Shown: positions 1 through 64,000 of the stretch, in pieces
Position numbering within the stretch: position 1 is the first letter of the stretch
Layout of the letters: the number at the start of each line of letters is the position of its first letter
NCBI GenBank assembly: GCA_024137785.1
Contig: JAHRHZ010000013.1
Span: 12,666,707-12,730,706, forward strand
Length of the DNA: 64,000 nt
Direction: 5' to 3'
Origin: Ginglymostoma cirratum
Taxonomy: Eukaryota
Notes under the pieces: generated by a model
What the model was told of the DNA's origin: nothing
Database searches by the model: none
What the model saw: only the letters and a program-made list of their open reading frames with translations
Position numbers and translations under genes: made by a program

Positions 1-2164
1 GGTCTCATACACAATCTCTCCATTTAGCGAGTATTTGCTTGTGCTATCCTTGTCCCCTGCTGTGCCTGCAAGTCAGTTATATCTCATGTACATATCTCCC
101 ATATCTAAGTTATCCTTTACAGTATTTTTTCAATGACAATATCTGAGCTGGTAAACGTGAGTGCAAGAAGCAGGCAAGTCATTTCTTCACCATCAATATC
201 CTCCTGCTATCCCACTTCTTGAGAGTTTGTGCCAATGCTTGACCATGTAGAAATTTTTAGAGATTTGTAAGGTGAATGGAGCTGGGTTGTGATGAGAAGA
301 GGGAAGGAAAGCAAAGAGGTGGATGCTTACACCTTCTGCAGCTTGTAAATCAGAAGAGATTGTGGCTATGGAGGAGGTGAGGACTTTGGTTCAAATTGAG
401 TACAGTTTGATGTTTTCATATTTGATAGTTTCAGCCCCACTGTTCATCATTGCCTCATCATAGTCACTCCAATGATGGAGGGTGCCATCTATCGCATTGA
501 GCTAAAAACATGCTGACTACCTGTCCTCACCACACAGTATGTGGCTGTAAGCCAGCTTGTCCAATTAGAGAGAGAGAGGTAAGGCAGTGAGAGTGGTGCA
601 ATATATATGGGTGATATTACTGTCATGGCTGAATATCTAACAGTAAGCTGTGAGATGTGAACATAAGGCTCACAGCAGTGCAACATGTGTGAGAGCTGAG
701 ATTACATTATAAATGTTAGGTATGACTCATGATTAATAGAAATTGCTGGTAGATCACTGACAGAATTGAGGTGCAATGAGCCACATATGGGAGTGGTGGT
801 GCAATTGATGTGATTTAACACTTAAGGTGAACTTACTGTCTTTAACCACTCATGAAAGGGCATTTACATTTTCTGCAATGACAGTCCTCAGAGTTAATAC
901 CCTACATGGTTATCTGTTCCAATTGACTCATCAGTGTTTGCCTGTAAGCCCTACTGCTCTTCTGAAGACATCTTTCCTCCTGTCCATGTCACAGATCTCG
1001 ACTTCCAATGCTGCGTATGAGAACTTTGGAGCATATTATGTGTCCTGTTGCACCATTATCAGTGTTCACCCTGTTCCGATTGCCCCACCCAGATCTTTTC
1101 ATAATGTTTTGTAGCTAGAATGTCCTTTCAAAGTTACAGACTAACTTTAAATGATGGGACTACTTTTAATTTGCACCTTTTAAAAGCTGCACTAATGTTA
1201 AGTGATGCTAGTCTTGTGAAAACTTATGCCCCTTGCTGAAGCCTGCAACCACTTAGCGTTCATTTTCCTAAGTCGGTACCACAATGTTCGTGCGCTGGCT
1301 GCATTGGAAGGAACAGACATGGGTTTAATGCACATTACAATCCTGACCCACATTTCAGGGACTATTGAATTTTGACCATGGGCTTTTTCTGTGCTTCAGT
1401 GATATTACAATTACTTGCGAGAATTGTGCTGGAGGCAAAGCATCTGACTCTATAATACATGATGCGGAAAACAATTTCTACTTGAGGTAATAAATAACAG
1501 AAAAAAGTATTATATTAAATAGTTTTACAAGCAGAAAATATTGACAAAGCAGAGCTAGGAACAAAAGGGCAGAAGTATGCCATTGAGACTGTCTTGCCTG
1601 TTTCATCTTTTTGTTCATGGTGTTTGTTAATATATTTATTATTATAATATTTATAATTGGCACTTTACAATTTTAAGATGTTATATTTAGTAGGAAAAGT
1701 ATAAATGCAAAAGATGAGCAATAAACTCTCCCGTAGGCTCATAGGGTAAGAGCACTTCTCGGTGATTGTATCAGCCAAAAAACTCGTAGCTCTAATCTTT
1801 TATTTGTGTTGATTTACTTCATATTAGTTGGAGCAGCAGTTAGGCATTTTTGGAGTTGGCGTTAGTGGGCACAAACTCACGAACAGAAACCAGTTAGGAT
1901 TCTTATACCCTGATCATTACCCAGTTTAAAACAAAAGCCTGTGTGTATATATTGTTGTTAAGTGAGATGTGGATTGGTTATTAGAAAATTGTCCGCAGTC
2001 AGCAGTCTCTCACATATAATTGCCACGAGTGAGGCGTCTGAGAGTGGCTTCTACCAATCAGTAGGATTACCAGCATTAATCACCGCTTGCAAGAAGTGGG
2101 TGTAGGAAAAGCAGTGAAAGCTGGAAAAGAAAAACACAATTATTCAGTGACTCCCATTGACAAC

Positions 2165-2550
2165 TGTGGCTCAGTGGTAGCACTTTCACTTCTGAGTCAA
2201 GAGGTTACAGATTCAATTTACAGTCCAAAGTCTAGGCTGTGAAAATGTACTTCAGTAGAAGACTGAGGAAGTGTTGTGCTGCCACAAGTGTTGGCTTTTG
2301 GATAAAATGTTAAATCAAGATCCCATCTGTTACTCAAATCCTGCGGCACAATTTTGAGGAAGAGGGTTGGCCAACATTCATTTTTCAATCAAAATAATGA
2401 AACAATATTAAGTGATCGTTGTCAGTTGTTGTTTACGAATCATGCTGCACGAACATTGTTTGTTGTTTTTCCTACATTATGGAATAAGAGTAAAGCACTT
2501 TAATTGGAACATTTTGAAGATGTAAAAGGTGTCATGTGAGTCTTTCTTTC
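2165..2550 (+). mobile_element. Old tRNA-derived SINE (DeuSINE/SacSINE-like)
   Basis: A-box GTGGCTCAGTGGTAGCAC, a degenerate B-box, and a Deu-like core (ACTGAGGAAGTGTTG...CTTTTGGATAAAATGTTAAATCAAG). Similar relics lie near 7025-7230 and 23973-24380. Confidence 0.55.
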
Positions 2551-5500
2551 TGAGGGCTACATATCAGCGTCAGCTGAAAATCAGTGATACTTTAAAGTAA
2601 ACTTTAATATTTGGTTTAAAACATACCTTTTAAATTGCAATACTTTACTCCAAAGTCTGCAAATGTCGTTGGAGCTGATCCCACTCTATCAATAATATTG
2701 CCAAAAGTGCAACAACGCAGTGGGAGAAAATGCAAGGAAATCCCTCTACTACATGTTCTGAAACATGTGACAGAATGAAATTGAAAAATCCATTTTGAAT
2801 ATCTCTCCTGACAAATGTAATTTTATTTTGTTATCCAAGAATTTAGAGTAGTGGTGATATTCGTCCTAGTTTTCTCAGACTAGATCCTGTAGACTTATGG
2901 ATTTTTCATGTGATTAATCTACAATCCAACATACTATTTTATGCATAAATATATTATAACATATAGTGCAAAGTAAGATCTTCATAATATTGCAAATACG
3001 TATTAAATTTTACTTAAAAGAAGTCAGAAACTTAGATTTTTATAATATCGTGAGAAATCAGAGTTTTTCTCTGAGGTATGTGGAGCAGGTAAGTATAGAG
3101 TGGGGGCAGGGAGAAAGGAAGAGTAAAATGTGTTAAAATAAACAAAAGTGTAGTCAAAGTGGTGTTTTCTAGAGGCAGGAAGATAAGGAGCAATGTTCCA
3201 GAAGCCAGAATTAGAGGAGTGGAAAACAAGGAATAAGTCAGTATTGAAAGAGTGAATGATAAGTGGTAAGTTACAGAGTTCGAAGAAGTTGCGTAAATAG
3301 CAAAAAGCAAAACCATAGTGTGTTTTAAAATTGACACACAAATCTTAATGTTGAATCTCTAGATTAGAGGCAGCAGGTAAAACACGACAAGTGTGATAGT
3401 GATGGATTTATTGGCCTTGTTGCAGGTCAGTACATGGGCCTCAGCATTCTGAATGACATGTAGTCTATGATTGGCAGGAGCAAGGAAGACTGCAAGGTGA
3501 GCATTGACATCCAGTCGCAAAATGATAAAAGCATCAAAAGTGATTTGCAGCTTCAAAGAAGGGATTGAACAAACGGTAATGGGTGTTCTGGAGGTGACAC
3601 AAAATGATCATAGTGACAGATCAAATGCTGAGGTTAAACTGAGCATTGAGCAAAACTCCCTAACTTCCTGGTCAAAGCTTTAAATAAAAGTTGGTAAAGC
3701 TAAGGGCATTGAAGCTGGGTCTATATTGGCATTTGTGAGTCAAAGAGGATACTTTTTATTTTTCACTTATTAAATTAGAGCATGTCTTTGCTCATTCCAG
3801 TGTTAATGTTGGTTAGGAAGATGGTACCAAAGCTGTAAACTTGATGGAAGAGATGAATCGTGAAACTATGTTTTTCCTGTGTACAGCAGGCTGTTGTAGA
3901 TGACTGAGAACAAATTAGTAGTTCATAGCATGTTGTTATAGGCTTTTACCCAGCGATGGCAGGATGAAAGGCTAACAGTGAAAATCATCCAGCCTACTGT
4001 AATGAACTGGGTTTCTTCATAACACTATTCTACATGGTAACATTGACCAAAGAAGACTTTAGCAATGAGAATATTATTGAAGTTTTAAAAATCAGCTCTT
4101 TCTAAAATAAAGTTTAATACAACATTAAGCATTAATGAAAACAAGTATTAAAGTTTCATATTTTCTTAGAAAATATTTGGGGTAAAACACATTGTAAAAC
4201 GAAACATATTATTTTCATTACAAAATTACTACCTTAAAAATGCTAACTTAATTATAGAAACTTTTAATTTTCAAATTGCAACTGCTTTTGATTAGTGTCT
4301 TGAGAAACATAAACAGCAAAGACTGTCTTCAAGAAATGATTATATTATGTTAAGCCAGACGATGCAAGCTATGCCATGATACACACTGACAGAGAATTTG
4401 ACCTTTTGCTTTTTCCTGTTTCTCACCTCTTGTCACAGAAGTCCAGCTGACCACTGGGAAGACAAATGATTTGATGAGGGAGTTTTGTCCTTTTGCTCTT
4501 TACATGGTGCAAGTGATGGAGAACACATGTGGAAAGAAGCATTTCAATCCACATTCTGTTTACGAGAACCTTTAGAAGTGTCAACATCTCTCATCACATC
4601 CTATAAAGGCTGTTACAGTCCAAGGGTTCTACTGAGATACACAAAGATTTCTTCACATCCAAGTGTACGATATGCTCTACTGGACTATGTATTGAAAAGA
4701 AGGAAGACTGGAATATCCATTCCCTTTTGCACTGTCCATCCCCTCTCTCAAGAGTTCTGGAAAATGTCATTTAGTCTTGTTAGATTGTATGCTTGCTTTT
4801 GTAAGAAATATATGAGCACATTTCAGGATAACTTACAAGTGCTTTTCACATGTGCATCTCTTAAGTGTAATCAGGAGATAGCCATGTGCAGAAGATTAGG
4901 TTAAATCATGAAGAAAGGGGAAGCATCAGTCTACTATCCTTTTCATTATATAATCTCAAATGTAGGAAGGAATTATAATATTTCATCAGCCTGCCAATCC
5001 ACCACCAATACCACAGATCCAAGTTCAAAACAGAAAAATTGCTGCCATCCTTTCCTCAAACTTGAAAGGAGGATTAAGAGAAGGAATTCTCGTATGAAAA
5101 TGAAAGAAAAACATGTATATTCAGAGTCAAATCTCCACAAAAGTTGGTCCATTGAAGTAAATTGAAGTAACAAATAGCATGGGTGCATAAAATGTGAAGA
5201 GAAGTTTTTGTACATAACAAATGACGGTACCAGACCTTACTCCCAACTTTACACATTAGAGAAACTATGTAATCGGCCATTGTATGTAGTGGTACTGCAA
5301 ATTTAAAAATATCACAAATATTATGGTGTGAATTTGAAATGCTTCATTAAGCCTTCTGATCAACCTAATGGGATTAACATAGTCTGTAAAAAGAAGTCCT
5401 TGTCTGTTGATCAGAGCAAACTATTGGCTCAAGTACCCTTGTAATGGTAGATGATACCCTCTTGTTAATTAATCTTCTGTACCCAATTCACTCAGTACAA

Positions 5501-5559
5501 TGGAAACAACAAGTGAACTGCAAATCCAAATACTATAGGAATTGCCAAAACTTCAGAAT

Positions 5560-6480
5560 GTGCCATTGATGAAAGTGAAAACTTTAGCAAAAAATTACTT
5601 AAGGGAGAAATATGTTTGTAAAATATTCAAGGAAGTTGATGATAATGGCAAAGTGAAAGAAAACAGCAGAGGATGACTGAAAACGAAAGACATAAACTGG
5701 AATATAGGCATAAACTAGCAAAAACTACACAGAAAATTAGTAAGCTCTTCTACAAGTATATAAAAAGAAAATAAACATTTGTCCCTTTAGAGGATGAGAC
5801 CAAGGAATTGAGGGAATTGCTCATAGGAACAAGGAAATAACGAAGAACTTGAACAAATATTTTGTATTTAGCTTCATGGCAGAAGATACTAAAAGCATCC
5901 CAATACAAATAAAAAATGTTAATGCCAGAGACAGAGGAATGTATTTCAATCATTACCACAACAGAAAAAGTACTAAGAAATGTAAAAGAACAGAAAGTTG
6001 CCAAGCCCCTTGATCCTGATCACTTAGATCCTAAGACCTAAAACATTACAGCTACAGTGAAAATGGATGCATTGGTTGTAGTCTTCCAAAATTCTCTGGG
6101 TTCTGGAAAGGTTCCAACAGACTGTAAAATCACAAATGCAATGCACCTAATCAAGAAACAAGGGGGGACAAAAATCAGGAAACTGTATACAGTTAACCTA
6201 ACAACTGTCATATGGAAAATGCTAGAATTCATTACTATTAATGTAATCAAACAATCTTTAGAAATCAAAATGCAATCAAGGAAAGTTAACATGGCTATGA
6301 AAATGAAATTGTGTTTGACACACTTATCAGAACTCTTTCTGAATGAACACCATGCAGTGCTCATAGAGACAAAGTCCTGTCTTCACAGTGAGGATATCCT
6401 CCAAATGTTATGTAAATGGGGTACTTTCAGAACAGATCTATCAACTCAGCGTTGGTCAAACATGAGGTGTTGTGGGTAGA
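5560..6480 (+). mobile_element. Decayed CR1 LINE ORF2 fragment
   Basis: ORF 6057-6479 reads DALVVVFQNSLGSGKVPTDCKITNAMHLIKKQG...VNLTTVIWKMLE, matching the CR1 pre-RT region. Confidence 0.75.
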
Positions 6481-8989
6481 CAGCAGCAATAGACTTGTGT
6501 TCCATTACATTTTGTAACCTTATGGTCCTACATACCCCTCACTCTACCATTCTGTTACTGGAGCACAAAGATTCATTAGGTAATTAATAACCCCAAATTA
6601 ACCATTTCTGAAACCTCTGTGACTGAACAACGATTGAAGGGAATAAAGGGTAACATTGAGAAATCAAACACTTCCCACTGTTACTATAGTAAAATTCTGC
6701 CTTGGCGGATGGTTACATTTCAAGACAGTACTATACTACCTCAGAATTTCAGAGAGCTGGGAACTCTGTAGGTATAAGTCTCTATTATAGCTTGGAAGGT
6801 GAATCAGGTAAGTTCAGGGAAGATTTAGGAACTTTTAAATCTTTAAAGATACTCAGAGAAAATTTCCCACCGGGAAATCATCTCCCACCGGGGAGAAATT
6901 TCTACTCTGAGCAGGGAGGGACAAATGGACAGAGTCTGGGGTAGAATTCTTTTCAGCTTAACAGTGGCAACATATCATGTTATTTGTCTTTAAAATAGAA
7001 AGCATCCAAATTGATAACACTGTCAGCTGTAGCTTAAAAGGTTGTGGATTCAATTCCTGCTCTAGGACTCCAGCATAATATGAAGGCTGATGTTCTAATG
7101 CAGTATTGAGGCTGTGCAAGAAGTATCAGAGGTAATATCATTCAGATGAAACACCATACCCATCTGCTCTCAATGGTAGAAAGAAAAGATCCTAAACCAT
7201 GCTCAAAAAATGGAATAGAAACTATTCCTGACTACCAAGGGTTTTAGACATAAGAATTTTAATTAGACCTTAAAAGGCATGGAGCCGATGTAGATTAGTG
7301 AACATCGGGTTAATAAGCAAGTGAAATCTGGTGAAGGATACAGTAAGAGCAGCAGAATTATGGATAAACTAAAGTTTACAGAGTGTGAAGGATGGCAGAC
7401 CTGTCAAGTGAGAAATGGAATAACTGAATCCAAAGGGAGTAAAAACAATGCTGAGAGTTTCGGCAACAAATGAGGCAACGGAAGGACAGAGATTGAAGTG
7501 AAAGTACCTGCAGGGAACATGCAGTTTTGAAAGTTTGGCTTAAGTTGAACTGAAACCAAAGTTGCAAACTGTCTGATTTAGACTGAGATAGGGTCTGATC
7601 TGGTGTGGGGAACTGAGGGTTGGGATGGACAGGTGGGAAAAAGGTTTGGTCAGTTTCCTGAGATGTACAATGCATTGTGTACAATGATGTCGACAATATT
7701 GGTTCAATTCTTATACTGGTTGTAGTAGCTCATAGCAGCCTGCCCCCATACCTTGCCCTACATTTGATCTAGTGTGGTGCCCTCAAGCTATATAACCAAT
7801 TGACTCTCTGTAATAGAGAGCAATGTTTATGATTCTGTGTAGATTGTAATTGTTTACTATTACCATTGGGTGAGTGATGTGAGAACATGGAGATTGTGTT
7901 GGGGACAAAAGACAATGGCTTCAGTTTTCCCAATATTTAACAAGAAGTCATTTCAGCTCATTCAAGATGCAATTTCAAACAGTCAGTCTGAGAGCACAGA
8001 GACAGGTTAAGAGATGGTGAAGAGTTTGAGTTGGATGTCATTATTTTACATGTAAAAGCTGACCTCATGTCTGCAGCTTATTTTGCCATTGAGTCATATT
8101 GGTCAGGAATGGAATGCCTAAGGTGAATTCTTGGTTGATGGTATATAGGTGGCAAGAAAAGCCATTGCTGACATGGTTCTGGCAATTATCAGAGAATAGA
8201 GTTTGCGCAAAGGACATGGGCTACTTTGGGCAGATTTAATCATTGTATCGTGAGAAATGTAGCCATGAAGCTGGATATAACACACGTTCAAGGGACAAAA
8301 TTGTGACAAAGGCTTATTGTTAAATAAACATGTTGTCAAATTCTATGTACAGCACCAAGTAGGTTGTAATAGCAGCTGACATTCAGCTGGCATTGGTGGT
8401 TAGTCAGTGATGAAGTTATCCAGGTGCTGACCCTGTAGGTAAATGGTAATATCAGTAAATTTATAATCAATTAAAGTGTAATCTACAGTAGCAGATAAAT
8501 GTTAATATCTTTAACTTTTTCACATAACGATAGTGACTACATTTCAAAGGTATATCATTGGTTGTAAAAGTGTCTTTAGATATTTACATCATAAAAGGCA
8601 GTATATATATTCTGGTTTTCCTTTTTATTTGAAAGCTAAGTTCCAATGTTAAGTGATCCAGGAATTCTTCATTGTTCAATAACGAGAAACTTGTCCTGTG
8701 GTCGCAAAATAAACTGAAACAAGCTCTCTGATTTAGGAGGGACCTAATGAGCTTCCAGCATTGCAAAATGGAAGGAGAACCTGGTGTCAAGATAACAACA
8801 GCAGATCCTTTTTAGGGGATGTTCTGATCAAGCATTGCAGATTGTGCCAAAAGTAATTTTTGCTGTATCAGTTATTGCTTTGAAATCCCAAGTTCCAGGG
8901 CCAATACATCATTGGTCAATACTTCAGATTCAGAGAAAAAATGAAAAAGTCAGTTACAAAGAGAACCAGGTTGGTTAATGTTTGTTAAT

Positions 8990-10000
8990 TCATTCAGTAG
9001 CTTCACTAGCAAGGCCAAAGTTTATTGCTCCCTACTTGTTACTCAGAAGGAGATAGGAAGTCACATTCTTCAACCACTGCAGTTTGTGTGATGCAAGTAC
9101 ACCTACAATGTTGTCACGTATGGATAGCTGTACTTTGACCCAACAATCATGAAGGAAAGCTGATGCATTTGCAAGTCAGAGTTGCATATGATGGAAAAGA
9201 ATGATAGTTCCTACTGTCGCTATTTGCCTTCTACCCTTCTCCTTCTAGGTGGAAAAGATCCCTATTTTGGAAGATGCAGTCCAAGAAGCCTCATATTCCG
9301 TTGTAGAAGTACATTTTGTAGATAGTACGCAGTGCAGCCACATTGTACCAATAGTGGACAGCATGAAAGTATGAGAGGTACCAATCAGGTAGGTATCTTT
9401 GTCCTGCAAGGTGCTGAGCTTCTTGAGTGTAGTTTGAGCTGCATCCTTTAGGAGTTACACTTGTGACTTGTGCCTTATGCCTGGGGGAATGGCTTTAGAT
9501 AGTCAGGAGGTGAATCACTTATTGCATAATGACCAAGTGCTGACTTGCTTCTACCATCATAATGTTGATATAGCTGATCCAATTCAATTTTTGGTCAATG
9601 ATAATCCCCAAGATGTTGATAAGTGGAGTTTCGGCAATGGCAATATTGTTGAAAATCAAGGGTGTGATTAATGGAATTGCTCTTGTTGGAGATGATCATA
9701 ACCTGGTACTTGTGTAGCACTAATCAGCCCAAACTGAATATTATCCAGATCTTTCAGAACAGACCACTTAATTATCTGAAAAGTGTGAGTGTGAGTTTTC
9801 GCAGTGAACTCTGCAATCATCTGTAAATTTATCGTTTCCTGCCATATGATGGAGGTGAACTTGTTGATGAAGCTACTGAAGATGGTTGGGCCTGGTATAC
9901 AAATCTGAGGAACACCCTGAAACTGGACACTTTGGTTTACAACAAACACAACGATCTTTCTTTCTGCTGGGACTCCAACTAGAGGAGAGGTCTCCCCCTG
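8990..10000 (-). mobile_element. Decayed CR1-clade LINE 3' fragment
   Basis: RT motif QGVPQICIPGPTIFSSFIN in ORF 9668-10003. Same family as 18770-19865. Confidence 0.65.
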
Positions 10001-11299
10001 CATGGGCAGATATCTTTATACTTCACTGGAGGTAGCAGCTGGATTACCAGAATAGATATTCTGTGTGACCTGCAAATGACTGTTGATATAAGGCAATTAC
10101 ATACAATTGTTGTGTTCTGTTTCATGTTTCACCAAATATATTTGATTGATACCTCTTTGTCTGATATATGTCAGTCAGACATCAATCCGTTTGCATTCTT
10201 CAGTGACCAAAAGATCAACTTTAAATCTGTAACTCCATGATAGAATAGTGCCAAATGAGAACTGAACAAGCATTTATCAGGGATTGGAAGAAAGTTGAGG
10301 ATACTATCATTATAATTCTGAATAATGTATCAGTTTCCAAATGCGTGTTCTAAGCATCAAGCTCTATCTCATCACAACACTTTTTGACCCCTCTACAATT
10401 CCAAATTCTAAAAATGCTTAAGTTACATCCCACTTACCTGACAACTGCTTAACAGGCAACAAAAAGCAAAAAGATTTACCGATTAAATATTGGGAAAACC
10501 AAAGCCATTAACTTTGCAAAAGGAAGAAGACATTGATGATAAAGAAAGAATGGCACTTAATGCATTGCTTGCAGCCAGAGTTCTGTGACATGAGACAAAG
10601 GTATCTCAAGTGGTAGCCAGCTGCAGGGTGAGGTCTCAAGCAGATTCAGATAAGGCTAACGTACAAAATAAAAAGCTGTTACTCATGGTTCAACTGAGTT
10701 GGTCAGTTGTGTCCTCAATGTGGAAGTGAATGGCCAGATGTGCCATCACAACTGCAGGCACACATACACAAGTGAAGAAGCTATTTCTCTACTTTAGGCC
10801 ACTGATCAGAAAGAAATGAACTTAGCACCTGCACAGCTCACAGATCAAATGCAGAGGTCCTCAGCAACCTAACAGCGCAAACGGAATGAGAACAAGTAAC
10901 ACAGAAACAACAAACAACAAAGGAACAACAATCTACAGAGAAACAATGTCATCTAGATGAACAGACAGCAACATCGACTCATGTGTATTGTTAAGAGAAT
11001 GGGATGATTTAAAGACTATGAACTAAATCCCACCTTTTTTGGCTAAGTTTGAGATTTCTGGAGGGGTTTTCACGGCAAGTCCTCTCACCCTATCTTACGA
11101 AATTCTCTTCATGAATTACGTACCGCCCTTGATCTTACCACACACCATTCTGACAACTCACCACTCAGCAGATATCTGCTGAAACACTGGCATCCCTTGC
11201 TCCCATGCCATCTTTAAAAGCCCATTGTGCCTTGAATGAATACTGATATTAAAAAGCATCTTGACTTGGTCAAGGATGGAGTCTGACTACATCAGACAA

Positions 11300-11460
11300 G
11301 GGGAAGATGACGCCACGATTCTCCAACTGGGACTCGGGGGTCATGGTGAACAGGGTGGTCCAAAGGAGAGGTGTCCTCTTCCTGAAGGATTGGCAGAGGG
11401 GGCTGCACCACCAGATCCTGCCAGCCTGGTCTGAAATTTCCATCCAGTCTAGCGGTTCAG
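11300..11460 (+). mobile_element. PIF/Harbinger Myb/SANT-like ORF relic
   Basis: Translates KMTPRFSNWDSGVMVNRVVQRRGVLF, resembling the Harbinger/NAIF1-type trihelix start. Confidence 0.4.
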
Positions 11461-14400
11461 ATAGGTAGTAAAGGTCCAGCGGTATTACTCAAAGAAGTGC
11501 AGATCTTTTTGTTTGGTGTTCAAGCCTAAATTCCTCTTAATGAAAATTCTAGTAGAACTCAATTAACAAACTATTTGTCCTATTGTTGTTTGTGGGGAAG
11601 TGCTCACACTTAGATATGTATTAGCAGCCACTGGACTTCAAAATGATTGATTATGAATGAAGTGTTTTGGTAAGTCACTGTATAAATGTGAATGATGTTA
11701 GTAAGTATTAATGTTTTGTATCATTTTGTAAGCTGTGCAAATGTGGTTCTTGGAACTTTTCCCCACAGTTCATCATAGTACGAATAAAAAAATTGATTGG
11801 AAATGAGGCTTCATAAAAACAGTAAATCCTAATTATGCAATAGCTGTCAGTTATTTCATGTGGCATATTAATGCTGTAAGTTAGTTGACATGTCACTCTA
11901 TATTGTTTAGCTGCCTGAGGCAACTATTACAACTGATAGGACACGGAATAGCTCATGCATCCACCTTTGGCAACTCTACTGAAAGTAACATCAGACAGAT
12001 TATTGGAGGTAAAACTGATCATTAGTGAAGCAAAAAATATATTTAAGTTTCTTTTTGACCTTCGCTCATTATGTTGAATCACGTTTGGCATCTAAGCAAA
12101 AATTAACTTGTTTTCTAGTCACTGATTCCATTATGTTCCATGCGCAATATCAGAGACCAAAGCAAATTGTTTATAACTTCATTATCCTAAGTGATCCAGA
12201 GCTAGTATTGCCAAGTCTTACAACATCTATTTTCCTCATGTTGTCCACTTTCTCCCCTCCCATTTGCTCCTGAAACCCTTCTCAAGTTTCTGTTTGCTCC
12301 AAATTCAAACAACCCAGTGTTCTCGTGAAAAGAAAAATCCCATTTTCCATAAAATTTTTTTGATCAAAAACTCTACTGCTTGAATCCTAATTAGCACCAA
12401 GTCCTTTTCACTGACTTTCCCTCTTATTGGAGACCTACACTGTCTCCCAGCCTGGTGATCATTCAAATTTAAAATTCCCTTCTTTCTGTACCGACTCCTC
12501 CATGGCTTTTCTTTCCCTGTACCCTCAGTTTCGAACTGTTAGGACAGACAGTCACCTAATACTTCCAATGTTGTGATATGTTCAGGGTTTGCAAGAAGGT
12601 AGAACGAGAGCAGCATAGAAATCTTGGAGAATTATGGGGCTGGAATCAGTCACTACAATAGAGAGGGGTAATGGAGGGGTTTAAAAACAGCAATGAGTAT
12701 TTTAAAATCAAAGTCTTTCAGGTCAATAGACAACATAAATCACTGGATGAGCCGATAGAATTATAGATGAGTTTCAGATGTTGGATTGTTTCCATCTTAG
12801 GTTTATTGTTGATTTTTGTCTGATTATGCTCCTGTGAAGTACCTTGGGTGATTTTGCTATATTCAAGTAATTCAAGTAAACATGAGTTGTTGCTGCTATC
12901 TGTTCAAAGACACGCTGATAACAACGTTGCCTTAGAGGTTATCAAAAACATTTGAGGATTTTGTATCACCAAAGTAATCAAGAGTTCTACAGCTGCTGAT
13001 GTGCTCAGACTGTGATTTAAACTCACAGCAACAAGTTGCATTTACATCACACTTTTTAAGGTATGAAGAGCTGTGCATGCACAATCCAATATTAATAATA
13101 TACTTATATAATAATGCATGTTGTTGCAAAACACTTTGGGTCCAGGTAGATCTTGCTGGAGAGACTGAGAAGGGTAATTGAGAGGTCTATCAAAAAATAG
13201 GATGCTTCAGAATGGTTAAAGCTCATTGGATGACTATGGTCCTCTGATGAATTAACACTTAAGTACATGAATCTTTGGTTTCTACTAATTTCTGACAGGT
13301 TTAAGCAGAAGCATTATTTATGGAAAGTGCGCATTAAAATTTGACACAGTTATAAATGCCCAAAAAACATTAATATTATTGTTATTTCTAATTTTCAGTC
13401 ATTTCTTTTGCCATGTTTGACATTAAACCTCGGAGTAAGCCTGGAGCAGCTAAGAAACTGTTACTCATTCATTTCAGAAGATTTTTATGAAATCGCGTCC
13501 AGAGAATTTCTGCATTGTATATCAGCAACCATGAGGTCATCCTTCAGACATAGTATTAAATTGAAGGCCAGAAGCCCCCTTCAGTTAGACAGAAATGAAC
13601 CCATGGCGCAATAACTTAGAAGACCATAAGAGTGCTGTAGTTTCTTCTTATTATGAAGAACCACTACCAACATTACTAAAACAAATTGTCTAGTCATTAT
13701 CACATTGTTATTTGTAAAAATGTTGTTATGCACAAATTCACTGCTGCAGATATAACAACAGAATAATAATAATAGACTTATAATAGGACAGTGACTGCAT
13801 TTCTGAACTACGTCATTAGTATAATTAGTATTTTGGGGCATTGTGAGGTTGTGAAACGTGTAAGCTTTCTAATCAAAGTAAGCTTTTTTTCTTAATTTTC
13901 ATGGATGGCAAACTGCATTTCAATAGTAGATTTTATTGCTATTTTTTTAATGTAAGCCCAGTAACTGGATTCCGGCTTTTAACCTGACATGTCCGTTGGA
14001 ACAGGAGCCTCTCAGATCTGTGACAATCTCTTTTATTTATATCTATTTTTGTACTAAGTCAGCAATAGGTAACACTTACACAGCAGACTGGTCCAGGAGC
14101 TGATGGGTGGCAGTGTTCAATTCTGCCCAGCAATAGGGAAGGGCATATTTTAATGTTTTTAATATGGGGGGCCATAGTATGGGGGCCACTTAAGCGTTGA
14201 AAAGTTACAGGCACTTTGGAAAATCAGGAATTATACAAGAGAAAGCAATAAAGTTTGTCTTCATGTGAGTGTCTTAGGGAGTACTGCAGTTATCTGTGAT
14301 GATAGGAAAGCAACTGAGCTATACAGATTCTGTGGAGTGCACCTGTGAGGAGTCAAGAGCAGTTGGTTCATTCTGTGCTAATAAAGTTTAGGAAGAAGTT

Positions 14401-15600
14401 CTAGGAATTAGTCAGCAGCTAAACGTTAGAGTCAAGACTAAGAAGAAATGCTGTGGAGCTGACAGTGTAGGAAATCAGCGGTTTTGTGTTGAGGGAAACC
14501 ATAAGGCTCTTGGAAAAAGCCTGTGGGCATTAAAACTTTGGTGAAGCTCAAGGAGCTTGGACTGAAAAGCTCAAAAGCAATTGTTGCAACTGTGCAAGAT
14601 TAGAATTCAGGGGAAAATATAGAGACACAGGACTGGTAGCAGGCATCACAGATGAGGTGGTTCTCTCCTCACTCAACATTTAGCAGTGATCACAGGATAA
14701 CAGTCAGAAAGGGAAATTGTTCAATATATTCTTTTGCCAGTCCTTGACACTGAGGCTAATTGAAACGCCAGGCATTGGATTGTCAATTCTGTTTCTGAAA
14801 TGCAACTACCTTTCTGTTCCAGATCCTGACACTCCATCTCATTCATATCATGACACAATGCAATTCTCAGGTGTAAATAGCCTGATTTCTTTGGGTTGGG
14901 TTCAGTGCCTGTTTGGCAATGCTGAAAACAATCTGAAGGAAGGGCACAGCCATGAATGCCCTTTGAAAAGGTATGCAACAATCAAGACTGAGCCTGTCAC
15001 TCAATGTGGAAATTGCTGCCCAGGGAGAAGTATGAACTCAAGATATTATGGCCCCCAGACTTTCTGATGCCAGACTGGAGACAGAGGAGCTGAGCAGTTG
15101 TGTCACAACCTTGACAACATGGTGGGTGCTTCAATGATGGCATATGGTTTGAGAAGAAGAGTGGCAGCTATATAAGAAGTCACTAAATTTGGACACAACA
15201 ATGGCAATATAGTGCTCCCTGCATGCCCAGTCACGTCACTGAAATGTCAGCCTCCCGTTAATAGGGCAGAATAGGGTTGAGAATGAGAAGATGGTATCAC
15301 TGAGCAATGCAACAACTGAAGCCACAGTGAGATTTGAGGGAGGGCGGGCTTACCTTATACCATCTCTAGCAATGCACATTCTGGTTCACTGTTTACTAAC
15401 ATCTCCAGGGTTTGTTGGGCTGGTGCAACTGCTGAGATCCACTCCCCCGAACCCACACCCACACCCATCCTGAGTTCTCATCAACAACTTCCCCTTGTCT
15501 CTCTCACAGGGCTCGCAACCTGGATCATGCAAAGGGAGCAGAATGAATGTTTCCTTTCCGTCCAGTGAGGGCTCCAGTGTCAGTTAGAAGTGTCACATCT

Positions 15601-15880
15601 TAGAATCATAGAATCCCTACAGTGTGGAAAAAGGCCATTCTGCACACCGAGTCCACACCAACCCTCTTTTGAGAATCCCATCCAGCCCCACACTCTATCC
15701 CTGTAATCCCATATATTATAACGGCTAGTCCACCTTCTGGACACAACGGACAATTTAACATGGGCAATCCACCTAACTTGCGAATCTTTTGACTGTGGGT
15801 GGAAATCAGAGCACAATGAGGAAACCCATGCTGACATGGGAAGAACGTGCAAACCCCACACAGGCAGTCGCTCGAAACTG
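15601..15880 (-). mobile_element. 5'-truncated V-SINE (HE1-like shark SINE)
   Basis: Minus strand GTGTGGGGTTTGCACGTTCTTCCC...GGGTTTCCTC...CCCACAGTCAAAAGA matches the V domain. CR1-type tail GATTCTATGATTCTA. Confidence 0.75.
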
Positions 15881-18769
15881 GAAAGCATCTGCTACCCTTG
15901 TCTTTCCAGATGGTAGGACTCATGGGTATGGAAGGTGCAGCTGAAGAAGCAGTGCTGTAGTGCATCATGTAGATGTGTGTCAGTGCTAGAGGGAGTGGAT
16001 GCTTAAGGTGGCGGATGGCGTGCCTATGACACAGGTTGCTTTCCCCTGGATGGTGTGGAGATTCTTCAATTTTTATGGAACTAAACCCATCCAGACAAGT
16101 TGGGATTATTCCATCACACACCTGGCTTGTACTTAGCAGATTGCGGGCAGTCTTTGAAAAGTCAATAGACGGGTTACTCACCATTTAAATAAACTTGTTC
16201 TGTAAAAGTATCTGGCACCAAAAGCATTTGATAAAAAAATAAACTGGCTTGGAATGTGCTCCCTTTTGTTGATGTTCCCCTGGATAAAAAAAAAGCAGCT
16301 ACTTGATTTAAATAGATTCTAATCTGTGAGGAATATTTTATACTTTTAATTTCCATACTTTTTATTTGTCCAACAAGGATTACTCTGTCCCTATAATTTG
16401 AAGTAGTAAATACAAAAGAACAAAATTCTCAAAAAGCTGGACTATGGGAAGAACAATTGTCTCAAGGATTTTTTTTGTTTTTTTGTATTCTTGATAAGTG
16501 TATAATGTCCAGCTGCAGTATTCAAAAAGTGGGAAATAAACTGGAAAAAAATCCTCCAAGGGCTTAAATGGGTCTTTGAGAAATTCGGTCATCCATGGTG
16601 CATTATCTATAGCGAAATAATGAATTTGTTTAGGAAGAACATAATTACAACTTTAGTACAAAGAAATCCTCCCCAGTCTGACTTTCAAACTGACTGAAGC
16701 AGAAATCAATCAAATATGCTGTTATGTTATCATAAAATACATTGCCCAGGTCCGAAACTCAAGAATTGCCAAGTAACTAAGAAGAAAATTATGAAAAGGA
16801 TAAAAATCTCTGAATCCTCATAAGACATATGATTGTGCATCACTGCTTGCTCCAGCTGGAATCTCATGGCATAAATTAAGCATCAATAATTTGTAAGTCA
16901 CAGCAGACTACTTACTGAGTCCCAGTACTGGAGAATTAATCAATTTCAACCTATGTAAAGCTTAGCTGGCTGACAGCAACGTCAAGAATATTAGTGGAAA
17001 GAAATCAATGAGTACTGGCCAGACTATGCTTTAAGAAAATCTAGCGAGTACAACAACACAATCATACTGAGTACAATGTAATCAATTCTACACCTACACT
17101 AACCCTTTTTTTATTTATGCAAGTCTCTGAAAAAGTTTCAGCACATTCTTGAAGTTCTCTATTCCTTACAAAAAATGCAAGTGTGTATTAGTAGTGAAAG
17201 ATTATTTAGTAAACTGGATGGAGCATATTCCATTGGGGAATACAAATACAGTCAGGTGCCAGTGTCCTACTGCATGAATTATTTTGTACATTTGGAAAGT
17301 GGTCTGAGTTGCATGAATTATCAAGTACAGTACTTGAGGCACTAATGCAGTGTCCTTGTGATGAATGTAACCAAAGATGTTCCAGTACATCCAGAGAGAT
17401 GACACATTTTGCAAAATGTGGATAACATGCTTTCAAGGTTTGTAGTCGGAAATCAAAGGAACCGAAACTGCCAATTGCCTCTATCAGTCAGAGCCTACAA
17501 AAATTTACCGAAGTAGCCATTAATTAATATTTTTCTCAGTTGGAATCTGTTTATGTCAGCAAAATTTTCAACATAGAGATAAAATTTCCCTTTTTGCTTA
17601 TTTTTACTTAATGTTTCCTATCATCATGGCCGGTGATAACCGAGAGCTGACCATGAGATTCCATGAGGATGAAGACAAAGCATTTTTTAAGTTAATTTTT
17701 GTGCAGTTGCTTGGGGGCTTTTCTAGAAATTGTAAATGCTCAGTATGTCGGCACTACTAGCATGGCTGGCATTTAATGTCCATCCCTAGTTACACTAGAG
17801 GCCAATTAAAGGCCAACTACATTGATGTGGATTGGGTAAAGTTAATAGGTTTTATTCCCTAAAAGTCAGATGGATCAGTCTTATATTTCAAACAATCGAA
17901 TAGGGTACTGACTGCTTTATAAAAACTGAATTCAAACTCATGTCTCTGGAACATTTGTTCAAACCTCAAGGTTATTAATCCAGAAATGTAACCACTTCAC
18001 TCCATAACCAGAATGAAATTACATACATTTATGGGAGTGTGGCTTTTCTTTTTGGCCTGCCAGTGGTGAGGAGCATGTCAAATCCTGTGATGTTCTGTAA
18101 TTTAGGGTGTTCGCGTTGAGTACAGAGATTGTGTGTTCAAGCCCGTGACAAACCGTTGTGTCAGCATTGTACTGAGCAAGTGTTATATCCTTCAAAATGC
18201 CTTCTTTGAGATAAGATACTTTATCAAATGATACGGCCAAAATTTATTCCTCAACAATACTCGTAAATCATATTAACTTATAATTGTTCTACACAGAACC
18301 AAACTGTACAATATTGGCTGTACTGGTGGCCACAGTTCAAAATTAATTAATTAAACATGAAGCTGGGATATTGTGTAGATATGAAAGACCTTTTCATTTA
18401 TGGTGTCCATCCTGAAGATATCCTTATTTCCATCTGAATTTTGTTTATTATGTCCAAGACTTTTGGAAGCCAATAATGGTATAAAATTGCTGTTGTCATT
18501 ACCACAGCTTATTCATTACGCTATCTAACAAAGTGCAGTTGTGCAAATAGGTGGCTTTTGTTGTGACAATCTACCTTAATGTGTCTCGTCAAAGTGATTG
18601 CTCTTCATGAGTTTGAATTATCACAAATCTTTCAGCCATTTTATCAGTATTAAATATATAAAACCTCTGTTTTAAAAAATTGTAATGTCCAGCTAATAGC
18701 TGGAAGCAAGTATTAGATTTTCTTCTTTCCTAAGATCCTGCTGTTGTTTATCAATAACTTTTTAAATTA

Positions 18770-19865
18770 ACTCACTGGATATAGGCATAGCTAGCTGGGC
18801 ACCCATTTATTGCCTATCGCCAATTGCCTTGAGAAAGTGGTGGCGAGCTTCCTCCTTGTACTACTGCAGACCATGTAAGCCCATAATGCCATTAATAACA
18901 GAGTGCCAGGATTTTGACCAGCAACAGTGAAGGAACTGCAATTTATTTCCAAGTCAAGATTTTGAGTGACTTGGAGGGGAAATGTTGGTAGTGTTCCTAT
19001 GTATCTGATAACCTTAGCCTTCTAGATTGTGGTGGTTGTGGGTTTGGAAGCTGCTGTCTTAGGACTCTTGGTAATTTCTGCAGTGTGCCTTGGATGATAA
19101 ATACTGCTGCTACTGAGTGTCAGTGATTTAGGGACTGCATGTTTGTGGTTGTGGTGCTTTGTGGGTGTTGTTGGAGTTGCACTCACTCAAGCAAGTGTGG
19201 AGTATTCCATCACACTTCTTACTTATGTCTTATAGAGGGTGGGCAGGTTTTAGTGAGTCAGGGGGTGAGTTCTCAATGCAAGATTTCTAGCCTCCGATTT
19301 GCCCTGGTACCTGCAGTAAATATATGGCTAGTCCAGTTCAGTTTCTGGTCAATGGATGTTGAACATGGAGGATACAGTGATGGTGATACCATTAAATGTC
19401 AAGACACAATGGTCAGATTCTCTCTTATTGTAAATGGTCATTGCCTGACATTTGTGCGACACAAATGTTACACGCCACTTGTCTGTTTAAGCCTTGATGT
19501 TGTTCAAGTCTTTTTGCATTTGAGCATGGACTGCTTCATTATCTGAGGAATCACAAATGATTCTGAACATTGTCCAGACATCAGTGAACATCCCCACTTT
19601 TGATCTTATGATGGAAGTCATTGACTAAACAGCAAAAGATGGTTGGTACAAGGACACAATACTGATGATTTCCTGCTAGATGTACTGCAGCTGAGAAGAC
19701 AGAACTCCTACCACCACAACAATCTTCCTATGTGCCAAGAATGACTCCAACCAGCAAAGAGATTTGCCCCTAATTCCCATTGACTCCAGTTTTACTGGAG
19801 CTCCTTGATGCCATACTTGTTCAAATGTGGCCTTGATGTCAATGGCAGCCATTCTCATCTCACCT
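18770..19865 (-). mobile_element. Decayed CR1-clade LINE 3' fragment
   Basis: ORF 19676-19858 reads AIDIKATFEQVWHQGAPVKLESMGIRGKSLCWLESFLAHRKIVVVVG, matching the RT motif LDxxxAFDxVxH. Confidence 0.75.
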
Positions 19866-22088
19866 CACAAATGTCATAAATATGTTTTTTTTTGTCAATA
19901 ATCAGCATAATACTATTGGTAGAAAAGCATAGCAATCAGCTTTTGGTATTTTTTTATATAGTTGAATGATTGGCTAGTCAATTTGGTTCCTTTACTTTTG
20001 CTTCTCGTTTGAACAAAGTTAATATTTTATTCATCCCCAAGAGTTTTGATTTAAACTGCATCTTTTACAGGCAAATTTGTCAGTTGCTCTTGAGAGAATC
20101 CTGATTACTCTACAGCTTTCCATTGCTCTTGTGCACAGATTTCAAATAATTCACAATTCATGAGTCTGCTCCACATTTCTGTCTTCAAGGCTATGTATCT
20201 TCAGTTATATCTATGGAAAAACAAAAGCTTAGTCTCTCCAGGGGAATCTCTCTCCTACTTTTTCTTTTGTGCTGAACACAAAGGTACGTTCTCAAATATT
20301 GTAGACTCAATATCTTTTCTTTACTGTAGTGAATGCACTTATTCCCTTCTGAGTCACAGTTTAGTTTGATGGTTACCAACCATCACTTCAAATAGCATTA
20401 CCCCTTGTCCCTCCCTTGTCAAGTTATCTGCTCATTGAAGAAAATTGTAATCAATGAAAGCCTGTTTTCTCAATTATAGTTCAATTACTTTTTAAAAGAA
20501 AATTCTGTTTAGTGTTGGGGTTTGTGGACATTTAGTTATCTTGTATTATTCTTTAGATTGTGGTGTTCTCTGGTCTTTGTAAATGTTGGCTCTGAACATT
20601 ACTAAATATCAGTGATGGTTCAGTTATAAGTACCTGCCAGTTACTAAAATATTGAGTGAACTGCTGCTCACCAAGTACTGACTCATTTGTTTTTGCAGTC
20701 TAGTTGGACTAATTTCTTCAGACTGTGAACTCACATATTTAAGAAACCAGCACAGCAGTATCATTTTTAACATTTTTTTTCTGCCTCCTAAATCTTAGGA
20801 AAAGATTAAAAAAGTTTGTTCCTATTCATAAAATATAGAGAGTCAGCCCCTGGATTCTTAGGATGTTTTAAAACATTAAAATCCTTGTTTTTCATCAGCA
20901 TCATATTGGTTAACCAACGCCTTACATTTCCTCTGTATTTATTATAAGGTAAGTAGCTGATTGTATTAGCAACATTTTGTCATATTTCTGAGAAATCGGT
21001 AAATAATTATCTTAGTAGGCAGTCTTGCCTCAAATGAAATTAGCATTGAAATTGTTTCTTTTATATTACGTCCACAAACTGGATGCTTCCTCTAAAAATG
21101 TATTTCTCGTGAGGATTTTATGCCGAGTTATATTGGTTTACTTGTTTAATTATTTTTATTTAGTTATTGTCATAAATTGAAAGCAGCGTGTTAATATGAA
21201 GCTGCATGTTTGAACAATTGCTGCTATGAGGATGGTCCAACTTTGTGGTCCAGCTATTAATTTATGCCACAATCAACTGGGTAACGTAATAATTTATTTC
21301 AATTGTTTTTGATGCTGCCAAACATACAGTTTTCACTATGTCACATTTTGGAAAATGTAATTGGAAATTCAGTTAGCAATTAATATTGCGCTCAATCATT
21401 TTTGAACTGATTAAGATCCAGGTTATTAGTGCTGGGGGCATTCAATGTTGGCAGTAAACAATCCAAAGTCAGGTAAACACAATCCTGTATAAAGTAAGCA
21501 CAGCTCAACAAAATGGGTAGAGTTGTTTGATTTTTTTTATGCATTGAAACATCATAAATATGAGGCTGGGTATTGCTCAAAAATAATGAAGTATTAATGA
21601 CACCCACAAGAATGTACAAATTTACCAGAAATTTAATGGATCAAGAGATAAATTCTGTTCAGGTCTTTCTATTCAATATGTGCTTCTCTTCTGATTGTTT
21701 CATATTAATATTTTGCCCTTAACCTTTATATTACTTTCAAGAACCTGCTAGATTTGCATATTAATTACCTGTTAAACCTAGCATAGACACTTAACTCTGG
21801 TTTTTAGTGTCATAGTTTTTAATACCATGATAAACATTCATGCAATAAGATCAACTTATCTATTTCAAAAATTATCATTCCTTCAATTGGAAACGGCTTT
21901 TATACATTTAACTTTTTTCAAATTTTCATTACTTTTGCTCAACCTCTCTTTTTTCTCTATGTGCCTCCTAATTGATAGTTCCCTTGCCCTCTTTTTCTTT
22001 TTGTAAATCATTTGACTTTAATTCACCTTCCTGTTCTGTCCTAATCTATTTCCTTCCCAATTCTCAAATCCAATTTATTCAGGAGCCA

Positions 22089-22282
22089 AGGTAGACAGAC
22101 GGGAGGCTGGAAGAACACAGCAAGTCAGGCAGCATCAAAACGAAAAGAGAAGTCAATTTTTCAGGCATTACCGTTATACGAAATATTCACTTCTCCTTTC
22201 CTCCAGATGCTGCCCGGCTTGCTGTGTTCTTCCAGTCTCCTGTTTTTCTACCTTGGATGCTGGCATCTGCGTTTTTTTTTTC
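22089..22282 (+). mobile_element. Penelope-like fold-back mini-insertion
   Basis: 12-bp TSD ATTCAGGAGCCA (22077-22088 / 22283-22294). ~50-bp inverted arms (22086-22136 vs 22206-22256). GCATCTGC tail. Confidence 0.8.
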
Positions 22283-22529
22283 ATTCAGGAGCCACACCGG
22301 TCCCAGCATTAACTAAAGTCCCACGTACCCTGTTTTAGCTCCAGCATGAAAATAGAATGTAAGTAAAATGAATATGAAATGTGTTGATCATTGAATCAAA
22401 AGGCATTAAAGCAAGGTGAACACTACAGACACTTTATTTATCCTTTAAAATGATTTTTTATTAATATTTGGCATAAAAGGAAAAGAAAGATTTACATTTA
22501 TACTTGCTTTTCACAACCCCTCCTCCCTT

Positions 22530-23005
22530 TTCAGCATTCCAAAAGGTCTGTTCCCTCTACGACACCATAGTCCACATTACCATTGCTCACAGTACTAATT
22601 TCCATTTCCTTAACCCTTTGCTATGCAAATGCAACATTTATCTTTTTACTTTTAGACTTCCCAGCATCCAACAGCCAAAGCACTTCCTCCAAAAAAAAAT
22701 AGGAGGAATTTACTTGCACTTCTTTCAATTTAGTATACTGTATTCACTGCTCACGCTGTGGTCTGCCTTACACTGGGGGAGCAAACACACATTGAGTGTT
22801 CACATTGATGAACAACTCTGTTCAATCAGAAAGCATAATGCTGAGCTTGCCATTCTAATTCGCTGTCCCATTCCCACTTTGACCTTTGTCCTCAGCTTCC
22901 TACAGTGTTCCATTGAAAGCTAACAGAAACTGAAAGAACACTACCTCGTGTTTTTGTTAGATTCTTTACAATCTTCTGGCTCAACATCAAGTTCAACAGT
23001 TTGTA
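22530..23005 (+). mobile_element. Decayed Penelope-like element ORF 3' end (GIY-YIG endonuclease)
   Basis: From 22709 translates as FTCTSFNLVYCIHCSRCGLPYTG (PLE VY...Y[I/T]G motif with cysteines). Near 22930 translates as LKEHYLVFLLDSLQSSG, the typical PLE C-terminus. Frameshifted. Confidence 0.75.
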
Positions 23006-23411
23006 AAAAAGAACCTTGGCACTGCGGATGCTGAAAATCAGAGACAGAAACAGAAATCACTGGGAAATTGTTGTTTCTGATCTTAACTTCTGCCCCCATT
23101 TTATTGACATCAACTGTGTGTAATAATTTTGTTATTCCTTTAGTCCATGCTGTTTTCTATCCTATTTTGTTCCTACTTTTCTAATCAACCTGTTCAGAGA
23201 TGTTATTACACACCCCTGGAGCAGGTGGGACTTGAAGCGTCCTTTTGTAGAATGTGTCCTTAGTTCTTTCCTGATCTCTCATTTCCCTTCATCTGTGTTT
23301 ACTTAAAAGCTGTTACATCTATAACGCTGAGACCTTATGCTATCTCCTCTCTGACATCTCTCAACAGAATCTGTATGTTCTATCATAACCAAACAAACTT
23401 ATCCACTTTGA

Positions 23412-23608
23412 ACAAAAACAAAGTTGCTTGAGAAGTTCAGCAGGTCTGGCAGCATCTGTGAAGAAAAAAATCAGAGTTAACCTTTCAGGTCCGGTGACCC
23501 TTCCTCAGAACTCAGATTTTTTCTTCACAGATGCTGCCAGACCTGCTGAGCTTTTCCAGCAACTTTGTTTTTGTTCCTGATTTACAGCATCTGCAGTTCT
23601 TTTGGTTT
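23412..23608 (+). mobile_element. Penelope-like fold-back mini-insertion with hammerhead motif
   Basis: TSD TTATCCACTTTGA (23399-23411 / 23609-23621). ~62-bp inverted arms and a ~32-nt extra tail on the sense arm. Confidence 0.85.
23474..23513 (-). ncRNA. Minimal type I hammerhead ribozyme motif (degenerate stem III)
   Basis: Minus strand: GAGUU CUGAGGA A GGGUC-ACCG-GACCU GAAA GGUU AACUC. Stem I is GAGUU/AACUC and stem II is 5 bp. Confidence 0.6.
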
Positions 23609-26600
23609 TTATCCACTTTGATTTTGCCCAATTATTCAGAACCAATTTCTGTTGCAGTAGTGTTTAGCTTGCTTCTTTTTCTCAAAGTAAGAATTACTCC
23701 AGCAGATTCTTCTTTTAGTTTCATTCCAATAATGAGTATTGTTGATATAATAAGGTAACTGGTTTGGAAATGTTGTTGAGCCCAGGAACACAAGGAGGTT
23801 CAATTAACACACAAAGGCGAATGTGAAGCAACCTGAGTTAGCGATAACAGATGACCATTCAAATGCACTCTAAAGTCAGGATCAGTAGCCCTTTAGAATC
23901 ACTTCACCATTGTGTGACCAGCATTCATTATTTAAAAAGAATAAATTTTCAAACCGACTGTTAAAAAAAAATTGGTAGCCCTGTCACCTATAAATCAAAA
24001 GGCTGAGGGTTCCAGCCCAACTCTACAACACAAGCACATTGTCTTAGATGATACGGTAGCACAAAAATAAAGGACAGTCACATAGATGGAAGTATCATCC
24101 ATCAGCATGGATTTTAACCCAAGATCCTGTCTACTTGTCCTATTTCTACAGAAATTAAATGCCCTGTGGAGTCATTTAAGATGGAGGGAGCTCTCAAGCC
24201 CTCAAACAACACTATACGCAGATTAATTTCTTATTTATCTCATTGGCACTCTCGGGGATCCTGCTTTGTGTAAAATGGCTAACTACCCTGTTTGCCAGTA
24301 TAACATGATTTTCAGAAAATTTTTTTAATATTGAACTGTTTTGTAACGTTCGTGAGAGATATTTTTAGATGCAAACAAAAGTAAAAACTGTATTTCTGTT
24401 CAATATTTAATAGACCAGAAAACAATACCTTTCATGCAGCAAAGTGGACATCTCCATGCAGCATTCTAAGGTATTTGGGGGCATTGATCAGTCAGCTCCT
24501 TGCTTAGTCTGTTCCTTTATTGTCACCAAACCACAAAAGGCAACATGACTGATTCGAGTATAGCGAAGGAGTGCAATGAGTAAAGGTTAGAAAGCAGGAA
24601 GCAGTCCATGAAACAGTTAAGAAGACCCTGATCATAGAATGCAAAATATTGAATAGGTACAAATAAAAATACTCCTGGATATTCTTTCGAAGCAAGACCA
24701 GAAATTAACACCAAAAGGACTTAATTTCAATTGGTAAAAAGTAACTTAAAACATATTAGGATGAGTTTTATCTAATTATTGCTGATAGTGATAAAGAGAC
24801 CAAGAATAAATAAGATACTCAAACTCAGCTGGATTCTGTAATGGGACGGTAATGGCAAAACAGGCCTTTAACTTCCACAGCTTCTTACATTCTTCTGTGT
24901 AAATCATGATAGTGAGTGTTGTCACACTTTTCAGTGGTGGGAAATATTGCAATTCAGCATAATCTGTCCCCAACTAATGTTCCCATGCATGTTTTTCTTT
25001 GGAGAGCACAGAGTAACAATAAGCAGTGTAAAGGGCAGTCAATTTTCCTTTTTACTGGCAATGCTGCTGAGGCCAATTGAATGCTCCTAGTACGTTCTCA
25101 TCTTAGATCAGCTTATTCAGCACAGTGCAAGATCTACACTTAAAGCACATTCCTATTCTGGTGCATCAGATTCTTGCTGAATAACTTACAAGGTCACCTG
25201 AAGGGCAGTCCAGCCCTGAGAGCTTTGCTGACTGCAGCACAACGTGGTTCTGTCCTTCTGTAACCTGACAGCCAAAGGTACCCCGTAAGAAATGCATCGA
25301 GACCCTTCGAATTCACAGTACAATGACTACATGGGAAATGCCCAGTAGATTTAACCTTCCATGTGGCAGTTAGCCTGTGCTGAAACACTCTGGAAAATGT
25401 CTCCAGCTCTGAGTTGGAGTCAGACACCTCCAAGGATTCTGATCTACTAACTTGAAGAGGTAAAATCAATGCTAACTCCTGGGTAATTATGCAACTGGCA
25501 CCATCACCCACCCCATAAAGTAGACTATCCCTCCCAACTTGACTGGATCCGACCTCAGCACCCTACCCACACAGACACGCTGGCACCTCTCCAACCATTG
25601 GTAACCTACCTGTCTACCCAACTACTACTGTAACAGGTGCCACTGTGCCATCCTATGTAGCTGTCATGTCATCACCCTAACTAACTGACAATCTATGCAG
25701 CTGGCACCAAATTACAGTGGCCACCATGCCAGTCTGTCACCCTTCCAGCCATCTACCCTATCTTACTGGTGCTATATCCAGCTGTCATGCTATCACCCTA
25801 TACAGCTGACACCCTAACCAACCAGCACCTACTCCATTACCCATTTATCTCGCCCACCCCACCCACTAACAACTACACCTTCACCTACTCATTCATATAT
25901 TCATACAAATCCAATAAGAGCTTATGGGACATTGAAAGTTCATTTACTGCAACACATCAGCATGGCCTGTAAAATGCAGGTATGACCTGTCTCTCCTGGA
26001 GTTACCCAGTTTTTTTGCAGTTTTGGGAAAGAACCAACTTTGGAAGTCTGGCCTTATAAGACCAGCAGGTAAATGTGCAGTTAATTTCCTATGAATAGCA
26101 TCAATTGGAACAGTCCTGATAGTAATTGAAATGTTTAAGTCATTGTTTGAATTTCAATGTTTTTGCATTTATTTAGGGTAAAAATCATGGAGGATTATTC
26201 TAGTGAAGAAGGGAAGCCAGGAAGCTAATATAACATGCCTGTTTAACATGCCAAATATTTTCAAATCTAGGGTGGAATTTTCTCCTGCCTGTTGTGACAT
26301 GAGGAATAGTGAGAAAGGTGGGAGAGAACGATGGGAATTTATAAATCTGATTCTCATGGCTGAAAACAAATTCCTGATTTTCTCTTCAAGGTTTGAATTG
26401 TGAATTCAGAACCTTGAGCAGTGACTGCCTTATTTCTATACATTTCACTGAGAAGTAGATGCCTCAAATACCCAAGTTGTAGATCAGAGCAGGTAGCTGG
26501 GGCCTGCAACTCTCCAATGTTTTCCCCAGCCATCATCCAATTGCTTCTGCAGAATAATCTCCTTGTATGGTCTATAACCGTCATCCTTCTTGACATTTTG

Positions 26601-27750
26601 TCCGCCCAGCTTAGCACCAGTAAATCACCAGCCTCACTTCCTCAGCATCACAGCCCTTGGACCAACTCAGGCAACACTTCAACTCTTTGACCCTTTACTT
26701 TTGAGCTCAGGCACACCTCCAACGTAAATGCTTCTGCCACATGGTTTGCATGCAGGGACACACATGCATCTACAAAGGATGCATCTTATGGCTTTTAGCT
26801 TTGTTTCTCAGTGCTCACTCACTTTGCACTTATTTGGAGTTTGCTACTCTCTGTCCACGTCATATTGCTTTCTTAATGTGCACTCACTGACTTGCAGGTT
26901 GCCAGCTAGTGGCTAAGAAAGATTTCTTAGTGCACAGGGTCTCCAGTGCCTAGTCATAGGCTGCAATGCAAGCACTTTGTTTGAAGCAAATGGCAATCTG
27001 CGAAATTCAAAGAACCACATGGAATGATACAATACAGAAGAGGCACTTTGTCATCAAGTCTGTACTGACAAAAACTACTCTAAATCCACCCAAGTCCCAC
27101 TTCCCAACACTTGGCCTATGGCCTTGAATGTTCTGACATTTCTAGTGCTCATCCAAGTATTTTTTTAAAGGTTGTGAGGACTTACACCCCAACTACCCTC
27201 CCAGGCAGTGCATTCCAAAACCCATCAGCCACTGGGTGAAAAAGGTTTTCCTCAAATCCCCTAAAAGTCTTTTAGCTCTCACTTTAAAATTATACCCTCT
27301 TGTTAATGACCCTTCAACTAAGAGGAACACCTGCTATCTATCCAGTCCATGCCCAACATTATCCTATACATCTCAATCAGACCCTTCCTCAGCCTTCTCT
27401 AGTCCAAAGAAAACAACCCAAGCTTATCCAGCTACCAGCCCCTCTTAATGGGATTATAGTGGACTACACTAAATCAAGATGGTACTGTCCACAGTCAGTT
27501 AAAAGATTAAACTTATTCCAGTCCAAGGGACTGGTCATTGTCAGTCACAAACTTTATCCGACCAGACTCCAGACATTGGGCCATGGTGAATCTTGCATGT
27601 AGTGATTGTAACAAGGTAAGGCAGGTGGACCTCAGAGAATATGAGTTCCATGATTGGGACTGTTTACTCTGGTCCAATCAGGGAGCCCTGGCTGACAGAT
27701 ATAAACAGGAGTGTCAGAGAGGTTCTGTTCATACTGAGAGCTGGCTCTGA

Positions 27751-29679
27751 TTTTGATTCATTGCTGTCACATGTTCCCAGTGAAATATTTTGTTTTGAGT
27801 GCAGTATAGGCAGATCATAATATAGAAGGGCCTACAGATCATAGGGTGATTGAACAGAGTGAGGCATACAAAGTTTTAGCTGCACAGGAGGTGTGCAAAA
27901 GCAAAATCAACATTCCATTTGAAATTTAAGAGTTTCATTCAGCAGTCTAATAACAGCAGGGAAGAAGCTCTTCTTGAACCTGTTGGTGCATGTGTTTAAA
28001 TTTTCATATCTTTTACCTAACATAAGAGGTTGGAAGAGAATATAACTGGGGTGGCAGGGGTCTTTGATGATGTTGGGTGCCTTTCCATGGCAACGAGAAG
28101 TGTGAATGGAATCAATGGATGGAAAGTTGGCTTGAGTGATGGTATTGGCTGTATTCACAACTTCCTTTAGTTTCTTACGGTCCTGGGCAGAGCAGTTGCC
28201 ATTCCAAGCCATGATGCATCCACATAGAATGTTTCAATGGTGTATCTATGAAAGTTGGTGAGGGTCCTTATGGATGTGCCAAATTTCCTTAGCTTACTAA
28301 GGAAGAAGAGGCATTGTGTGCATTCTTGACTGTCGCATCTACATAGGTGGTCCAGGGCAGATTGTTGATTAAAGTCACTACTAGGAATTTGACGCTCTTG
28401 ACCCTCTCCACCTCAGCTCCATTGATGTAAATAGGGGTGTGTCCTCCTCATTTCTTCCTGAAGTCGATGATCAGCTGTTTAGTTTTGCTGACATTGAGAG
28501 AGAGATTGTTATCTTTGCACCACAACACCAAGCATTCTATCTCCTCCCCGTATTCTGACTCGTCATTGTTTGATATCCGGCCTACAACAATGGTGTTGTC
28601 AGCAAACTTATAAATGGAGTTTGGATGAAATTTGGGCACATAGTCATGTGTGTACAGGGAGTACAGAAAGGGGCTGAGTACACATTCTTGTGCAGCAATG
28701 GTGTTGACGATTATCGTGGAAGAGATGCTGTTGTCTATCTTGACTGATGGTAGTTTATGGGTCAGGAAGTTGAGGATCCAGTTGCAGAGGGTGAAGCAGA
28801 GACCTAAGTCATGGAGTTTGGAAATGAGTTTGTTTGGGATTACAGAGTTGGTAGGGCAGAGCTGTAGTTGATAGGTAGAAACCTGACGTAGCCATCCTTA
28901 TCCAGATGCTCCAGGGATGAGTATAGCGTTTGGGAAATGGCATCTAATATAGAGCTAATAGGTACTGCAGATGCTGGAGAATTCGAGATAACAAGGTGTG
29001 GAGCTGGATGAACACAGCAGGCCAAGCAGCATCATAGGAGCAGGAAAGCTTGATGCTGCTTGGCCTGCTGTGTTCATCCAGTTCCATACCTTTATATCTC
29101 TAACGTAGAGCTGTTGTGCTGGTAGGCAAATTGCAAGGGATTGAGGCAGGCTGAGAGGCTAGAATTGATGTGGTGCATGACCAACCTCTCAAAGCACTTC
29201 ATGATTATAGAGGTCAGAGTCGTTGAGGCATGTTGCATGTGCTTTCTTTTGTACTGGGATGATGGTGATCTTAGAATCATAGAGTCACAGAGACATACAC
29301 CATGGAAACAGACTCTTTTTTCCAAATCATCCATGCCGACCAGAACATCCTCTTCTTGGAACAGGTGGGAACTTCAGATTGTACCAAGGAGCTGTAGAAG
29401 ATGTCAGCAAAAACACCCTCCCAGCTGATCCACACAGGATATGAGTGCACGGCTGGAGACTTCATCTGGGCCAGTTGCTTTCCTTGGGTTCACTCTCATA
29501 GAGGCCGATCTGACGTCTGCAGCAGTAGCTGTGAGGGAACAGGTGCTTCCCGGGCTGTCGGGGCAAGTGATACTGTTCCACTGGCATTCTACTCTAACCA
29601 AGCATAAAAAGCATTGAGCAGATCAGGGATGGATGTGTTTTTGTTTGCTGTTCTGTTCTGCTTCATTTTGTATCCCATA
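27751..29679 (-). mobile_element. Decayed Rex1/Babar-type LINE 3' half
   Basis: ORF fragments [64 protein letters not shown] and TNRFKKSFFPAVIRLLN. Confidence 0.85.
28957..29098 (-). mobile_element. Penelope-like fold-back mini-insertion inside a Rex1-type RT
   Basis: 14-bp TSD TCTAATATAGAGCT / TCTAACGTAGAGCT (28943-28956 / 29099-29112, differing by a CpG decay). Inverted arms GCTGGATGAACACAGCAGGCCAAGCAGCATCA. Confidence 0.85.
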
Positions 29680-30934
29680 TGAGGAAGCTAGATCAATGTC
29701 AAGGACTTTCCATGCATAAATAAAGGGTGACTTGTTGATGGGATACCGGCCTGTATGGAGCTATTTCACTGTTGGTCAAATATTACCAGGCCAGGGATTA
29801 CAGGTACATCGGTCAGGGTGTTGTGAGACATCAGTCTGGCGGTGGGCAATGGTGAGCTGAGCTGTTGAGCCAATTCAGTGGGATGAGCCAAAGATGGCAA
29901 GTACTTCCATCTCGCTGGTCACAAGAGTCTGCAGAAATCCACCCAACAGCCCAGTTGTAGAACTATTGAGGTGAAGAGTGGAAAATTCACTTCAAGTCAT
30001 AGGAGACCAGGCACCATGAATCCGACCTGACAAACGCTGCAACTGAAAAGGGGAAGATTACATCCACAGTCACTATTGTAATGTCCAAACCAATTGATGA
30101 GACACCAATAGCAAAACACTGCCTTTGCCCTGGTTGGTCCCATATACCATCCTCGATAAGATAAATAGCATGACACTTAAGCTTTTTAAGCGAGGTCCTC
30201 AGACAATTCTGATGAAAAAATGTTATGAGTTGTCGCTGACATCTTGTAAATCTGTGTTAGAAAGTTCATGGATGAGATATAAGAATTATTTTCAAACACA
30301 ATAGTTTGGATCTTTTGATTCATAGATAGTCATTGCAGCAACGCACTCTGAAAGATGCCAAATGGGATCACTCAGGAGTTTGAACACATCAACTGTCCAA
30401 GAATTATCCAGGAAATTGAAATTTCTGATCAACAATTACCCTTTGTCTGGAGCCTTCGAAAAATTCTTTAACTCTGAGAGAGAGTTAGATGGTTCCAACT
30501 CAATTACCTGGTATTAGCCAGGAAATATTGAGGGACCACAATCTGCTCTAATTCCTGGGTAATTATAAAACTGACACCACCCCTCCTTGAGCTGACTTCC
30601 CAACATTCTGACCCGACAACCACCAAAACATACCTCACTGCCCTCCGACCAGACACAACACTCACCTCCAATTCAACACATCTCAACATATAACACCAAC
30701 ACCAACTTCACCACATGACTCCCTTAACCCACCCTATCCCCTCGAACTGTCAACCTATGCCCTCACCAAACTACTGACATATCCCCAAAATTACTGCCAC
30801 CCTCCTCATCCACTTACCTTCCAGCTTACTGCCCACCCAAGTGCTGCCTTAACCCTTTACCCACTTACTTGCCAATCTATCCCTTCATCTAAATGCCACC
30901 CTACACCCTCAACTAACTCTTACAGTGATTTTCC

Positions 30935-31240
30935 ATAGAAACATAGAAGATAGGAGCAGAAAGAGGCCACTTGGCCCTTTGAGCCTGCTCCACCATTCCT
31001 CACGATCATGGCTGATCATCCAACCCGGTAGCCTAATCCTGTTTTGATCCTATTTGCCCCAAGTACTACATCTAGCTGCCTCTTGAATACATTCAATGCT
31101 TTCGCATTAACTACTTCCTGTGATAATGAATTCCACATGCTCACCACTCTTTGGGTGAAGAAATATCTCCTCATCTCTGTCCTAAATGGTCTACCCCAAA
31201 TCCTCAAATTGTGACCTCTGGTTCTGGACACACCCACATT
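30935..31240 (-). mobile_element. CR1 LINE 3' end
   Basis: ORF SRTRGHNLRIWGRPFRTEMRRYFFTQRVVSMWNSL plus a (TTCTATG)n-type tail. Confidence 0.85.
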
Positions 31241-32269
31241 TGCTCTGTGTAACTTTTCAATGATGCATGGAACCTTGTTTAGTTACTGCAATACTGCATT
31301 TAGTGCATCGTGTGGCTTCAACCAGTGAGTCTATGCTTCAAGGATTCAGTTAGACTGAAGCTATGCTGCACATTTCGGAAGACTCCAACACAGAACTCAG
31401 GGACAGAAATCTGAAGCATGAATGCAGACTTAGATAACGGTGACTGGTGTTCTCAGAAGGTTTGGGCCAAAGTAGTCAGTCAATCTCAATCTGCAGGCGA
31501 ACACTGAAAGCTGAGCACAACTTTAAAACAATGTTTGATATCCTTAGCACTGACTTGTTATTGCTTTTCAGCTGGTCGCTGTTACGAGGGGCTGTTAAAT
31601 GAAGCACTACCCAGCAAAATGTCTTACAACCTCTTTAATAAGAATGAGCAGGTAATTTTATTTTCAATCAGCCTCTAAATGAATCCACTAGACAGCTGTT
31701 CCTAGTGTGCATTTCAGTCCCTTTACTGAGATGGCACTTTGTGCTACAGATGGTCCGAACCAGCAATGCAGCCTAAAACCTCAGTTTGATTAATTCTTTA
31801 GTTCCAAACTTATCTGGGAAAATGACACAGCGCACCCCCCAACCCACCCACCCCAGCCTCTCGACATTCAGGAATGTCAAATCTTCCCCGAAATACACAT
31901 TTCCTTTTTTAATTATTTCTGTTGCCAGGCCAAAGATGTCAGAACATAATTGAGGACAACACTAAATGCTACTATTTGATAGTAGTTATTTAATCTGGTG
32001 TGATGGATGGAATCTTACAAAATTAGCTCTTGGAGCAATAGAGGGGCAATTTCGTGATTGTGAGTCACTCTCCACATCTTAATGGTTATGGTTGTTCTTT
32101 CCCAGATCAAATGAAGCAGCAGGCCAGCTCTGGGTTCCCTCACCAATCAGCATGGACCAGTGGGATGACATCTCTGCTGCAGTGACAAAAGGCTTCAATT
32201 GACATGAAAGCCAGTCGCACTCTCAAAGGTAGAACTGTGAGCAGGAAGGAAAGAGAAAGAAGGTGGATG

Positions 32270-32445
32270 CAATATGCGCAAAAGGCTGACCCAAGCTTCA
32301 CAATCTCCTTCCTGAAGATAATGCTGCAAACTGACGGGGAAATCCTCTTCGAGATGATGGTAGGAGAAGACATCAACCTCACTAAGGAGGCTTGGGTTGA
32401 GATTCAAATGGTGGTGAACTACAACGCAGGGCCAGTGATGTAAAA
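32270..32445 (+). mobile_element. PIF/Harbinger Myb/SANT-like ORF relic
   Basis: ADPSFTISFLKIML..EILF....TKEAWVEIQMVVN resembles the AWxEIAxxVN trihelix motif. Confidence 0.4.
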
Positions 32446-33132
32446 TATTCAGTGAATTTCCTGAGGTGCAGCAAGTCTATAGCACTCAGCTGGCATCCAT
32501 CATTCTCTAATATCTGGCATCTGGATAGCACTCCTCTCACTGACATACTTTGCTGTCAAACATATTTCTTCCTCTTTTGCCTCCTCATGACATCTCCATC
32601 TCAACAGACAATGCTCACACTTATGTTCAACATTTTGGCCTCACACTCCAAGTTTTCACAATTATGGTCCTCAGATATTTTGTCTCCATACTCAGCAATC
32701 AGTTCACTTCTCACACTAGTAATTCTCTGCTTTCTCTTGTTGCAGATGACAGTCCATAATGCCAGGGAGAGGCAGAGAACTGGGACTGGAACTGGAGCCA
32801 TGATAACATTGTTTGGGGTGAAGGAAAATACCCAGGATACTGGCAGGTTGATGGCAGAGCAGGGTGTTGGCATTGGAAAGATTGGGTAGTCCAGAGACAT
32901 AGCGACAATGTTAGATTTTGCACAATCATTTGACACTTAGCTATCATTCATGTTGAAACAATGTCACCAAAGCATTAACTGTCATGCTAACTTGAACTCT
33001 ATTTACTCTACATGAAGTGCAAGTTATGTATTTCATCCCCCACAGATGCATTGGTGGAGTCAGTGCTGGAAATGAGGAACAAGGTCATGGACTCCTCAGA
33101 GAAGTACCAACACTCTGAGGAAATACTATCTT

Positions 33133-34600
33133 ATGGATAAATGCGAAGTACTGCATTTAGGTAAAACAAACAAGGACAGGACTTATACAGTTAATGGTGA
33201 GACCCAGGGTAGTGTTGTCAAACAGAGAGAACTAAGAGTTCAAGTACGTAGTTCGTTGAAAGTTGTGTCACAGGTAGAGAGGGTAGTTAAGAAGACATTT
33301 AGCATGCTTGCCTTCATTCCTTAGACTATTAAGTATAGGTTTGAGACATCATGTTAACGTTGTACAGGACATTGGTGAGGCCACTTCTGGAGTACTGCAT
33401 GCAGTTCTGGTTGCCTTGTTACAGAACTGAATTGGATTGAATTGAATTTATTGTCACATATGCTCAAATGAGCACAGTAAAAAGTTTATAAGTCACCACT
33501 TACAGCACCATCTCAGGTACAAATATACCTAGGTGCAATCCCTAATTACAGGACAAAGAAATGAAGAAAAAAAGGTTATATTATAGTCATTCACAGTATG
33601 CCCATAGGTCAGAAACAAACAAGAAGCGAAGTTAAAGAGACAAGCATCAGAGTCTCTCTCTTTCCGCAGCAGACCAGCACATGAGGCCTTTAAGTGGTCT
33701 AGCCACTGGCTACCACAATGCTCTGTGCTGTCACTATCCCCACTCTGCACGAGGCCGCTATTCCCCATCCGCACTAGGTCGCTGGCATCCCCATTCCAGC
33801 CGCTGGTCTCTAGCATCCCTCCCTCGGGTTGCTGGTGTTCCCACTCCAGCCACTGGTCGCTAGTGTACCCGCTCTGGCTGCCAGCATTACCTCTCCGGCT
33901 GCTGGAGTTCCCACTTTGGCTGCTAGCAACATGGCCAACTGCTGACCCCACTTTGGAGGCCAGGAGTCGAAGGCCAGGGCTGGGTGTCCGAGGCCAAGAG
34001 AAGGAAGGCGAGAGGGAGAAAAAAAAGAAGAATAGGTGGAACAGAGGAGCTCTAGCTGGAGCTTTCTACTCCACCACCATCTTACCAAAAGGATATTGTT
34101 AAATTGGAGAGTGTTCAGAAAAGATTTACCAGGATGTTGCTGGAACTGGAGGGTGTGAGTCATAAGGATAGGCTGGATAGACAGGGACCTTTTTTCACTG
34201 GAGCATAGGAGAGTGAGGGGTGACCTTATAGAGGTTTATAAACCCATGAAAGGCTTAGATAAAGTGAATAGCAAATGTCTTTTCCCTAAGGAGGGGAAGT
34301 TCAAGACCGGGGTCATATTTTTAACGGGAGAGAAGAAAGATTTAAAAGGGACCAGGGGGCAACATTTTACACAGAGGGCAGTTCATATGTGAAAGGAACT
34401 GCCAGAGGAAGTCATAGATGCGAGTACAGTTACATCATTTAAAAGACATTTGGATAAGTACAAAAAAAGAAAAGATTTAGAGGGATATGGGCCATATTCA
34501 GGCAAGCCAGGCTACTTTAGCTTGGGAAAGTTGTTTGGCATGAACTAGTTGGCCCGAAGGTTCTGTTGTGATGCTGTATGACTCTACAACACTATGACTC
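33133..34600 (+). mobile_element. CR1 LINE 3' end interrupted by a ~660-bp insertion
   Basis: Translates DKCEVLHLGKTN...RPLLEYCMQFW and resumes KDIVKLESVQKRFTRML after 34088. TATGACTCT tail repeats. Confidence 0.85.
33427..34087 (-). mobile_element. Short non-autonomous retroelement inserted in CR1
   Basis: Minus strand starts GGTAAGATGGTGGTGG and ends AATAAATTCAATTCAATCCAATTCA (poly(A) signal plus tandem tail). No credible ORF. Confidence 0.6.
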
Positions 34601-36397
34601 TTTAAGTCCAGTACCTTTTGTCGGAACCACCAATAGCTGGGAAAGTGAGGTATTTATGCTGATGATGGTGTGGAGTGAGTGAAAAGTGTACATGGGGACA
34701 GTCTGTCTGTGCATCAGACCATACACAGTGAATTTTTGGATTCTTGTCAAAGTTGTTTATTGTAAAACGTACTTTTGGAAATAACCTCTTCTTTGTCAGA
34801 ATGTTATATTCTTTCCACTTTCACCACAGAGACAGATAAAATCTGTTACAGTCATAAAGGGCTTACTGATAACATCCCACCTAGGCAATGAGGCTGATAA
34901 TTTTTGAGCAAATAATCTCCACCTCTTGAATTACTGAGTTTAGGAAAATCAAAGCTTCAGTCTTTTCTGATCTGACCTACAGGTAGGTCATTATTGACTA
35001 TAATGTGATGCTTTACCTTAGTTCTCAATCATACAATGTTTTTCTTCCCAAATTAGATATTTTTGTACTGTTTTCACTTTTGATATTTTAAGAAATAACC
35101 ATCTCAATCAATTACACTCAATTCGTTTCCAACAAATCCAAACATTAAACACAGAAAATTTCACATTAATGGAATGGTCTAACAGAATGTTTCAGTTCCT
35201 ATGAGTCTTTTCAAGTGTTTACTTTTTTCAATTTCCCATTGATGAACTCTCCAATTGTACCTCCCTTCCTTTATCACCAATTAACTGTTGTTGACAAGTA
35301 GCTTTTCTTCTTTCCAGATTTTGCTGCATTCTGCAAAGTAATGGAACAAATGCATGTGGTTAGTTTTGAGTCTGTGCTACCAATGCTTTTGCTAACTTGC
35401 TGCCTTGTCACCAATAGCACAAATTGGCAACTCAAACACACTTATCCCACCGAATAGATTTTTTTTGTTGATCTCAGGGAACAAAGTTTTTCTGTCTAAG
35501 CAGTTTGAATGGATCTCCCACAGCTGCCAAAAAAACAAAAGCCGCAATTATGACTCTCAGACATCTCTATATGCTGAAAGATTGCATCTGCACAAGTACT
35601 TATCTATTACTGCTGGAACTGTGGAATTTTTTTCACAATGTACCCGTGACAGATTCCATACTGGTGACGGGCAAGGCAAAATAGAAAAATACTTATCTGG
35701 AAAAATATCAAAAGAAAATTGCAAACACTGAATGCTGACTGTACGTTTCACACTACAGCTTCTGAAAAGGCTCCTTTTCCCTCAGCCTAGGATACCCCCC
35801 TACCGTGGACGTCCTGATGGGTCCATCCCATCATGCTTTACCTATTTCTCTCACAAATATGATAGGCTCCCTCTGTGCTGTTTTATCTTTAATTATTTCC
35901 AATTTTGCTGAGGGATTGCAGATGAAACATTAACTTGCATGCTTTCCTCACACACGCTGTTCTTTTCTTTGGCTCCACTTTTGATTTGAAACACTTCTCT
36001 ACACTTGAAGTGCATGACTGCTGCCAAATTAAGCTGGCTTTGGTGCAGGGAATCCAGCAACACTAATTGAAACAGCCTATAATCCTTATTATTATGTTTA
36101 TAGCAATTGACAGTCATTACATTCCCTCCCATAAAATAAGCTTTTTGATTATTGTCACAACCACATTTCCAAATCTTTTCTGTAGAATGTTCCAGGTACA
36201 TAAACACCATTAAATAGCTTATATATTATAGCAGCTGTCATGCGCAGACATATATGCTATTGTAATCAAATGATCCAGTAACCAATTATACTCTTGTAAT
36301 TTGTTTTGATAACCACATATGGTTTCTGATTGTTGTTGCTAGATGTACAAAAACTGGAAACTGCTCAGACAATATGAAATTGACTGACCTGTGGCAT

Positions 36398-36570
36398 CAG
36401 TAGATGCAGGTACAGTTACAACATTTAAAACATTTGGACAGGTTCGTGATTAGGAAAGGTTTAGAGGGATATGGGCCAAATGCAGGCAAATGGGACTAGT
36501 TTAGTTTGGTAAACTTGGACAGCAGGGACAGGTTGGACCAAAGGGTCTGTTTCTGTACTGTATGACTCTA
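36398..36570 (+). mobile_element. CR1 3' tail fragment
   Basis: Similar to 34415-34590 (GATATGGGCCA...CTGTATGACTCTA). Confidence 0.7.
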
Positions 36571-37817
36571 TAAGATGAAAACAGGAGAAAATGACATTCA
36601 TTCATGAGAGAAAATGGCTGTATTGGGACAACTGAGAGGTACAGATTCATAAAGTTCAACTAAAACCTTCATGCTATTATAAAGCATTCTACAATCCTCG
36701 TCTGCATTACACTTGCAATATAAGTCTCTCCATCAAGCATAATCCCAGAAAGAAGCAATAGCAGACTCCTGGAATGGAGAGTCTCATTTGTACATTGTGC
36801 AAACCTGGTGCTGTGTCAAACTGATTTTAAGAAGTGCCCACAGGAGTGTCACTTTGGCCAATTTCACACTTTTTATGCTCGTGTAGAACTGAAACAGAAT
36901 GAATTCACCCAGTGCACTCTCAAAGCATTTACATTTTAACTGCAGGAAAATGATATCTTCACAAATGTCTGCCGATTTGTGCAAAGCATTGCTTTACCAA
37001 TGAGACCCAAAGATTCATTTCCACATAGTCTATAATTCAAATTGCCCCATTCTAGATATCAGTTTGCAAAAGCGACTGTAAGAAATCGGTTTGTAATGTT
37101 ACCTCATATAAAGCTTGACAATAGGAAGCACAAGTTCCATAATAAATTTACATCCATTTTTTGCTTGTTACACAGAAGTGTGGCAGTTTGCTGTATGAAT
37201 GAGCTAATGTCAGTGGAATATCTTTCCTCATCTGTACCTGCCTCATGTTTATATCCCCGCAAACTTTGCAATTTGCTGTCAATAAGCTTGCCCTCAAAAG
37301 GCCTGACAGCCAGTCTCTCCTGAAGAATCACAAACAACCTCCACCATCCCAATCCCACTTACTTGATGTGTATATTGTTTCAAATAGAAAACACTTGCTG
37401 GAACATAAGAAGTAAGAGCAGGAGCGGACTATTTTGCCCCTTGACCCTGCTCTGCCTTTCATTTAGATCATGCTTGGCCTCCTATCTCTTTTGACAGTAT
37501 TCCCATCTCCCTAGACTTCCTTAGCATTCAAAAATCCACCAGTCTCTGAGTTTAATCTACTTAATGACTGAGCATCACATTCCTCTGGGATCAGAATTCT
37601 ATAAATTCAAAACCCATCGAGTGAAGAAATGTACCTGAGTCCCAAAGAGCCAACCTATTATTCTGAGACAGTGACCTCTAATTCTGGAGGTCACATCCTC
37701 TTGGTACCTAATGTGTCCCCCCACTGGAAGAAAAATGAAACTTTAAGTGAAGTCAGAGATAACAAGCATGGGGCTGGATGAACACAGCAGGTCAAGCAGC
37801 ATCATAGGAGCAGGAAA

Positions 37818-37851
37818 CTTGACGTTTCGGGCCTAAACCCTTCATCAGAAG
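37818..37851 (-). ncRNA. Minimal type I hammerhead ribozyme motif (intact core)
   Basis: Minus strand: CUU CUGAUGA A GGGU-UUAG-GCCC GAAA CGUC AAG. Canonical CUGAUGA/GAAA core, palindromic ACGU at stem III and a GUC cleavage triplet, as in PLE minimal hammerheads. Confidence 0.7.
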
Positions 37852-37860
37852 GGTTTAGGC

Positions 37861-38260
37861 NNNNNNNNNNNNNNNNNNNNNNNNNNNNNNNNNNNNNNNN
37901 NNNNNNNNNNNNNNNNNNNNNNNNNNNNNNNNNNNNNNNNNNNNNNNNNNNNNNNNNNNNNNNNNNNNNNNNNNNNNNNNNNNNNNNNNNNNNNNNNNNN
38001 NNNNNNNNNNNNNNNNNNNNNNNNNNNNNNNNNNNNNNNNNNNNNNNNNNNNNNNNNNNNNNNNNNNNNNNNNNNNNNNNNNNNNNNNNNNNNNNNNNNN
38101 NNNNNNNNNNNNNNNNNNNNNNNNNNNNNNNNNNNNNNNNNNNNNNNNNNNNNNNNNNNNNNNNNNNNNNNNNNNNNNNNNNNNNNNNNNNNNNNNNNNN
38201 NNNNNNNNNNNNNNNNNNNNNNNNNNNNNNNNNNNNNNNNNNNNNNNNNNNNNNNNNNNN
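37861..38260. other. Assembly gap (400 N)
   Basis: Run of N characters. Confidence 1.
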
Positions 38261-38834
38261 GATGCTGCTTGACCTGCTGTGTTCATCCAGCCCCATGCTT
38301 GTTATCTCGGATTCTCCAGCATCTGCAGTACCTTTTATCTCTTTAAGTGAAGTCATCTGTCATTCTGAGAAACTCTGGGGTGTACAGAACATGTCTATGC
38401 AATCTCTTCTCCTAGAACAGCCTCTTCATTCCAGGAATCAGTCCAGAACTTCCTCTTCCCCTTCTAAGATACAAATATCCTTCCTTAAAAACAAGGAGAC
38501 ATAAACTGCACAAAGTATTGTAGCTCTGATCTCACCAAGGCCTTCTATAATTGGAGGAAGATGTTCTTATTCCTGTACCGCAATCCCTCTGTAATAAAGA
38601 CTGGCATTGCATTTGCTTTCCCAATTGCTTGCTACATCTGCGTATTATTATGATTCATGTGCACGAATACAAATCACACTGAGTACTAATATTTCGCTGC
38701 CTCTCATCATAGAAAACTTTTCTGCTTCTCCGTTTTTCTTACCATGTGGGTAGTTTCAAAAAAGCCACTATTATATATCCCACTTGCCATATTTTTCCCC
38801 ATTCACTTAATCTGTCTAAATTATTTAACAATAA

Positions 38835-39330
38835 TGTCAGAAAATGTTGGAAATGCTCAGTGGATTTGGCATCATAGTCAGAATGGAAAACAGAATTGAC
38901 ATTTCAGGTTTGTGACATTTCATTAGGTCTGGGAAAAGTTAAAAATATAATATCTTTGAGCAAGTGATAAGGGGAAACATGGGTAAAAGGGCTCTGTGAT
39001 AAAGTGGAAGACATATGATGTTGAATGGCAACGCCAAGGGGAATGGAAATAAGACAAGTAAAGGAAGAAGAGATGTGTTGAGAGGAGGTGTGAATGGTAG
39101 GATCTTGATTAACTGCTGTCCAAATGCAAAGTAAAGGATGGAAAGAAAGGACCAAGTAAAAGCCAAAATTAGCAAACGTAAGAAGTGAAGTGGAGGCAGA
39201 GATTATAACATAACATTGTTGATCTCCTCTATGCATTCTGCGGATGATAACTGCCCAGTTGAAACATGAAATACTTCCCCCAGTTTGACTGGGCTTCATT
39301 GAAACACTGAAGCATTCCAAGAGCAGAATG
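38835..39330 (-). mobile_element. Older Penelope-like pLTR/3' fragment
   Basis: Degenerate match to the same pLTR body (GAAAATGTTGGAAATGCTCAG...AATTGACATTTCAGG) plus a purine-rich 3' UTR. Confidence 0.45.
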
Positions 39331-42300
39331 GCCGTTACATGGAGATATTAGGCAGAATTTCTCAGACCTTGAACTTTGTGGACAATAGCAAGAAAGTTGG
39401 AATAATCATATGAGATGGCCAGCAAGGAGCTTATCAATGTCAAAAGCCAGAAGCCTATTTTCCAAGCATGTGTTTCAAAACAAGACGAGATTCTTCCTCA
39501 TGAACAGTGAGATGCCAATCTACACGCATTAGCACATACGAGCAATTCATTGTTGCCTACTTTCACTTCATTAATGTACAGTTTCACATTCTCCCAACCA
39601 CTAGATAGAAACTGGATGGCAAAAATTCTTGATGTGAACATCAAAGCAGTTACCTGACAACTTCAGTTTGCCACTTTCCTATCCAGAATTTCATCTTGGA
39701 TACCAAGGCACCAACATCTCGGAGCACACTTCATGGACAGTGACTCTGTACAGCTCTCCATCCTTGGCATCTAACACATGCCTGCCCCATTGCATCATCA
39801 TGGTACATCTCCAATCCATTTCTAACACGCTTCTGTACTGAAATGCCACACTTTCACACATCGCTGCCTCTCATTGCAATGCTGCTCAAGGAGATTTTGC
39901 ATTCAGAGACATGCACCCATCTCATGGATTCAACTAGGATGCATCTCAGGGCTGCTTGTTCGTTCATTCTCTTAGCACTCACTCATTCAGTGCCTACTTT
40001 GATGCTCACAGCATCCCTTCCTTGCCTTTTTGCACTTTGCCCCCAGGGTGAAATGCCATAGTTTTTTTGATCATCTATCCTTAATCAAAGGAATGTGTGA
40101 ATTCCCTGGATGGCTGTAAATTATCCGTATTTAACTAGGTTTTTTGTTCAATACTCAAGACTGACGTCAGCTCAGAATGCCAATAGCTGCATGATTGCAG
40201 TGGTTACTTTAATAGTCTGTGACCAAATTTTAGATTATTTTATTGACTGAAACTTCATAATATATTAGAACATGGCAGAGGGGACAGTGTAATTATTCGG
40301 ATAGACAGTTCAGACTGTGACTCCCAAAGGCTGTGTTGCCTGCTGAGTGCTAGGGTTAATGACGTATCTTGGGCCAGAGAAGAAGTTTGAATGGAAAGGA
40401 AACATCTATTTGTTATGGTCCATATAGATAATAATAATGCCATAGGCAGAACTAGGAAAGAAGTTTTGCTGAGAGTATACAGGCACATAGGAGCTAAACT
40501 TAAAAAGTAAAACCACAAAATTGATGACCTATAGATTTTTACCAAGTCTACAAGCAAATTGGCAAATGGTAAATAAGATCAGAGAGCTAAAAACATGGTT
40601 TAAAGTTTGGTGTGAGAGAAATGTGTTCTGATTCATGAAGCAGTGGTGACAGTACTGAGATTTAATGGTGCGGCACTGTTGCCTTGCTCTTTGCCTGAAA
40701 CAAGGCAGGGCAAATTGACCAAGTCTGGGCACTGCATACTCAAGGGTATTTAGTATCTGTGAAGGAGTGAAAGAAAAGGATTTAGATGGCTCTGTCAATA
40801 ACTGATGACATCATGGGTTCAGTTCCTGCATGGGTGAGGTTTCCATGAACGATTCTCCTTCTCAAACTCTCCTCTCATCAGAGGAATTCTGACCCTCAGG
40901 TTAAACCACTATAATTTGTCTTTCTACTGAGTTTTATGGTCTTATAAGACTATGGCAACTTTACTTCTTTAATAGATGAGATCAGAATAATAATGAGAAT
41001 ATACCTGGGCTTAAAGACCAAGATGTTAAATTGTTTGGGTGAAGATAAGAAATAGAAAGGGAAAGATGTCACTTAGTTGAATGAGTTTATCAACCTCTAA
41101 CAGCATAGTTACATTGGCAGTGTATGAATCAAGAAATAATTGTAATGCTTGGAAGAATGGTGCTGCAATAATTGCCATTAAGAGCCAATTGTATTGCTGT
41201 GGATCTGGAGTTACATGTAGGCCAGACTAAATAAGAATGGTAGAATTCCTTCCCTAAAGGATAATAGTACACCAGGTGCAGTTTTACAATAATGGTTACA
41301 GTTAGGCAAGCTTTCAGGTCCAGATTTTTATTAGGTTGAATTTGGATGTCACCATCTGCCCTGGTGGGATTCAAATTTAATTCACAGAACATTAGACTGG
41401 AGTTCTGGGTTGTTAGCCTAGTGATATTATCACATCGCTTCCAGTTACGAATGGTGCAGTCAGAGAGGTATGGCTGTCCTCAGACTGCACACACATCACA
41501 ACATTTTTTTTTCCCTTTCAAATCAATTTGTATGGACATGATGTGACACACCTCTAAGTTTGGTGGCACTTGAATCCAAGCCTCCTTGCCCAGAGATAAG
41601 AACACGACCACAGTACCACAATAAACATCATCACATAATGCTACAGTATTGAAAAAAGAGGAATTAATTCAGATGACAAATGGAATGTTAATCTTCATTG
41701 AAAGGGGAGGTATAAAAGTAGGGAAATATTGCCTCACCTGTTCGGAGTATTGATGAGAGCACACCTACAGTAGTCAGCACATTTTTGGTCTTTTATTTAA
41801 GGAGGAATACACTTTTGCAGCACCTTTTTGAATGCTTTTTGGAAACTAAGTCCACCAAACCTACTAATTCCCTACTTTCTATTCTATTAGGTACACATTC
41901 AAAAACTTCTAAATTTCCTAACATGTTCTGGTTGCCTGTCATTTTGTCTCTAGTAATAGATTCTGACATTTTCCTACAGCTGATGTCAAATTTACTGGCT
42001 TGTAGTATGCTCTTTACTCTCCCAGTCCTTTCTCAATTAGGAGAATAATATTTCTACCTTCCAATGCATGACAACCATTTGAGAGTCTGGGGAATTCTGG
42101 AAGATTGAAACCAATGTAACATCTATCTTTATGAAGTTTTAGAGCATACAGCATCAGGTTTGTAGAATATGTTAGTATTTTGTTCTATTAGGTTTATCTA
42201 GGATTAATTCTTTGCTAATGCCAATGAGTTTGCTCACTTTCACTTGGCACTTTGTTCCTCACTACTTCCAGAATGCTATTTTTTAATGTCAACTACAACG

Positions 42301-42551
42301 AAGGCAGTGTTGTTTCTTTATTCCACCCTCCAATGTCACCTATTTCTATCTCTAAGGGATTCATGCTTACTTTTGCTAATCTGCTCATTTTCACATACCT
42401 TTTAGAGGCTTTTGTACATGTTTTTATATTTCCTGTTAGTTTACCAAACTATTCTATTGCTTTTCCTTTACTAATTTCTTTATCATTATTTGGTTAAATT
42501 TCAAAATCCTCTTAATATTCAAGTTGACTATTCCTCTTAACAAAATTATCA

Positions 42552-43245
42552 GAACATAGCATAAGAAATAGGAGCAAGAGGAGGCAATTCAGCCCTCAAG
42601 CCTGTTCCACCATGGCTGACCTTATCTTGGCCTCAACTCTCCTTTTTTGCCTGCCCTCCATACCCCTTCATCCTATTCCTAATTAAAAATCTGTCTAACG
42701 CCTCCTTAAATTTATTCAATATCCCAGCATCCAACACACACTACGATACTGAATTCCACAGATTCAGCACCCTTTAAGAGAAGTAACTTCTTCTCATTTC
42801 TGAAGAAGAGTCTCGACTCAAAACGTCAGCTTTCCTGCTCCTCTGATGCTGCTTGGCCTGCTGTGTTCATCCAGCCCCACACCTTGTTATGTCCTCATCT
42901 CTGTTTTAAACCTGCCATCCCTTACCCTAAAGCTGTGGCTTCTCATTCTAGATTGTCCCACGTGAGGAAACATCCCTTCTATGTCAACTTTGTCCATCTC
43001 CTTTAGAATCGCATATGCCTCAGTTAGGTCGCTTCTCATTCTTCTAAATGATTGATTGTATAAGCCTAAATTGCTCAATCTCTGTTCTTGAGACAAACTG
43101 CACATCTCTGGAATCAATCTTAGTGGATCTCCTCCGAATCATACAACTACATCCTTCCCCAAATAAAGGAACCAAAATTGTATGCAATAATCCAGGTACA
43201 GGCTCATTAATGCCTTTACAGTTACTATATATAAGCCTCTTACTT
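42552..43245 (-). mobile_element. CR1 3' fragment
   Basis: ORF EQRLSNLGLYNQSFRRMRSDLTEAYAILK...SRMRSHSFRVRDGRFKTEMR plus a CR1 tail. Confidence 0.8.
42800..42891 (+). mobile_element. Penelope-like pLTR fragment starting with a decayed hammerhead core
   Basis: CTGAAGA A GAGTC-TC-GACTC AAAA CGTC followed by the family body GATGCTGCTTGGCCTGCTGTGTTCATCCAG. Degenerate TSD TTCTCATTTC / TCCTCATCTC. Sits in a CR1 3' end. Confidence 0.75.
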
Positions 43246-44330
43246 TAATCTCTTTTATTTAATAACCACAATTTGACCAATTTTCATTTAGGATTAGTAT
43301 AATCATTGCTAGTTTGTAAGTAAGCAAGTTACGTTTACCATCGCTAATGTACTATAATTGTTGATGATCTTCTTTCTCAACCTGCATCAGTCAACTCACC
43401 CCTCAAATGTAGATCATTTATTTTGTTCCAATTCTTATTGCATTCAATAAGAAATTCAATCATATCGATACTGTTTAAGAAACTAGTTTATGACAAGGCT
43501 ATAAATTAGCCTTCTCTAAATGCACAGAACTCGCTCCAAAATAAACTGCTCTCTTATTTGTTTCTTGACATACTGAACCAGGAAATGATCCCAAACACAT
43601 TCCACTAACTTATACCCTAGAAAATTAAATTACTGAAAATTTGGTCTGCTCAGTGTTTTTGAAGATTTAATTACCCCATAATTTCTGCATTTAACTTTTT
43701 ACATGCAGCTTTAATTTAATCAAAAACAAGTCATATTTATGTTGCACCTTTGACGTAATAAAATATCCCAAGATATTATTCAGGAGTGTCATAGACCAAC
43801 ATTGACACCAAGCCCCTTAAGGAGAAATTGGAGCAGATGACCAAAACTTTTGTCAAAGAGGTAGCTTTAAATAATTCCCCAGAAAAAGGAAAACGAGGTA
43901 GAAATATGAGTAGGTTTAGAAGGGAAAGTCCAGAATAAAGAGAGTAGGCATCTTAAGCTATAACCACCAATGTTGTATTTCTGGGAAACAAGGGATGCAC
44001 AAGCAGCCGAAATTAGAGGAGAGCAGATATCTCAGATTACTGTGAAGCTGGAGAATGTTACAAAGGCAGGAAAGGTGAAAAAAAGGAAGGATTTAAAAGC
44101 AAGGTTGAGAACTTTAAAATGAGACAGTTGTCTAACCAGGATCAAGTGGTAGGTCAGCAGGCACAGCCGATAGGTGAACAGGAAATGGAGGAAGTTGGCA
44201 AGGTGCACATTGGAATAGTCAATTTTTTGCATAACAAAGCCAGGGATGGGTGCATCAGCAGCTGGCAAGCTGTGCTAGGAACCAAATCAGGCAATATTAC
44301 TGACATAGAAATAGTTGGTCAAAGTGATGG

Positions 44331-44506
44331 AACTTCTCCTCATTTCTGAAGAAGGGTCTCGACCCAAAACATCAGCTTTTCTGCTCCTCTGATGCTGCTT
44401 GGCCTGCTGTGTTCATCCAGCTCTACACCTTGTTATCTCCTCATCTCTGTTTTAAACCTGCCATCCCTTACCCTAAAGCTATGGCTTCTCTTTCTAGATT
44501 GTCCCA
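44331..44506 (+). repeat. 176-bp local copy of 42785-42960 (CR1 plus PLE junction)
   Basis: Aligns without gaps by eye with ~10 substitutions. Includes the hammerhead-like motif at 44346-44373. Confidence 0.9.
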
Positions 44507-44983
44507 GATTGTTCTAGATTGGAGCAGACGTAATCCAAAGTTCATTTCAGGCAAGTATAGTACCAAGGCAGTGAACAGTTTGGCTCAGTCTCAGTTTTCC
44601 TGGGAAATTGATGGTGTTGGTGACTAGTGAACAATGTTTGAATTAGGGACCAAAAATAAGATTTCAGTTTGCTCAATATTTAATTATAGGAGATTTTTGC
44701 TTGTTAAGCCCTGAATGGCAGCCAAAGACTGAATATTTGGAGAAAGCGATCAAGCATTCTGGTGGTGAGGTACAGTTGGGTGCATATATATAATTGTATA
44801 TATGGATGCTGTATTTTTGGATTGCATTACCAATAATAGCAACTGTATTATTACTGTCTTTATTATAATAAAACATGCCAAAGTGTTTCTTTGGACCAAT
44901 ATAAAACAAAATATGACACCAATCAAGATAAGGCAACATTAGAGTGAATGACCAAAATCTTTGACAAGAGATAGATTTTCAAT

Positions 44984-45113
44984 TAAAACAAAGAACTGCG
45001 GATGTTGGAACACTGAAACATAAATAAAAATTGCTGAAGAAGTTCAGCAGGCTTGAGAACATTTTTGGAGAGGAAACAGAGTTAACATTTTGAGTCCAGT
45101 GACCCTTCTTCAG
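44984..45113 (-). mobile_element. Penelope-like pLTR fragment with decayed hammerhead core
   Basis: Minus strand CTGAAGA A GGGTC-ACTG-GACTC AAAA TGTT AACTCTG, ending in a GCAGTTCTTTG tail. Approximate TSD AGATAGATTTT / AGACAGATTTT. Confidence 0.7.
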
Positions 45114-48100
45114 ACAGATTTTAATGGCTTTCTTAAAGGAGGAAAGCACGGAAGAGAGGAGGAGAGACTTGGGAAGTGAATTCCAGCATGGAATCCAGCA
45201 GCTAAACATCTTGATCACCTCAACGAGACTGGGAGACGAAGAGTAGCAAGGGGCCAAGGACAGATCCTTGGAGAATACCAGACAGTGTGTGAGTGGGAAA
45301 CTGCAGCACTGGAGGTTATTCTTTGACTGTAAATTATGCGTAGAAAATAATAGAACCAGACATGTGCATTTTCAAACAGCTGGACAACCTGCAGAAGTGT
45401 CTGAGGTGAGTAGTATGGTCACCCCCATGTCAAAGAATGTAAATAGGTCGAGAGGGATGAGGTTTGCTAGTTTACCTTTGTCATACTCATTCAAGATATC
45501 ATTTACACCTTTCGTTCCACTTCTGTGATAGACAAGGAAGACTGATTGCGTGATTTCCTTATTTATACACTGCTTAACACTTCAAATACTATTAGGGGCA
45601 CATAAGCTACTCCCATTATTGTTTTCTTCCCCTTGTTGTTTATTAGATGCACCTAACTGGATTCTAAATCTTGACTTCCTGATCCAGGATCCACACTCTC
45701 AACAGATATTAGCCAATATTTTATTATCAAAACTACACCGTCTCCACTCTTTTCCATTTTCCATTTTTGTTTGAAGAGTAGGTATTCTGGAATGTTTAAT
45801 TCTGACTGGCCACTCAGCAATCACATCTGCAAAATGGTTTTTAGATCAAATCTATATATTTGTACGTGTGCTATGAACTCATCTATTTTGTAATGTGAAC
45901 TTTATGTATTCACATCTTTAATTTGTCAGCTTTTCCCTTACGTCCCCATCATTGCTAAAGCTCACAAAAGTCATCAAACATCTGTTCAATTCTCCAGCCC
46001 TTCCAACCACACGACTTGTTTTTTAAATCACATTGTTATTTTGTTTCTCTGCTCTATGTCTTCAACAACTCTTTCGTTGCTTATTAATTTTACATTTTCC
46101 TGAGTGCTCCCACATCTTTCCTTCATAATGAAAACAACCTATTGTGGTTTTATTCCAGATTTCCATTATACTGAGAAACCAAGTTAGTTACTTTCTCATA
46201 GTTTCAGGCCATGTGAACCATTATAAAGAAGTGTAGCTTCTCTCAGGTCACTCTTGAAGTCCAGTCTAAATACTGGTTGGCATCAAGATCTAGGAAAGCT
46301 ATTCAAGGAACCTTGTGCTTGGGTTAAACACTCATACACAGATAAAAGAAAAAAAATCTTTAGGATGTATGCCATTTACATGCAAACTATACATCATATT
46401 CAAGGTTCTGTTTGCTATAAGACCTCATCTTATTTAAAGGGGCACAGATTGGTTCCAATGATAAAATTTAAGACACTACTGAGATCTATTTCATAAATCC
46501 TGTGTTATAAAACTTTTGAATAAATTTTACAGATTGTCCTATGATTTTAAAATCAGCTGATTAGGTGTTTTATTGTATGTTAAATATTAGCATATGGCAA
46601 ATGAAGTTATTGCATTTGTTGTACCTAAATGGCATTCAAATTGTCTCAAATCGAAGGTCAGATGGATTTTTTTAAAAATAGGGCTTTTTTTTAACGACAG
46701 AACAGCAGGTCTGAAAAGTAGAAAATTAAGTCGACAAATGACAGTACAATTCAACATGCCAGAATCTTTCTTCTATGCAAGTACCATTGATCTGCACAAG
46801 AGCTTATTACACCACCAATACCTGTTCTTATTTTCTCCCTTCTGGTCCTGTATACACACAATTCTGCGACACACTGAAGAGGAGGAAAACGTCTTTTATT
46901 TTCGAGCAATAATTTTACAAAAAAAGGCAAAACAAGTGACTTTGATGTTATAGCTACTAAACGAGTCAGATTCCAAGTGTGAGCCGCATAACTGCGGTAC
47001 AGGCGCCAAACTGCAGCGAAACCGGTAGTTTACAAAGTGAAAACAAATAAGATCTCTCTTCTGAGTACAACGATCTACCGCAACCCAAAGCGAAACTTCC
47101 ACTGCTTTTGTTTAGCAATCAAGTCCCTGAACCGAAGACAGCACCCAAACAGGACACTAGAAGGACAATTATATAAGAATGATCAGACTACCTGGTCGCT
47201 TGGAGCCCATTCATAATTACCAGTGGCCTTACATTTTGAAACGCATATTTTTAAAATTAAATCTGCAGTTTTTGTGAGTGTATATTTATAGGTTTTTTTC
47301 CAAAGCACAATGTTGAGACATATAGAAAGCTGACATAAATAATATTTAAATGACAACTTTAATCAGGTTTGCACTTGTTATACATTTGTTGACAGGTCAT
47401 TAGTGGCATGTGTAATTTTCAAGAATGAAGCCAGCCTGATCTTCGTAATATTTTGATATTGTATTTTTATAAAATATTTTGAATTTTGTCGATTTGCTTA
47501 TTTAGTTATTCCACGTTTTGGCGGAAGAGTGCCGCATACAAGACCGAATTGGGCAGAATTATCAGCAGATTGCATCTCTGAGAAATTGGTATGTGCTGAA
47601 TATGGTGTATTTACTGGACAAGGTCGAATGACTTCCTTCTGCGGTGTAACCATTCCATGGTGCCGTCCACTGAAAGAGAGTGTGTACTATTCAAGCTGAA
47701 TCTCACCAAAAGTTTCTCATATTGTCGCGCGGTGATTCCAGCCTGAAATGTCGAACGTTTTCAAGTCCCGTTCTTTGATTTGCCTCCAGCTAACAAAGCG
47801 ACTATTGTTAAAAGGATGGGAATAACAAGTCCCTACGTTCGTCTATATTTATAATAAACTGTTTAGCACATTGCTGTTACCTCTCTCAAAAATTACAAAA
47901 ATTACAAACTTGAAGGAGAGTTGTACGATTGTAGAAAAGCTTTGATCATGAGATGTTCCTATCCTAAAGCTGCGACCATTGCTCTGTCATTAAAAGTGCA
48001 GACTGTGGATAAACTGAGAAGCAGCTCCAACGAAACGGTTCCCAGGTGTAGAATTTTACCGCAAGAATAGTTGATTTCCCGAGCCATTTCGCAATAAGAA

Positions 48101-50378
48101 AGATTTGGCTATTCCTGTTAACGTCAATTGAACGAAAAATAATCGAAGTTCTTAAAATAATACGTTTTAGCTGGCAGCAATATCTCTTCGTTTTGAAGCG
48201 AACGTTTTTGAAAATTTGGTTTGATGCAAATAAATGACAGCGCTCTTCTGAATTGTGTACGTGTATGAAATAGCGCTGAATACAGTTCATCCGATTAGCC
48301 GTTCTGATTGTTATCGATCCCCCAGGCTCTCTATATGCCCTGGTATTAACTGCGAGAGTTATGCTTAAACTAACGATCAATATAATTGAATTTCGAAATT
48401 TTATATTAATACAACAGGACAAGAGAAAAACAGATCCTTGGTCCATATGTGAATATACATCAGCATGTATGACCGTACTGATCAACGGGAAAATTTAATG
48501 AAACATTGTACATCAATTGCCAAATTTAAAAAGTTCCGCAGTTCTTCAAAATTGTTATATTGATCAGAATGAAAATTTCAAAATGCTTGGATACAAATGA
48601 TTGTAGAGTTTGTTTAAATATTTTTGTTTTTTCGGTTAGTAATGTGTAAAGGTATGCATTGGACAGAAGAAACAGAATGAGTGTTGATTTGCAATGTGTT
48701 GACAGTGTGTTTTCTTAATAATTCCTATTTCACAATACTTGACTCCTTCCTTCTTTTGAACGTAATAATATTGTTTGTAAATATAAAATGTGAGGTATCA
48801 CTCGAGAGTTGCTGTTGCATTGCTAACTTCTTGGCATGGCCTCTTAAAATGATGAATCGGTCCTTACAACCTGACGTACGTTTGTTTAACCTTATGGGCA
48901 AAACTATCAAAAGGTCAAAACTGGGATTGTCCTACGTGTAGACTCAGTTAATTATTTCGAAACAAATTGCTATGCTATGATGTAGATTAATACTGTACTG
49001 GCTGTTCAGTTCACGCCTGTTGTATTTAAAGCGAATTTGTAAATGCAAGAAGCGCTTGTAGTTTTCTATTTTACGTTCATGACAGCAGAAACTACTGTCC
49101 AACTAAATCAACATCAGCCTAAGTTGACAAATATGGAAAATATTTCCAATAAGGCTCACAGTAATTCACGAATTGCTTTGCCTTATTCTGCACAATGACA
49201 AAGACAATTAGAGGTTGTTTCATCTGAAATATAAAAGAGCTCGTGTTAATTTCCGGATCCTCAGAACCGCTGGTGAAACTGCACTGTAGAAAACACATGC
49301 ACTTGAAATGGTTTCAGTAGAAAAGTGAACCAATTTGTGAACTTATAATTGTTGAAAAGAAATAAAAGATTTATATCAATTTTGTTTTGGTTTAAGTTGT
49401 ACTTCTGATAACTCAGCCCTTGATAGTTAAGTATCATCTGGGTCCTGTTAAATCTATGCTGCACCTTTTTTCTCACATAGTTAAATCTTCCACAGCGATT
49501 TATATTGTAGATAATTGAAAATGCACTTGATTAACACTTCTTCTAACACAACCAATGTCAAAAATATTCCTTCAATATTTATCACGTTGTCTTATGTGTG
49601 CATTTCTCTATAGACTTTTCTTCATATTGTTAAATTATCTTTGCTCGTCTGTTTCCCTAATGGTGATGAGTGATTGAGAGTTGAAGGGTTGATTTGACAA
49701 TTTGAGCTGGAGGTCGTTTACTGGTCTTTACAGCTTAGTTATTTTGCGTTCAGGAAAGATTGACTAATTCACTGTAGTTTACTTTTAAATTAGATCGATT
49801 TATTATGAGCTATCTTTGCCCTGATTGCCAGATCGCATGGCTAGCCGAGATTTGTTCTACTTGCAGTCTTTGCTGTTAACTCCTTACATAAATTTAGAAG
49901 ATCATTACACAAACTTCCTACAAAATGTTATCACATTGCAAAAATGAAAAATTTTATAAATATTACAAAATTTTAACAGCTGCGAAAACTAGAGTGGTGC
50001 TGAACATTATGGCGCTGCAATGTAGGGAAATTTCTTCCAACGTGAGATATAAGCGCGGCTGATGATTTTTAGCAATCTTGTTAGGAATCCGTTATAAATT
50101 GTTGCTATAAACTCAATGAATACTAAATGATTCGGAGCTGCGTTGCAACTTGCCATCTTTCAACGAAGTAAATCGTTATATTAAAACAATATCAAGTGTC
50201 AAAAGTCTCGTTAGACCTGCAATAGTGGCTGACCACTTTTGTCTCTGTTCTGACATAAAACTAAACCCCAGTATCGATTAGGACGTCAATGTTTACAAAG
50301 AAGATTACTCAGAACGTGACCTGTCATTAGAATGGGGCAATAAAATATCATTAAATATTCATTTATTCAATGATAGAA

Positions 50379-50391
50379 TGAACTTTGACCT
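50379..50391 (-). promoter_or_regulatory. Perfect DR1 nuclear receptor element near the DR5 RARE
   Basis: Minus strand reads AGGTCA a AGTTCA. Confidence 0.45.
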
Positions 50392-50562
50392 CAAACAAGG
50401 ATAACAATTTGCTTAATACCGTGTATTTTAGTGTGTATTCGAAGAGGTTTTTTTCGTAATTATACGTGGTTTGCTCACACTGTGTCACTGGTGTAGGGCT
50501 CACCCCGAGCGAAAACGGGAGGGCTAATTTGAAAATGACCCAACTCTGAATTAATTTCGGCC

Positions 50563-50579
50563 TGAACTTTCGGTGAACT
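50563..50579 (-). promoter_or_regulatory. HoxA1 3' retinoic acid response element (DR5 RARE)
   Basis: Minus strand reads AGTTCA ccgaa AGTTCA, ~3 kb downstream of the HoxA1 stop. Spacer and position match the mammalian Hoxa1 3' RARE as I recall it (GGTTCA CCGAA AGTTCA). Confidence 0.9.
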
Positions 50580-52334
50580 GGAGATTAAAGAAGGCTGAGC
50601 AGGCCGAGTGGAACAGTTTCTTTAGCTATGGGGTTTTCAGTCAGCCTTTCACACTGAGTAAATATTGATCAGCTTTAATCTGATTGCCCTGGAGTAAAAT
50701 GCAGGATCTCTACATGGGAAAAGGTAAATTCAAGAGGGTGAACATCTAAATGGATGAGGGTTGTCGTCTGGAGATCGTCCTCGTCTCCGATTTATTTTAA
50801 AAAATAGTTTCGAAGAAAGATTTCTATTCATTAGAGATCAATGCTGCATAAGAGGTGACTTAATGTAGAAATAAAGAGAATGTTTTCGGGAGGCATTGAC
50901 TGTCTGGTACGGGGGAAATAATCGCAGAATTGTTACCGTGAAGGAGACCATTCGACCCATCATGTTTACACTGGCTGTCTGAGCAAAATCGTTATAGCAA
51001 ATTAGATCAAAGCCATCCCATGTTTAGTGTTGAATGGTACGACTGAAGTCTCTCGGCGGTTCTTTCTGAAAACCAACCCCCCGTCAGTTTAAAATATTTG
51101 AAAGCGTATTAAAGTCTGCAATTCCTTTGCATGGCATGTGGTTAAAGTCAGCTACTGATTACTGGGCTCCTTTAAGCTTCCGCGGTGGGTGTAGTTTTTC
51201 TGTAAAAAGTTCGTGAATGTATTGTCTTAGTATTTAGATTTGATGTGCATTCACTGATGATTATAAAAATCCATTAAAAAGTACTAAAGATAAACAAGAC
51301 TTGTTTCTTTTTACCGTGAACTGGTACCGAATGTCTGTAATAAAGAGAAATGAAATGTGCAATGTGAGAAGACAAGTGGATTCCACGCGATCGGATTTTA
51401 CGTCTAATCGCTAGCAACAGATGGCAAGGCACTACAGCTGGGTAAAAGCGGAGAACCTGAAATTCTGGAATATCTACCCCAAAAGGCTTTGTAACAGTTA
51501 GGAGACCCTAACAATTAAATTTAACTTTGAGAAGTATATAAAATCCAAAATGTTCCACTTGGAATCTTGTATTTCCAGGCTACTAAGATTGATTTCATTT
51601 CTTACTCTATGTCCGCGGTTTCTCCAGAAATACGTCACTGGTTATAATACACCACGGGATTATTTTATCGCTCTAAAATGCACTATATAAATCCGAGTCT
51701 TTTTCTGCCTATTATCTGAAACAGCTTTAACTCTCGTCATCTCAAATGTTAAACCCTAGGTGTTCTTGATGTCGTACAATTAAATGAATTGATAGCAATC
51801 TAAACATCCACTCCAATAGTTATAAAAATAGGGAGGCATATTGTTTAATTCTTGACAAATTTTGATTTTGTTCAATTTGTTTCCTTTAGTAAACAGAAAG
51901 TGATGCTGGAACCGCTGAGTAACACGTAAGACAGAAAGTTGGAGGTTTCTTTGAAGCTCTTTTGCGTCGAACGTAATCTTCCAAAGGCAGACAACTCTGC
52001 AGCAGACATCTCCCTTGATATGGCCGACATGCCCTAAAACACCATCGACTTTTGCTATTGACACCAAACTGCATCTAATCATGTTTCTGAAGCAAATGCT
52101 AGCAACATTCTAGTCACGCGGCTTCAGCAATCTGTTCAAGCAAAACAATTCGAGAATAGTTTAATTTGGAACCTTGTGTCGGTAAACTTGTGTTTTCCAT
52201 TTCTCGTACTTCGTTTGCTGGAGTATGACTGTGAATGCAACGAATTCTTTGTTGCATTTTGAAGCAAGTCAAGTTGATGACAACCACTGTCATTGGAGAA
52301 TGCCCTGTTTACATATATGTAAATAAGCCATTCA

Positions 52335-62690: not shown

Positions 62691-64000
62691 ACACAAAACG
62701 GAATGAAAGAGAAAATGATATATCTTAAGATGCAAAAACGTCGTTGTTATTAATACTTTTGTTGCTTGGAATATTTAGGAAAGATACACGCATCCGGCTC
62801 AGAATTCTTCAGTTCTGCAATCTATACGGCTTGAAGAAAACGTATAACCGTATTCTGGGGTGTTTACATTCATAGGAAATTTTGGTTAGATTGTCACTGT
62901 TTTGTGAGTAAATTCTTGTGTTCTAAGAGCAATTACGTAGCTTTATGTTGTTTAATGAGAGCAAACATTTAAACTGATTCGAAATTGAAAACGTTATTCC
63001 GATATAACAGATAAGGAAGTGAATAAATACTGAGTAAATATGTCAATTATAAGGGATGTTTCGTTGCAAGTCAATCTTTGGGAACACGGTAAGCTTATCA
63101 AATAACTTCTTAATATTTCATTCTGCATTCTTTCGGAGGACGTCTCAGTCAGACTTTTTAAAGTCGCCCGGTGAAGGGAATTTGTTTTGCCGATACTACA
63201 GAGAAAAAAAAATTGACTGGTAAAAGCTCACTAAATAATTTCGTTCAATCTGCATGTGTAAAACCGGAACTTTATGATAGTCTACTCATTTATTGTAATC
63301 CATGTTACGCTTAGGTGGCATCATTCAGTTTGTCAATATGCATTTTTACCGCATCACTTTCATAACTGCTAGTTGAGTAGAGAAAGTCTCCCATGTATTT
63401 TGGATAGAAAGATAAATTAGACAGCATCTCCTTTGGGAAGTGTTGACGGGGAATATGCCGACAACATGGCGTCTCCTTGCTCGGCACTCAGGTTCTGCCA
63501 CATGGAAATTAATTTTTTTTTATAAAACTCGAGAGCTAAGGGTAAGCTTTCCCCTTCCGATTGTCTCACCATTTAGCAAGCCTGTGGATACGGTTTCCAA
63601 TGATTCAGTGAGGTATCTAAAACTATCCACAAACATTTGATTTTTACTCGATGCTTTAATTACCGCCAATGCTATCTAAGTCTCAAAATATTATTTTTTA
63701 AATCAATAATCTGGATAAGGGAAAATGCTTAAGTAACGATGCTGCCATTGCAATGGGAAACCATCACTGCGTGTTCACTTCGAGCTTTATTCGTTGGCCC
63801 GGGAAATACGGACTCGGAGTTCATGTTGAAAAAGGATTTGATCGTTGGAATTATGCGAAATATTTATCAATGTTGAGTTGCTGAATATTTTATAAATTGA
63901 ATTTAATACTTTCAACAAAGCTGTTAATTAAGGAAGGCAAACGTGAAGTTGTTCACTTTATCTGAAATTACTGGGACATTTTGCAATACCTAAGGAACGT

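Follow-up and report, generated by a model that had tools for sequence, protein, structure and literature searches.

The DNA analysed here, a stretch of 64,000 nucleotides from the shark Ginglymostoma cirratum (contig JAHRHZ010000013.1; hereafter the window), flanks a shark HoxA cluster on its 3' side, with HoxA1 exon 1 recognized at 93% identity to Chiloscyllium punctatum, and it carries, 8-32 kb downstream of HoxA1, a series of short repeats derived from Penelope-like elements (PLEs). The original prediction listed seven such loci, all real and mutually homologous, and overlooked three more PLE pieces (22522-23330, 23008-23070 and 38826-39340). At four of the seven, an inverted 5'-truncated copy is joined head to head to a sense copy, and these fold-backs are the top four of 15 inverted repeats detected in the window, with ungapped arms of 83, 60, 53, and 51 nt at 82-98% identity, the next-best inverted repeat being 28 nt at 71%. 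The range of arm identities implies insertions spread over a long period.

The oldest fold-back (22089-22282, both strands; 83 nt ungapped arms, 82%) consists of a tail-less inverted arm (22089-22178), whose sense lies on the minus strand and whose hammerhead core is degenerate, and of a plus-strand sense arm starting at about G12 (22179) and ending in a 28 nt tail, between target site duplications (TSDs) of 12 exact bp (22077-22088 and 22283-22294). Another (23412-23608, both strands; 60 nt, 95%) has a tail-less inverted arm (23412-23508) with a minus-strand core (C3 = 23508, N17 = 23479) that keeps G12 and is mutated at 15.2, a microhomology at the junction (23509-23513) that matches helix I, a sense arm that begins at the predicted cleavage site and ends in a 32 nt tail, and a TSD of 13 exact bp (23399-23411 and 23609-23621). 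The fold-back at 28957-29098 (both strands; 53 nt, 91%) has no core; its minus-strand, tail-bearing sense arm begins no more than about 3 nt from where cleavage is predicted (about 29052), the tail is 28 nt, the tail-less inverted arm is 47 nt, and the TSD (28943-28956 and 29099-29112) is 14 bp with two CpG-type mismatches (7 exact). The youngest (37756-38340, both strands; 51 nt, 98%) holds in its tail-less arm (37756-37848) the sole fully canonical core (minus strand; C3 = 37848, cut predicted between 37821 and 37820), followed by a 3 nt junction microhomology (37849-37851), a sense arm that begins within the core, a 32 nt tail, and a TSD of 15 exact bp (37741-37755 and 38341-38355). A gap of 400 N (37861-38260) hides the true length of this insertion, to which the predicted size of about 90-200 bp cannot be extended.

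Three of the predicted loci are solo copies. One, on the plus strand (42800-42893), is tail-less, running from C3 to the first 3' site, with G12 changed to A and a short TSD that extends into the first bases of the core (5 exact, 10 with one mismatch). Its duplicate (44346-44439, plus; G12 to A, 16.2 changed; TSD 9 exact, 14 with one mismatch) lies within a local duplication of 185 bp (42776-42960 and 44322-44506), with 7/94 mismatches in the element and 6/91 in the flank. The third (44984-45113, minus; 130 nt, G12 to A) runs from C3 (45113) to the tail end, with a weak TSD (44973-44979 and 45116-45122, 7 exact). As to the overlooked pieces, a decayed, frameshifted C-terminal part of a PLE open reading frame (linker plus GIY-YIG endonuclease) occupies 22522-23005 on the plus strand, and its 3' UTR appears to resume at 23071 and to continue to about 23330. 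At its ORF/UTR junction lies a 63 nt tail-bearing 3' end without a core (23008-23070, minus), homologous to the others at E 8e-5 and, in a second search with an empty reversed control, at E 7e-4, and with no convincing TSD (4 exact). An old, longer 5'-truncated copy (38826-39340, minus; ~515 nt) comprises an endonuclease C-terminus (39330-39238), about 300 nt of UTR, a decayed hammerhead (C3 = 38926), and an arm reaching the tail-less site.

Descent from PLEs, as originally proposed, is supported by the GIY-YIG remnant and by this longer copy, which joins endonuclease end, UTR, hammerhead, and arm. The remnant at 22522-23005 is recognized by protein profiles (iE 2e-9 and 8e-9) and in a separate search (E 5e-9), as well as by tblastn with RT plus GIY-YIG proteins (E down to 5e-10, the best in the reversed-window control being 0.046), matching an RT plus GIY-YIG protein of Rhincodon typus; the matching protein P0124 carries RVT_1 and GIY-YIG. 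For 38826-39340, the endonuclease end is found by protein profile (iE 0.0064, reversed control empty), while tblastn alone gives E 0.47, no better than the control; its arm aligns with the 23412 arm at a score of 65 against 21.6 +/- 3.9 (0/300 shuffles), and the piece is the best non-training match of the covariance model (E 0.045; E 0.17 in another homology search). This copy provides a modest tie between the tiny units and PLE coding sequence, directly for one of three subfamilies, the other two being linked through arm homology. The predicted number of subfamilies, about three, is plausible, with 59-65% identity among the core-bearing arms of 37756, 23412, and 22089. The linker of the shark relative P0124 reads C-x4-C-x2-C, of the Neptune type, the window copy being frameshifted at the linker; the Neptune clade is marked by a CX2-5CxxC linker between RT and EN (PMC8557442) and by its place in RT phylogeny, and the source PLE was probably Neptune-type.

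The TSDs of 12-15 bp claimed for the four fold-backs are present in all, three exactly (12, 13, and 15) and the fourth as 14 with two mismatches, and exact TSD-like matches of at least 11 were absent among 1980 random flank pairs; they are weak in the solo copies (5, 9, and 7 exact). The extra tail on the sense arm, also claimed, measures 28, 32, 28, and 32 nt. Two 3' ends recur: the tail-less one, common to all four inverted arms and to the 42800, 44346, and 38826 copies, and the tail-bearing one, of all four sense arms and the 44984 and 23008 copies. TSD, tail, and inverted copy together support insertion by the PLE RT/GIY-YIG protein, as had been suggested. The junction differs in all four fold-backs, even in the two with 88-100% identity, and microhomology at the junction is clear in two and plausible in the other two. 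That the fold-backs are products of misassembly is extremely improbable: one of the four does include the gap, with a perfect palindrome of 13 nt where the contig ends, but three are gap-free, the arms differ by 2-18%, the tails are asymmetric, and TSDs close the elements.

The five hammerhead core motifs, CUGA[U/A/G]GA-stem II-(G/A)AAA, and the five stem II sequences read as quoted in the original prediction, and the pattern is that of the minimal type I hammerhead, with a bulge after A9, G10.1-C11.1, and a palindromic ACGU replacing helix III. A relaxed hammerhead descriptor has seven matches in the window, five of them in the family (null mean 0.79, maximum 4 in 200 simulations). While the motifs are present, all canonical positions, that is, the full consensus CUGANGA plus bulge, helix II, GAAA, palindromic 15.1-16.1, and UH, are retained in only one of the five (37848, minus). 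The catalytic G12 is kept in two and missing in three, by CpG-type decay, the palindrome is broken in one, and four of the five have a change in core or palindrome. The CpG at 11.1/12 has been lost in five of six independent core-bearing loci, in both directions, being kept only in the youngest, and this CpG decay of the cores is like that of neutral DNA. Even the intact core of 37756 has a predicted G10.1-C11.1 pairing probability of about 3e-12 in its fold-back context, versus 0.59 outside it. Stem II does stay paired (100%), as predicted, but changes on both sides are limited to a single double change in the four pairs counted, between two local duplicates, plus three G-U wobbles, and covariation of helices I and II together over the five sequences is non-significant (160/500 shuffles as high). 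By sequence, most copies are predicted to be inactive. A monomeric 5' type I hammerhead, moreover, would sever its own core, so it could not transmit the core.

Overall, the tiny repeats near the HoxA cluster are short and mostly decayed pieces from the end of an ordinary Penelope-type element, the units being its final 47-130 nt, and their sole unusual trait is a tendency to end at the ribozyme. We consider it likely that they are dead-on-arrival, extremely 5'-truncated 3'-end insertions of autonomous shark PLEs, probably Neptune-type. The PLE protein would bind its own RNA just downstream of the hammerhead, nick both target strands 12-15 bp apart, and prime cDNA synthesis at two internal positions separated by about 30 nt, which lie about 95 and about 125-130 nt past C3, and both cDNAs would stop early, in or beside the hammerhead. 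If both were kept, they would be joined head to head via 2-5 nt of microhomology, in the order TSD, tail-less inverted arm, sense arm, tail, TSD; if one was kept, a solo copy would result, with or without the tail. The hammerhead would be a passenger copied from the pseudo-LTR, subject afterwards to neutral decay. The scheme builds on direct observations (PLE 3'-end homology, 3' ends fixed at two sites, TSDs, a different junction in each fold-back, and decay of the cores), and two-site internal initiation with extension of both strands would follow by analogy with the anole PLE in vitro, where the tail corresponds to the distance separating two RT start sites that lie 111-118 nt into the ORF and both strands are cut and extended (PMC11167929). 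PLE insertions are known to combine an inverted 5'-truncated copy with a 30-40 bp tail (PMC8557442; PMC3846280), and the rotifer examples in PMC3846280 have TSDs of 8-10 bp and junction palindromes.

The step in which two cDNAs are joined, taken by itself and drawn from four junctions, of which one adjoins an assembly gap, is one toward which we lean only slightly. A fold-back could instead arise from one cDNA priming itself through helix I or another palindrome, with endonuclease resolution adding or removing the tail: both processes are published proposals (PMC3846280; PMC8557442), and the junction of 23412 coincides exactly with helix I, a sequence that would allow the cDNA 3' end to self-pair. 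We hold this to be rather unlikely, as the tail is on one arm only in all four cases, and a copy folded back from a tail-less template arm could gain a tail only by an extra step; solo copies of both types occur, and in the anole the protein starts at two sites and extends both strands.

The 5' ends and lengths cluster, which is not expected from plain random truncation and counts against the truncated-insertion reading preferred here. Of 11 arm 5' ends, five lie within 3 nt of C3, the first core nucleotides (p 0.002-0.013 versus a uniform null), and two at the site of predicted cleavage; seven of ten arms are 90-104 nt long (p about 0.001; full range 47-104 nt), and short outnumber long copies at independent loci by 7 to 2. 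A smooth length distribution had been named beforehand as the sign of ordinary truncated copies; the ends are clustered, yet such a peak is also expected from by-products of autonomous PLEs. The clustering could be a ribozyme footprint formed in vivo, and a preferred cDNA length of ~95 nt fits equally well. On a less likely reading, the pseudo-LTR hammerhead might set PLE cDNA ends in sharks, some templates being self-cleaved and others causing a stop at helix I just before C3, with helix I complementarity then joining two cDNAs into a fold-back; on the minus strand of 23412, this joining would have rebuilt a type I hammerhead, with a helix of about 60 bp closing it. If so, a genome-wide breakpoint map of the miniatures would preserve, as fossils, how hammerheads acted in PLE retrotransposition in vivo, where the role of PLE hammerheads, like the origin of inverted pseudo-LTRs, has been called open (PMC8557442; PMC11167929).

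The same clustering, together with the local density of short copies, would suit a dedicated family of non-autonomous elements (SINE-, MITE-, or retrozyme-like), whose short master copies (125-200 nt) undergo transcription and are re-mobilized in trans by the PLE protein, with the hammerhead required; PLE pseudo-LTRs are enough for mobilization in trans (PMC3846280), and pseudo-LTR-derived animal retrozymes are known in one chondrichthyan genome (bioRxiv 10.64898/2026.07.22.740005). We nevertheless regard such a family as improbable, and the case for self-propagation by a ribozyme is weak because all four junctions differ, tandems are absent, a single core of five is intact and is refolded in its fold-back, and stem II covariation is non-significant. 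None of the 10 tandem arrays reported by TRF is made of the unit, although the 400-N gap could conceal one at a single locus, and neither A nor B boxes of Pol III were matched, with one mismatch allowed, on either strand of the five units scanned (37756 and 44346 left out). These features, with the neutral CpG decay and the longer truncated copy sharing the same 3' site, speak against the retrozyme-like or MITE-like class originally envisaged, and a new class of ribozyme retroelements does not hold up on the evidence within the window.

Host-retained regulators, whether as a small-RNA source or as HoxA-flank elements, are very improbable as well. The hairpins are stable (-90 to -115 kcal/mol; z = -16 for 23412) and lie downstream of HoxA1, but the inversion itself explains the stability, all eight Rfam microRNA matches over the hairpins are below the gathering score, and mismatches build up between the arms. 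By folding models, the hairpins may serve as a source of dsRNA or small RNA, which is physically possible. Because they mimic microRNA precursors (the eight sub-threshold matches) and interrupt assemblies, they should be masked as PLE. Their value is as a natural data set, in which 200 bp cover the TSD, the two junctions, and the two RT start sites of an insertion. The presence of about ten PLE pieces over 23 kb suggests that copies in a shark genome are numerous enough for cDNA stop sites to be mapped at base resolution.

For PLEs, the tail-less inverted copy, the tail, the TSD, and scattered minimal hammerheads have each been published, and shark miniatures of this kind were not described in the literature searched (Repbase, Dfam, and subscription papers lay outside the search). 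With MITEs (as defined in PMC8969392) the shark units share short length, lack of coding capacity, inverted repeats, and TSDs, but their arms (47-104 nt) vary, lack symmetry, and come from the 3' end of a retroelement, the tail is one-sided, the four junctions are unique, and there is no common terminal inverted repeat for a transposase; a MITE identity was rejected. Non-LTR retrozymes (PMC7229834; bioRxiv 10.64898/2026.07.22.740005) are likewise non-coding, with a type I hammerhead, pseudo-LTR ancestry, long TSDs, and PLEs as the likely mobilizer, but they are head-to-tail tandems with active ribozymes and circular RNA, whereas the shark copies are head-to-head or solo and, by sequence, mostly inactive; this candidate was set aside too, head-to-tail units with complete hammerheads being absent. 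Another parallel is found in the minimal type I hammerheads of metazoan PLEs, which, in the sections of PMC4209133 consulted, share CUGANGA, one bulged base after A9, G10.1-C11.1, a short helix I, the palindromic 15.1-16.1 in place of helix III, and dispersal as mostly single motifs, probably from truncated PLEs, with pairs 100-700 bp apart on opposite strands. Sharks are not among the taxa named in those sections, the shark helix II is 4-5 bp versus 7-8 bp in the schistosome motifs described there, and four of five shark copies carry a mutation in G12 or in the palindrome. Poseidon_Ac (PAc) of Anolis carolinensis (PMC11167929) differs in that its RNA-seq has no ends at the cleavage site, where two of 11 shark arm ends map, and the linker of the shark relative is Neptune-type; it is similar in having two 3' ends a tail apart (111-118 nt into the ORF in PAc, about 95-130 nt past the core in the shark), and the shark piece 23008-23070 sits at an ORF/UTR junction, the type of site cut by PAc in vitro. 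Compared with EN+ PLEs (Neptune/Poseidon/Penelope; PMC3846280, PMC8557442, PMC2377424), the shark insertions are only 63-197 nt long, without an ORF and with 5' ends clustered at the hammerhead, their TSDs are 12-15 bp versus 8-10 bp in the rotifer examples given, and their tails of 28-32 nt are, in two fold-backs, slightly short of the published 30-40 bp. Shared with these elements are the TSD, the head-to-head inverted, 5'-truncated, tail-less copy, the one-arm tail of about 30 nt, junction microhomology or palindrome, a hammerhead near the 3' end, solo terminal repeats, and assembly gaps at inversions.

All seven short 3'-end insertions of Penelope-like elements (PLEs) in the original prediction are present and homologous to one another, the four fold-backs (at 22089, 23412, 28957, and 37756) being the best four among the 15 inverted repeats of the window, and the remaining three (42800, 44346, and 44984) being solo copies. 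The target-site duplications (TSDs) of three fold-backs are exact (12, 13, and 15 bp), and the fourth is of 14 bp with two CpG-type mismatches; as a control, random flank pairs produced no exact matches of 11 or more (0/1980). Fold-back tails, extra segments found on the sense arm only, measure 28-32 nt. The 44346 unit is indeed a local copy, lying in a 185 bp duplication of 42776-42960 (second copy 44322-44506), the duplicates being 93% identical and their surroundings unrelated. The 37756 element is broken by 400 N at 37861-38260, the sole assembly gap of the window, which sits within the youngest fold-back; if the element is a simple fold-back, just 27 nt would be missing by alignment. A search of the window with a profile of the arm (the PLE 3'-end segment) added two members, a tail-bearing PLE 3' piece of 63 nt (23008-23070) and the arm part of an old PLE copy (~38826-38926), with no TSD in the flanks of 23008-23070 or 38826-39340. 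The 63 nt piece is placed exactly where the ORF of an older PLE (22522-23330) meets its UTR, and four PLE pieces lie inside 1.5 kb (22089-23608).

Two fixed 3' ends are found among the PLE pieces. The first, 93-99 nt past C3 in the hammerhead numbering scheme, is shared by all inverted arms, the long old copy, and the solo copies at 42800 and 44346, and the second, ~30 nt beyond, is reached by every sense arm and by the 44984 and 23008 pieces. The 5' ends are variable and the fold-back junctions are distinct in 4/4 cases, located at helix I in the 23412 element (23509-23513), at a 3 nt match within the core in the 37756 element (37849-37851), near G12 in the 22089 element, and, in the 28957 element, where approximately the cut site is joined to position 47. 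In the 22089, 23412, 28957, 37756, and 44984 copies, representing all three subfamilies, a 7 bp helix joins the arm start to the tail, flanking the first 3' end on both sides. This helix, in which 94% of cells are paired and a single double change occurs without significant covariation (102/500 shuffles), may be a protein-binding or RT-start structure. In three subfamilies, an ATG within it begins a frame that crosses the tail without a stop (22204-22282, 23530-23608, and 38262-38340, plus strand), and this may be where the PLE ORF starts, but frames so short are common.

The Penelope ancestry originally proposed is correct. Upstream, the old arm is preceded by a UTR stretch of ~300 nt and a reading frame that aligns with the C-terminal end of a GIY-YIG endonuclease (iE 0.0064, against no match in the reversed control). 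A second, clearer remnant (22522-23005) has among its relatives a protein of Rhincodon typus that carries RVT_1 and GIY-YIG domains as well as a C-x4-C-x2-C linker, such a linker being described as a Neptune-type mark (PMC8557442). This remnant was identified solely via phmmer, followed by a second hop to longer relatives, and the protein profile was built from 7/9 fetched relatives, omitting P0123 and P0128; P0123 (E 5e-4) was rejected as a PLE relative, as it resembles an unrelated repeat protein. Pfam recognized no families in three frames of the remnant (22600-23009) and neither RT nor GIY-YIG in the proteins P0121-P0123, a word-based protein search with the remnant's best 46 residues scored 0/2 candidates, and ESM Atlas returned no usable match to the remnant. 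Comparison of the two long remnants with each other by BLASTN and TBLASTX produced nothing significant; their gapped local alignment, in pyrimidine-rich sequence, scores 108 versus 72.9 +/- 9.0 (0/300 simple shuffles), lending only moderate support to their kinship. The tiny units thus represent the terminal 47-130 nt of an ordinary PLE, through a modest direct link that involves one subfamily, the other two being joined by arm homology.

As predicted, the pattern of a minimal type I hammerhead (defined in PMC4209133) is present, with a bulge after A9, G10.1-C11.1, and a palindromic ACGU replacing helix III. A relaxed descriptor finds five family motifs versus a null mean of 0.79, which is not chance; its matches at 891 and 20898, outside the family, are at chance level. 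An Rfam scan of the window included no hammerhead families among 14 matches, the microRNA matches were dismissed as generic hairpins below threshold, and CM matches with E >0.4 (n=18) were taken as noise. G12, the general base of the hammerhead (PMC6155905), is replaced by A in 3/5 cores, and the palindrome is broken in the 23508 core (23412 element), the minus-strand transcript of that element being predicted to be inactive. The distance from C3 to the cut varies between subfamilies (28 versus 30 nt). Among the five, the core is complete only at 37848 (37756 element), and this one is predicted to be unfolded by an adjoining 13 bp inversion (pair probability ~3e-12 versus 0.59 without the inversion). 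CpG sites are prone to mutational decay, and the CpG across 11.1 and 12 has decayed in 5/6 independent loci (three C to T, two G to A). Stem II had been said to stay paired, and pairing is seen, but one stem is a product of CpG decay. Covariation in the core is not significant, shuffles being as high in 160/500 and the lone double change separating the two local duplicates. That change, G-C to A-T in the stem II palindrome (42776 versus 44322), could be a template-switch correction, not RNA selection. With most cores mutated, the sole complete one predicted to be unfolded, the CpG largely decayed, and covariation not above shuffles, the inserted hammerhead copies look like neutral relics.

The 5' ends of 11 arms (a duplicate and two long copies excluded; alignment positions assigned by eye, one degenerate) cluster at the hammerhead, 5/11 being <=3 nt from C3 (p from 0.013 with 100 positions to 0.002 with 170 positions under a uniform null, which is generous) and 2/11 at the predicted cut. 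Arm lengths are 90-104 nt in 7/10 (p ~0.001; gapped arm excluded), and position is confounded with length, since tail and core are each ~30 nt; the 130 nt 44984 copy, which begins at the tail yet ends at C3, favors position. A cleavage footprint is disfavored by Poseidon_Ac (PAc), a PLE of Anolis carolinensis, for which RNA ends at the cut site were not found and insertion did not require cleavage (PMC11167929). An RNA boundary near C3 is a further candidate cause, since in Drosophila virilis an intron end is mapped to the helix I start (PMC4209133), and transcription is reported to begin shortly upstream (PMC2377424).

What the sequences show directly is the homology, the pair of 3' ends, the TSDs, junctions that are each unique, and the decay. 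The most likely overall scheme is one in which the PLE protein would nick both target strands, two cDNAs would be primed at two internal sites, a step taken from PMC11167929, and both would halt in or near the hammerhead, to be united head to head, presumably by microhomology; a single retained cDNA would give a solo copy. The two fixed 3' ends match PAc, whose RT is described as starting from two internal sites on either side of the tail, and which cuts and extends both target strands (PMC11167929). Origin of fold-backs from one self-priming cDNA, a proposal already published (PMC3846280), is a less likely alternative.

The window corresponds to the 3' flank of a shark HoxA cluster, with the HoxA1 and HoxA2 homeobox genes on the minus strand (53561-54999 and 59353-61007) and a HOTAIRM1 conserved region between them (57631-57842; 119 bits, gathering score 37). 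Exon 1 of the nearer gene shares 93% identity with Chiloscyllium punctatum Hox-A1a (86% with Heterodontus, 79% with Callorhinchus). The PLE pieces lie 8-32 kb downstream of this gene in repeat-rich DNA. The window also has LINE or SINE remnants at 28448-28897 (minus; RVT_1, E 5.5e-8) and, judged by eye only, at 27907-28233 (minus), 6042-6479 (plus), and 15580-16184 (minus). A separate dispersed repeat pair (34415-34589/36401-36573; 175 nt, 75% identity) is unrelated to the PLE units.

Overall, the tiny shark units are a real feature, of PLE ancestry and of a kind already known. A new high-copy, non-autonomous, retrozyme- or MITE-like hammerhead retroelement class was an over-reading, as the PLE traits are already described, no tandem unit was found in the window, and the cores are mostly decayed. 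In the literature covered (Repbase, Dfam, and most subscription journals being outside the search), we found neither an account of such shark miniatures nor a description of hammerhead-clustered breakpoints. A 2017 paper in RNA Biology reportedly deals with PLE hammerhead dimers. An expansion of PLEs has been reported for the whale shark (10.1101/443036), and retrozyme families of one chondrichthyan, which may bear on novelty, are listed in the supplements of bioRxiv 10.64898/2026.07.22.740005. Retrozymes, as described there and in PMC7229834, are tandem and give circles, and the shark units differ from them. With PLEs, as these are portrayed in the sources consulted, the shark units share an inverted truncated copy, a tail, a TSD, and solo terminal repeats (PMC8557442, PMC3846280, PMC2377424), as well as dispersed minimal hammerheads and opposite-strand pairs (PMC4209133).

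Follow-up and report, generated by a model that had tools for sequence, protein, structure and literature searches.

Do the hammerhead ribozymes of Penelope-like elements (PLEs) cut the RNA from which new copies are made? The question is raised by a 64,000-nt stretch of the Ginglymostoma cirratum genome, hereafter the window, in which inverted insertions turn back close to such a ribozyme. An earlier note on this DNA had proposed that the apices and 5' ends of these insertions coincide with the hammerhead core or cleavage site, and that self-cleavage, or the ribozyme fold, defines the end of the RNA template or the switch point that creates the hairpin. The formation of tandem and inverted PLE ends and the role of the hammerhead are both described as open questions (PMC8557442, PMC2377424).

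Identity of the elements and anatomy of the ribozyme

Judged from sequence, the window copies are PLE copies, of a type with RT, GIY-YIG and a Neptune-type linker. The protein hallmark of EN+ PLEs, RT followed by a C-terminal GIY-YIG, was checked on family B alone: upstream of a family B arm, at L126, lies a 433-aa open stretch that matches GIY-YIG (PF01541) with 22.9 bits (cut-off 22.6) and RVT_1 (PF00078) with an E-value of 0.00065, a partial domain below the cut-off. Its translation, read by eye, contains the zinc-finger-like motif C-NHRK-C-YT-C; a CX2-5CxxC linker between RT and endonuclease is a feature of the Neptune clade (PMC8557442). Families A and C appear tied to family B through their common ribozyme and 3' motifs. 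The 3' ends cluster at about +65/+66 and about +100, as expected from the optional 30–40 nt tail of EN+ PLEs, and loose 3' ends lie at +66/+67 and +101/+102 in other sequencing runs. The insertion forms of EN+ PLEs were also observed, namely 59 scored head-to-head pairs, TSDs of 9–15 nt and 5'-truncation, along with tandem units at three loci (L117, L213 and L030).

The ribozyme has the features of a minimal type I hammerhead: CUGANGA, an extra base before stem II, G10.1-C11.1, GAAA, a palindromic 15.2-16.2 and a helix I of 4–5 bp. Stem I has 4 bp in families A and C, with a compensatory change (AGTT/AACT and AGTC/GACT); it reads ATTT/AAGT in young family B and is reduced to 2–3 pairs in older family B. 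The cut site after GUH is predicted by analogy. An Rfam search of the window gave no hammerhead match, and the microRNA matches to the hairpins all fell below threshold.

Positions are numbered relative to the predicted cut, +1 being the base directly 3' of GUH; C3 of CUGA is then at -28 in family B and -30 in family A.

Table 1. PLE copies and associated features in the window, with arm positions relative to the predicted cut.
Feature	Position	Strand	Remark
Family A arm without tail, -34 to about +68, containing the entire minimal type I hammerhead	23412..23512	-	
Hammerhead, C3 at 23508: stem I AGTT/AACT, CTGAGGA, extra A, stem II, GAAA, GGTT	23475..23512	-	sequence; stems I and II folded; predicted cut between 23479 and 23478; position 15.2 is G
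Family A arm with tail, start +1	23509..23608	+	4-nt AACT overlap with the - arm
TSD of the 23412 insertion	23399..23411; second copy 23609-23621		13 nt
Family B arm with tail, 5' end at most 2 nt from predicted cut	28957..29053	-	insertion (28957-29098) without ribozyme core
Family B arm without tail, start about +18	29051..29098	+	
TSD of the 28957 insertion	28943-28956 / 29099-29112		12/14 identical
Family B arm without tail, reaching -30, core intact	37756..37850	-	apex TTC-ATCA-GAA at 37841-37850
Family B arm with tail, start -23	37848..38340	+	split by 400-N run 37861-38260, resumes 38261
TSD of the 37756 insertion	37741-37755 / 38341-38355		15 nt
Family C head-to-head insertion	22089..22282		- arm to about -21, + arm from CGAAA 22179 (-9), filler between
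TSD of the 22089 insertion	22077-22088 / 22283-22294		12 nt
Family B single arm (42800), start 2–5 nt before C3	42795..42893	+	
Family B single arm (44346), start 2–5 nt before C3	44344..44439	+	
TSD of the 44346 insertion	44335-44343 / 44436-44444		TCTCCTCAT
Family A single arm with tail (45113), start 2 nt before C3	44985..45115	-	

The individual junctions were mostly as the earlier note had read them. In the 23412 hairpin the + arm does begin with AACTC at +1, with AACT of stem I common to both arms, and the - arm of the 28957 insertion, which ends in TCAAG, fits the cut within 2 nt, the arms overlapping by TGA (29051-29053). The apex of the 37756 insertion, the only window copy with an unchanged core, and the CGAAA start of the family C arm were likewise recovered, the former within the core or at its edge and both away from the cut. 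The single arms at 42800 and 45113, said to begin at CTGA, actually start 2–5 nt upstream of it. The 42800 and 44346 arms are one insertion, locally duplicated (185 nt, 93%).

The 5' ends pile up in front of the ribozyme core

We mapped 281 5' ends in a genome sample of G. cirratum (172 from family B and 109 from family A; family C had three scored arms only). Every count excludes the 30 matches closest to the 23412 hairpin, which had been selected for that shape and whose junctions vary even so. Genome-wide tallies for families A and B are alignment-free, exact-match counts. All 5'-end results come from one genome, in which N runs often break young hairpins.

The breakpoint histogram, set beforehand as the test, displayed a strong peak at the ribozyme, which refutes an even spread. 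That ends fall in the ribozyme region was thus borne out (109/172 in family B and 72/109 in family A lie between +4 and C3-6), but not that they fall at the cut: the pile-up is at the 5' edge, some 30 nt away. Indeed, 92 of the 281 ends lie within 6 nt directly upstream of the CUGA core, against 10 expected (61 versus 5.2 in family B, 31 versus 4.9 in family A), and the modal start in this sample is 3 nt before C3 (C3-3) in two families that differ in local sequence. Of the family B arms at risk, 35/109 end at -31 and 0/182 at +1. The per-base end rate in this family is 0.0040 between +5 and -5, 0.0718 between -26 and -35 and 0.0077 between -36 and -45, and none of its sampled ends lies at -37 to -39. 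The pile-up persists among copies at least 92% alike, and in the evenly spaced regions taken alone (family B, 42 edge and 3 cut ends, n=111; family A, 25 and 3, n=93). Genome-wide, 14,638 of 38,248 family B matches and 8,299 of 12,437 family A matches end at this wall; 23,510 and 4,138, respectively, read through it. At least four T precede the core in 10,499 family B matches, 100 of which are read-through.

Such a profile could in principle arise if alignments merely stopped at the conserved ribozyme or if the assembler made the junctions. The ribozyme is the best-conserved part of the element, family A copies are about 84% alike to the references, and 400-N runs lie inside inverted copies. 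However, the exact-match counts involve no alignment, TSDs adjoin the ends, and the same boundary is found in raw reads and in contigs of other runs, which makes an artefact extremely unlikely. In contigs of two other runs, the top heterogeneous 5' loose end is at -31 (47 and 24 contigs), and 9 of the 13 strand-switch joints listed for these runs have one side at -35 to -31. The joints found at +2/+3 in the reads go with a subfamily indel. Ended copies have unrelated flanks (n=22), and several have clean TSDs; given these flanks, we rejected the idea that the wall stems from an exon shared upstream or from a divergent subfamily.

The anatomy of these copies is of a known kind; no sharp 5' boundary like that at C3-3 was found in the literature searched.

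Self-cleavage does not account for the main pile-up of ends

In the genome sample, 8/281 ends are no more than 3 nt away from the predicted cut, fewer than the 14 expected from flanking rates (5 versus 8.3 in family B, 3 versus 6.2 in family A). Genome-wide, 842 of 31,307 matches lack the base before the cut and 381 that at the next position. This leaves room for a small excess at +1, but sets the share of cut-site ends (one subfamily) at 2.7% at most, compared with at least 38% at the 5' edge. Point mutations and palindrome apices also count towards the 2.7%. Moreover, wall-ended copies retain an intact core and the whole ribozyme, so that their template was uncut. Inserted copies that start at the ribozyme cut are the pattern of R2 (PMC6765202); the ends sampled in this genome do not follow it. 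Naiads without a ribozyme make the same inverted structures (PMC8557442), and for the Poseidon PLE of Anolis carolinensis (PAc), ribozyme mutants are reported to insert normally, with no RNA reads ending at the cut (PMC11167929). The idea that self-cleavage sets the template end is thus largely refuted as the main cause, and we regard it as very improbable.

The two window junctions that fit the cut, 2/10 arm ends against 8/281 (2.8%) in the genome sample, amount to a post hoc P(>=2 in 10) of 0.03. No cleavage is needed to explain the 23412 coincidence: the cut is by definition where stem I begins, and this stem provides a 4-nt microhomology. An alternative cut at the CA before stem I was rejected, as by inspection it has no pairing partner.

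What stops the copy at the wall

We propose that RT, once primed within the pseudo-LTR, copies an uncut RNA until it runs off the 5' end. This RNA likely starts at an initiator-like A, which is also the first base of stem I, and the head-to-head forms are likely two separately primed cDNAs joined; we give this reading about an even chance of being right. Families A, B and C all have a YYANWYY motif whose A lies at C3-4; the motif occurs four times in 400 nt of the family B reference. Several points count against the proposal. The three matches are in related families and in pyrimidine-rich DNA. The commonest start is one base short of the proposed initiating A: in family A, 6,055 copies begin with GTT without the A and 2,244 with it. 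Among the four or five copies running from the element body into the upstream pseudo-LTR, both that reached the wall passed it (to -40 and -87). The youngest subfamily, whose stem I is the best, had a lower share of ended copies (6/19), and Drosophila virilis Penelope starts about 120 nt upstream of its ribozyme (PMC2377424, PMC4209133). Two raw RNA runs displayed no pile-up of molecule starts, which fragmented libraries cannot show; the RNA run X22 had too few reads.

The main rival, which we hold to be rather unlikely, is a roadblock: the RNA would extend further upstream, and RT would pause and often drop off at the 5' boundary of a folded or protein-bound ribozyme, somewhat as at the telomerase template boundary. 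The 5' strand of stem I lies at the wall, about half of the copies pass this point, the end rate rises through the ribozyme with minor peaks at the edges of stem II (8 ends at -20, 6 at -11), and the Anolis ribozyme is described as protein-assisted (PMC11167929). On reaching the wall, however, the polymerase has already copied both stems, and the lowest-energy fold of young family B copies is not the hammerhead. Furthermore, the wall is equal or stronger in subfamilies with a stem I of 2–3 bp (33/50 and 20/31 ended) and thus shows no dependence on how strong this stem is.

A longer RNA might instead be trimmed to C3-3, either by a 5'-to-3' exonuclease stopped by the protein-bound ribozyme or through a splicing-linked event. 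Trimming would account for the missing A, and in families A and C a pyrimidine tract and CAG directly precede stem I; in D. virilis Penelope the boundary at helix I is the 3' end of an intron (PMC2377424, PMC4209133). But the wall is sharpest in family B, which has CAT instead of CAG, and no upstream exon is common to the ended copies; we find this explanation improbable.

Most head-to-head pairs carry the tail on one arm

In 53 of the 59 scored pairs the 3' tail is on one arm only (35/39 in family B, 18/20 in family A), both arms being tailed in a single pair. In 32/45 pairs it is the 5'-shorter arm that has the tail (P = 0.007). Filler bases are present at 38/59 junctions, an overlap of at least 1 nt at 15/59, and the stem I geometry in 1/59. 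As for end type, both arms were ended in eight pairs, both read through in two, and two were mixed, too few pairs to support a correlation between arms.

Junction palindromes have been attributed to self-priming (PMC3846280), and the earlier note likewise spoke of fold-backs; in such a reading, one strand would prime itself with the ribozyme stems supplying the pairing. The overlaps, and the neat geometry of the 23412 and 37756 insertions, are what such a fold-back would produce. By contrast, a tail on the 5'-shorter arm cannot come from copying the longer arm, and both the near absence of doubly tailed pairs and the filler, together with the single instance of stem I geometry, speak against it. 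The one-tail pattern and the filler are better explained by two separately primed cDNAs that were joined, and fold-back as the main route to hairpins appears quite improbable.

Proposed mechanism and relation to known systems

Two alternative 3' ends, at about +66 and about +100, would reflect two internal priming sites, as reported for a related PLE, whose protein nicks and extends both target strands. The sharp wall at C3-3 in two families would be the RNA 5' end, set by a polymerase II start at the A at C3-4, with the final base usually left uncopied. Copies primed in the upstream pseudo-LTR would then be 'strong-stop-like' and about 100–130 nt long, whereas those primed in the downstream one would be the long copies. 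Inverted insertions would contain one cDNA per site, on opposite target strands, with their 3' ends joined by microhomology or filler DNA, the ribozyme being a bystander in setting 5' ends. In these Neptune-type PLEs, as we suggest only tentatively, the hammerhead would be the first part transcribed, and two strong-stop-like cDNAs ending at the RNA start, made from opposite strands, would give the inverted forms. If so, the ribozyme would serve as a module of the 5' end and would not process the template by cutting it; this would account for the flood of solo pseudo-LTRs and provide a route to regenerate the 5' pseudo-LTR.

In L1 twin priming, two target-primed cDNAs are joined by microhomology to give an inversion; there the cDNAs cover different parts of one RNA, whereas here they cover the same pseudo-LTR from two fixed priming sites. 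Retroviral strong-stop DNA is a short, internally primed cDNA that runs off at the RNA 5' end. The likeness would hold if our preferred explanation does, but here there is no tRNA primer and no integrase, and the short product is itself inserted.

Among PLEs, PAc has two internal RT starts and both strands extended. Like PAc, the families described here have a pseudo-LTR with a minimal hammerhead, two 3' ends that differ by a tail of about 34 nt and a cut that is not the template end, but they differ in their Neptune-type C-x4-C-x2-C linker; the available part of the PAc account describes 3' priming sites and mentions neither a fixed 5' boundary nor how tails are distributed in inverted pairs (PMC11167929 for all these points). 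Known inverted, 5'-truncated PLE insertions similarly have head-to-head pseudo-LTRs, TSDs of about 9–15 nt, a single-end tail and an initiator-like motif in the pseudo-LTR (PMC8557442 Fig. 2; PMC3846280); compared with PMC3846280, the tail here is mostly on the shorter arm and filler is at most junctions. D. virilis Penelope also has its promoter and start inside the pseudo-LTR, and a defined boundary where helix I begins on its 5' side, but there transcription begins about 120 nt before the ribozyme, an intron ends at the boundary, and upstream copies are described as variably truncated (PMC2377424, PMC4209133).

A boundary sharp to one base in many thousands of copies provides a fixed coordinate for mapping PLE 5' ends and for the in vitro system already at hand (PMC11167929), and excludes an obvious explanation, namely a template end set by cleavage. 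It likely marks the start of the copied RNA, a testable clue to the movement of these poorly understood elements. The one-tail rule connects the inverted structure with two priming sites already known, and counters the published self-priming reading.

Additional bases at the ends

Family B ends at -32 are preceded by G in 6/7 sampled cases; genome-wide, non-read-through family B copies starting with the A have G before it in 2,071 cases and A or T in 2,168, about twice background, and in family A about one third have G. A cap-derived G was set aside as ambiguous, since AGAT also opens the opposite arm, mini inverted arms having been observed in L145 and L186, and the family A share is only about 1/3. 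Non-templated T, considered as a run-off mark, was rejected: it is found at about 53% of family B ends and not in family A, so slippage or pairing at the T run is the likely source of the extra T in family B.

Elements and their setting

The short copies in the window are the final 100–135 nt of longer Penelope-like elements (PLEs), an element of a known kind, and consist of a minimal type I hammerhead (definition of PMC4209133), about 65 nt and an optional 3' tail to about +100 (+1 is the first base after GUH, the predicted cut). Upstream of this part, longer copies elsewhere in the genome carry an ORF that matches RT and GIY-YIG and has a C-x4-C-x2-C linker, a type described for Neptune PLEs in PMC8557442. 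Between 22 and 46 kb of the window, the element occurs four times as a head-to-head repeat and three times as a single copy, in families A (23412, 45113), B (28957, 37756, 42800/44346) and C (22089); past position ~46 kb no PLE copy was found. Our sample of the surrounding 4.36-Gb genome contained 238 scored arms (pseudo-LTR units, whether lone or paired) in 983,602 non-N bases. The window includes two homeoboxes, presumably one group 1-like and one group 2-like, and an Rfam HOTAIRM1 match, which mark the DNA as vertebrate and as neighbouring a Hox cluster; this part is likely the HoxA1/HoxA2 end of such a cluster.

Features of the window
Feature	Window position	Strand	Remarks
Two homeoboxes	53699-53869 and 59863-60039	(-)	
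Rfam HOTAIRM1_2 match	57631-57842	(+)	E 1.7e-15; between both homeoboxes
Local duplication	42776-42960 and 44322-44506		185 nt, 93%; includes one PLE insertion and flanks
PLE remnant	23021-23057	(-)	tail-only
Other repeat	34415-34589 and 36401-36573		two 175-nt copies, 75% alike
N run	37861-38260		400 nt; breaks the + arm of the 37756 pair

Short tandem units (pseudo-LTR, 160–200 nt of element body, pseudo-LTR) at three sampled loci (L117:654-1204, L213:1099-1554 and L030:2174-2620) resemble non-LTR retrozyme units.

Many copies end just upstream of the hammerhead core

The earlier note had placed the junctions of the window copies at the hammerhead core or its cut. Every junction it named is present in the sequence, two corrections apart. 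The single copies said to begin at CTGA actually start 2–5 nt before it; 42800 and 44346 go back to a single insertion that was duplicated. Ends at the cut were found for 23412 and 28957 but for none of the other listed junctions. The 23412 junction is expected without cleavage, because stem I starts at the cut by definition, so that a cDNA ending on its 5' strand is able to pair at that point.

We collected 5' ends from 180 evenly spaced 10-kb stretches (76 of them all N), from 30 loci picked by a 3'-part pattern and from sequence flanking a further 30 loci. The 3' part of each arm served for its detection, and real long copies were the alignment references. Deduplication reduced 421 arms to 406, and any arm meeting N, a locus edge or a reference end was treated as censored; window copies, central hits selected by the 23412-hairpin search and arms scoring <60 were left out. 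We kept 209 arms of family B (172 ends) and 111 of family A (109 ends). Boundaries are less exact in A, where median identity is 0.84; detection is poorer for very short arms.

The ends show no peak at the cut: 5 lie within 3 nt of it in B and 3 in A, versus 8.3 and 6.2 expected from the flanks. They pile up within the 6 nt before C3 of CUGA (-28 in B, -30 in A), with 61 ends versus 5.2 expected in B and 31 versus 4.9 in A. Indeed, 35 of 109 at-risk B arms end at -31 (C3-3), 11 at -30 and 7 at -32, and none of the sampled B arms ends at +1, -1 or -37 to -39. The pile-up persists in the evenly spaced regions taken alone, and also in young copies. A precise and real footprint exists but lies ~30 nt from the cut, and the earlier note's idea of self-cleavage as the source of 5' ends is unsupported.

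Genome-wide exact matches, counted for B with one fixed core, comprise 23,510 that read through and 10,499 in which at least four T directly precede the core (100 of them read-through; the base before the T run is A in 4,848 and T in 3,505). Three T plus A without read-through account for 2,071 + 2,168. Summed over disjoint classes, 14,638 of 38,248 B matches end at C3-3 or C3-4. For family A, 6,055 matches start at GTT without the A (a few percent of these are expected to be point mutants), 2,244 include the A and 4,138 read through. At the cut site of one B subfamily, 30,084 matches are intact, 842 lack the base at -1 and 381 that at -2; a small excess of ends at +1 is possible, at most 2.7% and mixed with mutation and AAGCTT-palindrome apices.

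Inverted pairs

The arms have two alternative 3' ends, and in pairs (two arms head-to-head) the tail is on one arm only in 35 of 39 B and 18 of 20 A cases, and on both in 1 of 59. The 5'-shorter arm bears it in 32 of 45 resolved pairs. Since folding back could not supply a copy with 3' sequence absent from its template, most pairs are better explained as two cDNAs, one per priming site. For the Anolis element, nicking and extension of both strands, starting at two internal positions, is reported in vitro (PMC11167929). Junctions carry filler (38), overlap (15) or are blunt (6); an arm lies at the 5' edge in 35 of 59 pairs and at the cut in 5. Among the 17 internal N runs of the first 160 regions, 10 measure exactly 400; runs of this length often separate two PLE arms, which leaves young hairpins under-assembled.

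Mini inverted arms of 7–17 nt precede apparently single copies at two loci (L145:6375-6392, L186:9675), as if a second priming had aborted early.

Origin of the 5' boundary

We give about even chances to the reading that the wall at C3-3 would be the RNA 5' end, given its sharp upstream side, its independence from stem I strength and an initiator-like A one base away, whose position three families share. Two copies containing element body that passed the wall speak against it, as does D. virilis, in which transcription begins farther upstream (PMC2377424 and PMC4209133). A roadblock is a less likely origin of the wall, and a processed RNA 5' end a still less probable one.

In independent data, polyA RNA raw reads on a B copy double in depth across -31, most of the strand-switch joints listed have one side there, and -31 is the top heterogeneous loose end in contigs from two additional runs; these data showed no peak of read starts or ends. 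Since reads reflect transcribed or genomic copies, they confirm the boundary and not the RNA start. In the freely accessible literature searched, which besides the papers cited above took in bioRxiv 10.64898/2026.07.22.740005, PMC3846280, PMC8969392 and PMC6765202, we found neither a fixed 5' boundary at a PLE ribozyme nor twin priming in PLEs; Fig. S2 (genomic coverage) of PMC11167929 may bear on the novelty of the boundary.

A>G was the commonest RNA-read difference in run X21 (L126:3300-3700, L117:655-843), at 41 places versus 8 for G>A, and reached ~10% at three A positions versus at most 1% in run X1. This excess, seen in RNA reads alone, possibly reflects A-to-I editing of inverted PLE pairs.
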